Positions 1-64,000 of a stretch of 64,000 bases of DNA are shown here, piece by piece. The stretch covers positions 14,634,001-14,698,000 of the forward strand of contig CM119371.1 in NCBI GenBank assembly GCA_051294905.1, read 5' to 3'. Source of the DNA: Botryllus schlosseri. Taxonomy: Eukaryota. Under the pieces are notes generated by a model. The model made no database searches. It worked only from the letters and a program-made list of their open reading frames with translations, and was not told the DNA's origin. Every line of letters starts with the position of its first letter. The stretch's first letter is position 1. The position numbers were made by a program, and so were the translations under genes.

Positions 1-895
1 CGGGTCGCGGGCCACTTTTCAAATTTCGTAGAGGCCGCGGGCCGCATGAATTCGATATCAATGTAAAATAGGAAACCACATTCTAAAACTACGTCAGTAC
101 AACGGTGAGCTACCTAACATAGGCGATGGGCATATTTGACCACATAAGAAGGAATACAAATACAACAAAAAATCATTATCACCAATCATATTTTATTTTG
201 AACTGTGAGCTGTGCACGTTACCTGGAAACGCTTTTCGGCGACTAAGGAATCTATATATTAGTTCTAGCGAGAAACGTTACTAGCTGAAAGAATATCGCC
301 ACGTAAAGCTTGATCTGGTGGGGAAGCCCTAAGCCAGTGGTCCTCAAACTTTTTTAGTGAAAAATCGTCCTATCCCAAAATGCAACCAGAATGCTAGCTA
401 TCCCAACGTTTGATGGCATGGAAGGTCATTCATGGATGTTGATAACATAATTCTATAAGATGATTTCCGGACCAAACACTAGCAATAACTATGAAATAGA
501 TGCAAAAAAATTTTCAATTGAGCGCATCTCCGCCTCCCCTTCAGATGCTGTCGCGCCCCCCAGTTTGGGAACCACTGCCCTAAGCCGTTTTCTATGCGTC
601 TCGGTCTTGGCAGACTTTAGGCCGTTGCAAATCAAGACAATATCGCCATTCACATCAGCTGATTCCCCCTCGATGGAATGCTGTTGACATCACCACAGCC
701 GTTTTAGCTATAATGACAAATAGTGATGTTGGGCACAAGACAATAGCTTATTTTGAAATAACAACAACATGTTGAAACTGTATAGTTAATTTCACCATTT
801 CAAATTGGTTTTCCTATCTCAAATCAGGTCGCGGGCCGCAGAATACGACTTGGCGGGCCGCATGCGGCCCGCGGGCCGCGTGTTGGTGACCCCTG
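1..895. mobile_element. Non-autonomous hAT (Buster-like) element, left end cut by the window edge
   Basis: Right end ...gcggcccgcgggccgcgtgttggtgacccctg. The left part matches the element start at 18196 (caggtgtcgccaactgaaaacgggtcgcgggcc). The minus strand carries a degenerate transposase C-terminus (IDSLVAEKRFQV). Confidence 0.7.
335..577. mobile_element. hAT MITE nested in the 1-895 element
   Basis: TIRs cagtggtcctcaaact / agtttgggaaccactg; perfect 8-bp TSD ccctaagc (327-334, 578-585). Confidence 0.85.
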
Positions 896-2942
896 ACGTA
901 GGGTAACATATGTGTACCGCCATGTGATAGCCCTTCATACAATCGATCAATTAATGCACAAGTTTTGAGGGGAATCATACGCTGACTAATATTGGTAATA
1001 TTTCAATTTATGCTATACTATGAGCCGTTACTTTGATGTCAGTAAAATTGTGTAGAAATTTATTCTTCACAGAGAAGACCTGTAAAGGTCTATGACCAGC
1101 AGAACTCGAGATATATCAATGTCTGACGGGTATTCATCCATGCGTTTCACGCTAGTCTACAAGAACTCTCTTTTCTCGATTTCAGAAGCGGCCTTGGGCG
1201 GCTTCAGACACAACTAATATCCCCTATTTTAGCAATGGTATACAGAAATCGAATATGACTATTCATAGAAACGAACAACGACCGTCTATTATACTTTGTG
1301 GCATATGCAGAGGTCAATCAGACCCGCGAGAAGGCTACCTTGGAGCCGCATGTCCCTCTTCAGAATGGATATTGAAGATGGAAGATCTAGTCGCAGGGCA
1401 ACCTTGGCCAAATTATAGCAGTGGTTCTTATTCTTTCTATGTCACACGCATGGTCTCTTCAGCTCGAATATGAACGGAAGTTAGATAACATGGAAACATG
1501 GAAGCGTAGAAATTTCGATGATACAATGACCCCTTTCGTAGCCCTGATTAAGCCAGTGGCCTCACTGCCCGCATTCTTATTAGCTGGGAATATATATTCA
1601 AATACCGCAGTGTTACTGGGTTAGAATGAAATCACAATATCCGGGAATTGGGTAAAGCGAGTAAGACGAGAAATCATCATTATCAGAAAAGTATCATGGT
1701 ATGCCTCATGATAAGGGTTGCGCCACTAAGCATTAGTGCTGCTGCTGATTGTGAATTTTAGCTTTTGTGGTGAATAGATTCTAGAAATATTGGTAATCCT
1801 ACTCAACCTCAAACATTTGGTCGTTCAACGTTAACCACCATAATCAATGTCGCGAGTAATTAACGTGGCACAATAAGATCGTTACAAAAGGGATAGAATG
1901 CAATCGAGCTATGTGAGCAGCTTGCCCTACAGGAAGCTGTAAAGCTATGCCACTTCATGCAATGCAGAGTTCCGTTTTAATGACGTAAGTGTGTACTCGC
2001 TGCTGCTCCACTGTAGTGGACTACATTGTTCCGAACTCGTAATCGCTGCGTGCGAATACTATATAGTCACCAGCCAGAAAGTGAAGCGGTCTTGCATAGA
2101 CGCAAATAAAACTCTACCTGCTACATACAATTACATCATTTGGCAGAAGTGAATTAGCTTTACCTCCGGCTGCTCGCGTGCATCAAGATAAGTCACTGCG
2201 TCGTAACATGAATTTGAACAGGATATGCAAATGACAGTAACAATATCGCACGACAGTCCGTTTCGGATCTCTGCATATCGAATTGTAAGGGGAAATGGTA
2301 GATAGATAGCGCTGCTACATTCATCCACGCGTCGTGTTAATACCGATCGAGTAACATCAGCAAATATTGACAATGGAGTTGAGGTTGCATGAGTTTAGAT
2401 CTAATCAGCATACAGACGTGAACATGCTGAACAAGGCAAGGAATTCATGGCTTATCTATTCTCATAGCAGTGACGTTTTGCTTACCGCTCGGTATCAGAT
2501 AGTTTAGCATTAGTTTCCATAATATATCTAAATGCTTGTTTGTCGATGTATATTTCGAATATAGTCGGGATATTTGTTGGTAATATTTTTCAGGGTATAG
2601 TTCGGAAACTCATGCTTTGCGTTGATTGTATGGGTACCACTCATGACGTCATGAACAGTGTAGATTTCAAAGTTTCAATATCTATTGCGTAGATTCTATT
2701 GCAATAAAGGAAACCAGAGAGTGTCGTGCGGCGAGGTTAATGATCGAGGACGCAGATTACATTTTAGAATCAGATTCGCGAGTATATTATACCCATAAGG
2801 TAACCTATTCTGTTACCAGCTTGTATATTGAGACATTTGCACGCTCCGCGACCAGGTTGCCTTAGAAGGTACCACGTATCCACTACCAGACACATTCATT
2901 GTAAAGACTTCTCATTTATTTACCATAACCATGGTATAGCGC

Positions 2943-3828
2943 CAGTGACGTGCGGTGACGTTCATATGGTTTTTGATGCACTGAAACTTTAGAGCAGTGA
3001 TTCCCAACCGCGACTTTCTAGCCTTCTTGCAGCTCTGATGAACCTCTGAATTTGCCACAAAAATATAATAGACAGTTCTTGTTTGTTTCTAACTATAATT
3101 ATAGTCAATTTCTGTATATCAATGCTAAAATAGGGGATAATTGTTCTGTCAAAAGCCGCCCAAGGCCGCTTTTGAAAACGGGGAATGAGAATTCGTGCAG
3201 CCTGGCGTCCAGACATCAAAGTAACGGCTCATAGTCTAGTATAAATTGCAATATTATCAGCGTATAATTCCACTCAAACGTGTACATTTAAGTGCGGGGA
3301 AGTATGAAGAACTATCATTTCATATTTATCATATCATTTTAAGTTTATTTCAATGTATAGCACTTGCCAATCTGTGTCTATCAATGCTAAAATCACCGAT
3401 ATAGAATCTATAAAAGTCTATGTACAATGTGCATATTGTGCATGCTTGGCATTCCTTGGCAATTTTGATGGCGCTCTGGTGCTCTAGCAATATTTAGATT
3501 TAGATTTTCGGAATCAGTGCGACCATAGCGTTCGATGAACACCAGTTGTTTTAAATTCTGATATTTTTATCATAGATTGCGCTATCAGAGCTGAGGCGTT
3601 ATCCGTCTCTGCCTCACCTCTTATTTCGTGCTATATCTTTTAACAATAAGTATGCAAATTCCGTGATTTTAAGCGTGAACATGTTTAAATTTATGCATTC
3701 ATGAACATCGACAGAAGATACCCATGATTAATTATGTTATAGTCATTTAAGGTTACTCAATTTTCTTTTACTTATCGAGACGGCAGGTGAGGCACTGCCT
3801 CCCTGGCCCTCCTGACCGCACGTCACTG
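2943..3828. mobile_element. hAT (Tip100-like) non-autonomous element
   Basis: Perfect 14-bp TIR cagtgacgtgcggt / accgcacgtcactg. No clean 8-bp TSD, but flanked by ~50-bp diverged direct repeats. Confidence 0.7.
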
Positions 3829-4807
3829 ACACCAGATACATTTATTGTAAATATTTCGCATTTATTGACCATAACCACAACATGGTGCTTAGTTACATAG
3901 TGCATAGTTCCAATATCTTACAGGTAGATAATATTACAATAATAGATACCGGGTAGCCTACATCCATTGTAAATAATACACAGGTATTTACCACAACCAC
4001 AACATGATACTGGTTAGTGACAAAGCTCACTCGCCACTTCCGAAAATACATTTCCCTGATCGAAAGCACGTGTAGCATTTCGCTAAGCATATATGATCGA
4101 CAAATATTGCTAGGCACCCATGTTGCAATAAATTTTGGATACTCAGTGGCATGGGAAGTGTAATTTCGGCGCTCAAAACGTTCTAATCGAATCATTGTAA
4201 TCAATAGTCGATCAGGTCAACAAAATCGCTGTACCCAGTTCTATACTTGATAGCTTTCGACCGACTCCGATGATGAGTAAATTATTCCTTTGAGATGGGA
4301 ATTTTATCCTCTGCAGCTACAACTCCATCCATTAGAGTAAGAGGGGAATACGTGAACTTTGTCCCTCGGGCGTTTATCGAGCGTATACTCGATGATTAGG
4401 TGAACTTTGTTAAAGATAGTATCAGAGAGTTTGAGTTGCAATCTCTTCATCCTGATATATCACTGATAGCAAGGTCATGCCATTAGTTATGTTAGGTCAT
4501 CAGTTATTAGCTAATAAATTTGTGATTATCATCTGGTGCATACCAGGGAAATTTCCAGTTTTCGTGAAATGATTCCCACCATCAATCGGACGAACTATAC
4601 AGCATTAGGTGGTCTTTCCAATTTCCAACCCGGGTAATCCCAAACCAGTAACTCGTTTTACGCAGTTTCTCGCTGCCTGGAACCAGGGCGTTGAATCATT
4701 AAACATCCGGGGTTTTCCGAGTTATTTTGTAGCACACTATACTTACTAATCATTGCTTGCTACTAACTCATAATACTCCCAAAAATGTATGAATTGATTG
4801 CATAAGC

Positions 4808-5122
4808 CAGTGGTTCCCAACCTTTTTCGACTCATTGCCCCTTTGTCAATCTCGACGCAGATATGATCGCTCCTGAATTTACTGAAAAGGACATTTTTTT
4901 CGAGGTAGTAGGTTATCGGGAAAACGGTTTCTGCGTTTACCTTCCGTTGAGTTGACCTTTTTTCGAATGATATGAAGGATAAGTCGTCTTCACGTGCATT
5001 TTTGACCGCGGTAAATATATCTCATTGGACGTTCTAACGTTTTCTCCCCCAATCACCCCCAGCCACCCCGTTGGTATTTTCTCCCCCTTATTTCTAAAAA
5101 TCGCCCACGTTTGGAACCACTG
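4808..5122. mobile_element. hAT (Buster-like) MITE
   Basis: TIRs cagtggttcccaac / gtttggaaccactg; TSD gcataagc/acataagc (7/8). Confidence 0.8.
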
Positions 5123-5167
5123 ACATAAGCGAAAGTTCCGTCTGTGATGGTGGTGGTGCGGTGGAGA

Positions 5168-5450
5168 GTTTGTTGGTTTTGAGGTATTAATGGTGTTTGT
5201 CACCTACTATGGTCATTAACACCAGGTGAATTTTCTTCGTTTATATTCCGTAGCTGCCGACTTGTAGCACGGCCCACTTTTAGGGTTTCATAAGACACCT
5301 CTTCCACGGACGAGATGGCGAGAAGGGGACTATAGATAAACCTCCAACACTTGGGTAGGAGTTTTTGAGCCGACCTCGGTCCGACTCAAACCCGCAACCC
5401 ATTGGAGCTGCAGCTGTGGATTATACATACCACTACCTTTTCCCGCCACT
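5168..5450 (-). mobile_element. tRNA-derived SINE (degenerate copy)
   Basis: Colinear similarity to 35768-36045, which has Pol III A/B boxes, and to the fragment at 18061-18195. Confidence 0.6.
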
Positions 5451-7038
5451 CGGGGAGTTTTTTTTCCTGTAATTTCTGTGATTTGTGACACAACAATCTT
5501 GGTAGCCGGCCTCTACACCTTTACAGCTCAAGTCACAGTCGTGTGTTCGGTTCCTCGTTATGAGTTTGCTGTCAGTAATTAGCAACAAACGCGGACAATC
5601 ACTGGACCTATTGGTGTTTTGTGCGTCGCTTTTGAATACAGAAAACTGTCAACAAATTAGTTGGATTTCTAGAATGTGGTTCCGCCAAAATAGGCACGGG
5701 ACAGTGTTAGGAGAAAATCCTTTCTTCCAAGTCACCGCGAATTTAGGCTCAAGTTAAGTCAAGTCATTTCATTACTTTTCCCATCAAGTCATGAGTTAAG
5801 GGACGCAAATTGTCAAAGTGACTTAAGCCCAGTAGAACCATATGAATTTTTCAGATTTCTAGTCAATTTCAAGTAATACGCAGTTGTGCAGATGCATATG
5901 TATTTTACATATAGACTATACGGCGCTGAATTAGTCAAACTTGTCATGTCAATTTACATGAATCACCGCGGTTATTTATGTAACCTGATGAGCATGTAAT
6001 CCACAGGATATGCTCCATTCACAATACCACGGGTGTGAAATTCAACGAAAGCGATGTGCATTGACTTAAATGCTGCATCATTGTTGGTACAGGCAGTGCC
6101 AAACCCATGTTTTAGAAGAAGAAAGACAATGCTTAAACATGTAGAAGAAATAGAGGAAATTACTGTCAAATAAACACTAGTTTTGATATAGTAAAGCCTC
6201 ATTGTAATGTTATAGGTCCAGTCAAGGCAGCTGGCAGTTGCTTATGTCAATACATCGATCCGAATAAAGCCATGTCATTTAGAACACATAACTTTAGTCA
6301 TCCCAACATTGACATTTAATAAGCTAAATGTTTGTTACACATATTACTTAGCGAACCCAATCATTTTATGTACGGATTCTTTGAATGGATCCACAATAAT
6401 CTATTCACCAGAAGTGTGCGACTTTCGGTTGCCAACTATAATAGCCTACAATCGCGATGAATATAAGCATTTTCTAATAATCCATGTTACTTATAGTCCG
6501 TAATATGACGCAATGACGAACAGATTAGTATCGAAACGATGTGGGGCGTGTCATCACATGTTTAAAGTTAAATTAATGGTAACTTCTTATATATGTATGA
6601 TTTTTCTTTAGATAAAATCTAGTTCGTGCTTCATACAAACTACATCGTAGCTGCAGGAGTCAACCTTGTGAAAATCGACATGAAAACATTTCTTTTGTAG
6701 TAATAGTTAGTCCAGTGGTTCCCAAAATTAACGCTGCCTCCTGATGGCGTTTGCGATCTTGAATGTGCGATAGCTTCCAATTGGGCAATTAGAGAGCGCT
6801 TAGAGTAAACGTGGGCGCTATGTACTACGGGGAACTGTTAGGAGGGATCAGTAAATTATTAGTTCTCTCTGTGCAATAAAGGCAGATATATGAATATGTG
6901 GTCGCGCCGTTAAAAGGTGCATTCAGTGGAAAATCGTCATCAACGTTATCAGCACAAGTTCATTGTTAAGCAACACTGACTTTTATAACTGACCAAACAA
7001 TTAATCAAACAACGAATAGACTAATTATTTAGTGACAC

Positions 7039-7617
7039 TATAGAAATTAAACATGGAACGGCAACGACCGATTTTGCAGCTTCGTTCCGCTTCGCTGAGG
7101 CTGGGGTGGAGAATTGTTATGGGTAAGCGACTGTAGGATTTCTAGCAATCCAAAAGCTATCTTCCCGAGCGCAGAAATTACTGAATCTGGTCTTGATCGA
7201 AAGCTACTGTTGCACCGATTCCAAAAATATAAATTAAAATATTGATCAGGCACTGATCCACCTAGAATCTGTCCTCCAAGTCTGAAATATCGGCATTGTT
7301 CAGAACAATCGGGTAACCGTATAACAATGACCCGTTGCGACTCTCCGATTGTTCGAACAATGCCGATATTTCAGACTTGGAGGACGGATTCTAGGTGGAT
7401 CAGAGCCTGATCATTATTTAAATTTCTATTTCCGGAATCGGTTCAACAGTAGCTTTCGATCAAGACCAGATTCAATAATTTCTGCGCTCGGGAAGATAGC
7501 TTTTGGATTGCCAGAAATCCTACAGTCGCTTTCGCAAAACAATTCTCTACTCCAGCCTCGGCGAAGCGGAACGAAGCTGCAAAATCGGTCGTTGCCGTTC
7601 CATGATTAATTTCTATA
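7039..7617. mobile_element. Foldback MITE with ~270-bp inverted arms (P-like, 7-bp TSD)
   Basis: Arms tatagaaattaaacatggaacggcaacgacc... / ...ggtcgttgccgttccatgattaatttctata; flanking gtgacac repeated at 7032-7038 and 7618-7624. This explains the near-identical ORFs on opposite strands. Confidence 0.85.
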
Positions 7618-10600
7618 GTGACACTTAGTGAGCGTACGATTACCTTTCAACGAACGTACAATGAGGGCGATGCAGTGTTAAACGCATATCGACTATGCAG
7701 TGATTGTTCATTGACCCGAACATCTGCGCCCTGCGGAATGCTGCTTCAGTCAAACCGTCGCTTGGTCGTAAACAAGAGAACGCAGGTTACCCCAGCATAT
7801 TTTCACTTGTATCAAGAAATCATTGCTTTACTCCGAAATCCTAATTTCCTTTCCACACCAATCACTAGTCCGTTGAACTCTCCAACGCAATAGCTCTAAG
7901 AAATGACTTGATGTTGCGAAGAAATGACCTTGTGTTTACACTGCGTGTGAAAGCCCGGTGAACTTGATGTAACTGCTACTTACGTTCTAAGACATTTATT
8001 CTGCGAACACAGATGCGAATATATACCAAATATGGCAAATATGCTAGGGTTTCCATATTTGGGAATCCGGAAAGGAGGCCAAGATGCCGAGACGCCACTC
8101 CTGGGTCTTTCCACTCAGATCTGGGATTTTCGAGAATTACATGGGTTCTTGGGTTTTTGTACTTGAAATCTGTTCTTTTTTCACATCGTGTTCGTCAGGT
8201 CAATTTTACGCACGGAAATCAATTATCAGATTAGTGAGAACAAATTTTCGTAAAATGCACGCTCTTCAGTTCGCAATTGTCGATAGATTTCGCTTTTATT
8301 GCAACGGCGGAGTCTTGAGACACTGTTTCGCTAGTAAAATGAGAGCTCTTGGCGTGATGCTATGGAACTTCATTCAATACTAACTGTCGGGTCAAAAAAG
8401 TCATGTTCATGGGGAAACTCATTGGTCTCTGAGTATATTCATTCCCAACTGAGACGCTCAGAGAGAGACAGTCGGACACCACAAGCAATTAAGTTAGTTA
8501 GAGGGGTTGGTATCAGCACATTACAGTATACCATGAATTTCATGATTTGGCAGTTTATTTTTCGACGAAACATGCCTTTCACATTATCCTAGGATTAATC
8601 AATCGAAAGCTACTTGCAAACGGTCAGGTCAGTGCATGAAAATACCTGAAAATTACTCTCAGAAATGGGGAATGGCATTCGCGGCGCGGTGATGTAATAC
8701 ATCGTTGCAGTGCTTTCCCACCTGTGGGATGGTACGCACTTGTGCGGATAAAAGAAATTGCAGTGCGGATGGAAATCGTGCAGCTTTTTACTTTCTCTGA
8801 CGTGGAATAATTCAAAGAAATTTAATATAATGCTAAGTACAGCGGCCCTTACTTTTGCCGTTGCGTCGAATTTTCAACAACTCGTACTTACGACGCACCG
8901 CAAATCGTAACTTTCACAATAATTTTGCCTCGCACCAACCGGAGTGAATGGATATTTGCGTACTATTATTATTATTACGTAATCGGAAGTCTGTTTCTAA
9001 AGTAGATGTGTAAGAAAGTACGGGTACAAAACCCACAACTTATTTGGTCGTAAAGGCATTTAGTGCAAGTGCACCAGCAGTTTATATCAAAACGAGGGAA
9101 AATAGCTTTCTCATTGATTAGACACTTGATGGCCTAATGGGGAGAACTTTGGAGCAAGAATTTTTGCCTAACTACGGCCTAAAATTCTCTGAAATATTCA
9201 ATAGCAACAACAACCTAGTCATTGATAATCTGGTAGCCTTCTAGTTGGATATTTGAATAAAAAGGTGCTAACCCCTTGCCTTTTCCTTTAGTATAATTAT
9301 GCTCGGTTGGTTTGCGCGGATGAAATGTTTGCAGAAATAAGAGTGCAGATGGGATTTGCAGTGTTAGTAGGCTATAAACTCTTGTAATGTCAATATCAAG
9401 GGCTACAATTACTCCTATTACTGTACGACTGTAATTAATGACTGTCAGTTACAAGTGTCACAGCTATCTCATAGAAATTTGAATGAAGCGTAGGATCTGG
9501 GTTTTTTGGGTTCATAGCGTCCACATCTGGGTTTTTCCGAATTATCCCAGTGGCTGGTTGTGCGGTTTTGCAATAACAAATTGCAGTCCACGAATGTTGA
9601 TTGTGTCTTTTTGATTAGGAATCAGAAATTAGGAAATGTCGTATCGAAACGACGGCGGCAATGTTCACGGAATGCCTGCGATTCGTGATTGCAACACTGC
9701 AGAGCAATACAAATGAAGTGCTATATAAAGATAGTCGAAGTAAGTGATTTATCTAATGTTGAACCGCGCTATGCAAGGTGTTGAGACTTTGAGACAATAG
9801 GTGAGAAGATGATAAGATTTAGATATCAATACTGTAGAAGACTAGTAGGCTACTAACCACAGAAAGTTACACCTTAAGTGAACAATAGGGTGACCGCCTA
9901 ATTGTGTAATCGGTGACATATCCCGACAACACTACATGGAGGTTCTGCCTAAGTATAGCTAGGTAGATATGAGAGGTCACCAAGCTTCCGTGTGCGTAAT
10001 GAAACGTAGAGAAAGTATACCCAAGATCATCGCGTTGTTAGTAATATTAATGTAGATCTGTAGTGGATGTTGCTGTGACATGTCTTGAGTGCGGTTGTGA
10101 CCTGAATGGTTGATGCATTTACGAATATTCTGCATGTTGCGGCTTTCATGTTCTTCGCGTATTTCAACGGCGAATGCGATTGCTCTACAAAATTGTTCAT
10201 GTCCCGTGAATATAACAGCATTCATGTGGCTGATTGTGTTAGGTAGGACATCATATAATATGAGCTATGTGAAACGCCGAAAGAAGGTTTTGTGCGTGCA
10301 TTATTATGTCCTCTTGTGCTCTGACTCCGGACGGTGGCTAGTGCCGTACGCGCGCTGCTGTGTATTTCTCGTCGATTGGCCGGGTTTCACTTGTGTTATT
10401 GGCCTCGTTAACTCGACGTACCACGACGTGGCTGGGCCCAGTGATTCGTCTCATCGAATCGGAATCAAGGACTAATTCTTATGCTTCGAGTCGAGAAGAG
10501 AGACATGATTATTTTGAGTTCTGAAATTATACGCTCCTTGTAGTGCGGAGCGGATCGACAAATACTCTGGTTCGACTATGATCCTGTTTTTAAAAGCTCT

Positions 10601-11210
10601 GGTCCGACACCGGTCCGACTCCTAATCCGGATTCTAGAAATGACCGTGATATGTCCCGAAAAACTCCAATAATAATATCTACCCGCAGCATGGTTTTTGA
10701 TTGAAACAATGCAAACACGAAATTAAAAACTCAACGATCAAGCCCAACCCTTATCTGACGTAATCATGCCAACTTGGACTCGGCATGTGGTTTATTTTCA
10801 TGAACGTGAAAGTTCATAATGAATATTTTTGTTAACCCTCCCCAGTACGTATTACGGTGGTTCTTAGCCGTGAGTCCGCGAACCCCTAGGGGTCAGCGAA
10901 ACCTTCAAATTTTCAATATATGGTCGATAACCTAGGGTTGCCATACGTCCGGAATTCCACTGTTAAAACTGCGTCCGAGAAGAATTTCTAAAATATGCCT
11001 AAATGTCCGGAATTTTGAAGGCTTGAAGTAAAGCTCATAATTTTTACGTAAATCAACATAATCAATAGTATTTTGGGGCAGATTTATGCTGCATGAAATT
11101 TTTCTTCGCGCTGTGCGCGATTTAGTATCGCGTAAATTGGTTTTAATATGGGACTACCACCCTCGCAAAAACTACGATCAAAAATAAATCAAAATAACAT
11201 TCATTTACAA

Positions 11211-12847
11211 CAAGGGTCGGCAACCTACGGCCCGCGGGCCGGATCCGGCCCGCCAAGCGATATCGTCCGGCCCGCGACGAAATAATTAGTTACCACAAGA
11301 ATACGGCCCGCCGTTTCGTAATGAGTTCCAATCTGTAGTGCAGCACTGCAGCACTGCTTGGTAAGAATGCGGCATTGCTACGATGTAAGTATCCTACGTC
11401 GTATTGGTCTATTGTTACGCCATAAAACTGATGCGAAGGCTGTTGATTAGTAGCCTATCTCGTACTAAAAGTAGGAGATGGAGAATGTATGTAGAGTAGA
11501 CTAGACCAGTGCTTATAAAGCGTGTGTATCGCGCAACCATAGGTATACCATACTTTTTAAGGGGTGGCCACTCTGATAGGGTGTGACATCAAAGCTGCGG
11601 TTTCTCTGCTTCAAAAACGCTTGGAACATCTCAGACGCAATGACAAAATCTCAAACTTTCCGTATTATTTGAGATAACCAGCCTCCGTAGGTTAGTCATC
11701 TGCAGTTCAATTCACCAGAAGACATTGTACGCCAAGACAACAAACCTGAATAGTGTTTTAGACACAGTGGGGAAAGCTGATTTTGTCTCACCAACTTGAT
11801 CACCGACAGTTAGCCTACCCCATATATTACTAGAAGCAGAGAATCAATATGGCGATGTCCTGTATATCTGCCATGTTCGCACATTAAGTCGAGCCGCTAT
11901 CCTTGCACGAGTGTATGAACTGAGAAACGAAATAGAAACTTTCCTTGAAAATACAAACATCGCCGACTCATAATCTTGTGATCGAAAATGAGTATCTAAT
12001 CTTGCTTTCGTAGTGCATTTAACGGCACATCTAACAAATTGAATTTGCAACTTCAGGAGGAAATAACTGAATACATCAAATGTTGACGCGCATTCGAAAC
12101 AAAACTGCGACTCTGGGAATGTCAACAGTAAAAAGAAAATTATGCTCACTTTCCTATACTGATGGAGAGTTAACCTCTAGTACCAGCACTATACCTTTGT
12201 AACTGTGATACGAAATTTAATTACTGAATTTCCATCCGCTTTTCCGACATTGGTTCTGTACAAAATAAATTCTGACTACTCAATACTCGGTTTAATGTGA
12301 GCGCCAATACCGTTGCCTGAAAATTTCAAATGGGCCCTTTTGAAATGCGATGCAGTTGAATTGAAAGACAAATTTCATACAAAGAGCATATCACTGCATG
12401 ACTTTGACAAAGAGTACGTTCTTGAAATGGGTCTTTATCCCAGCTTGACCAACAATGCAAAAGAAATGGCATCGACTTTTGATAGCACGTACGGCGTACG
12501 CATGTGAAAAATAGTTTAAAACAATGGAATTCACGAAGAGCAAGCTAAGATCACGTATTCTAATGCCCATTTAGAATGCAGTTTGATTGCTGCTTCATCT
12601 GACTTGTTATTAGAAGTTGAAGTTCTTTCACAAAGCATGCTGCGCCAAGTGTCACATTTATGCTGCGTTGTTGAAGTGTAAATACATGTGTTTTGCCCTT
12701 TTTGTGATTTGTATGATTGAGATTGCAGCAATGTAGGGTACTAAACCGACGTGAGCGTTAAATATAGTATCAAGAAAAATTCCGGCCCGCCAAAAAGTTG
12801 TGCACTCGGAATTTGGCCCGCGACTAGCAAAAGGTTGCCGACCCCTG
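11211..12847 (+). mobile_element. Buster/SPIN-type hAT transposon deletion derivative, inner layer
   Basis: TIRs caagggtcggcaacc / ggttgccgacccctg; perfect TSD atttacaa; internal transposase remnants. Confidence 0.88.
11700..12660 (+). pseudogene. Degenerate Buster/GTF2IRD2-like hAT transposase fragment
   Basis: Translated pieces IHQKTLYAKTTNLNSVLDTV, LLEAENQYGDVLYICHVRTLSRAAILARVYELRNEIETFL and LYPSLTNNAKEMASTFDSTY match the hAT HQE, VRWLS and FGSTY motifs; interrupted by stops and frameshifts. Confidence 0.8.
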
Positions 12848-14485
12848 ATTTACAAGAATAAGTTCAATTGTAATCGCAATTACGAGATAACGGTATATTC
12901 GTAGAATCGTTTAGGGCCGTTTGGATGCGTCTTGCAAAGATAGTGGTTCTAAAACTGGGGGTGTTTATTTAGCTCAGTGCAGTGCGCACCGGAATTAGGC
13001 TGATAAACAATCTTGTAGGCATGACATGAACATGACTTAACGATGTACTATTACGCTTCCTTCATTTTCGATGTCATCATATTCCACCAACTGTACCGCT
13101 AACTCCGAAGAGAGAGGATCAAAATTATACAGTAATACATGGAAGAACCAATATTATTGAGATAATTAGTTCAAATTATTTAACGACCAGATGCATATAG
13201 AAACCAGATACAAATAGTAAGCCCCCAGAAGTTGCATTTATTACCCTACGGTGTGCCCAAGATCAGTGTTTATTTGAGCGGGACGGGCTGAAAAAATGTG
13301 GCTTCTGCTCTGGTTACAACTTACAACACACAACACAACCATATACTCCTGAACCGGATCGTGACCAACTCGAGTCGAAAGACTAAACTTTGCTGGTGTG
13401 ACGTCATATTGATCGACAATGTGCTCATACATCATTTTGAAATCCGCTAGTTGGCGCCAACGAGCGTCCGGAATCGGGGCCACAGAAAATATGGTGACCC
13501 TACGATAACCTAATATGTATTTTTTTAATTAGATAACGCTTCGTAACTGCTAAAACATATTTCTGTTAAGAGTTGTTTCGATCGGATTTTGGAAAAGATT
13601 TGCTTGCAAAATCCACATTCTCCTGAGATATCCAGAACTTTGTTCCATAATACCTTCAAGATAAGCTGCTTGATAGAAATGACTGCTGGACCGTACGTTA
13701 AATTTTCATCAAACAATTGTTACTAAATTTTGGTGCTATATACGTTGCGATCATACGCAAAGGTGTCGTCGGAAGCGTCATGCGTTGTTATCGTTGTGGA
13801 ACTGGATTTTCGGCACTCGTTAATACCATATTGCAGGCGCCGAATTTCAAGACACGACCGCGCATTTCAAGATGCAGCTACAGAATTCGCGTTGAAATAA
13901 TAGAAGCCTTCCCAATTTCTACATAAATAGTGTGAGGTTTTTTCAAGAAGTCATTTTGCTGCTGTTTATCACTAGTCTATAGTTAATACTTGCATAAGTC
14001 AGATGATGGTTAAACATGAATTGAGCTACATTCCGCGGGCCCTTGACGGTCCAAATGGGTCCGCAAAGACAATAAGGTAGGTTATGAGAACTACTGACGT
14101 ATTGTGTTTATTGTAACAATTGCAAATTCGAATGCGTCTAACGCATACCTGTTTCACACAAATACAAGGGTATTAACCACGCAATAATTCTTACGTATAT
14201 AAATCACTAGGTATCATGAAAGTCGTGTCGGATATTGTATTAATTCGACTGATCCCAATGTTGTGAATACATTCTCACGAAACAAAGGTATTACTTCGTC
14301 CAATGCCATCAGGAGCGATTCCTTTTTTAATATGTTACGCAGTATATCTTACGTCATATTAATATGGTATAATAAGACGCGTTGCCCAGTTGCAGCTTCT
14401 GACAATGAAGTGAATTCTAGGAAATGGAATCTGCAGAACTGATCAAATATATTAACTTATTGGTAGATGCGTTCGAGAGTACGGC

Positions 14486-14528
14486 CATAGATAACTAACC
14501 TACGGTATCCGTAGGTTAGTTATCTATA
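14486..14528. mobile_element. 43-bp minimal hairpin element (P-like CATAG end)
   Basis: atagataactaacctacgg-tat-ccgtaggttagttatctat is a perfect 19-bp stem; 7-bp direct repeat gtacggc at 14479-14485 and 14529-14535. Confidence 0.75.
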
Positions 14529-16096
14529 GTACGGCACGTTATCGGTGGGAAATAACCGAACTCTAATTCAGGTTTGATTCCATGGCCAGTAGTATTCCAC
14601 GCGATTGGCGCGTTACTTCGGAATTGAACGCACAGTCATGCCGTGACTACATAATTGAAGGCGACTTCGTAAATGTTATTACTATATTTCGTTTCAAGCA
14701 AACAACGCCTATGTTATTTGATGGAACGATGTTGGATAAATAACCGTTTTTACAAACGAATAGCAAACTTCGGTGGGGTTAACCGTACCCGCTCCCATAG
14801 GCTGATTTCAATGTCGCGTTGCCGGCGCGCGAGCGATTCGAAAGTCATTACGCAAAATATCGTGTCGAAGCCATTACCATGCGGCTCGTTACGTAAACTC
14901 ACGCTCTTGTGTGATTTGACACCATGGGAGGAAACATTGTATACCAGCGAGCGTATTTAATAGCTGTAGATCGTCAAACACTGACTTACACGGATGGAGA
15001 GAGATATTTTAGTAGCTTTTGAGGAGTTACGCGGCAGTATTATCAATAAACATTCATTGACGGACATAAGCTGATCTGCCAACACGTTCTCAAGCAGATA
15101 GGTAAATTGCTCTGATAGAAAAGTCAAGTTATGCACGGGCTAGCACCTCGACTACGTAGCTTCTTGGAGGTACAGAATTTCAATATGCAGTTGTATAGTG
15201 TATTCATATTGAAATGAACCCGAATATTTTCGGCTGATACTCGTCACGGGTGATTGTTAGCAACAAGTGGAGAATTGGAAAGAACATTGTATATCAACAA
15301 TCGTATCACAAAAAATGGCGTCACCATTTGGAATGAAATCTCAAATAACACAGCGTTCACTGTACTATTTAAAGATAGTACACCAACTCCTTCTGTAGCC
15401 TAAGCGGAGATAGCAATGTAAATCCGGTTCAGATGAAATATCTCAATCACGTTCTCTCCTTTTCTTGCTCAAGACAAACTTAGTTCCACCGATTTATTAT
15501 TGTGCTGACTCCAGCTTTTCCCGTCTATTTGCCCTTCGTGTCTGTTCTCAAGGAAATTCAATTGTGTGTGTAGCAATTCCATTGTTTTCCGGGTGTTCCG
15601 ATATCACTGAAAACAACGATGGATGTAATTTCACTTCCTTGTTACAAGGCGGATTTCGTGTGGTGCTGCCTTCGCCGGATGTATTCAAGGAAGTTGACAT
15701 TGCCACTCAAATATTCAAATAGAAGTATAGTTAATGCCGTCGATTTCTAATTAATTACGAGTAGAAGGTGTCATATCAAAGACATGCCGAAACTATTTAT
15801 ATTAGAAATAGCATATTAAGACATTCTATTTAATCAAGTATATCGTTTCAAGAAGCATATTCGTTCGAGGGATCGCCTATAAGCTTAGAAGTTTATCAAT
15901 CGGAGGTGGTTTATTTCGAAATCACATGGTGTAAGTTTGCGATCAACACGAAATAACTAGTGATGCGACTTTCAAAAATCTATTCACTTTCCGAAGGACT
16001 GACGCAAGCATACTCCAAACTACTTTCACCTTAACAGTATACAAATTGTGCAGAGTAAGTTGTTTCGCCGAAAAACTGAGTATGTACATGCTCCAA

Positions 16097-16610
16097 AAGT
16101 GGTTCCAAACTTTTTCGGCCCGTGGCACACTAGAAAAATTATAAAATGCTCGCGACACACTTACAAGAAAACTGGTTGAAAATCTATTCACGTGTTGATG
16201 CGATGGCTGTGCTTGTTTATAAAAACGTATATATTCGACTGAAACGATGTTCAATCGCTGATGTACCCACAATTCGTCGTTTTCCAAGCAGTGACACCCG
16301 TATTGTTGTATGAGTTGAACTCCTGACAATATGTTCTCATGATTTACGGCACGATGCCTTGTTTGTGAGTTGATTTGAAACGAATCAAAGGATATGTCAT
16401 CCAGACTTAGCAGCCCAATCATGATGTGGACATTAGCCTATTCATCGGCAATGTCATCGTTTCCTGGACATGTTCACGTGTGCCTATTTATCAGCCTGAT
16501 GTAAGTTAGACCGCTTTTAATTCGCATCTGTTTGTGTGTTCTTCCAAAGTCCTAGGAAGACTCGTGGCATACCTGAGAATCTGTGGCGGCACACAGTTTA
16601 GGAATCACTG
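16097..16610. mobile_element. Old hAT (Buster-like) MITE
   Basis: Ends aagtggttccaaac / gtttaggaatcactg with ggcacac subterminal motifs; TSD degenerate. Confidence 0.6.
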
Positions 16611-17785
16611 ATCCAAACACTTGAGTAAGAAGCACAAATATAGGCGAAATTTACTTCAGTGCATAGAGAAAGTTTAAGTACTCGTTAATGACCAGCTTCG
16701 CCCTCGGCCAGCTTCCATCTTCGGATTGAAAAGCGAAATTTAAGCATCTGCCAATACTAAGGTTTCGTTACTCATTTCACCAGAAGTGTGACGCTACCAA
16801 AAATTGAAACGTACGCTACTGCAGTGGTGGCGTGTGACACGAGCCAAAACACGTTCGCTCGCTCATCGTTGCGTCACGCACGTTAGAAAAATTCGGACAA
16901 CGCAGCGTATCCTTTGAAAGATACCTAAAAAAACGATTCGAATCGATAAAAATACCCTGGACTGGTGTCATATCTAATAGATTCTGTGTTGATGACAAGC
17001 GGCATCGATATCTACCATCCACCAGAGCGGAAAATACCCAAGATACGACTATGTGAGAGATCGGACGTTTTACTTCCGGTGGAGCGGCTTGTATTTAGCA
17101 TGAAGGTCTACTCTACACCGACAAGTCGTGCCATTGCTGTGTTCGTGTGTTCTCGATTCATGTAGGCAACGGTGGATTGATTTAGAGTGGGGAAAATTCA
17201 GGGACACACTAACTGGTTCGGAGAAAGCAGCACATTACGTGTACTCTACATGGTATAGTACAGTCACTAGCGTTTTATGTCCTTCGAGAGTTTTCAATGA
17301 TATGCTATACGTTTTGGAAACGTCTGCATCATTTTGAAACCAATTTCATCATTTCAAAATCCTAATTGCTAGTATGGATAACCAGCAACTTACAGAAGTG
17401 AATCAATTGAATAGTATAGTGAATCAGTTCAACGACAGCGTTTGCCTGCAGCAGGTTATATTCATAGGATTAACAGTAATCCATATTACCACGCATAATC
17501 CATAGAGAGTTGTTGTCGATATTTCTTCTATGGGTATTAGTTGTCAATTAGTTGTCAATTCAGGGTCGGTTATTCCGGACTGATACGCTAACAACATTGA
17601 ATTTCGTCACTTGACCGCGACATTCTCAATGTATCGGCGGAGTCAAAACAATCAGTTCTAAGATTGCAGCGAGGTTCTACTGTTGCGAACAACTATTCTT
17701 TTCGGTATCTGTGGACAAATACCAGACTATTCCTAGTTTGCTCTCGTCTTATCACTGAGTAGCTAGTCTGTACGAGCCTATACTA

Positions 17786-19389
17786 CAGGGGTGGGCAACA
17801 TACGGCCCGCGGGCCGGATCCGGCCCGCGAAGGGATTTTGTCCGGCCCGCGGACATTTTTTCGTCTTACATGATAATGTGGCCCGCCGGCCCCATTATTC
17901 CGAGATTCCCCGCTATTTGCTTACATACATCAAATTTTATTGCCTGTATGTTATTATATACATGTCTATGCGCAGCGAGCGAGGGTGGAGCTTACGCGCA
18001 AGTTAGTCGAAGCGAGAAGACTTGCAGTATCGGCATTTACGATGTACTGAACCCTAATGTAATTTGTGGTAATCATGGTGTTTGTCGACGACAATGGTCA
18101 TTTACCATAGGCCGATATTTCCTATTTTTGATTCCGTAACCGTTGACTTGTAGCACGTCGCACACTTCCAGGCTTTTGTAAGACACTGCTTACGCCAGGT
18201 GTCGCCAACTGAAAACGGGTCGCGGGCCAATTTCAAATTTCGAGGCCGCGGCCCGCATGAATTCAATATCGAGATAGACAGGCCACACAGCTTAACAACC
18301 ACGCTATCTTGTCACCTACTAAACCCTAATGCATTGATATCTTGGTAAATTTGGGGTACCGGGCTTATTGGACGCCGTGAAATCTTAATGAAGGATTGCA
18401 CCATGTGTTGATTGATCAGAGAGAAGCAGACATGGTGGTACCTGTATGACAGGGGTGGCCAACCTGCGGTCGTAGAAGCAAATTTGTGCGGCCGTGGACA
18501 CGTAATTCAATTAGTAGGTGTTGGCGGCCGTCGACATGGAATTTGAATTCACGAATTGACTGCCGATATCTTGAAATATTTTAATTATTCTTGAAATTTT
18601 CTTCGCACAGCGCGCGATTCAATGCAACTTTATTTTCGATTGTAATATGGTTGCGCACTTTGCAATCAGAGCCCCACAGTACAGTTGCGAACAGATGTGC
18701 CTCATATAGAAATACCAACTCGGAATCGTGTGCTCCTTACTATACCGACAATCCTGACGGGAGCTCAAGACATGCAAAGAACAGCATGCAACAAAGTGAC
18801 TAATAATAATCGGCCTGCCGGAAGATGCATCATCATTCATAACCTGCCCTTAATTTTCGAAAACAGCCCTCCATCAACTCTACCGGGGAATCTGATCACA
18901 TGGGATGAGAAATAATATGTAAAACTACTAATTTTAATGACGAAATTCATGAATGAAGCTGAAAAACTTTTCGCGCTTGGAGCGACTATGAGCAGCCTAC
19001 ATTATTTGATAGATTAGTACGGAGTTCACCGGAAATGAATATAGACACTTTAACATGAGTATTTGGCGCCCTGCTAGCTCATTACGACTATGCTCTGGAA
19101 TGCGGCCGTAGGCTACATGAATAGTCGAAATGCGGCCGTGACTGGCAAAAAGGTTGGCCACCACTGCTGTATGACAATGCTGTTCTCAAATCCACATTGT
19201 CTTCGTCATTATCGGCGAGAAATGGCTTTGAAGTCGCATTGCTGTCGTTAAAATACATTCAGTAAATACGATTTATTCCTTGAATACGTGGATAAATGGG
19301 CGAATAATGTATCGTTTCAGCAATCCGGCCCGCCAAGTACTTTATTTTACTATATCCGGCCCGCCGACTGAAGAAGTTGCCCGCCCCTG
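17786..19389. mobile_element. Buster-like hAT element containing nested insertions
   Basis: TIRs caggggtgggcaac / gttgcccgcccctg; perfect TSD ctatacta. Confidence 0.88.
18450..19166. mobile_element. hAT MITE nested in 17786-19389
   Basis: TIRs caggggtggccaacc / ggttggccaccactg; perfect TSD ctgtatga; gcggccgt subterminal repeats. Confidence 0.88.
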
Positions 19390-20844
19390 CTATACTATAT
19401 AGGTGCATATATTCAGGGTCACTGTTATCTGTATTGTATAATGTGCATATGTTGTATTGGCCTCTCTATAATTTGAATACTTGTAGTGATTCAATGTCGC
19501 CTCTTGTATGCTACATCCTTTTTGTACGAAGCGATATGGTCTGAAGCTTTTTCGTGCTACACGCGAAGTGCCCCCTCCCTCCCCTGATATCTGGCACTGT
19601 TACGTCTATAGTTCGATATTTAGTTTTTTAATGATAACTCTCGTCATCTCAGATACCAATTCAAACTAATAGAAAGGCAATAGGTGTGGCCTAAGATGTC
19701 AACACGCTGTATGTTTATATGTATCGTTCGCTTGTCAAAATGGTCGTACTCTGACTTAGATCGCTATCTGGATGATGTTAAATTCGAGCCACACAGTGTG
19801 AATTACCGAAATTGCCCTCTGAAAGCAAAGAAGATTACGGTTTCAAAGACAGGGCCTATGAAAACTTCAAAAGCCCTTTCGGGCATTCTTCTTGTCTTTG
19901 AACATTAACTCAACACCTTCATACATGAAATTAGAACACTAAACTAAAGTAGGTTAAAGCGTTTAATTTTGAGCGTGTTGGCCGGTAGACACAACCAATT
20001 GGTAACCTATGTGTTCTTAAAACTTGGTAGAATTCATTTACAGTCATTCACAACAAAAGCTATAGCCGAAATGGGTGACATCTGGTCATGATAAACTGCC
20101 CACAACATGGATTCCGTATCAGTATACATCGACAGATTTCATTACCACCTGCGCTGCATTATGGTCTGTCGCGTAACAGTTGTGTTAGTGAGGTGATCCC
20201 ACTACCTAAACCGGATTTCCTGTGCCTGTTATGACTGAAATAGGTGTTGCGATGAAATAGTTGAATTTGTGATCGAAGGAGTAAGGTATATTTGGCCAAG
20301 CGCAGCTAACGGTCAATTAATCCATACACGGAGCTCGTCACAGAAGTCACTGATGATACTGAATCATCAGAGCAGCACGGTGCGTCAAATTACGGCCGAA
20401 TTACAAGTATTGACTCCCGAGACTTAACCAAACTTTTCGCAAGGAAGAGAATGCAAGGTCAACAAATGACCTAAGTAGATAGTTTGGAGATGTTAATTCG
20501 AACGAGGCATCGGATGCTTTTGGTAATCAAACGCCGGTGACAGCTTTCAAAATCGCTAAATTAACCATCCTTATTAGTGCTAGTGGGATTTTCGAAGTTA
20601 CAGTCTCCTAACGTGATACAGATCTTAAATTCCCGATTATAATGCCTATTTCTCTAATAAATATGATGCAAATTCATCAAAACGCTATTTGTACTTGAGA
20701 AAATGTGAAAGTAAGTAATAGGTAGGATTCGCCACCACTTAACCAGAGAGTGTTGTAGTGAAAATGATCACCACTTGCGTAGTGTAGTTGACTGGGTGCC
20801 ACCTTGAATTTGACTTCGGATTATTATCCCAACATATATCTTAA

Positions 20845-21364
20845 AGGGGCACTGCACTCTAAAATTGATGTGGTCTCAAATTTAAGGGCAAAACGAAAAC
20901 AAAATTTTGGCCGCAGCCGTTTCTTGAGAACGGCACCGTAATGGAGCTGCTGCAATTTATTGAACTTTCCGCAAGAACTTCACGCTCTAGCAGTCACACA
21001 GAGATCGAACTTTATATAGTTGTCAGATGTCAGCAGATTTCATGAAGGAAATATATCGAACACGCCAAGGTAGTTTAGATACCGCGTCCAACGGAAGATG
21101 TTCAGTCAGGAGATTTATGTCAAAATCGGGCCTAGTATATTATATTTCTGTCGTGTACGACATATTTCCTTCATAACATCTGCTGACAACTATATAAAGT
21201 TCCTTCTCTGCGTGATTGCTCGAGCGTGAAGTTCTTGTGGAAATTTCAATACATTGCAGCTCCATTACGGTGGCGATCTGAAGAAAACGGCTACTGCCAA
21301 ATTTTTTTTTTTTCGTTTATCCCTTCAATTTGAGACCACGTCATTTTTAGAGTGCAGTGCCCCT
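20845..21364. mobile_element. Kolobok/T2-like palindromic MITE with TTAA TSD
   Basis: ttaa|aggggcactgcactctaaaa ... ttttagagtgcagtgcccct|ttaa; arms of ~220 bp are inverted copies of each other. Confidence 0.85.
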
Positions 21365-21579
21365 TTAACAACTTACAACAAGCGCCATATTATTACCTCA
21401 GATATCGATCACGCAATGCAGACCATGACGTCATTCTACCGTTTGTAGAGTACATAACGCGAGAACTGCGAAATACTAGCAGACTCATTTATAAGCGCTA
21501 ACCAAAGAACGTCTTATAACAAATGCAATATGCCAATTAATCCCCGTTGCATTAAATATATTTCAAGTATAGCCGACAC

Positions 21580-21607
21580 GATAGATAGATAGATAGATCG
21601 ATAGATA
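21580..21607. repeat. (GATA)n microsatellite
   Basis: gatagatagatagatagatcgatagata. Confidence 0.8.
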
Positions 21608-22740
21608 AAGAATATGATATTGTGGAGTTAGAATTTAGTTAGGAGTTATTTCTTCTTAGATGTTTTTATGTAACTTGAAACCAATTCGTCGGGGTCTATT
21701 GCTTTGTTGCTTCCAACGCTAGCCGCTAATTTAGTCTCGAAATGTAGCAGTATTGGTATTAAAGCATTTGAAAGATTATTTCGTAATAAATAGAAATCAA
21801 TTTTTGGTATCATGCTTTCGCTTCACCTAACACGAATCCACGAAACTAATTCCATGCAATCACCGAATTTTTTAATACGGTTTTAATCAATATTGATCCA
21901 CGCAAAAGGATTTGAAATATAGAGTGAAGCCCAGTGTAAAATTAGACATGATATGCAAATCACACGCTAAAAGCTAGTTAATACCAAATACCGGTCGTCA
22001 GAGCATTAATTAGCCTTCCTCCGTAACATATTGTGTATACATATTTGAACCGGTAATCCGATAGAATCGACGTATGAAGTCGTGTCCACGCGCTATATTG
22101 AAATATATAACATCAATAACATGGTATCACAGCCCTTGAGATGCATTTATGTCTTGAAAAGGCCCTCTCCGATTGCTTAGCGTAGATCACTGTTTCTTAA
22201 CCTTTTAACGCTCATTCCCCTTGAGCTGTCATGCAATTGTATATTTCAATGACTGGAGATATCAATATCCAAGGTTTCAGGGTCCAGATATTCATCGCCG
22301 TCGATCTCTTTTGTAATTCAGTTAACTTGGACACAGATAGACCGAAACGTCATAAGTCTCGTTGTGTTCTGGGACGGAAGTTATGGTGGGGCCGAAATGC
22401 CCGTGTATGATAGACCCGCACCAGAAGGTTCACGCCCTAAAATAAAGCACCCCAACTGCCTCAAGCAACCATTCTCTCCTAATAGAAGAAGGATAGATTA
22501 ATTTCTTTTCTATTACCTTATGTTTTATTTTTTATTATTCACCCACTATTATGTTGTCGGCAAGGGGGATGGCATTCCCAAATTAAACGCAACAATTCTC
22601 TTGAAATTAAATCGCGCGAAGAAATTTCCGTGGTGCAGCCATTCACAAGGCTATTCTGTCACAAAGGTGGCGCACCACTGTCTTCGATCTTTAGTTCTAT
22701 AAAGTTTTTGTCTGCAGATCTCAATATAGTTGGATCGAAT

Positions 22741-23146
22741 TAGGGGGACATTTAAAACAAAATTCAATTTGAAAGAAACATGTTTAAAAGAAGGCCTTTG
22801 CTTAAAACATGTCTTTAATTGTTTTTTTAAAAGTCTGGATCATTCAATTTTGACGTCATAGCGGATTGGCATTGGCAATTGAAAATATAGGGTAAATATA
22901 GCCCTTTCTACGAAATAACCATGTACTATAGCTGTCGACCGACTATTTTGAGGGTTACAACCATCCCATATCGTATACGTCGGCTATATAGGATTGTAGT
23001 CGTCCGTAGGCTCATACGACATGTTTTTGGAACATATTTGCAGAATTATGGCATAGTTATACAACTTAAATATTAATAAAATATTTCTTTAAAAGGCCGT
23101 TGTTTGAAACATGTTTTAAACAACCATTTGTTTTAATGCACCCCTA
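22741..23146 (+). mobile_element. hAT-like MITE (TAGGG ends, aaacatgttt subterminal repeats)
   Basis: tagggggacattt / aatgcaccccta; TSD gatcgaat/ggtcgaat (7/8); homologous to 25176-25744 and ~59520-59725. Confidence 0.75.
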
Positions 23147-23827
23147 GGTCGAATGGACTGCATTCTGCTGAATTTCATTTGTTTGCATTGAAAATTGTTG
23201 TCGCTAAATACATGGTAACTCCATCCGTAAACGGAAATGCTGCATTTCGTCAATTTCATGTCAGGTAGACGGTACTTTCTGGTACAAAATTATGCTTTCT
23301 CACCAATTCCGATAGGTGAACAGAAAACAAATGCTCCAACTCTATTCCAGCAGGGCCGACAAAGGTTCTGTTTCGTGTACCATTCCCATAGGGCGCAACA
23401 GTGCGCACTGTACCCCTCAGATTGATCTCTATGAGTACTGGTGTAATTGACTAGTCTCTACCTATTGGCATGTGTGTGCGTGAGCAAACTTGGGTACTAT
23501 AAAATGTTGAAGGTCGGATTTGCACCCTACACTATGGTGGAGATTTCGTTAATATACCGGTTGTTCAGTGTTCACTGTTCATGTTCGCGCGTGACATACT
23601 ATGCACAACAAGCGACTCTAGCCTCCTAAAACTATAGTTGCGGCCGATCATGCAGCCATTTCCTGCTTTTCAATATCACAGATGGAAAATTGGTTAATAC
23701 TCCTATTGTCTACCGTGTATTTACGGTGCACGACAAACAACACTAGACGTTTTGGTTATAGGCCTAGTGCCGTTCGACCAAGCCGCAATTTCTACCTTTC
23801 CGTTACCAGTTCAGTAAATTAAACACA

Positions 23828-24904
23828 ATGAGCTTCTGCTGGCTGACCGAACAACAAAAAGAAGAGCGTAGAATCAACGCGAGAATCGAAAAGCAACTGA
23901 GACGGGGAAAGAACGAGGCAAGAAAGGAGTTGAAGCTGCTGCTTCTAGGCGCTGGAGAGAGTGGCAAGAGCACATTTGTAAAGCAGATGCGCATCATTCA
24001 CGGACATGGCTACAGCGACCGCGACCGAGAAGGCTTCAAACAGCTGGTTCACGAGAACGTTCTGACATCCATTCAGAATTTGATAAGAGCCATGGGCACG
24101 CTAAACATAGAATACGCCAACCAAGACAATATCGTACATTCCGAGGTTTTACTAGAAGTCGAACACAGTACGGTGCGTACCGACGAGCAATTTGCAGAGT
24201 TTGTGGACGCAATAAAATCGCTGTGGCAAGACGAAGGCGTCCGTCAATGTTACGATAGGCGGCGCGAATATCAACTGTCAGATTCCACGTCGTATTATAT
24301 GAACGATCTCGACCGGATAAGGCAACCTGACTACCTGCCAACGCAACAGGACATCTTACGCGTGCGGGTACCGACTACCGGTATACAGGAGTACACGTTC
24401 AAGCTGAACGCGATTACGTTCCGCATGATGGACGTCGGAGGCCAAAGGTCGGAAAGGCGCAAGTGGATTCATTGCTTCGAAGGTGTGACTTCAATACTGT
24501 TCTTAGTAGCGTTGAGCGAGTACGACCAAGTCCTCGTTGAAGCGCAACACGATAATAGAATGGAAGAGAGCATAGCGCTCTTCAGGACAATACTGCAGTA
24601 CGATTTTTTTCAACAGTCTTCCATGATTTTATTTTTGAACAAGAGAGATTTGTTCGAGGAAAAGATCAAGGTGTCGAATCTGGCCGACTATTTTCCCGAT
24701 TACGAGGGCAAACAGCAATACGCGGAACAAGCAATGTATTTTATTTTGAGCAAGTTTCAGCAGTTACGAACCGAGGCGGAACGGTCCATATACCACCACT
24801 TTACCTGTGCCACGGACACATCAAACATCCGGGTCGTTTTTCGAGCCGTGAAGGACACTATTCTACAGAACAACCTGGACGAATATAATCTAGGCAATGC
24901 CTAA
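23828..24904 (+). CDS. GNAQ: Heterotrimeric G protein alpha subunit, Gq family (GNAQ/GNA11-like paralog 1), single-exon CDS, 358 aa
   Basis: Uninterrupted ORF with GAGESGKS P-loop, RVRVPTTG switch [18 protein letters not shown] switch [20 protein letters not shown] and TCATDT; C-terminus [19 protein letters not shown]. Symbol is family-level, not proven orthology. Confidence 0.93.
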
Positions 24905-25175
24905 CTGTTCTAGTGCGCGAACATGCCTGCATATGGGAATGCACGCATGCGTGTAACGCAGAAGAGAGACTTGTGTGATGGCATACGGAGCGACTGCGCA
25001 TGCGCATGTTTTAGTCGTCGGTTCTATATTGCGTTGCAAATGTAATCCGAAATTTTCAACAATCTCGCCTCTTTTCTCCGAATCTTGGCGTGCGTTATAC
25101 ACAACCGTGTAACAATCCGCCTTCCTAAATGGAAGGTTGTTCGAATGACATGCCTTGATTACGAAGTACCGCAAC

Positions 25176-25744
25176 TAGGGTAACATCTAAAACAAAAACC
25201 ATTTTAAAACAAACATGTTTAATACATGGCCCTATTTTAAAGCATGTTTTTAGCCATGACGCCACAAGTTGTCTGTTTATGACAGGAGCCGGAAACAGGG
25301 GCCGTCAAAGGTTGTGACGTTACAGTGGCCTGACATTGACAATTGAAAATACAGGATGTATAAATATGGCTCCTTGACGAAAAAGGCTTCCGACCCCTAT
25401 CATAAACGGACAATTCGTGGCGTCATCGCTAAAAAAAACATGCTTTAAACAGGGGCCGTGTTATGCGGCAGTTTACGGTCGGCGGTCATCATCGTCAGAA
25501 CGCCGATTCCGTACCAATGATCTCTATATCAACGGGTTATAACAGTTGTACCGACGACGATTTCGAGAGTTCCAACCATTCCATTATGTACACGTCGACT
25601 ATATACTGGTTGCAACCAACCCGTAGGCTCATATTACATGTTTTGTCGAAAGTATTCACAGAGGAATGGCTTAATTAGACAACTTCAAAAAAATCATGTT
25701 TTAAACAAAGTGTTTTAAAACCATTTATTTTAAATTCAACCACA
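25176..25744 (+). mobile_element. Second copy of the 22741 MITE family, 3' of Gq paralog 1
   Basis: Starts tagggtaacatctaaaacaaaa; shares the internal gagagttccaaccattcc..cgtcgactatata..cgtaggctcata block; absent from the homologous 3' flank of paralog 2. Confidence 0.7.
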
Positions 25745-27530
25745 ACCGATCACGATCACGATCACCAATCACGATATAGAAATCTCAGGCATGTAACTAT
25801 GGTATGCGATTGTAGCTGTTGTAATGATTGGAAGTTCTGGGGTTCAATCTGAAAGTGGCTACTGATGAATTTTGGACCATTAATCCCAGCTGTGATATAT
25901 TGGCTAAAAACAAACGCTTTCTGTCGATTTAACTTAGGCTGGAATATTTTCCAATGGGTCCTAACAACTGTTGTAGGTTAATAACTATCAACATGTTTGG
26001 ACTTTGAAATTATATCTTTTGACTTGTCTGATTAGAACATGTCCAGCTCTCTCTCGAAAACTGTTACGAAACTAGATCTCAAACGGATTCCTATTCCACC
26101 CATATGTGGCTGGCAACATCGTAAACTTTGCCGCGTTGATTACTGCTGCGCCATGACTCTCCACGCACTATCGCGTCATGTCATGGGAATACTGTTATTT
26201 CAGCGGAAGTTGGTAGCTATCAACCTAAACCCGATCGAATTTTGTAACAAAAGCTCCCATACAGTGCCGCATTGCTAGCTTTATGGAAGTACTTGAGGCT
26301 ATAGTGATGTGCTATGTATTCGTTATTGAAGAGTGATGTTTGCATCGAACTCTTCACATGCAAACTTCGATCTGATTAAATAGTTTATGGCGAGTTTGTT
26401 TCCTAACATCGCATCGCAATCAATCGCAAAGCACGCCTTGTGCTGTTATATATTGAGAGACTCGATATGCAACTAGCAGTAGTTATATACGCTGGTTGTT
26501 TATTTAGTTATTTTGCAGCTGAATTGACACTCTTAAGTTTTCTGTCACTGTTATGAACGAATGCAGAATATCATCGATTCAATCCAAATGTACATTGCCG
26601 ATACAGCAGATAAGCAGCAATGTTCATTGGCCTCTTGAATGTATGCTAAAATCGAGCTAGCACTAGCTTTTGTGAGGCTTATGCTTGGTATATAGGAATG
26701 CGCTCCGTGAATCAACGGACGGTTATCTGATGTTCATTTCGTTCAAGAAAAGATTACTTCTTGAAAATTGCGTTTGTTAATGTGTTTAACAAGTTTTTCA
26801 TCTATGATTGTTTTAAGTTATCAATTCCCATTCATGTATTGCATTTGTTGTCTGTAAAATGTTAAAAGATATATTTATAACAGCCAATTACGCGCTATAT
26901 TTACTTCATTAACGTAATATCTCAGCATGTTGTTCCGATATTTATTTTTATGTGGGACAGTTGGTTCACCTACGATTGCTTATACTAAAAGACTGAATTT
27001 TCTTTTCGGTAACGGCAATGTAACGCATCACTTGCCCGTAGACTTAATCCGTTTTCTATTCCTAGTTCTTAACTTCTCTGGAAATTTTAATTTCAATGAT
27101 TGGACTTATGTGGAATAGACTGAAGCATTGCTTTCGTCAACTTGCTCATGAGTATTTTATATAGCTGTGAATAGAGTCAGTCTAGCCTGGAAATGCATGT
27201 ATAGCATTGCTCTGGTACTCAATGTAGATTTCCGTCACCTGCTGCTTACCAAAGAGGACCTTTTTCGAATCTGACCGTTTTACTTCATCATCAACAATTT
27301 TCGAAGACATTACTCACTGGATTCGGAGTTCATTAGTCTAATATATTGAATTATATGGTTGGATTTGCATCTTTTCGTCGGTGATATCACCTTGTGATAC
27401 ATAGTCCGGTTATCACAAATATCGCTTTTGAAATTGATTTTTATTTTAGATTTTAGAATATGAAACCGTGCTATAGCTCTTTTGCAATAATCACGGATAT
27501 GCATAGCAAAATTTTGAAATTTGTCACTAG

Positions 27531-27934
27531 CAGGGCAAGTTTTTGCAACTTTTGCAACTTTTTTTACAGCTTGTGGCAGCTTCCTAAATACTCGTAAGAT
27601 ATGTACAATGCTGTTTTAAGCTGTTTGAAGGAATCTAATAGTGCAACTTTTTGCAACTTTTGTCCATCTTTTTCATGCAACATTTTGCAACTTTCTCGAT
27701 TTTTCATGAAAGTATTTTCGATTTTGTGGAATACACGGCCAAATTCGACTGAAACACCGTAAATCAGCACCGAAGTAACGTTTTACGGGTATTTCGGGAG
27801 CTGAGCCGCAAAATTGACCTTTTTTTAGTCAACCAAGCAAAATGTGGTCAAAATGCAACTTCTGCAACTTTTGTTAAAATTAAAAAAATAAATGCAACTT
27901 TCTCAGGTTTTTAGTGCAACAAAAACTTGCCCTA
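27531..27934. mobile_element. hAT-like MITE with TGCAACTTT subterminal repeats
   Basis: TIRs cagggcaagtttttg / caaaaacttgcccta; TSD degenerate. Confidence 0.7.
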
Positions 27935-28121
27935 GGTATTAGTCGTGGATTGAGAAATGTCTACAAAGCATCGCCGCCGAACACTTTTTCAGCTACTCGG
28001 GAATATGTCAACTTTCTTTTCCCTACTTTGCCCCCTCGGCATTTAAAAGAACTTACTTCTCCACTTGTAGTCGAGTCAGCGGCGTAGCAGCATATGCTGC
28101 CGCCTGTGTCTTTCGTTGAAA

Positions 28122-28406
28122 ATGTCGTTCTCAAACTGGTGGGCGAGGAAGCATCCGAAGGGGGTCGCGAAGCTGCGATCAACAAAAAAATATTCGCGGT
28201 ATGCGTGATTTACATCAAAATCATAGTTATTGCTCTGTGTATAGTCCGAATTTCATATTTGAGAATTCTCTTATCATCGCCTTCCATGCCGTCGAACTAT
28301 CCGTTAGGATCGCAAGCATTCTGGTTGCATTTTGTGATACGACGACTGGGCGTGACATTTTTCACTATCATTAGGGGGCGTGTCTAAAAAAGTTTGAGAA
28401 CCACTG
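28122..28406. mobile_element. Buster-like MITE, same family as 40693-40999
   Basis: Right end ggcgtgtctaaaaaagtttgagaaccactg; degenerate left end gttctcaaactgg. Confidence 0.65.
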
Positions 28407-28914
28407 TTTATGGTCGGTAGTAATCGCTCAGATGAGTTCATATATATAGTAAACGCCAGTAACGAAGTTTTAAAATCGCAAACAAACCCGTACTATTTTC
28501 GAAATTATATTCTTTCAGCGTGATACGGATGATACATTCCCGCAATATTATGCTATTTTCACTAATAAATGTGATGCAAATTTATTAAAATGTTATTTTG
28601 TGGTTTAGAAATTACAACCTCGAACAAGTGAGTAGCTACGCTTCAATAACTGCTGGGTGAAAGTAGTGTGAAAGGCGTCAAAATTATCAACACTTAATTA
28701 TACATAGAGTGAATAAAGTCTTGAGTACGCAAATATATTGGATGCTGATCACGTACATATGTGTCCATATGCGTCTTTAGTGTATGGTACACGGCAGACA
28801 TGGGGCTAATACGGAATCAATATAATCGATTGCGATTACGATTTCTTCTGGATAGCGACATTGCGGTTGCAGCAAAATTACCGAACTGTAGTCGATTACA
28901 ATGACGGTTACATG

Positions 28915-29660
28915 CAGTGGTGGCTTTTGGGGTGTGCGAGGTGGGCGGTCGCCCGGGCCCCTTGGTCGAAGTGGCCTCCCTGTTTGGCTTAAGCACTTTT
29001 GACAAGGATTATAGCGAATAAACGTGAAAATCCGTATACCGATCAAAAAGATTATTCCGTACAGATGGGTCAATCATCATCAAATCTCTGCATTTGTTAG
29101 AAAAGTCCCATATCCCGATAATCATCACGTCTCTGCATGCGGTAGAGGTACTTAGTTTTGATGTAGTCCATCCTTGCACAATACACACATGCAATAATAG
29201 ATATGGCCTAATCTAGCGCCTGGCTCAAATCTTGACGTCGTGTGCTGGCTTGTTACAAATGTCAGCTGATAGCTTTCCAGATTAGTGTTGTTGATTTATC
29301 CTGCATCAGTTGCATCGATATTATATTATTTCACGCTACATGTCATACATCTTCAACATGAAGACATGAGCTATAATGAACTGGGTCATTTCTCTTTTTT
29401 TTGACAATGTATGATAAGAGAAAGGCTGTGGAGCTAGAGCAACTCCACATTTAAGCCTGCTTCAAAGCCATGTTATAGTGTCATACATACACCATGTAAT
29501 TCCGTTTCATATGGCGCACTAATATGAAGTTGGCAATAATTGATGCGAAAGGGGGTCTGGGGGAGTCCCCCCGAAGTTACGATTACATACTTGTAGCCCC
29601 CCTCTCCCCCGGGAAGTCTCGCCCAGCCCCCCCCCCCTTCCAATCGTTGGGCCACCACTG
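28915..29660. mobile_element. hAT (Tip100-like) element inserted in an older cgattac-repeat element
   Basis: TIRs cagtggtggc / gccaccactg; perfect TSD gttacatg. Confidence 0.82.
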
Positions 29661-30933
29661 GTTACATGGAAAGTTACCATGATTACTGATAACTACATTT
29701 ATTTTGCTTCCTTCTAGGACAAGATAACGATTGCGTTGTGATTGTCTAACTATGGATTGTTTTTTTTGGAATATTTTACGTGATTAATTTGTTACGTCAC
29801 AATAAAGCCTTTGCCAAACTCAATAACGTGCTCGTGCTGTATACGTGCTGTATAAGCGGATCGCTGACGGCATATTAAAATTCTGAGTAAAAATTGCGAA
29901 ATATCGATTGGTGCCTGTTTCAAGTAGGAAAATGAGATAAAATGTACATGAAATTCTCACAAAACAAATAGTGCTTCTCGTAGTTGAACGAACATAGGAT
30001 GATTTAGATATCAAATCATCAGTAAAGAACGGTTTCTGATATAATCTCATACATATCAGCGATATTCAGTGTTGTTGTTATTTATTGAAACAAAATTTTG
30101 GCGCTTATCACCTGTTAATCTTTTGCACCACAGTCAATAATTGGGTAAGTAGTTGCAGTGATGTCGTTCTTAACTGTCGCTCGAAGTTCTCGTATTGTGA
30201 TATTTGTACATTTTCGGTATGCGTGAGCTGCGTTATACGAGAAGCGTAATTCGTTGTATTGAAACTTCGTGTTCATGATGTGCTATCTCCTGTATGGACC
30301 AACTTCAAGTGGGCGGCAATCATTTACGCCTTTTAAAATGTATAAGAGCTAGTACCATATTATTCGGTCCGCAGTTCACGGCGTTGTATACGCCCGACCG
30401 GATTGTCATAAAAGTTGACGCATCTCTGCCTTAGATATTTTGTTTTGGAGCGCCGGTTCGCCGACTTTCCGGTGTAATGATTGGTTTGCTATTAGTCTTT
30501 AGTTAGAGAATGTTATAGCTGTGCTATTGTGCTATATTGCAGCAAATAATACGTTCATATTGCCAAAAAGTTACTCCACTCGAAGCTTTTCGATGACTCT
30601 CTTGTCAGGAGCGAACGTCCGTAAATGCTATAGCACAAAATAAAAACTATTTCAAAGTATTTGAACATTGATCTATGTTTTAAGCATTATATTATACCGC
30701 TGGTTTTCCTTTATTATTCGATAATATAGCATGTTTCAGGAAGTCACTTGTGTCATCACAAAGCATCATTATGCTGAACCACCTGTTATCAGCGAATCGT
30801 TAGCATCAGTTTGAAAGTTGTTAACATTAGAAAGAATCGTGGTTTTACTTGTGTACTGCAAAATAACGTGGACAAACTGAAATTTGAGTAGAGTTGTTTA
30901 CATGAAAAAATGCCATTGCTAAGTAAAGTATAA

Positions 30934-31300
30934 TAGGACTGAGCGCAATGATTCGAGCACTCACGGAAGACCGAATCGAGTACTTATAATAGCCATTATT
31001 TGAGTCGAGCATACGTATAGCTATAGAGGGTATTTTTCAAGTACCGAAATCATACGCCCCTTTCCCCTATGATCTACAATAGGAACTGGGATTATGGTTT
31101 GGATACTTTTACCCAGCATTGAATCCTTGCAATCTCAATTGATCTTATGATCGCATCCAAAACTTGTAGCAAATGACCTCGTGCACAACTGGAAATGACA
31201 TATATTTGGAGTCGTGATCAACAAACGGATTTGACACCAGTATAATAAAACATCAGTATGGTCGAATTAATACCAAATTATCTTCGATGTGGTGTGCAGA
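30934..31300 (+). mobile_element. Partial copy of the Ac-like 'tcgagt' family (cf. 38033-38541)
   Basis: Starts taggactgagcgcaatgattcgagcac; internal colinearity with the 38033 copy. Confidence 0.6.
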
Positions 31301-31520
31301 CTTGGACAACTAGATAGTTTCACAAAATAAGACAGAAATGCAAGTAATCTAATTCTAATCTGATTTGTGAAATGTTTCTATGCTCTAATTCTAATACTAA
31401 TCTAACTTATTGTTTTCCTGAAAATGCCCCGTTGTCCGCGGCATTTTGCAGCGAGTTAACAAGAATATCCCTCTCGCGCAGAGAAATCCATGTGCCAAGT
31501 TGCCATCGCGTTACTTACAC

Positions 31521-32113
31521 TATAGAATGTAAACATGGAATGGCAACGACCGACTTAGCAGTTTCGTTCCGGTTCGCTGAAGTTTTAATCCAGAATTGTT
31601 TTGCGTAAGCGACTGTAGGATTTTTGGCAATACAAAAGTGATCTTCTAGAGCGCAGAATTTACTGAATCCGGTCTTAATCGGTCGGTCTTATACGGTCAC
31701 ACTGACTCCAAAAGTATGAATTAACATATGGTCAGCGTCCATACATTGATGAAAAATCACCTTCAACATCTGAAATGTGCATTGTTCAGAACGATTGGCT
31801 TATCGCGACATATTGACCAAAACAATGACCCGTTGCGGCTCTCCGATTGTTCGGACAATGCCAACATTTCAGATTTGGTGTGTGATTCTACCTGGCACAG
31901 TGCCTGATCATATTTTTATTTATATTTTCGAAATCGGTGCGACAGTAGCTTTCGATCAAGACCAGATTCAGTAATTTCTACGTTCTGGAAGATCACATTT
32001 GGATTGCCAGAAATCCTACAGTCGCTTACGCAAAACAAGTCTGGATTCCAGCTTCAGCGAAGCGGAACGAACCTGCAAAATCGGTCGTTGCCATTCCATG
32101 TTTACTTTCTATA
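31521..32113. mobile_element. Second copy of the foldback MITE (family of 7039-7617)
   Basis: Same arms and central spacer (acaatgacccgttgcg.ctctccgattgttc); flanks cttacac/ctgacac (6/7). Confidence 0.85.
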
Positions 32114-32905
32114 CTGACACAGTACAATCCGTTCATTCGTATAATCAAAGAAGGTATTGTGACGACTTACAGCCATCCGTTAGTACAGCGCCGAACCGGT
32201 TTTAGCCAGTGCCAGTGTTGTTGGGCGCATGCGAATAGCTTATTCTGAAAGAGAAACAATAATAATTTGAAACTGAAATTAGTTTCAGCATTTCAGAATG
32301 CTTTACTTCGCGTTCTTCCAAAATCACAAATCATGTGACCCGCGTCTTTGTGACCCGGCCGTGGTGAGTGCAAAACGAGCCAATATTGGTGCAGAGACGT
32401 TAACCATTCTCTTGATTAACGCACTGGGATTTGATATGAGCTGAAGTTGAATTTTGCTGTATTCATTTCTCATACACAATTCCATTGAATATATAAGTTT
32501 TTGCGAATTAGGTAATTTTAATTCTAATATTATTTGGGAAAAACTGTGTAGCTTTAATTCTAATCTAATTTGATAAAGCTGGAGATTTTCTAGTTTCCAA
32601 GTCTGGTGGTGTGCCACTGGCATTATATAGTCAGCGGTAGCATTTATTAACCATACACATAAAGCATGCCCTTATCGTGTGACGATTAGTGATACTTAGC
32701 TACGCGACTCGACTCAGAGGCTAGCACGAGATTCGGTATTCACTAATAAATTCTGCACATCCCTACTAACTGCCTGGAATCCAGTGCAAGCGACACTAGG
32801 CTTGTAGGTCTTGTAGCGATCGACCAGGTCACCTAGCAGTAATTTTCTACTTGATCATTGTCACAGTTTCATCGGTATCTATATTGCTATGCTTGATTAA
32901 ACACG

Positions 32906-33973
32906 ATGAGCTTCTGCTTGCTGTCGGAAAAAGAGAAAGAAGAGCGGAAAATCAACGCAAAGATCGAAAAGGAGCTGCGGCGCGATAAGAACGAAGCGCG
33001 GGCAGAGTTGAAACTTCTGCTGCTGGGCACGGGAGAGAGCGGCAAAAGCACGTTCGTGAAGCAGATGCGCATCATTCACGGCAAAGGTTACAGCGACAAA
33101 GATAAGGAAAGCTTCAAAGTATTGGTGTACGAAAACATTATAACATCCATACAAAATTTGATACGAGCCATGTCTACCCTAAACATCGACTACGCCAACG
33201 ATGACAACGTCGTGCACGCCGAGATATTACTTGAAGTGGATAATACCACCGTGCGAACCTATGAGCAGTTCGTTGAGTTTGTGAACGCTATAAAATCGCT
33301 GTGGCAAGACGAAGGTGTGCGACAATGTTACGACAGACGGCGCGAATATCAACTGTCGGATTCCACGTCGTATTACATGAGCGATATCGACCGGATAAAG
33401 CAACCAAACTACCTGCCCACGCAACAGGACATCTTACGCGCGCGCGTGCCGACTACCGGTATACAGGAGTACACTTTCAAGCTTAGCACGATTTCGTTCC
33501 GGATGATGGACGTTGGCGGTCAAAGGTCGGAAAGGAGAAAGTGGATTCATTGCTTCGAATGCGTCACTTCCATTCTGTTCTTAGTAGCGTTGAGCGAATA
33601 CGACCAAGTCCTCGTCGAGGCGCAACACGATAATAGAATGGACGAAAGCATCGCACTCTTCAAAACAATATTAAATTACGATTTTTTTAAAGACTCTTCC
33701 ATGATTTTGTTTTTGAATAAAAAAGATTTGTTCGAAGAAAAGATCAAGGTATCACACCTTGCGGACTATTTTCCCGATTACGAGGGCGCACGGGAAGACG
33801 CGAAGCAAGCCTCGAGTTTTATTCTGCAGAAGTTTCTGCAGTTGAGAGCCGACGCGGGACGGGTGATATACCATCATATTACGTGTGCCACGGACACTGA
33901 AACAATGCGAGTCGTCTTTGACGCCGTGAAGGATACTATTTTGCAGAACAACTTGGATGAATATCATCTGTGA
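32906..33973 (+). CDS. GNAQ: Gq-family G alpha subunit, paralog 2, single-exon CDS, 355 aa
   Basis: GTGESGKS (Gq-type P-loop), [30 protein letters not shown]; closest to paralog 1; ends [10 protein letters not shown]. Confidence 0.93.
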
Positions 33974-34462
33974 AATTCGTAACTCAGTTCTAGCATATAC
34001 GGAAATGTGAGCATTTTAGAATGCACGCTTGGGTTTAATGCAAAGCGACTTTGTGGGATGGAATGCGAAGCGTCTGTGTATGCATGATTTATCGACAGTT
34101 CGATATTGGTTGCAAATGTAAATCGAAATCGTAGACAATCTCGGCTCTTTGCTCAAAATCTGGAAGAGTACATGAACACACGACGGTGCTTACTCCCAGC
34201 ATCCTAAAATGCAAGGTCGTTTGAATGTCATGTAGTTATTCGGAACTACCAGAACAACTGAATAGGCTTGTAACTATAGATGTGTTGCGATTATATCCGA
34301 AGCAATGATCGAAAATTATTGTTCAATATCAAAGTTTCTATTGGGAATTTAGGACTATTTAAGCCCGTTGATATATCAGAGCTTACAGCCGATGGTATTC
34401 AGTCTACAATATTTTACAACGTGTTGATTACTGTTCTGCAATGTGTCGCAATGCAATGTCGG

Positions 34463-34825
34463 GTCATAGGAGCTCTGTTTTTTTTTCAACGGATGTTGCT
34501 AGCAGTCAACGTAACTCGATAGAATTTTGAGCTCCGAGAAAGCCCCAACTCAATATTAGATATATGAAAGCACTTATCGATGAATAGCTTTGGCGTTGGA
34601 CTTATGAATTTTTTTTCTGTCGGTACCATCCGTCATAGGAGTTCGTTTTTTTTTCAGCGGATGTTGGTTGCAATCAACACAAACTCAATCGAATTTTGTA
34701 AAGGAAGCTCCGCCTAGGTATTAGATTTGTGAAAGCACTTAGCAATGAAATGCTGCGCCGTGTTCGGTATTGAACAAATAGCGTTGTCGTCAGACTTACC
34801 ACAAATGTTTCTGTCGGTACCATCC
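34463..34825 (+). repeat. Diverged two-copy tandem duplication (~170-190 bp unit)
   Basis: Both units begin gtcataggag.. and end ttctgtcggtaccatcc; a single homologous unit is seen near 26180 behind paralog 1. Confidence 0.7.
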
Positions 34826-34832
34826 AATAGTT

Positions 34833-35499
34833 CAGCGGTTCCCAGCCGGGGGGGAATTACCCCCTTGGGAAGAATTTTGAAATTTTTAGGGGGGAATCTG
34901 GCTTTGGTGTTGTATCGGAAGATACATCGGCTTCACAAGGCTTATAGATTTTTATGGTATAGCACCGTTAATTACAAATTATTTCTTTACAATTGTACGT
35001 TCCTTAGGCGGATTTTAAGCTAGGTGTATGTTTAAGTATCTTCCGTAGATATTACACCCCCTGATAAGGTAAGACTCGCGAGATGATCTCGTTGGGCCCG
35101 CGACAGCGTCCCGACCAAAGTGCTACTAAGCAAGAAAAAGTCAAGCCGAATTCAGCACAAGGCCCATGTGAAATTGTTTAACCTTTTAAGCCAACATCTG
35201 AGCTAACGTGAGAAACAAACCAAATTAATCGATGCAGTAATAGGGCATAGCAACCGGACTTGGTGATTTATCTTTCGTCAGCGGCTACCCGACCGGTAAA
35301 AAACAGGTCAAATTTAACTGTAGTACGGTCCCCATTCGACATAAATCGGACATCGTTTGGCCATTAATTGTTCAGCCAACAAGTGGTTGCGCGTTAAAAA
35401 GCACCTTTTTTACTCACAGGCAACTATATCATAGGGGGAAAATTCCAGCTCAAATATCGGCCAAGGCGACCACGAGACGAAAAAGGTTGGGAACCACTG
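34833..35499. mobile_element. Buster-like hAT MITE
   Basis: TIRs cagcggttcccagcc / ggttgggaaccactg; perfect TSD caatagtt. Confidence 0.85.
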
Positions 35500-35767
35500 C
35501 AATAGTTAATTGAACTTTGGGTTTCAAATGTGTAATCGCCATCAAATGCGAAGTCCGCCATTGGCCATATGCATTGCAACACTCGATATGCAAGAAGTGT
35601 CCTATATTTACGTTGAAGGATTGAATATTTATTTTGTATGCGAATTGTCCTCCGTGCAACTTTACTAACACGTAGACGTAGACACGTAGCTAAAAGAGAA
35701 CGCGATCGCACGCGCGCAACAAGACTCGTGATAGAACACCTTCTGTGTCATATTCGAACGCACGCCG

Positions 35768-36045
35768 GTTGCTGTTTGTGGTATTCGTGGTGTTTGTCGA
35801 CTACAATGGTCAATGGTCAATGGACTACATGGTCAGTGGTCACCCCAGGCGGATATACCTCACTTATGATTCCGTAGCTGCTGACTCGTAGCAATAACCA
35901 CTTTTAGGCTTTTCTAAGAGACTGCATTCGCGGATGAGGTGGCGGGGAGAGGCCTAGATCAACTTCGACCTCGGTCATTCTCGAACCCACATCCCATTGG
36001 TGTTGCAAACTGTGGATTATACCACTACGCCATCTCGCCATACCA
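35768..36045 (-). mobile_element. tRNA-derived SINE
   Basis: Minus-strand A box tggcgtagtgg (36022-36032) and B box ggttcgagaat (35977-35987); 3' end shared with copies at 5168, 18061 and 36104. Confidence 0.7.
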
Positions 36046-36103
36046 TACAGCGGACTCAGGTGATAAGGGCGAATTAGGTTAATCATTACGGTACGATTAC
36101 TTT

Positions 36104-36212
36104 GTACTATAAGTTGGCAACTACGGAGTCAAAATACATGAAATCGACCTGGTGTAAATGACTATTGTAGTCGACAAACACTATGAATACCACAGACAAC
36201 AACAACAACAAC
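36104..36212 (+). mobile_element. 5'-truncated copy of the same SINE ending in a (CAA)n tail
   Basis: Inverted match to 35768-35893; ends acaacaacaacaacaac. Confidence 0.65.
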
Positions 36213-38032
36213 TTCGTACTTGATTGCGTGAAGACACTATTATTGCTTGATAAAATTGCGTTTGTTAAATTTCATGATATATTGTGTTTAACTTAACTAA
36301 AGTCTAGGTTAACTACGTTTATTTTATGTTATCAATTCAATATGTTATACGTACTGCATAAATTAGGCACTTAACAGTTTGCAATATTTGTTGTTCAGAT
36401 AATGTTCTAACATACATCTGTAACAGCCAATACGTATTGCTTCTACTTCAATAGCATGTTATCTTGTCAAATCCGACATATACCTCCTATACTTTGGGAC
36501 TTACAATCGAGGAAACCCATCCCCTTCCCGAAGACCTACTCTGTTCTCGTCTATTCCTTGTTGTGAATGCATGCCGATATTTTCGTTTTGAAATTTGAAA
36601 TATTCTGAAATATACTCGAACACTGCCTTCATAAATTTGCTCAAGAGAATTTTCTATTAACTAGGAATAGAGCTTGTAGCCTTGCAATACATGCATATCC
36701 AGCTGAACAACAGGAGAGTGTAGGCTTATATGGCATTGTTGTGCTACTCAACGTTGGAATTTATTACCGAATTGCTTTTCGAATAATACCATTTCAATTT
36801 TACTTCAACAATGCGATTTGCCTCAATCCAAAACAAAATATAAATCATGTTCATGCAATAAGTACACACCTCGTCACACTGTTCAAGCCGTAAATAAATA
36901 GTGGCATTGACCTATTTCGCTCCCTCCTAGCTACGCCAATGTGATAGGATAATTTGCGAATAAGGAAGTATGATTAATTACACCGATTTGATGTGATACG
37001 CTCGGCGTGAATAGGCAACGGGAAAACGCTACGATCGAATATGGAATATGATGGATATCAGCTGTTCGACTCCGTTTTATATTATCAGGGTTACGCACAG
37101 TATGCAAGCACTCATCCAAACGTGTCCAGTATTGGTTACGAGGACTTCAACGGAATTTAGAGTACCGGCATTACGACTTTGTGGACTGCAAATGACGGCA
37201 ATGATCATTTCGGTCAAAGACTTTCGTTAATCGTGAGATCCTCAGAACATGATGTACAACGAACACTCGCCAAAATATGTATATTCACACCACACACAGT
37301 TCATATATGAAGGACTGCTTAAATCTGTCATATATAACGATACTATTCTTACCGAGTTCTGACATTTATTACTGGTTCTGTATCTTGGTGACCAACGCAG
37401 TTCTATGTTTCTAGATATCCCTGATCCCAATCCTTCGACATCGCTGTTTATTTAAGTAATTACGCATGATTGTTGAAGACTGTTTACCCGCAATTTATGG
37501 ATATTCGTGTAACCGTATGTATGGAAGTAACCGTTGACGCAGGTCACAATACTCATATAGCAATTCAAAAGGTTTCTGTCTGATACGATTGGATCGCAGC
37601 CTCAACTACCAAGAAATCATGAGTGACTTTATAATAATAATCAATAAAATATGAAAAATTATCCATCCGGCGATGAAAAACGAGGAAAGGATGAATGTAA
37701 ATATATGTGTACGTACGTATGGTACGTATAGATCCGGAGGCCTTTTACGCCATGTCTGTTCAAGTGTTCATTGATGAAACTACGTCTATATCGGGAAACT
37801 TGACACAATCTATCTGTTATCGAACAATAAATGTGCAGACAGTTTTCAATTGCAAGTTAAAGGGGAATGGAATTTGGAATATGCACATTGAGCTAATTGC
37901 AGCCTGGGACGTGCGTGGCGGCTACATGACGAAACAAAATGCATGAGCATTGGCAACAGGAAAATCCCTAGTAAGTGAGCCAGACTTTAAAAAATCGACC
38001 CTTTAACACGGATTCCGAAATATGCTGATTAC

Positions 38033-38541
38033 TTGAGCCGGGCACAATGATTCGAGTACTCGAATCTGAATCTAGTATTAATGTTGATGATTCCAGTCGA
38101 GTAGTCAAACATGTTTTTTTCGAGTACGGTAATTAAAAGCTCCTCGCCACTGAAAGTTCATTTACCAACGAAAATTATAGTTTCGATACTAATTTTCATT
38201 GTGGAAGCGTTGAAACCTTGATTGGACGTATCATATCGTACAAAGCTACGGACGTTACTGGAAATTGCACATTTCCGAAAACATGATCATCACACAACAT
38301 TTTCACCAAGTGGAATGAAATCGGTTTGGTCCAAAACTACCAAAGTATCTTTAATGTGATGGATAACAAGCATTATATTCTTTGTGGTGATATAAGAGGT
38401 ACATATTTGAACATTGACACGTTACATACTGTTATGACGTCATATTAAGTGATACTCGATTACTCGACTCGACTCGAAGCATATCAAGGAATTCAGAATC
38501 GAATCACTCAGGTACACTACTATTCGATTTTCCCAGCCCTA
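38033..38541 (+). mobile_element. Ac-like hAT MITE with tcgagt/actcga repeats
   Basis: Ends ttgagccgggcacaa / ttcccagcccta; TSD ctgattac/ctgatcac (7/8, nTnnnnAn pattern). Confidence 0.78.
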
Positions 38542-39434
38542 CTGATCACTACTTCTGTGTGCAGATTCATGATATAGGCCTACATACGCATGATCTGTGG
38601 ACACTGGACACAGGGCACAAGTACCTTGAATGAATAGTGTACAGTTGTGCACTGTGCATATGCCGCTGATCAAGGAAGACACAGATATAAGTTGGGAAGC
38701 CACAGATACAATTTTTACTAATCAGGTCTCTGGTCTGTCGCGGCCGGGGGCTGTACCCTGTGCCGGCGAGCTACTGATCAAGAAGTCGGTCGCTCCACCA
38801 TTACGCCATCTCGTCGTTGCGATTCGCTTTCGATTCCCGCTGTTTGTCTCTCAAGAACTCAGTCACTAACCGGTTGAATAGCGGTACGAAGTTGCGATAC
38901 ATCTGCAGGTAGCGGGATGAAGGGCATCCGGCGTAAAACTCACGCCGAGGCCGTTTTCAGAAGACTTAGCATTTGAGCAATGAGCATTGAGCAATGATCT
39001 GCCGAGTCAACTCAAAAATACGGGATAAGTCGAATAACTCTCTCACTCCATCGCGTGGAGCCTATAATACATGGTTCTTTCGCGCATTATTATTACCGGC
39101 TTTGTTTCTGATAAACGCAATTATAGCCCGCAAAATTATAGCGCAATATTCTGGAAATTCTTAGAATGCAAAGTTATATTGAATTACATTGGAATCGATC
39201 AGCTCGTAAATTTTAAAGGGAAACTAGCATAATCGGATTTTTGTGTGATCCATGCCAGTAATCACACTTGGCAGTGTGACTCACCTCAGTACACTGTGTA
39301 GGCCTACGTGTAAAATCATGTATTTTTCTGTTTTCCACTATAGAGTAGGTTGCAATAAAACTACTTGTTCGGTTCAGGTCCACTTTACGAGCAACCATTT
39401 TCAACCATGCACATTAACAAGACGAAGTTGTGTG

Positions 39435-39871
39435 TAGAGCGCGACCGATCATATTATCGGTTCACCGATAATATCGATTCGATATCACACGTTGACAGAA
39501 TTATCGGTGTCGGCCATTGGACGTGAAAAAATATCGGCAATTTTCCTGACGTCACAACATGATTGTAGGAAGTCCGAAAACTATAATCCTTGACCGCTAG
39601 ACCGGAAATATTGCCATACTACATATTATTACTTACACTTTCAAGGTGTCCAGCTACAGCACTTCAAGTTTATTCCATGTTCAAGTATGACCATGGCAGT
39701 AAAGCTGTCGAAATAAATGCTGAAGCTCTGAAAATGCACCCTTTAAGATCGATTCCATCTTCTGTGAATATCGGCTGTAGTGTACGGCTGTATATATCGG
39801 TGTTATCGGCGAACGAATCAGACATCGGTTTTATCGGTATCAGCACAAAATCCGATATCGGTCGGGGTCTA
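39435..39871. mobile_element. Ac-like hAT MITE with atcgg repeats
   Basis: Ends tagagcgcgaccgat / atcggtcggggtcta; clustered tatcgg motifs at both ends; TSD unclear. Confidence 0.65.
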
Positions 39872-39949
39872 GTTTCTACGTTCAACATACAGCAATTTAA
39901 GTACACTGCGCTAATAAATTCATTGAATACAGTTTTGGTCTCTCTTGTA

Positions 39950-41267
39950 CAGACCTGGACAAAGTGCGGCCCGCGAAGCTATTCTGTGCGGCCCGTACGG
40001 TTGCTTGGAAGTCAATACATGAAACTTGTTTTTTGAATGACTAAAACCAAAGGCTGTATCGAATGAACAGGAAATTCGTTTACTTTGAATTCTGTACAAT
40101 TACATTAATATGCCACGATGACCCTGTTTACGTATATGACATGCGTAATCCAGATTCCAAATAAAGGCAATGTGGCAAAGTATGAGTAGCAATTGAAGTC
40201 ACAAGAAATCACTCTTTCTATATAGTTTAGTTCAAACGTTCCTTGTTGACATTGTCACATTACGCATAATACGGTGTGTGTTTCTATGTGTTACGTGATA
40301 TGTTTCCAAATCTCTAATTCGTAAAACAAGTCAATCACTCAGTGCTCGCGATTAGGCCTACTATATGACTTATCATGTCTATCACCCATGCCAGTAAAAA
40401 CAAACTGAAATTCAAAGAAGGTTTAGGTTTATCATTTACAACACTAAATATTCGCATACTGGAGTCGGGGGTAAACCCATCCTTCCAGATTTTGCCGAGT
40501 ATGTCGCCGAGATTAAGAATTTTATTTAAAGTCGGTCTTAGGACAAAAGCCCGAAACACTCGGTCAAGGGAGGGTGAAGTTCAGAAAAACTGCAAGCTTC
40601 GCTCAACATTAGTACTATTTAAGCTGCACACCGCTCGGAAGGCAGCCACCAAGAAAATAAGCTTTGTACTATATTGCATTTACATTTCAGTGCAGTGGTT
40701 CTCGAACTGGGAAACGTGAAAGCGTCAGAAAGGGTAGCGTGAAGCCGAAGTTTTCGAAAAAAATTTCGCGCTAGGCGCGATATACCCCCAGCTTGTAGTT
40801 CGTGTTCTGTGTATTGTCCGACGTTTATGTTTCACCATTGTCTCATCAAAAGCCATAATCTTCCATGCAATCAAACTATCCGTTGGGGTTGCCGGCATTC
40901 TGGTTGCGCTTTTTAATATTGTGTGATATCATTATAAGTGGGCGCGAAACTTTTCACTATCATAAACGAAGGCGTGCCTAAAAAGTTTGAGAACCACTGT
41001 TCTAGAGTCTTAAGAGCAGAACGTGGATAAGGGTTCAAAGAGAGCTGAAATGTATCATGTTTAACATTGTTTCCAATCATGACAGCAAATGGATATTTTT
41101 TTTCAATTAACCGTCACATTTTCTTTACATAGCAGCATTTATTAGCAATGTAATTTAGAAATAAAATCAAAATACGCTGGAGAATATAGCTAAATTTTTT
41201 CTCTCGGCCCGCCAACGTATTTATTTTTCTCATTTGACCCGCGGAAGAAAATAATTGCCCACCTCTG
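39950..41267. mobile_element. Buster-like hAT element
   Basis: Ends cagacctggacaa / ttgcccacctctg with cggcccg subterminal motifs; TSD ctcttgta/ctcgtgta (7/8). Confidence 0.72.
40693..40999. mobile_element. hAT MITE nested in 39950-41267
   Basis: TIRs cagtggttctcgaact / agtttgagaaccactg. Confidence 0.78.
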
Positions 41268-42932
41268 CTCGTGTACGTCGCCTTGCGCCCTCTCGCGGTT
41301 CATACACTTTTGAGATGTACAATCTTACTACGTTGCATCGCTCATCTCTGTATATAACGTGACTAATATCTTTCTTCTCGTTATCACGTGACTTGTCATA
41401 TATAAGTGTGAGCATTTTAATTATATGTAGACTCATTACGCCATATCCTACTGTATATTACATCCATTGAACCAATATATCTATCTGGGGTAATACTGTC
41501 GTCGCATTTTCGTTATGTTGTCAGATCAAAGACCTAACGCAGGAACGTGCGTCTGCCATCGCAAGTTGAGTGAACTTAACCTAGTCACAGCTCCGCGGAA
41601 CTCAGGTCACCATTCTAGCAAGATTTAAAACAACAGCACGCCTTCTACACTATGCCTTAAACTTAAAAATTACATTAAATACGATATATCCCTTGTATAT
41701 GTGGATAAATCCGCGATTAATGCATCGATTAATGTTCCAGATGATGTCCGCCGACTGGTATTGCACCCCCCCTGCCCTATGGAGTCGGTGCGAAAGCAAA
41801 ATGTGCATTGTGCAACCAGAAAGCGCAGATTTCATATTCGCACCGTGCGCTATGGTGTAAATTTAGGTCCATTCTCCACTCATGTATTTACAGTAAGGTG
41901 CACAGGTGCACTGTGCGCACATATGATAGAACTATACATCGCAAACATACCATAAAGTAGGCTGAATTCTTCGAAATATTTTACTTACGACTGGTTTTCA
42001 CCGTGCAAGTATCGGTGCGACTTTTTTCTGTGGTCGCCATATGTCCCGTGGTATTAAATCCACTGTAGGCCTCAGTTTCCAAATATGTCCGCCGTGTTTG
42101 ACTTCGCGGGTCAATGATATTTGAACCCTGTCGTAATTATGTGCGAACGCTGTGTAATGTGTTCTCATTCTGCTCGAGCTACTTTAATAGCGGCTGTAAT
42201 GGTCGCGATTCATTTGTTCTGGTGTTTGATATACGTTTTACGGCGCGGTAAGCGGTATTGTACTAACAATTCTGAAGCCTGAATGTGGAGATCAATGTAT
42301 AATTCCCCAGCAGATATAAGCCATGGATCTTTAGCTGTGTAGAAAAATATACATTCAATCGTTGTGGTGCCTATACAGACCAAATATGACCGCGACTCTG
42401 TCTTCGCAGCTGACTTGCGGTGATTGTCGTTTGTTTACGAAATCGTATTGGTCTCCCGCAGTGCGGTGTAACGAATAGTAAGGCTCCAACCCATTAATTC
42501 GTCTTGATGGCGACCATTCTTGCTCCACATTCCGATTGTCTGTGTTCCTCCATTACCTTGACACCAAAATATTCTAAGATTGATTGCCATACTCTCCAGC
42601 TTTACTGATCTGAGTTTGTTAATGCAACAAGCCCCCATTCAGGCTGTATCCGACTTGATGATCTCCCGATTGTACCGCGCATCTCACTTGTATTGTATAG
42701 CGCCCCGTGAGACAATGATATATAAGATATGACATGCAGCGCAAGATGGATTCAGAAATGTGAGACAAACACTGCGCCGATTCTCAGCTATAATTCCACA
42801 CAAACGATACATATTGAACAAATATATGTAATATGCATGCATGATTGTAATGATATAAGGGCGGGGTACAACAACCCGAGTTCTCGAGTCCATACCGAAT
42901 AGCAGCTCTAATGATTGGAACCGAGTAATGAG

Positions 42933-43413
42933 TGATTCGGTTCTGAATTACGTATTACGCTTCGAGTCGAGTCGAGTATTCGAGTGTCGCTCATGATGAC
43001 GTCACAACAGAATGTACAATGTCAAAGTTCAAATATGTACCTTTTATGCCACCACAAAGAACATATTGCCTGTTATCCATCACATTGAAGATACTTAAGT
43101 ATTTTTTCGACCAGACCGATTTCATTGCACTTCTTGACAATGTTGTGGGATGATCATGACTTTGGAAATGTGTTATTTCTAGTAACGTTCGTGGCATTAG
43201 TAATGTCTCGTATGTTGAGACACGGCCAATCAAAGTTTCAAGGCTTCCTCAGTGTAAAGTAGTATCAAAACTATAATTGCCGTTAGTAAATTAACTTTCA
43301 GTTGCGAGGAGAGTATAAATTCAGTATTCGAAAAAATTGCCTTTTACTACTCGAAGCATTAAAATTAATACTCGATTCCTATTAGAGTACTCGAATCATT
43401 GCGCCCAGCCCTA
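42933..43413 (-). mobile_element. Inverted copy of the 38033-38541 family
   Basis: Ends tcgaatcattgcgcccagcccta; reverse complement is colinear with the 38033 copy; gtaatgag on both sides (42925-42932, 43414-43421). Confidence 0.72.
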
Positions 43414-43992
43414 GTAATGAGAAACTACTTCGTCGAGTATTGAAATCATAAACACGTAACCACCGACAATTACCATACCAACGAGAATTTTATATTTTAT
43501 TCTCTCATCCCGTGGCCGAAGCGACGAAACCTCTATTGGCCGTATTACAGAATTCATAACACGAAGGATTATAAGGCTGCATGCTTTCTTGGAAACGACA
43601 TATCTGGTCCGGAGAATTGTCACAAAACGCTATGAACAGTAATGGTCAGAGCTGTTCAAGTCATTCATATGGATATCATTTGATAAATCAGTCGTACTAG
43701 AATACTCGAATCACTCAGGAACTCGATTTTGCCCAGATATTGCACGCAAGTAAAAGCTTCAGTGACGGCAGTTAAGGGTATGCCGGATCTGTCTTGTTTG
43801 TGATGTCGCTGCTGATGGAATTCTTCATATCGAAAATGTAAATATTAAGGGAATGCACTAGGTAAAGGATTGGTCTTGATTACGTGCAACCCATTTTCCT
43901 GGATTGAGACCGGCACTGGAAGGGATTTTGTTCGCCAGTCGGTTCGTGTGAAAGCCGCTGATGCGATTCGAACCCAGGTCTGCAGATTACGA

Positions 43993-44566
43993 CAGGGTTG
44001 TAACCAAGTCACAAGGCTCCGAGTCACAAGTCAATCTCACTTTTATATTTTCGACTCGAGTCAAGTCGAGTCATTTTCAATTCCCACCGAGTCAAGTCCG
44101 AGTCCAAGTCAGCGAACAGAGGTTCGAGTCCGAGTCGTGGTATTATGACTCGAGTCCGAGTCCAAGTCATTGTGTTGACTGCTCAGTTTCCAGTTAACGT
44201 CTCCCTAAACCCACTTTTCTAACTCTGTTTGGTGATATTGAATGGTTCGCATTTATAATATATCAATTTTCCTCACTTTTAGCAGTTTCAGGTCGCATTT
44301 TCAAGCACCAGTACCAACAAACGAAATCCCAATAGTGTGTTGGCTTCGAAATTACAATGAAATGTCGGTCTTCGCCGTCTGAATCTCGAGTCAATGACTT
44401 GCTTCGAGTCATGCGCAATGACTCGAGTCCAAGTCGAGTCAATACACAGATTGACTCGAGTCGAGTCGAGTCATTTCCGTATTTTGAGAAAATGACTCGA
44501 GTCATCCGAAAATCGTGACTCGAGTCTGACTCGAGTCGAGTCATGACTCGAGTCATTACAACCCTG
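43993..44566. mobile_element. Ac-like hAT MITE with dense GAGTC/GACTC repeats
   Basis: TIRs cagggttgtaa / ttacaaccctg; perfect TSD gattacga. Confidence 0.88.
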
Positions 44567-46124
44567 GATTACGACACTATCGCGCTAACGAGCGATAAAA
44601 TAGCAACATGGCTACTTATCGAAAATTACCTTGTTTAGCAAGTCTCCATCTTCGTTTTGAGATGAACAGTGAACACCTCCATTATAATTCCCCCAAGCAA
44701 CATTCCGGTCATGTGCGCGTACTGCTCATACACTGTCTGTCACAGAAAGTGCCAGTATCGCATCCGGCATGAGCAATTTCAAACCAATGGATAGGGGTGC
44801 TGAATATTCTTATAATTTGATCTTAGATGATGAATCCCGCGGTACATCTGTTGCTTAAATGAATATAAGAGCATATAACTGGTGATAGAAGCGATGGAAG
44901 GATGTTTGATTTGCCCTCGTATAGCCAACATAGCCAATGCATGCGGGTATATTTGCATTATATGGATTTCAATAGGTTCCCCTCATAAATTTTATAGGTA
45001 TTAGTTTTTACCTGTGAGCTGAGCTCAAATGGTTGCTCGCTTTACTATTAAAACGTCGCCGCGTCGCTACGAGGCGAGAGTTTCGAGGTATGTGAACCAC
45101 TAAGCATAGTGCGATTTAGTCCGACGCTTTAGAATTATTATGCAACACAGAAAATGACAATTCAAGGAGCGGAAAAGATGGAAAGTTGCGGTGAAACGTG
45201 GGGAATAATATCGAGAGATAACTGTCGTATATATACTGTCTATTTTTGTATACCGTAACAGTAATGATGATCACAATGACAGATTACCCGTTTGCCTGAA
45301 AGACTATGATCCCTTCGTGTTATTCAGTAACAACTTACCTTATAGATGTATATTTATAGATATACTATACACCTATATAGATATCAAAGGAATTATGCTG
45401 TTAAATGAAACGCCGTAGTTGTACAAGGAAGCTCCTGGTTGTGTGACAGTGCTTATTTGCTTGTGATCTTGCAATATTCAATTCTGGCACAAGAAATGAT
45501 GCGATATCGAACCTAATAATTGGCGGTGAATGCTTGTTACAGCGACTCTCGCACTTCTACAATTTAGTATAGCGGCATCACACTGGATATATGTCAAATT
45601 AACACTATACGGGAATGTGATGAAGACCGTGAATGAGTCCACGTCGCTATGAAATATTTTAACCCAGCCGTTTCAGTCTTGGTGTTTTCTTATTGCTGCC
45701 GGTAAATTGCAATCAGTTCAGTTCCATAATTTCGGAATAGTTTTGGATTTCAATTTGTTTAGAAATTTAGCTGCATACCACACTTACCTTGCAAAGTCAG
45801 ATATCTCGTCGGTCTTGTAGTCAATACGACGAAGTTCAACCCCGAGACAGGGGACCGAAAAGTGTCTTAGAATGTTATGCGTTTGGTTTTCAGAAAGTCG
45901 TGATTGAAACTTGGCCCATGAATTTAAAAATGCCACTCTAGCTTATTGCTCTAGAACAGGGGTGGCCAACCTTTTCGGCCAAAGGGTCACATGCGATTTA
46001 TAAACCGCTGCGCGGGCCACTTGAATGTTGATGACCTTTTAGTCCTACGACAGGAGCGAACCGAATCAGTTGATGGCGAAAACAATACTAAGAATAATAC
46101 GCTTAAAAATCTATAGGCCTAACA

Positions 46125-47709
46125 CGGTAGTTCTCAACCTTTTTGACCTCGCGGCACACTTTGAAAATGACAAATAATACAGCCCCTGAAAACCACCAGA
46201 ATACCTATCAGCACCCCCACAACCACTATCGTACCAGCGTGTACTCAAACCTTTGACTACACGCTGATCGTACAGAGATGATGGTCTCTGACGAAGTACG
46301 TCTACTTTGTCTAAGCACTGAAGTAGGCTTCATTCTGATTCAAAGAAGAAATTACGGTATTTTCTAGGCCTACGGACATGTCACAAATAGGCTACGTCTA
46401 CTAATGGTATCATTTGACATGGGAATCGTTTTCAATTCTTCCGCAGCTTTGGTCCCAAACATTTTCTTTACAATGTTAGTGCAAGCCGGAAACAATAACA
46501 TTCTCCGCTTCCGTGGTCTTCATTTTTAGCTGTTACCTCTGCCACCACATAACTGATCTGCTGCGATCTCGTTGAAAACTTGGGCTGCGCTTAGATACTA
46601 TTTCATAAGATTTGTTGGACAAGCTCGATGGCCACTAACTAATACAGAGGCGTATACATGATGAAGATAGCGTAGTAGTGCGCGTCGGTACCATCTACGC
46701 AGGCGGCGCGGGATCGATGGCGCGGGATCGATTCCCGCCGTCGGTGGTTATTCTGGGCTCCCCGTACCCCGGGGCGCTGTTCTTACGCCGACAAAAAAGC
46801 CAAGGAAAAAGCCTCGATAAAGAAAGAAAGAAAGAAAGAGAAATAAATAGCTTATAAAAAAGGACCGACGATGGAAGAATAACATCGAAGAAGACCGGTT
46901 TAAGAGTCCCCAACTGGTTGGCCGTTGTTACATCGCATTGCGTGTCGTGTACATTACATTGTGTGAGTGTCTTGGGCAGATAAAAATATAATCTGATGAT
47001 TATTGATTGGTGTTTATTATTACATGGATGCCAGGCGCATTTCCACGCAGATCGTGTAACACGCGTGAGGATAGCAATACCTGGATAGTTCTACTGGCAT
47101 CCACCCGCAGTGCAATTATAGTTCCAACAAACCGTAATAATGACCTCAGCGGCGGGGGAATTTTTCAACCGATTTAATTTGATCAACTCAACTTCTTAAT
47201 TTTCAAACTCGTCGACTGTAACATATCGTTGCGCTCCGAGCCTACATTTCAACGGCAATGCCGGCACGCTACCTAACAATCGCAATATGGATAGCTTGGC
47301 TATCTTTTTAATTCGAATATTTGTAAACGTGAGCATCACTTCCAAATAAGTTTATTTCTTGCTGGTGATTAGGGGCACAATGTGGATTTGTAAACCGCAT
47401 TGCCATAAAGGCGCCATCCTATGTCCGTTCTGCTCTGCTTTGCGATCAATCGACGTATTGTGCGAATCTGAATTCACCCTTCAACTTCAATGCACGCGAT
47501 ATATCGGGTAAAAGGCGAATTCGCCGGGGTATTGATTGCGGGCTGTCAAATGTACAATCTTCACATCGCGCTCGAATTAGATTATTGATCGTTTGCGATA
47601 GACTAGAATTGTTTATTAATTTCAAAATTTCGAAGAAATCTCTCGCGGCACACTTGCGAGACGTAATTGGCTCACTAGTGTGCCGCGGCACGCCGGTTGA
47701 GAACCACTG
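46125..47709 (-). mobile_element. Buster/ZBED5-like hAT deletion derivative nested in 45957-48061
   Basis: TIRs cggtagttctcaacc / ggttgagaaccactg; perfect TSD gcctaaca; minus-strand remnant SYVVAEVTAK...FPACTNIVKKMFGTKAAEELKTIPMSNDTISRR (~46390-46560). Confidence 0.85.
46658..46848 (+). mobile_element. tRNA-derived SINE with (AAAG)n tail
   Basis: A-box-like tagcgtagtag, B-box-like ggatcgattcc, GC-rich body and aaagaaagaaagaaagaaag tail. Confidence 0.6.
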
Positions 47710-48528
47710 GCCTAACAATTGTGACATAAAGACTCAGTATTCATCCACGACCTAGACGGTAATGAAGGTAATGAATAATTTCGGTCAATAAAAATGTTAC
47801 AGGCATATATTGCTGGTCGCCTCTGCATATGCCACTGGGCTCATTTGACAAGGACATGATTGTTCGGCGCTTGTACTCATAAATACGTCAATGCGTCGGA
47901 ACTGATTTATTAGTCATCAAAGTCCAAAATTTCACGGTCAAGCCAATCAAAATTTGGTTATTTGGTTTTTCTAATTAATTCTTTGAAAATATAACCAATT
48001 TCGGGGATTACTCCGCGGGCCACTCAAAACCTTCTCGCGGGCCACGGGTTGGCCGCCCCTGCTCTAGAACCTCTGGCAAAAAGAAATTGTATTTAGGGCT
48101 GTTATTAAAACGCTGGCGTCCTGTGTTACATAGTTACATTGAAATCGAGATTTCGTTTTGAATTTGACTCCTGCGCCCTCATCCATGAAATCATCGGCTT
48201 TGGTCTTATTAGGATAATTATTTCTGTCACCAATGAGGGAATTTATATTGACCTGTAGACGGCTAAGCCTACCACATATACGCGTGTTCACCGAAACAGA
48301 GTAATTTACAAATCGATTACATGTCTGACATACCCAAATCACAAATGCGCATTTGGTAACGGGGAATCAGTTTGAGGCAATATATCACAACATAATAATG
48401 GTTATACTGCACTGAGGAGACAGCGTTCGCTTTCAGTTCAAGTGCTCACCGAAATCAGTTAAATAAGTTCCTGTTGCAGATATAAAAATTATAAATAGGT
48501 ACGCGTATAGTTGATCTGATGGGATATA

Positions 48529-49596
48529 ATGAATATCTGCTGTCTATCAGAAGAACAGAAGGAAGGGAGGCGAATAAACGCAAGGATTGAAAAGGAATTA
48601 CGGGATATGCGATATGCGGCCAGAAGTCGATTGAAGCTTCTTTTGCTGGGCACTGGAGAGAGTGGGAAGAGTACATTTGTCAAACAAATGCGCATCATTC
48701 ACGGGAAAGGATACAGCGATAACGAACGAAAAAACTTTATACATCTGATTCATTCAGACATTTACACGGCCATTCAAAATTTGATACAGGCCATGCCCTC
48801 TCTACAGATTGGATACGTGAATCAAGACAATGTCTCACATGCGAATGTATTGTCGGCCCTGGATATACGCGCCGCGCGAGAACATTATCAGTTCGCTGAC
48901 CACGTAGACGCGATACAGTCATTGTGGAATGATCCAGGAGTACAACAATGTTATGTTCGAAGGAGTGAATATCAGTTGTCCGATTCAGCAGCATATTACC
49001 TCAACGATCTTGATAGAATAAGGATAGCTGATTATACACCGACGATCCAAGATATCTTACGGGTCAGAGTACCGACTACCGGTATACATGAGTACACTTT
49101 CGAACTTGATTCGGTTACTTTTCGAATGATCGACGTCGGTGGTCAAAGGTCGGAGAGGCGAAAATGGATTCATTGCTTTGAAGACGTGACTTCGATATTG
49201 TTTCTGGTTGCCTTGAGTGAATACGATCAGGTGCTAGCGGAGTCGCAACATGAAAATCGCCTGTCAGAAAGCATAGCCCTTTTCGAGACAATCATCGGAC
49301 ATCAATACTTTAGGAACACTTCGGTGATATTGTTTCTAAACAAAAAAGATCTGTTTGAGGAGAAGATTATGGTGTCAGATCTCGCCGATTATTTTCCCGA
49401 CTATATGGGAGAGAGGAGACACGCGTCTGATGCCCGGGATTTCATTCGCGATAAATTTACAGAACTGCAAACAGAACACGAGAGGGCGCTGTATCATCAC
49501 GCCACGTGCGCGACGGACACGGATAATATTCGAATCGTGTTTTACGCTGTCAAAGATATCATTTTAAATGCGAACCTGAGGGATTTCCACTTGTAA
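48529..49596 (+). CDS. GNAQ: Gq-family G alpha subunit, paralog 3, single-exon CDS, 355 aa
   Basis: [10 protein letters not shown]-terminus (Gq-like Cys pair), [31 protein letters not shown]; ends [10 protein letters not shown]. Confidence 0.92.
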
Positions 49597-51666
49597 CGCT
49601 AACCCGGGTGAAACTCGCATGTTGTACACGTGCGGCTAGACATGTCGACTACCCAGGTATTGCCTCGTCTCAGTGGTTCTTAAGGATGTATCCAAGGAGT
49701 CGAAATCATTCTTTGCCTATCCTGGGTAGTGTCATTTCCCAGTTTTGACTGCTTCAAGAGAATCCGTGTTGTCATACCAATTCTAACGAAAATGTCAACC
49801 TCCGAAATTGTAATTGCGGCTATATTGATGAAGCACGGGGACTATGTGTGGGTGGATCCTGGAGGGTTCCTGTAGGTCAGGGTGAGGGATGGCTGAATGC
49901 CGTCGCGGCTCTCTATTACATTGACGATATGCGTTAGTATGTCTCGGTTTAAGGAGGCAATCGTGCGATTATTATTTCCTTATATGACAATATAGACCGA
50001 TATGAATTCCATGCGTTACTAATGAACTCGTTTGAATAGATCCGTTGCATCTACAAAGAGGAAGGAAAAGCGGCCACCTTTAGCAGAATGCCACTTGGGC
50101 CGCGAAAGTTTCACATTCACTATTCTCCAATAGACGCAACTATTTTGCATAAATTTTTTACAATTCAGATTATTCTTGTAATAAATATTAGGCAGGTCGT
50201 TAGAATTTATTTACAGTTTTGATGATTTAGCTAGCTCAATATAGAATGCTTAATAAGCAGCTTCCGCAGAAAGTAACCAGGATGTAAAATTGGCGTAGGG
50301 AGAATAAGGCGCTTTTTGACCTTCAGTCTTATGTCTTTCAGGGCTTGGCTACTGACTCCATTTCACCAGCGATCACCCTCATTTATGATTTATAAAAAAA
50401 ACTTATTCACGATCCCGGCTGTAACTGCACTCATATTTGAAACACTTGCCTTGCGCATGAAAAGTACCGTTTAAGTATGGCGAGATGTCCTGCGCTATGG
50501 TGGCGTATAACAGAGTAATGTCATTGAAGTTTGTTCCCCAATGTCTAGTTGAGAGCTAGCCAAGTCGCTGATCGATGGAAGGTATGATATGGGACATCTA
50601 TTACTGGCATTGTTTCTATTCAGAAATAATAACAAAATATAACAAACAAACTAAAACAATATGAAATTCATGAAATTATGGTAAATATAACTTAACAATG
50701 CGTCCTTCGGGCATGCTTATAAGCAATGCTCCCTCTAAGCTGCGCACGTGCGCAATTGCGCAGTGCTGACACGGTCTCTGCGCACAGAAAATCTAAGTTG
50801 CGCACAAGAAATCCGAAGTGAATACCTTTTCTTAGTCGTTACGCACTGTTGTCCAAGGGTCTGCGCAGTGAGTTGGTGAGTGTTACATTGTACAGTGTAC
50901 ACAGACTCGTCAAAAATTAGAGGGATACCGATACTATGTTAACCCTAATTGGTACCAATTATATTACTAGACAATTTAAATAACATCTAACTAAAACTAT
51001 CCTACCAACAACAAATTTAATACCAAATGTTCTTATCATTGGACATAAATATTAAAGGATCCGTTACATCTGGACTGGACAGTGGATGTTTATGTGGCGT
51101 AACAAACGACAACGAGCCCACGTATACTTTCATGGAGACTTGGACAAGTACAGAATTTTCCATCAATTCAAAGCACCACAGGACTGCAATACAATGAAAA
51201 AATAGGAAGGTGTCGAAACGAATGGGAGTAGCCTTTGAAATCAGACCCCATCCAGGCCAAGACGATGTAAAGAGTAAGCATGCACACTGCACAGTTGTAC
51301 ACCCAATCAATAGTAAAAGAAGACAATACAAAAAGACAAGCGACAAAATGAGATGGCGTGTGACGTAAGGCAAGATGGACATGTGAGGTCGTGGTACGGT
51401 AAACTTGAGGTCTGACATTGAATCAAGGTCCGTTAATATCAAATCATGTTTAATTCTTATGAACATGGGAATAGCAAATATCTGTACGGAAAGTGCATTT
51501 ATAGGAAAAGCAAAAATTAGATTAGAATTGAATGAAAGGATAGAAAGATTCTACTACGGTAGTAATTAGAATAAATTACAATACAGAATTATCTAGTTGT
51601 CAATTAGAATGATTGAAACAAAATGACTGCGTATTGTCCAAATCTGATCTCATAGCGGGATTGTAA

Positions 51667-52871
51667 TAGGGTTGGACTATCTGGATAGTGGTTAACCGAT
51701 CAACCGATAACCGATCAACCGATATCAATCTATCTGATATCTGGATATAATTCGGCCGGTTAACCGGATAAAAGAGTATCATTGCTAATGCGTTAATGCG
51801 TCAATAAGTCCTATTATATCAGTGTTGCGCGCGGCCAATTAGCGAGAAGCGGGTTGCCAATTAGCGAGATTCATCTGTGTACATGTACGTACACTGTACA
51901 CTGTGTACAGTACAATGTAACGCGACTGCTCGGCAATCGTCGCTGGCCTGATTTATCGCATCTCCAACAAGCCTAAGTGGCTTTGCATCTGCAATCGGCC
52001 CTGTGCACACTGTACCATCGCTGGCCCGCACAATCGCATCTGCATTGGCTTGGTGCGCACGATATTATCGCTGGCCTACACAATCGCACCTGCAATAGGC
52101 AACAAACAAACAAAGCATGCGTTGGCTCCTATCTCTCTATAGATCGGAGACAATATGCCGTTAAGTGTATGCCGATTAGCGATTGTGATCAAAGAGTGAC
52201 ATTGCGAAACGTCGGATGGTGGCAAACATGATCATGCGTGCATGCGTAATTGATTTCCGACGATACTTAATTCGAAAACAAATCCCCTCCCCCCTTTGTT
52301 TCAAACCCCCTTATTTTTCCGCTACGCTCCTGATCACGTGAGTCTCTCAAGGAGGAATTAGAGAGAGCTATCATCTCGGCAGCAATTCCAGTACCAGCTA
52401 CTCGTCCTTTCAGTACTCCAAACCTAAACAGAAGAATGGTCCAAAATAAACTAAAGTCTTTGAAGCTTCTGGGAAACGACCTGCCAACCTCCTGACTCTC
52501 TATGAAGCGCTGCTTACTATTCAGCCCACTTCTGCGGAAGCAGAAAGAGCATTCACTGCATGTGGGCTCTTTGCTAAAAGACTCCGGTCCCGTCTACAGG
52601 ATTCCACAATTGATGCATTGTGCTTTATAAGGATGGTGTTGCAGAAGCAGTGAACATTCAATTTGCGTGATTTTTCTGGTATTGGCTCGTACTGTGCGTA
52701 GATCTACAATAACACTGTCTAATGATTACGATCCATTTTTCATGCCAACCTCAAAATCGATTGTCACACTTAGCAGGTATTAGCCGGTTAACCGGTTAGA
52801 TAAATTCCAAATATACGGATATATTTACGTTATCCGGATAGTTAAAATTATTGATATCCGAACCAACCCTA
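51667..52871 (+). mobile_element. Ac-like hAT deletion derivative
   Basis: TIRs tagggttgg / ccaacccta, accgat/ccggata subterminal repeats; TSD gattgtaa/aattgtaa (7/8). Confidence 0.8.
52453..52653 (+). pseudogene. hAT transposase C-terminal dimerisation-domain fragment
   Basis: Open frame KVFEASGKRPANLLTLYEALLTIQPTSAEAERAFTACGLFAKRLRSRLQDSTIDALCFIRMVLQKQ*, matching the hATC PTSxxxERxFS...RSRL motif. Confidence 0.8.
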
Positions 52872-54348
52872 AATTGTAAAGAAGCAACAGCGCTATCTCG
52901 AGTCTCGATTCTTAATACAATAAAGAACACAAATAATAAACCAATACAATACATTGTTCGTAATTGCTATTTAAATAGTTACGCATCAAGCAACAGTATG
53001 TCGAAAAATCCATAGTGTTTTCCTGGCGATCCAGTCTGCGGTCAGCGAAGAGGGGCCAATTATTATTAACGGTGCGTGGTCAGTAAAATGACATCATAAT
53101 TTATCTTATTCCCTGATACGTCTAGGAGGCCAAGTCCCAAGTGGGCTCATAGCAGGGTCAAAACTACTAAAGTGACTCTTTGAGGCTCGGAACGTCTATA
53201 TAAAATTAAATAATATATTCAATAGGAAACAACAAAGGATGCATGCTGATGCTGACTTTGCACATGTATAAGGGTATATAGCCTATTTCTACAAAATATT
53301 CAATAACCTGGCACTGCTTTCGCACTTCGCGAGGTCCACATCCAGACATTAATTTTGCCTGTTGTCCGATATCGAAGTTTAGTGACAAGTCTCGCCATCA
53401 ATCGTTAGTAATCAGATGATTGACCTTGCAACATCTAGAAAGCATATATGTGCGACTCGCGCTCTCAGCGCATTAAGTTAAAGTTGGCCGTTCAATCAAA
53501 AATGCCGCACACCCTAAGCCCGTGTTTCTTAGTCTTTTTAGCGTTCGTATACCCTAAAAGAACTAAAAGAAAAACCCTTTTCCAGAGACTTTCCGAATTC
53601 GTGTACTATGGGGTTGCATTTTTTCCGTGAGGCTCATATTTCATAGACCAGAGACATTTCGGTTACTGGACAGTGGAGATAATACTACTATCGACGATAA
53701 CGGATAACATCCAGTGTTCTTACGGGGCAAATGTTTATCCCTGCCGATCTCTTTGCCGCTGCAGATTTCTGGATTGCAGGTGTACCAAAACGTCGTAGAT
53801 TGTGGTAGGCTATATGTTCAGTGGCGGAATTTATGACCGGCACCGAAATGCCAGTGTCTGAGAGTCTCACACCAGCTGGACTAAAGCAGCCCTACGGCTT
53901 CAAAGAATGATAGCGAAAAAGATTTCAGTAATTTCAGTGATTTCAGTAACATATGTTTTATTCTTATCATTACCCTACTATCCTTCCGTCGGATGGGATG
54001 GTGCCCAAATTGAGAGCAATGAATCTTTTCAAGTGAAATCACGCAAGGATGATTTCCGAACTGAAGAAACCCGTCCAATAATATTCTACTCTCTGTTGAT
54101 TTGCAAAATAATTCTGCTGCATAGGCTATAATTTTACACTAGGCCTACATCTCTTACGCCGTATTGCGGTACTTCTTATTTCCAAGGGTTCGATGAACCC
54201 CTGGTTAAAAACCACAGCGGAAATAGTTCCGTTCATTACCTGGCCGATTGATTTCTGTAGGCAGGGAATAGGTAGGTTACTGTACGAAATACCGAAGAGA
54301 TGGTTGCGCTCCTACAGCAGTATGCATAGTATACTACCGACTACAATC

Positions 54349-54484
54349 ACTACATAGTATACTACCTTCGGTAAATAGCAGCACATCGATAGTATTCATT
54401 CAATAGCACTAGTAGGTAGTATACTACATAGTATACGACCTTCGGTAAATAGCAGCATATCGATAGCATTCATTCAATAGCACT
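54349..54484 (+). repeat. Near-perfect two-copy tandem repeat (~74-bp period)
   Basis: actacatagtatac.accttcggtaaatagcagca.atcgatag.attcattcaatagcact occurs twice. Confidence 0.8.
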
Positions 54485-55767
54485 GCATCCGTCGACAAGA
54501 TGGTGTTGATCCATAGAATTAGGTTGGATACTTGTTTTATGCTGGATGCACGGGATGAATGGCAGCTTAATTATCAGAATGACAAACGAGGGCACAACTT
54601 ACTCCAATATTCATTTCTATGTAACATATCTGTCCTTCGTAATCTTCTTCGTCGCTGTACGGTATTGCTTGTTTACAGCCTTCATTTCGGTAGCTTATAT
54701 GGCCTACTTGTTGATAAGCTGTTTTTTTTTCGAACTGCATTGATAAGTCATTGTCAAACTCGCATTGTACTTATGATATCAGATCTGTGTCATCGTGTGG
54801 CTAAATACCAAGTTTACCAATTAATGTTGCGCACTCCAGTTGATTCACGATTCCACATCAAAACACCAGTGACGACACAAATAACATATATCACATACAA
54901 CTGATAACATATAAGCTACAATTTAAATTTATAAACTTCTAAATACCCCGGAGGACTCATTGCCAAAATAATTTTTAAATAATTTCAACATGTTAGGAGT
55001 ACATTGCTTTAGTGTTAGTGCGTTTATTATGGCTATGTTGGTTGCATTTCTTTGTAAATGAAGACCCGTTCAAAAACGGTTTCCGCGATGAATGACAGTG
55101 ATAGCTGACGAAAGTGAGTAAGCTTCGGGCCGCTGGATGATGAAGTTCTCGTTTTACATCCCGGATACTTATCATTCCATATCGAGCTATAGCCAAATCC
55201 ACAAACTCGACATCAAATGCATCAAACGCATCATTGCCTCTTTGAACAGGTATATGCCATACCATGTCATTAACGTAAGAGTGATCCAATGATCGTATCT
55301 TGTGTGCAGGAATCACAAACACGTCCTGCTACGATCATTCTATATTACCCCTTCTCCCATTGTCCCAGTCATTTACTGATAGTTGTAACCGAGTTACCTT
55401 TTCGGAAGGTACCAGTTTTTGTTCAAGTTGAGGTGATGTCAAGTATTCACTTTGACGCAGTGACAAGCGTTACGTCACACCACCCTGGATGATAATTCGG
55501 AAAGTACAAAAGCTTATCAATCACTCTTAGCCATACGTGCTCCACGTGAACAGTGCCTTACAACATCCTAGAACGAAAGTGGGACGTGCCACAAATCACT
55601 AGATAATGAATCATAATAAGAAATAACGGCCAGTTGTAAATAACCATAGTAGTCGAAGCACCAAAGATACCAAAAACAGCATGAACAGAACCCTTGACTA
55701 CGCCCCTGATTTCGAGCAGCTCCACCGAGACGAGGCAGTATATGTTAGTTTCACTTTCCGTCGAGCG

Positions 55768-56835
55768 TTACACGGGAATATCATCCAAGTTCGCGTTTAA
55801 AATGATATCTTTGACAGCGTCAAATACAATTCGAATATTTTTCGTGTCCGTCGCGCATGTCGCGTGATGATATATCGCCCCATAATGTTCAGTCCTTACT
55901 TGTATAAATTTATCACGAATGAAATTTTGGGCATCCGGTACGCGTCTCCGCTCTCCCATGTAGTCAGGGAAATAGTCTGCGAGATCTGTCACCATAATTT
56001 TCTCCTCAAACAGATCTTTTTTGTTTAGAAACAATATCACTGAAGTGTTTCTGAAGTATTGATGTCCAATGATTGTCTCAAAAAGGGCTATGCTTTCGGC
56101 AAGGCGGTTAACATGTTGAGACTCCGACAGTACCTGATCGTATTCACTTAACGCTGCTAGAAACAATATCGAAGTCACGTCCTCAAAGCAATGAATCCAT
56201 TTCCGCCTCTCCGATCTTTGGCCCCCAACATCTATCATTCTGAAAGTAACCGAATTAAGTTTGAAAGTGTATTCATGAATTCCCGTGGTCGGTACTCTGA
56301 CACGTAAGATATCTTGCAGCGTCGGTATATAATCAATTGTCCTTATCCTATCAAGATCGTTGAGGTAATATGCTGCTGAGTCTGACAGTTGATATTCATT
56401 CCTTTGGTCATAGCATTTCTGCATTCCTTGATCATTCCACAACGACTGTATCGCTTCTACGTGGTGAGCGAACTGATCATGTGTTCGAACATCGCGTGTA
56501 TCCAGAGCTACCAATACATTTGCATGCGAGACATTGTCTGGGTTTGCATATTTAATCTCTAGAGTGGACATAGCCTGTATCAAATTTTTAACGGCGGCGT
56601 AAATGTCGGAATGAACCAAATGTGTAAATTCACAGCGCTCGGTATCACTGTATCCTTTCCCATGAATGATGCGCATTTGTTTGACGAATGTACTTTTACC
56701 ACTCTCCCCAGTACCTAGCATAAGTAGTTTAAGTTGTCTTCTGGCTTCATTTTTCGTGTCCCGTAATTGATTTTCAATCCTTGAGTTTATTCGTCTCCTC
56801 TTCCTTTGTTCTTCCGTTAGACAGCATATATTCAT
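55768..56835 (-). CDS. GNAQ: Gq-family G alpha subunit, paralog 4, single-exon CDS, 355 aa
   Basis: [40 protein letters not shown]; closest to paralog 3 and convergent with it; ends [10 protein letters not shown]. Confidence 0.92.
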
Positions 56836-57080
56836 TATATTCCAGAATATCTACTAGACGTTTCGATTGGTCACGTTTATATCTGCCACATGAATATGTT
56901 TTAAAGACAGGTGTGATCGCTTTAACTGTTAGCCTATACGCTTTCTCAACTGCATAATGAAACCATTATATGCTGTGATGTTGCATCAGGCAACCCAATC
57001 GCCAAAGGCGCTAGTCAGAACTTACTTAATAAATCAATAGGCCTAACACAGGTCGCACGCGTTTTAGTGACAGTTTATGC

Positions 57081-57576
57081 CAGTGACGGGCAACATACGG
57101 CCCGCAGAGAGTTTCTAGCCTGAAAGTGAAATTCTATACTGAAAGTATTGTCAAATTTTATGCGTCACAAAATGAATCCAAGCTTGCCGACCTATGGGAA
57201 AGATGGGCGTGAAACCACTTGCTCTGTTCGTTCGGATGCACATATATTTTAGACCATGAACGTTAACGAGACAAGGTTGCGTTCCAATATAACTGATATT
57301 CACATGCAGTCTTTACCAAGGGTTTCTACATACAACATGCAGTCAGAGTTCAATAAACTTGTTGTCAACTCTGACCGGCCACAGCTACTGTTAATAAATT
57401 AGTTAAGTAGGCTACTGTTTTTGGTCTCTATGCTTTAAACTTAAAGTTTACATTAAATACGATTTTTTCCATATAGGTGGGTAAATACGCCACGACTGTA
57501 TATATACTGTAATCCGGCCCGCCAATGGCTTCATTTTCCTATATCCGGCCGCGACCGGAGAAGTTGCCCGCCCCTG
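57081..57576 (+). mobile_element. Buster-like hAT MITE upstream of Gq paralog 4
   Basis: Ends cagtgacgggcaac / gttgcccgcccctg; perfect TSD gtttatgc. Confidence 0.85.
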
Positions 57577-58131
57577 GTTTATGCTCTCTGACATTCTGAA
57601 GTAGCCTTGTGCCGAATAATTAGAGTGTTTTTTTCTTTAAGAGTCAAGTCTTAGTCATGACCTTTCTAAAATCTGATTTATCGAATAATATATGTGAAAG
57701 CCGGACCATGATACTGACGGGATATTTGACTTTGTGTGGTATTTAGTTGGAATTAAAAAATGGAAATACCAAAACTATTCCATTCACAGGCAGGCGTAAT
57801 TATAAATATTAATTATATATCTGAGCTGTACGCCGTTTCACCATGGACAATACCATAGAAAACGGCTGGGTTGAGCAAAGCGGAAATCTGGAAATTCTCA
57901 AATCGGCACAGTAGCCTATCATTGATAATCTTCATCAAATCTAGTGTGATATGGTTATCGTAACAGTGCAAGAGTCAAAATAAACTTCAAGCAATCCTAG
58001 CCATTTATTTATTGAAAGAGATATCGCATTATTTTCATTGCCGTCATTTATTATTACAAGATCACAATGCAATACGGACTGTCGCAGGCGCACGACTACT
58101 GCGTTACAGTCAACCAAAGAATACACTATAT

Positions 58132-58653
58132 CAGGGGCGGGCAACTTCCCCAATTGGCGGGCCTGATTATCAGAATCGATGCAGTAATCGCGTGTTTATC
58201 CAACTATACAAGGAATATATCATATTTATTGTAAACGTTAAGTTTAAAACGCAGAGACCGAAAAGAATGTATTTCAATAACTGTTGACGTCAATCAGACA
58301 TCTGAGGTCGGTCAATATTGTCAACAAGTTCTTTGAAATCTGGCTGCATGTCGGGTATATAAACCCTTACTAAAGACTGTACGTGAACGTCAGTAAGACT
58401 GGAACGCAGCATTGTCTCGATTATATTCATGGTTAAATATGTTTGCTCGCAAATGTATGTGGACCCGAACAGAACAAGTAGTTTTATGACCATCTTTCTC
58501 AGGTTGGCAAATTTGGATTCATGCTGTGACGCATAAAATTTGTCAATGCTTTCAGATTAGAATTTCACTTTCACGGTAGAAACTCCCGGCGGGCCGGTCA
58601 AAATTCGTTCGCGGGACGGACCCGGCCCGCGGGCCGTATGTTGCCCGCCCCTG
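58132..58653 (-). mobile_element. Inverted copy of the same MITE, retaining the transposase C-terminus
   Basis: TIRs caggggcgggcaac / gttgcccgcccctg; TSD cactatat/cagtatat; ORF 58290-58493(-) LFGSTYICEQTYLTMNIIETMLRSSLTDVHVQS is a Buster transposase C-terminal motif. Confidence 0.85.
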
Positions 58654-61600
58654 CAGTATATACACTTAATTTATATCCTTTCATTTCTATCCCTTGTATA
58701 TTTGTCGGATTACAATAATTAGTTAACGAAATAAACACAACCTTTCACGCATGACATCGGTTAATTCGCCAACACCATCATCATCATTACTTGTATTCAA
58801 GATAAATATACACAGCATAGATACGACAGTAAGCTATCCACGGTATCCTATGCACATCTCTTAGCTTCCACTTGGCTTCGATTTCGGCTGTTCTAACTTG
58901 AAAGTGAACTAGCGATCGGCAAACGGTATTAGGTAACACTTGGAAACATAAAGAGTAATTAATCGTCGGCACAACACAAAGTTGATTTCACCTAATGGTG
59001 AATAATGACATATAGAAAATCTGTCTTCAGAAGCACTACAAAGGATCACAAGTCATTGCGCTTGAGTAAATATTCAAGAAATGTATAGTGGAAACCAAAT
59101 AAAGACCCAACTTACCCCAATTCCCGGTTCCTTCAATGTTGACATCGACCAAACACACATTGTTTGTGTTCAATGAGATGGCATTAGATTGACATTCAAA
59201 AGGGCGGACTGTTAGTCGATTGTCAATTTCCATAGTTTCAAATACACGAGTTTTATTATTCCATGGCTATGGCATAAGTAGAACTGTTCCTTGTGTGAAT
59301 TCAACCCTCTGTCAACTTACTTCGGAATGCCAATCTCGTCATGATAAAATATCTCACAGCAATCTTCAATACACTAGAAACAAATGAATACAAGATGTTC
59401 GTATAATGGATATTTACCGGCAAATGTAACACCACTGTAATATTGAAGTCACTGAATTGATTATATTGAAGTTGAAATACTCAATTCCGGAAAACTAAAT
59501 CCAAACTATTGCTGTTGAACAGACTATTTTGAGGGTTCCAACCATCCCATATCGATAAACGTCGGCTATATCGGGTGGAAATTGACGTTTTTTGTAAGGT
59601 ATTTACACAATTATGGCATAATTTTACAACTTAAAAATTTTTTTTTTAAAAAGGCCATTTTTTAAAACACTGTTTAAAACATGATCAAAACAAAGTGTTT
59701 TAAAACACCGTTTATTAAAGCGTTAGCTCAAAACTTTGTCCAGATTGTTTACAAAGGAAAATATAGCCCGTTGTCAACATAGTATGAACTGTAACGATAA
59801 CTTGGAATAGGCTGTGATGGATGATCAAAACTTATAAAACATGTGACGTTTATAGTAAGTCTTGGCAATTTATATATATATAAGTGTAAGCACAGGCGCC
59901 GATTTTTATTTGTGCATGGGGTGGCAGCAGGCGCGTAGCCAGGGGGTGTCGAAACACCCTCCTTTTGAAACGCAAATCCCCGTCCTTTTGAAATGACCAT
60001 TTTGACGCTAATATTCAGTTGCAATTCAACAAGTCGTATTATCAGTGATACGCGGGGGCCGCGATTAATTAGCGAGATTTATGTGCACGCATATCGCATC
60101 GCACAATGCAACGCGACGCGATCTCCCGCTTAGATGATTGCAAAATTACGTCATTCATTGCCGCGCACTCGGCATTCGTCGCTGGACTGAGAAGTAACAC
60201 AGCGCGACAATTCTGGAACACGAAAGACAGACAAATATTATGATTACAAACGCGCGCGGCCAATCAGTAATTATCCCTTACCGCCAACTTTTTACTTAGT
60301 ATTGAGTAGCTGAGTAGCTCGCATCGTGACAATTGGTTGCTGATTAAAACATCGATTTTGACTGCATTGCCGCATTTCCCGATTTTCGTTCGCAAAGCAT
60401 ATAGTTGGATTAATATTTTGGGTACTGGAATAAATTCCAACTAGCAGGCACACACAATAAAACACTTCAATTTTGCGCTCCGAGAATATTTATCAGAAAA
60501 ATGGTTCACAAAATATTTTAAACGCGGTTTGCGGCCCTCATTGATGCAATAATGCAGACGTATATTTGGTTGTTGAATCGCGATAGGAGATGGTGTTTCT
60601 CGGAGCGCGCGATGAAATTTACGTTTCTAACGATGAGGGCTATGTTGAATACTTAACACAATCAGGTAGCGTTCCACATAAAAAAGCAAGCGGGCTCGCA
60701 ACTTAATACCTAAATGGTGAGGATGGTGTGAGCATGAGGTTCACGTTCGCGTTCTGTCTGTGTGAACCTCAGAAATCAAGAGGTTCACGTTCACAGACGA
60801 ACCTTGGTAGGTTCTGCACTATTAACCTTTTTCATATCGTACAATTTTCACTTCATTATAGCATCTTTGTATGAAATGTATTGCATGCCAACTGCACGCC
60901 ACTCTATATGCATGGCGGTGGCACCATAAAAAAAAAATCATCACCAAACGAGCATGCACCTGCTTTGTTACAAAAGCTTGTTCGAAATATCCAGCTTTCC
61001 GTTTGTGAATATTTAGTGACTCTCTGCTTGACTTGACCCGCAATTACGCAACACCAAGAGCGAAATACATTCAGCTCAAGATCACCGTAGCAATACTCAG
61101 ACTCCGTATACATGGTCCGATCTGGCCGATACCGGTAAGGCGTAGCTTTTATTCCCTTGCAAGTCCTCGTCGAGATTGTTGGCAAAGCGACGGAAGATAA
61201 TGATTCTATGGGATTATTATATCATTTCATTTACGCAGTTGATACATTTAGCGACGTTTAAAACGTCAATATAGGGTTGGAATTAGCAATATGACGTCAC
61301 GTGACGTCATGAGGTTCACGTTCGCGTCCACACAGATACTGATAAATGTTTGTGTGTTTCTTGCCTTTCTATGATCTGTCGTTCAAATGTTTTAACATCA
61401 AGATCAACAATGAACTGCGCACTGAAAATATGTCAGCCCACCTGTTTCTGAGACGCCATGCACCGCTGTCGAATTATTAAACTCCAAAAAAGCAAATTTT
61501 GCGAAGGTTTGACTCGGGCAATCGTGATTTATGATAATTCTCCTGATATGCGAGTCTGGGGGATTACGGCACGTGTTGTGGTCTCAGAACGTGAAAGCGC

Positions 61601-62349
61601 AACTTGAAAGCGCAACTTGAAAGCGCGACGTTCAGCTCTCCGTCGCGAGTGCAGTAGCACCAGCCATGTCGATCTGGATTAAGTGATTGACGCACGTGTA
61701 AGAAATAGAATCGAAGTAGGTCGTTGATGAAGTTAGAATATATGAATCATAAGAAATTGTTAGGCTTTTTATATAAATTATAGTCCACGCTATATGTTCG
61801 GTGTTTATTGGATCATTTTTAATTTAATTACTAACTCTTATGCAAGCAAGTTTCTGCCGGCTTATTACTAGAGTGTGCTTTTTTCGGATTTGCGCATCGA
61901 TTTCTAACGCACTGTCGTCTGTGCTCCATTGTAGATCACGCCTCTTCAGTTATTGCTAAATTCCTGCTACTGGCGTAAACTATTTCCCGAGGGGTGTACA
62001 ATATGTGAATGCATCTATTTAATACGTTATTGTAATGCATTAGCCTGTTTCTAGGCCACGGTTGGAGTTGGGCGGGGTTTTAGGATGGTACTTGACTATA
62101 CACCATGTCGTTTCGATTACCTCCATTCTTGTACCTGTATCACATTTTTAATGGAATTTCGGATCTACAAAAATCTTTTAACGGAATGATGAGTTGGTGT
62201 CATTTAAATTTTGAAATCCGTCAATAAAGATGCGTGAATTTTGAAGCACTACTTGACCGTTCTTGTTGTTGTTGGATGCAATTCGTTCAGCGATTTTAAC
62301 TCAATGTTTTTGTTCGCTAGGCTGTAATATATATCCATTGTATTTGGCT

Positions 62350-63966
62350 ATGACAAGATCTATTTATTTCGATCCGAGACAGCATGCAACATCGCAGCAG
62401 ATGAAACAAGACGGTGTTTGTCATGATTTCATAATTCAAGTCGAGAATGATGAATATCACACTCATCAAAAGACATTGTCTGATGCTTCGGATTATTTCA
62501 GAGCGATGTTCAGGCACGATACAAAAGAGAGTCGGGAAAGGCGGGTGATTTTGAAAGGTGTGGATTCTGAATGTGTACAAAACTGCATCAAATTCATATA
62601 TGACGGGGAATATGAGATTCCGAAAGGGAAGATGTACGACTTTCTCCACGTCGCAGTCATGATGCTGCTAGATGACGTTAAAAAGTCACTGTGTGACGTT
62701 ATGACTGAGTCATTGACTGTCAGTAATTACGTCTCCACGAAGCATGTAGCCGACATGTATGGGCTTGATGACCTGTCAGCAAAATGCAGATCTTACTTCC
62801 GACGAAATGTCTCGGAAATCTTCAACCAACCGGGATTTGAAAACACCGAGATGTCCGACCTTCGTGACCTTTTGAAGGCGAAAGAATCAGGAATATGTGA
62901 GGAGGACAAGTTGACCTTCACGCTCATGTGGATTGAGAATAATCCACGAATGAAATATATGCTGCGTCAATGTATTGATATGGTCAATTTGGATCATGTC
63001 TCTACGGCATTTCTGCAAAATCTATTAAATACCCATCCGATCATCAGCAACGACATTGAGTTATACAAGCTGATTAATGGCCATCTTATGTCCCATCACA
63101 TGACGATGGTACGCAGAAATGAGTACTTTAACAATACCAAAAGAATGATACTGTTTGACTATGACGCGAATTGCATCCGATCCTTGCATTCGATAACAGG
63201 AAAAATCTCAAAGTTCCATGCTGCTAAATTTCGGCATTTGGGATATTTTTCCGCAATATTACTTGAGTCCCACATTTACATTGTGTGTAAGGATAAATCC
63301 GTACGCCGAATCAATTTTCGAGACAATGATTCAAAATGGGAGAGAATGAAAGATATGATATCCGGACATGGGATATGGCCCCCCTCTGTTGCTTTGCTGG
63401 GGTCGATATTTGTTATTGGAGGTAGCATGTCAGGATCGTCTAATATTGTTGATGGATTCAACCCGTCTTCAAACCGATGGTTTCAACTAAAGAACAAACC
63501 CACAGCGGTTTCCGATCCGAGTCTCGTATCACTGAATGGCTCAGTGTATTGTGTCGGAGGTAAAGGACCAGATTGCGTCGCAACTTCCTCATTCTGCAAA
63601 TTTACTCCGTCCTCGTCAGAGTGGGTTGACCTCAAGCCAATGAGATATCCGAAGTGGGGCAGTGGTGTTGTCGCGTTTGGTCAGAAGATATTCGCGATCG
63701 GTGGCTGCACGTTGCGGAAGAAATTGACAAATGTAGAGTGTTATGATGTCACGTCGTCTCAGTGGACTTCACTGTCGCATATGAATAATTGTCATGGTTG
63801 GAATAGTGCCTTGCGCGTTGGCAGTTGGATATTTTCCGTACCAGTGTTTAAGTCTATGTCTTCTGATCCAATTGAGAAGTATGATTTACTAAACGACATA
63901 TGGCAGAGTAACGAATCACGTGTAGATCAATGTAGAGCTTACGCAGCCATTCTCGTATCGCAGTAG
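62350..63966 (+). CDS. Kelch-like protein (BTB-BACK-Kelch), single-exon CDS, about 538 aa from the first ATG
   Basis: BTB motif HQKTLSDASDYFRAMF..ESRERRVILKGVD..CIKFIYDG; BACK region (EEDKLTFTLMWIENN); Kelch repeats IFVIGG/VYCVGG/IFAIGG with VECYD..SQW. The track ORF starts at TTG 62263; the first in-frame ATG is 62350, just after an acceptor-like tttttgttcgctag ending at 62320. Confidence 0.88.
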   Translation: MTRSIYFDPRQHATSQQMKQDGVCHDFIIQVENDEYHTHQKTLSDASDYFRAMFRHDTKESRERRVILKGVDSECVQNCIKFIYDGEYEIPKGKMYDFLHVAVMMLLDDVKKSLCDVMTESLTVSNYVSTKHVADMYGLDDLSAKCRSYFRRNVSEIFNQPGFENTEMSDLRDLLKAKESGICEEDKLTFTLMWIENNPRMKYMLRQCIDMVNLDHVSTAFLQNLLNTHPIISNDIELYKLINGHLMSHHMTMVRRNEYFNNTKRMILFDYDANCIRSLHSITGKISKFHAAKFRHLGYFSAILLESHIYIVCKDKSVRRINFRDNDSKWERMKDMISGHGIWPPSVALLGSIFVIGGSMSGSSNIVDGFNPSSNRWFQLKNKPTAVSDPSLVSLNGSVYCVGGKGPDCVATSSFCKFTPSSSEWVDLKPMRYPKWGSGVVAFGQKIFAIGGCTLRKKLTNVECYDVTSSQWTSLSHMNNCHGWNSALRVGSWIFSVPVFKSMSSDPIEKYDLLNDIWQSNESRVDQCRAYAAILVSQ

Positions 63967-64000
63967 ACTTTGCAGTTCTTTAATAACATCAACAAATATT

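Follow-up and report, generated by a model that had tools for sequence, protein, structure and literature searches.

Gq is among the most conserved of animal signalling proteins and is normally a single gene outside vertebrates. The window analysed here, a stretch of 64,000 nucleotides, contains several intronless reading frames of the Gq class, which raises the question of whether these are working genes, from which gene and by which route they came, and how far their proteins still act as Gq. On the first point, the four frames in the window, called A to D, are probably working genes of a lineage-restricted Gq-class G-alpha subfamily in a tunicate-type genome.

The window genes and their family

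A scan for open reading frames (ORFs) recovered exactly the four intact intronless G-alpha ORFs of 355 to 358 residues that a sequence-only reading had claimed within 33 kb, with the same coordinates:

23828..24904, plus strand: copy A, intronless Gq-class G-alpha gene, 358 residues; Pfam G-alpha match with E 1.5e-133
32906..33973, plus strand: copy B, intronless Gq-class G-alpha gene, 355 residues; 82% identity to A
48529..49596, plus strand: copy C, intronless Gq-class G-alpha gene, 355 residues; 80% identity to D
55768..56835, minus strand: copy D, intronless Gq-class G-alpha gene, 355 residues; 94% identity to E

The four proteins match the Pfam G-alpha profile (PF00503) end to end (positions 2-333 of 333; E 1.5e-133 to 3.2e-127). 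As had been claimed for the switch I Arg, switch II Gln, NKxD and TCAT motifs, all four contain the P-loop, the switch I arginine (R183 in Gq numbering), the 17-residue switch II with Q209, NKxD and TCATDT. Among solved structures, Gq chains are closest to copy A (E 5.6e-154), with Gi-labelled chains following from 2.4e-113 or weaker. An AlphaFold2 model of D built on a 29-row alignment had a mean pLDDT of 63.6 and a pTM of 0.52; Foldseek put Gq chains at the top of its list (E 2.6e-27), though at TM scores of only 0.38-0.40, and the predicted structure contributes nothing past the sequence evidence. The 13 other window ORFs of at least 110 residues gave no Pfam matches, and neither tandem repeats nor tRNAs were found in the window.

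A canonical multi-exon Gq locus was sought in the same genome and found on another contig (C15:13327639-13336424), with 7 coding exons and 360 residues. By the sequence of this gene the host belongs among the tunicates. This gene is conservative, with 89% identity to its best match, the Gq of a relative (P0032), and the possibility that the canonical Gq of the lineage is itself intronless and divergent was therefore discarded. A to D are colinear with the canonical protein, and none of the six parental coding introns is present in any copy.

A whole-genome search gave 43 matches, six of which are full-length intronless Gq-class ORFs, together with one truncated, frameshifted copy. The count of four thus holds for the window but not for the family, which has two further intact copies and one broken copy beyond it:

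5 kb upstream of the window, contig C1: copy F, intact intronless Gq-class ORF
5.5 Mb from D on the same contig: copy E, a 3.1-kb segmental copy of D with an intact ORF
just downstream of the window: broken copy, a D-type pseudogene, truncated and frameshifted

The ORFs of the six copies measure 354-358 codons, and their proteins are 57-94% identical in pairwise comparison. E and F also cover PF00503 in full length including the helical domain (F at 4-333 of 333; E 1.5e-133 to 6.4e-126 over the six copies), and F is closer to Gq chains (1.5e-134) than to Gi-labelled chains (1e-100). The G1-G5 motifs (GxGESGKST ... TCATDT) and the catalytic Arg of switch I and Gln of switch II are found in 6/6 copies, each of which is one uninterrupted ORF in place of the seven coding exons, with conserved borders, that Lokits 2018 gives for the Gq/11 class and that the host canonical gene has. 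The array of F, A, B, C, D and the broken D-like copy spans about 71 kb, and no further G-alpha pieces were found within 80 kb on either side of it. An exact look-up of the six copies in a collection of 15 billion proteins returned none of them; the host canonical Gq is likewise absent there, so this result is uninformative. The same genome also has Gi-class intronless copies (L007 and L008).

Conserved and altered protein surfaces

That the interaction surfaces of the copies had diverged was part of the sequence-only reading, and the claim can be narrowed by using published contact residue lists (Supplementary Tables 1-3 of PMC6499889) and a comparison with 20 canonical-type Gq rows from protostomes to vertebrates. 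It does not extend to the switch and RGS surfaces, which are kept: the switch I and II contact residues are unchanged in 6/6 copies, and of the 16 RGS-contact positions at which canonical Gq never varies, one is changed. It does hold for the alpha3 effector cleft and the C-terminus. None of the six copies retains P193, K252 or W263, and P262 and E245 are each lost from five; P193, W263, P262 and E245 are invariant across the 20 canonical-type rows, while K252 is K or R in those rows and Ile in every copy. In C, D and E, Y261 is changed to His and the charge of R256 is reversed to Glu; R256 is Lys in B and F, and A and B keep R/K256 and Y261. No copy has changed T257, A253, L254 or E250 of the effector cleft, nor I217, H218 or F220. 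The effector-only interface as a whole is not significantly enriched in changes (10/25 vs 45/156; Fisher p 0.35), and the contrast between alpha3 with the C-terminus (10/18 changed) and switch II (0/7) was drawn post hoc.

The N-terminal extension of Gq/11 carries two adjacent palmitoylated cysteines and no Gly2. In the copies this extension is 4 residues shorter than in the host canonical protein; C, D, E and F keep CC and A (FCW) and B (FCL) have a single Cys, and F begins with MGLCC if the second ATG is used. At the other end of the protein all 20 canonical-type rows finish with [KR]E[YF]NLV, and this EYNLV end is altered in 6/6 copies, to DEYNLGNA in A, DEYHL in B, RDFHL in C, DDIPV in D and E, and EQCQI in F. 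The C-terminus selects receptors (Conklin 1993, as cited in PMC12176390). Sensitivity to FR900359/YM-254890 is set by five residues, and two of these, I190 and P193, are changed in all copies; knock-down or inhibition of tunicate 'Gq' may miss up to six paralogs.

These patterns suggest a private side branch of G-protein signalling. The proteins would keep all that is needed for GTP binding and hydrolysis, for cycling with G-beta-gamma and for shut-off by RGS proteins. The changes would fall on the region of the N-terminal lipid anchor, on the receptor-selecting tail of five to seven residues, and on the alpha3 / alpha3-beta5 cleft, which is the docking site of PLC-beta, p63RhoGEF and GRK2. 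The outcome would be Gq-like switches wired to other receptors, with an altered or new effector preference; a chemosensory, immune or gamete role, as put forward in the sequence-only reading, would be one conceivable use. The copies are presumably transcribed, and a changed coupling, to other receptors and to altered or new effectors, is likely. A and B are nearest to classical Gq, and C/D/E and F are furthest from it. With T257, A253, L254 and E250 still in place, the copies may still bind PLC-beta, A and B most of all.

The retained residues also bear on the somewhat unlikely case that the copies are ordinary Gq proteins, redundant or partitioned among tissues, which still connect Gq receptors to PLC-beta, differ in expression, and carry their surface changes as tolerated drift. 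The unchanged switch II and effector residues, the EYNL near the C-terminus of A, the R/K256 and Y261 of A and B, and the effector contacts that are not significantly enriched in changes would all agree with it. However, the canonical invariants P193 and W263 are lost from all copies and P262 and E245 from five, K252 is Ile throughout, and C/D/E combine the charge reversal at R256 with Y261>H. According to the mutants described in PMC8316552, changes at such positions abolish effector or GRK2 binding: R256A/T257A disrupt the binding of PLC-beta and p63RhoGEF, and Y261F, T257E and W263D abolish that of GRK2. In Tajima tests, 18/18 of them significant, the copies have 2.6-11 times more unique changes than the parent, and such an acceleration in genes that are now constrained suits changed function better than drift.

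Changed coupling could go as far as a new G-alpha class arising from a Gq retrogene in the sister group of the vertebrates, in which C/D/E and F have ceased to bind PLC-beta, p63RhoGEF or GRK2 by way of the classical alpha3 cleft and connect their own receptors to a different effector; this is a doubtful proposal. If true, it would repeat, at an early stage, the path proposed for G-alpha-12/13 as a retrogene of Gq, with the parent, intermediates (A/B) and derived forms side by side in one genome. GNAZ and the G-alpha-12/13 proposal, in which preGNA12 is a retrogene, possibly of preGNAQ (as proposed in Lokits 2018), are precedents for a processed G-alpha copy that founded a distinct subfamily. 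Those events are ancient and the genes later gained introns and have known effectors, whereas the event that gave A-F is confined to part of the tunicates. Here a slow-evolving parent stands beside six selected intron-free descendants in one genome, with the GTPase engine and RGS surface untouched and the effector cleft and receptor tail rewritten to differing degrees. The copies thus offer a natural series on which residues set the effector and receptor specificity of the Gq class, and on the birth of a G-alpha class from a retrogene.

Descent from the tunicate Gq gene

Phylogenetic analysis was carried out with 26- and 27-row trees. In both, the six intronless copies form one clade (support 100/99), which points to a single origin from Gq. 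This clade is nested in tunicate Gq (100/99), within the group of Halocynthia, Styela, the host canonical gene and P0032 (96/97), and its sister is the pair of host canonical Gq and P0032 (83/81). The Gq clade is separated from the Gi-class copies of the genome with support 100/100, in trees that held no Gs, G12 or Gv rows. A 2-residue insertion in the helical domain is present in 9/9 tunicate canonical Gq rows and 6/6 intronless copies and in none of the 11 non-tunicate rows, and D243>Q ('ESQ') and an 'NLI' motif are common only to the intronless copies, the host canonical gene and P0032. In a tree with a Gi outgroup the intronless clade lies at the base of Gq and its support falls to 64/61, which is read as long-branch attraction, given that the clade is nested with 100/99 when the outgroup is left out. 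The branches are long (clade stem 0.31, F stem 0.92), so that the placement is unsure. Copy F has an ortholog in another organism (P0160), to which it is identical at 318/373 residues (85%) without gaps, at a path length of 0.17 vs 0.133 for the canonical pair; sequence searches found no orthologs of A-E in other organisms.

It is unlikely that the clade is an old tunicate paralog, which arose by a duplication at or before the base of the ascidians and not from the host canonical gene. The AU tests leave room for it: they do not reject trees in which the intronless clade branches outside the canonical Gq of all tunicates or outside the Halocynthia/Styela/host group (p-AU 0.126-0.221), nor one that unites the 9 canonical rows of tunicate Gq to the exclusion of the intronless copies (AU p 0.165 and p 0.126); the long stems, with the position they leave unsure, also speak in its favour. 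The clade might then be the ortholog of Ciona's second, divergent gene of the Gq class (JGI 390373 / Gaq_Chr11; a second Gq/11-class protein is described in PMC2752167 and PMC12176390) or of the GNA15-like fragment of Botryllus schlosseri (a Gq-family fragment of this species is listed in Lokits 2018, Appendix A.i); it would be a tunicate paralog already known, if little studied, which expanded here. Both are likewise extra divergent tunicate members of the Gq class, but the Ciona gene is single and the Botryllus one a fragment. For the Ciona protein an identity of only 42% to human G11 is reported (PMC2752167), against about 60-67% identity of A-D to vertebrate Gq. The best trees, which nest the clade in the Halocynthia/Styela/host group, and the shared 'ESQ' and 'NLI' stand against an old paralog as well.

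Descent from the line of the canonical gene can be set beside the route by which the copies arose. The proposal that the founder was a retrocopy is upheld by the introns, all of which are missing from the copies, and by the location of the intron-bearing parent on contig C15 and of the copies on C1. It is not upheld by the usual traces: the 420 nt downstream of each of the six copies contain neither an A-run of at least 8 nor AATAAA/ATTAAA, and no target-site duplications were seen in a non-systematic search. Missing poly(A) and signal sequences are expected if the event is old, as synonymous sites are saturated; without them, the one trace that speaks for retroposition is the absence of introns. 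We infer that the founding event was retroposition, which most likely brought a processed copy of the tunicate Gq gene, free of introns, to contig C1.

With canonical G-alpha-q/11 (GNAQ/GNA11; preGNAQ in invertebrate deuterostomes) the copies share the fold, class, GTP motifs, catalytic Arg and Gln, switch II and RGS contacts, and they are 60-68% identical to the host canonical Gq and similarly near to vertebrate Gq. They differ in the absence of introns (7 coding exons in the canonical gene), in being tandem and multi-copy where the canonical gene is single, in the shorter N-terminal extension, in the altered alpha3 cleft and EYNLV, and in evolving 2.6-11 times faster. Lokits 2018 reports no confirmed tandem duplication of preGNAQ outside vertebrates, and in the accessible literature on intronless or expanded tunicate Gq only that work was found, in which the A-F family is not described. 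The urochordate intronless preGNAI reinsertions and Ciona dvGai are likewise tunicate-specific, intron-free or divergent extra G-alpha genes (as described in Lokits 2018, Appendix A.i, and PMC12176390), but they stem from Gi, whereas A-F stem from Gq and form a six-gene clade with a tandem array. Nematode gpa genes are used in chemosensory neurons. Their expansion, to about 20 G-alpha genes in C. elegans (mentioned in PMC2752167 and Lokits 2018), is likewise a lineage-specific multiplication past the four core classes; the gpa genes have introns and cluster apart from the four classes, while A-F are clearly Gq-derived.

Duplication, constraint and flanking sequence

Once a processed copy had landed, local tandem and inverted DNA duplication would have produced the present array with its now-broken member, and one segmental copy, E, would have been placed 5.5 Mb off. 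The segment that D and E share measures 3.1 kb at 90.6% identity and includes 1.28 kb upstream and 0.75 kb downstream. Together with the tandem layout it supports spread at the DNA level, as the idea of amplification by local DNA duplication had it. Separate retroposition of each copy from the mRNA of a sister copy would fit the homology of A-B and C-D, which is limited to the ORF and 10-270 nt per side, about the size of an mRNA, but it is quite improbable: six copies in one 71-kb stretch are not a layout expected from retroposition, the youngest pair, D-E, shares long flanks, and at a dS of 0.6-0.9 neutral flanks are expected to be at background identity already.

After the DNA duplications, an early burst of protein change would have been followed by purifying selection. 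For the four pairs with unsaturated synonymous sites dN/dS is 0.126 (A-B), 0.171 (C-D), 0.186 (C-E) and 0.185 (D-E), with P between 6e-29 and 1.5e-8 against neutrality. Values near 1 would be those of genes free of constraint, and the assertion that the copies had been kept under selection is borne out. Between subgroups synonymous sites are saturated, yet the six ORFs are still open. The broken copy has a 1-nt deletion and is truncated at codon 187, and it has 38 unique changes vs 9 in D and 11 in E. Its own branch, with 17 synonymous and 21 non-synonymous unique changes, has a dN/dS of about 0.34 and not 1; the broken copy probably worked for some time before it decayed, and hence is only a soft neutral control. 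That the copies are recently inactivated, untranscribed pseudogenes or assembly artefacts is scarcely credible: one neighbouring copy is truly a pseudogene, but decay is visible there, where it is real, while the selection tests (dN/dS 0.13-0.19, P <= 1.5e-8), the ORFs open despite saturation and the conservation of F across species contradict inactivation, and the 57-94% protein identity (a difference of 18-43% among A to D) with unique flanks for each copy is unlike a collapsed or duplicated assembly and removes assembly duplicates from consideration.

The flanks are heavily diverged, as had been noticed from the sequence: A and B are alike only between -10 and about +266 relative to the ORF, and C and D only between -145 and +4. 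The short blocks that remain are the following:

23818..23827, plus strand: ATTAAACACA, the 10 nt directly upstream of the start codon of A, also present in B at 32896-32905; A-B similarity begins here
24905..25170, plus strand: 3' flank of A alignable with B, candidate 3' UTR; the alignment stops at +266
33974..34250, plus strand: 3' flank of B alignable with A, candidate 3' UTR
48384..48528, plus strand: block of 145 nt upstream of C, with conserved counterparts at D and E and with GCAGATATAAA at 48476-48486; candidate core promoter and 5' UTR
56836..56979, minus strand: block upstream of D, with conserved counterparts at C and E and with GCAGATATAAA at 56876-56886

The ATTAAACACA stretch could be a start context, or the end of a 5' UTR or an acceptor. 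Identity of the A and B 3' flanks is 0.71 at +1..150, 0.63 at +151..300 and 0.385 past +300, the value for unrelated pieces being 0.42, and the upstream blocks of C/D/E are 0.67-0.69 identical against the same background of 0.42. These short conserved blocks beside the ORFs may be counted as constrained flanks, in favour of working genes. GCAGATATAAA occurs exactly twice in the window, a number that 0/100 shuffles reach, and it is also kept by the broken copy beyond the window.

Intronless Gq-class genes in and around the window

Five open reading frames of at least 200 aa are present in the window, and four of these encode the G-alpha proteins A–D. All four match positions 2–333 of the 333 positions of the Pfam G-alpha profile (E 1.5e-133 to 3.2e-127), and among solved-structure sequences A matched Gq chains best (E 5.6e-154), with Gi-labelled chains from 2.4e-113. 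Each protein retains an intact P-loop, the switch I Arg, an entire switch II including its Gln, NKxD and TCATDT. The ORF scan, Pfam and structure-sequence matches thus bear out the sequence-only reading of four intact, intronless Gq-class genes that keep their nucleotide-binding and catalytic motifs. Its description as a cluster of four holds for the window, but the family is bigger. The window corresponds to C1:14634001-14698000 of the host assembly (495.5 Mb, 219 contigs). A six-frame search of this assembly with A gave 43 matches, six of them full-length uninterrupted Gq-class frames (A–F); a seventh, broken copy is a pseudogene.

Gq-class copies and the canonical gene of the host (C1 and C15, contigs of the host assembly)
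A: window 23828-24904, + strand, ORF of 358 aa
B: window 32906-33973, + strand, ORF of 355 aa
C: window 48529-49596, + strand, ORF of 355 aa
D: window 55768-56835, - strand, ORF of 355 aa
E: C1:20184605-20185663, - strand, full-length, 94% identical to D
F: C1:14628652-14629707, + strand, 5 kb upstream of the window, Gq-class, 57-59% identical to A-E
Broken D-type pseudogene: C1:14698877-14699436 (L024:877-1436 in local coordinates), - strand, just beyond the window end, residues 1-187
Canonical multi-exon Gq: C15:13327639-13336424, seven coding exons assembled with GT-AG borders, 360 aa

The array runs F(+), A(+), B(+), C(+), D(-), broken copy(-) over about 71 kb, and the 80 kb to each side of it yielded no further G-alpha pieces. 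Identity is 82% for A and B, 80% for C and D and 63–67% between the two pairs. The broken copy has about 90% nucleotide identity to D and a 1-nt deletion after about codon 84; its homology to D stops abruptly at nt 562, followed by unrelated sequence. Where translation of F begins is uncertain because its frame is open for 21 codons upstream of the MGLCC start to another ATG (L006:1438-1500 of the host genome piece, + strand), and this extension is largely conserved (…CAIVAL.VMGLCC) in P0160, a protein-collection entry orthologous to F. Third-position GC is 0.58–0.60 in A, B and F, equal to the canonical gene (0.58), 0.41 in D and E, equal to the genome average, and in between in C (0.47).

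Origin from a tunicate Gq gene

The canonical multi-exon Gq, which the sequence-only reading had named as a locus to look for in the same genome, was found on C15, with coding exons of 133, 185, 161, 129, 130, 154 and 191 nt. The preGNAQ structure outlined by Lokits et al. (2018) likewise has seven coding exons. The protein is 89% identical to P0032, a Logan protein, its N-terminus is closely like that of Gq of the ascidian Halocynthia roretzi, and in trees it groups with Halocynthia and Styela within the tunicate Gq clade, which marks the host as tunicate-like. Position 190 (vertebrate Gq numbering, as throughout) is Ser in the host, P0032, Halocynthia and Styela and Ile in the other canonical rows; since this position is one determinant of FR900359/YM-254890 sensitivity, even the canonical Gq proteins of these animals may differ in their response to the two compounds.

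All nine tunicate canonical Gq rows and all six intronless copies carry a 2-residue helical-domain insertion that is missing from the 11 rows of other animals (vertebrate Gq/11/14, amphioxus, hemichordate and protostomes). The copies are thus derived from the tunicate Gq lineage. In a tree with the host genome's Gi-class copies as outgroup, the six copies came together with weak support (64/61) as a clade basal in Gq, a position that we read as long-branch attraction. Trees built without the Gi outgroup, with 26 rows and then with 27 rows after P0160 was added to break the long branch of F, united the six copies with support of 100/99 and placed them within tunicate Gq, again with 100/99. There the clade grouped with Halocynthia, Styela, the host canonical gene and P0032 (93/96 with 26 rows, 96/97 with 27) and was sister to the host canonical gene plus P0032 (82/84 and 83/81). 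The D243>Q change in switch III ('ESQ') and 'NLI' are jointly shared by the copies only with these last two. The phylogeny proposed earlier as a check therefore supports a single clade in tunicate Gq, but placement near the host gene is not decided by AU tests: neither trees that unite the whole set of tunicate canonical genes (p 0.165 and 0.126) nor trees that unite the four stolidobranch-like ones (p 0.221) were rejected. The timing of the clade's origin within tunicates is accordingly not firm.

The six copies are all colinear with the parent protein, and each lacks every one of the six coding introns of the parent gene. The loss of all introns at once, the monophyly of the copies and the location of the parent on another contig make founding by one retroposition most likely. 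The proposal of a Gq retrocopy is upheld as far as the introns are concerned, but the 420 nt that follow each of the six copies showed no poly(A) tract or polyadenylation signal. The later spread took place at the DNA level, as had been proposed, in view of the tandem order and of a segment of 3.1 kb shared by D and E at 90.6% identity, which includes 1.28 kb upstream and 0.75 kb downstream.

Several published observations provide a frame for these genes. The passages of Lokits et al. (2018) cited here give no confirmed preGNAQ tandem duplication outside vertebrates, describe urochordate intronless reinsertions of preGNAI and not of preGNAQ, and list only a Gq-family fragment for Botryllus schlosseri; they also propose a retrogene origin for G-alpha-12, with Gq as a possible source. 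PMC2752167 and PMC12176390 mention for Ciona a single canonical Gq together with another Gq/11-class protein that is far more divergent and shares 42% identity with human G11. The family was not described in the literature on intronless or expanded tunicate Gq genes that we searched, and an entry in the supplementary gene lists of Lokits et al. (2018) is possible. Among the best 120 of 8000 scored proteins in each search of a 5.8-billion-protein collection, the closest were 67% identical to A and 64% to D, and a profile of the six copies matched only P0160 there; because the host's own proteins are absent from the collection, this reflects sparse sampling as much as restriction. A–F form a real, selected, lineage-restricted Gq-derived subfamily, amplified in tandem, and add to the retrogene-derived G-alpha paralogs, a kind already known.

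Constraint, rate and remodelled surfaces

Selection on the copies was estimated by the Nei-Gojobori method over the full length, with P against neutrality. Synonymous sites were saturated (pS >0.75) in 17 of the 21 pairs formed by the six copies and the canonical gene, so that dN/dS is given for the other four.

Substitution rates of the unsaturated pairs
A-B: dN 0.108, dS 0.860, dN/dS 0.126, P 6e-29
C-D: dN 0.110, dS 0.642, dN/dS 0.171, P 3e-21
C-E: dN 0.112, dS 0.601, dN/dS 0.186, P 2e-19
D-E: dN 0.027, dS 0.144, dN/dS 0.185, P 1.5e-8

With dN/dS of 0.126–0.186 and P of 1.5e-8 or lower, the view that the copies were kept under selection is well founded. Over the same 186 codons the broken copy has 38 unique changes, D 9 and E 11, although the broken copy is only a soft neutral control because its own dN/dS is about 0.34. 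The F ortholog P0160 (373 aa, from a 1,657-nt Logan contig of another organism) matches F at 318 of its 373 positions without gaps, and their tree path of 0.17 is slightly above that of the canonical pair (0.133). This split is much shallower than those among F, A/B and C/D/E, and therefore A/B- and C/D/E-type genes should exist in the source organism of P0160; none was found in the protein collection. Every copy evolved faster than the parent: its unique amino-acid changes were 2.6–11 times more numerous, and all 18 Tajima tests, run against three outgroups, were significant (P <=1.6e-4). The pattern is one of rapid early change that later gave way to constraint.

Interface residues listed one by one by Navot and Kosloff 2019 (PMC6499889, Supplementary Tables 1-3) were mapped onto the copies, using 35 of the 36 residues of Supplementary Table 1 and a 359-aa vertebrate Gq row as numbering reference. 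Kept in all six copies are P185, T187, I189, E191 and R202, every listed switch II contact from Q209 to E221, and R247, E250, A253, L254, T257 and I258. Replacements include K252 to I in all six, P193 to T in A–E and N in F, W263 to F (A, B), Y (C–E) or L (F), P262 to D (A, B) or Q (C–E), Y261 to H in C–E, and R256 to E in C–E and to Lys in B and F; E245, E249 and N222 are altered in most copies. P193, E245, E249, Y261, P262 and W263 are invariant across the 20 canonical-type rows. R256A/T257A are described in PMC8316552 as disrupting PLC-beta and p63RhoGEF binding, and Y261F, T257E and W263D as causing loss of GRK2 binding.

Of 181 positions invariant in the 20 canonical rows, 55 are altered in at least one copy, including one of the 16 invariant RGS contacts. 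Effector-only contacts are altered at 10 of 25 positions and the remaining positions at 45 of 156, without a significant difference (Fisher p 0.35); a post hoc split gives 0 of 7 in switch II and 10 of 18 in alpha3, beta2 and the C-terminal part. The C-terminus, which selects receptors and reads [KR]E[YF]NLV in 20 of 20 canonical rows, differs in each copy subgroup: DEYNLGNA in A, DEYHL in B, RDFHL in C, DDIPV in D and E, and EQCQI in F. At the other end, the N-terminal extension falls 4 residues short of that of the parent, and one of the two N-terminal Cys remains in A and B. The diverged interaction surfaces proposed earlier can thus be located in the alpha3 cleft and the C-terminus, but switch II and RGS contacts are kept and enrichment over the whole interface is not significant. 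Taken together, the subfamily combines a conserved GTPase core with remodelled effector and receptor surfaces. According to PMC6463727, D71, V182, V184, I190 and P193 are the five determinants of FR900359/YM-254890 sensitivity; I190 and P193 are altered in all six copies and D71 in C–F, with V184 kept, and the copies are predicted to be less sensitive to these compounds.

Flanking signals and genomic neighbourhood

C, D and E have a common 145-nt upstream block (0.67–0.69 identity, where unrelated pieces average 0.42 and reach 0.54 at most). Inside it, 41–53 nt before the ATG, lies GCAGATATAAA, which occurs exactly twice in the window, a number reached in 0 of 100 shuffles, and is kept upstream of the broken copy. 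This motif may represent a TATA-type core promoter or, alternatively, a splice acceptor region. Copies A and B are alike over about 270–300 nt of 3' flank (0.63–0.71 identity) and in the ten bases before the ATG, and the 300 nt upstream of D and E are more alike (0.96–0.97) than their third codon positions (0.92). These conserved flanks are indirect signs of a candidate transcription unit.

The fifth long frame of the window, of 538 aa, is a BTB-BACK-Kelch ORF by Pfam. Beyond the G-alpha array comes a tandem series of such intronless ORFs, which continues downstream in C1:14740628-14774404. In this stretch, which also holds ORFs of 131, 542 and 543 aa, the five long ORFs scanned are all of this type, and two adjacent ones resemble a gene split into halves. 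Single-exon genes duplicated in tandem seem to accumulate in this region. An LTR-retrotransposon pol frame lies about 80 kb downstream of the array, and such elements are a possible source of reverse transcriptase for retroposition.

Neighbouring features and other intronless G-alpha loci (L numbers, pieces of the host genome; C7 and C9, further contigs)
Window 62350-63966, + strand: BTB-BACK-Kelch ORF
L036:2628-3857, L038:7680-9326, L039:1943-2947, L039:3051-4292 and L039:4758-6404: downstream BTB-BACK-Kelch ORFs
L040:1702-5427 (C1:14779702-14783427), - strand: LTR-retrotransposon pol, 1242-aa frame with reverse transcriptase, RNase H and integrase
L007 and L008, C9:16135804-16136835 and 16151969-16152973: intronless tandem Gi-class pair, E 9e-150 to Gi1
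L010, C7:2022412-2023362: one very divergent intronless Gi/o-like gene
L016, C15:18966170-18970594: intronless tandem pair, only about 22% identical to A

In the host genome about 11 of roughly 18 G-alpha loci appear to be single-exon.
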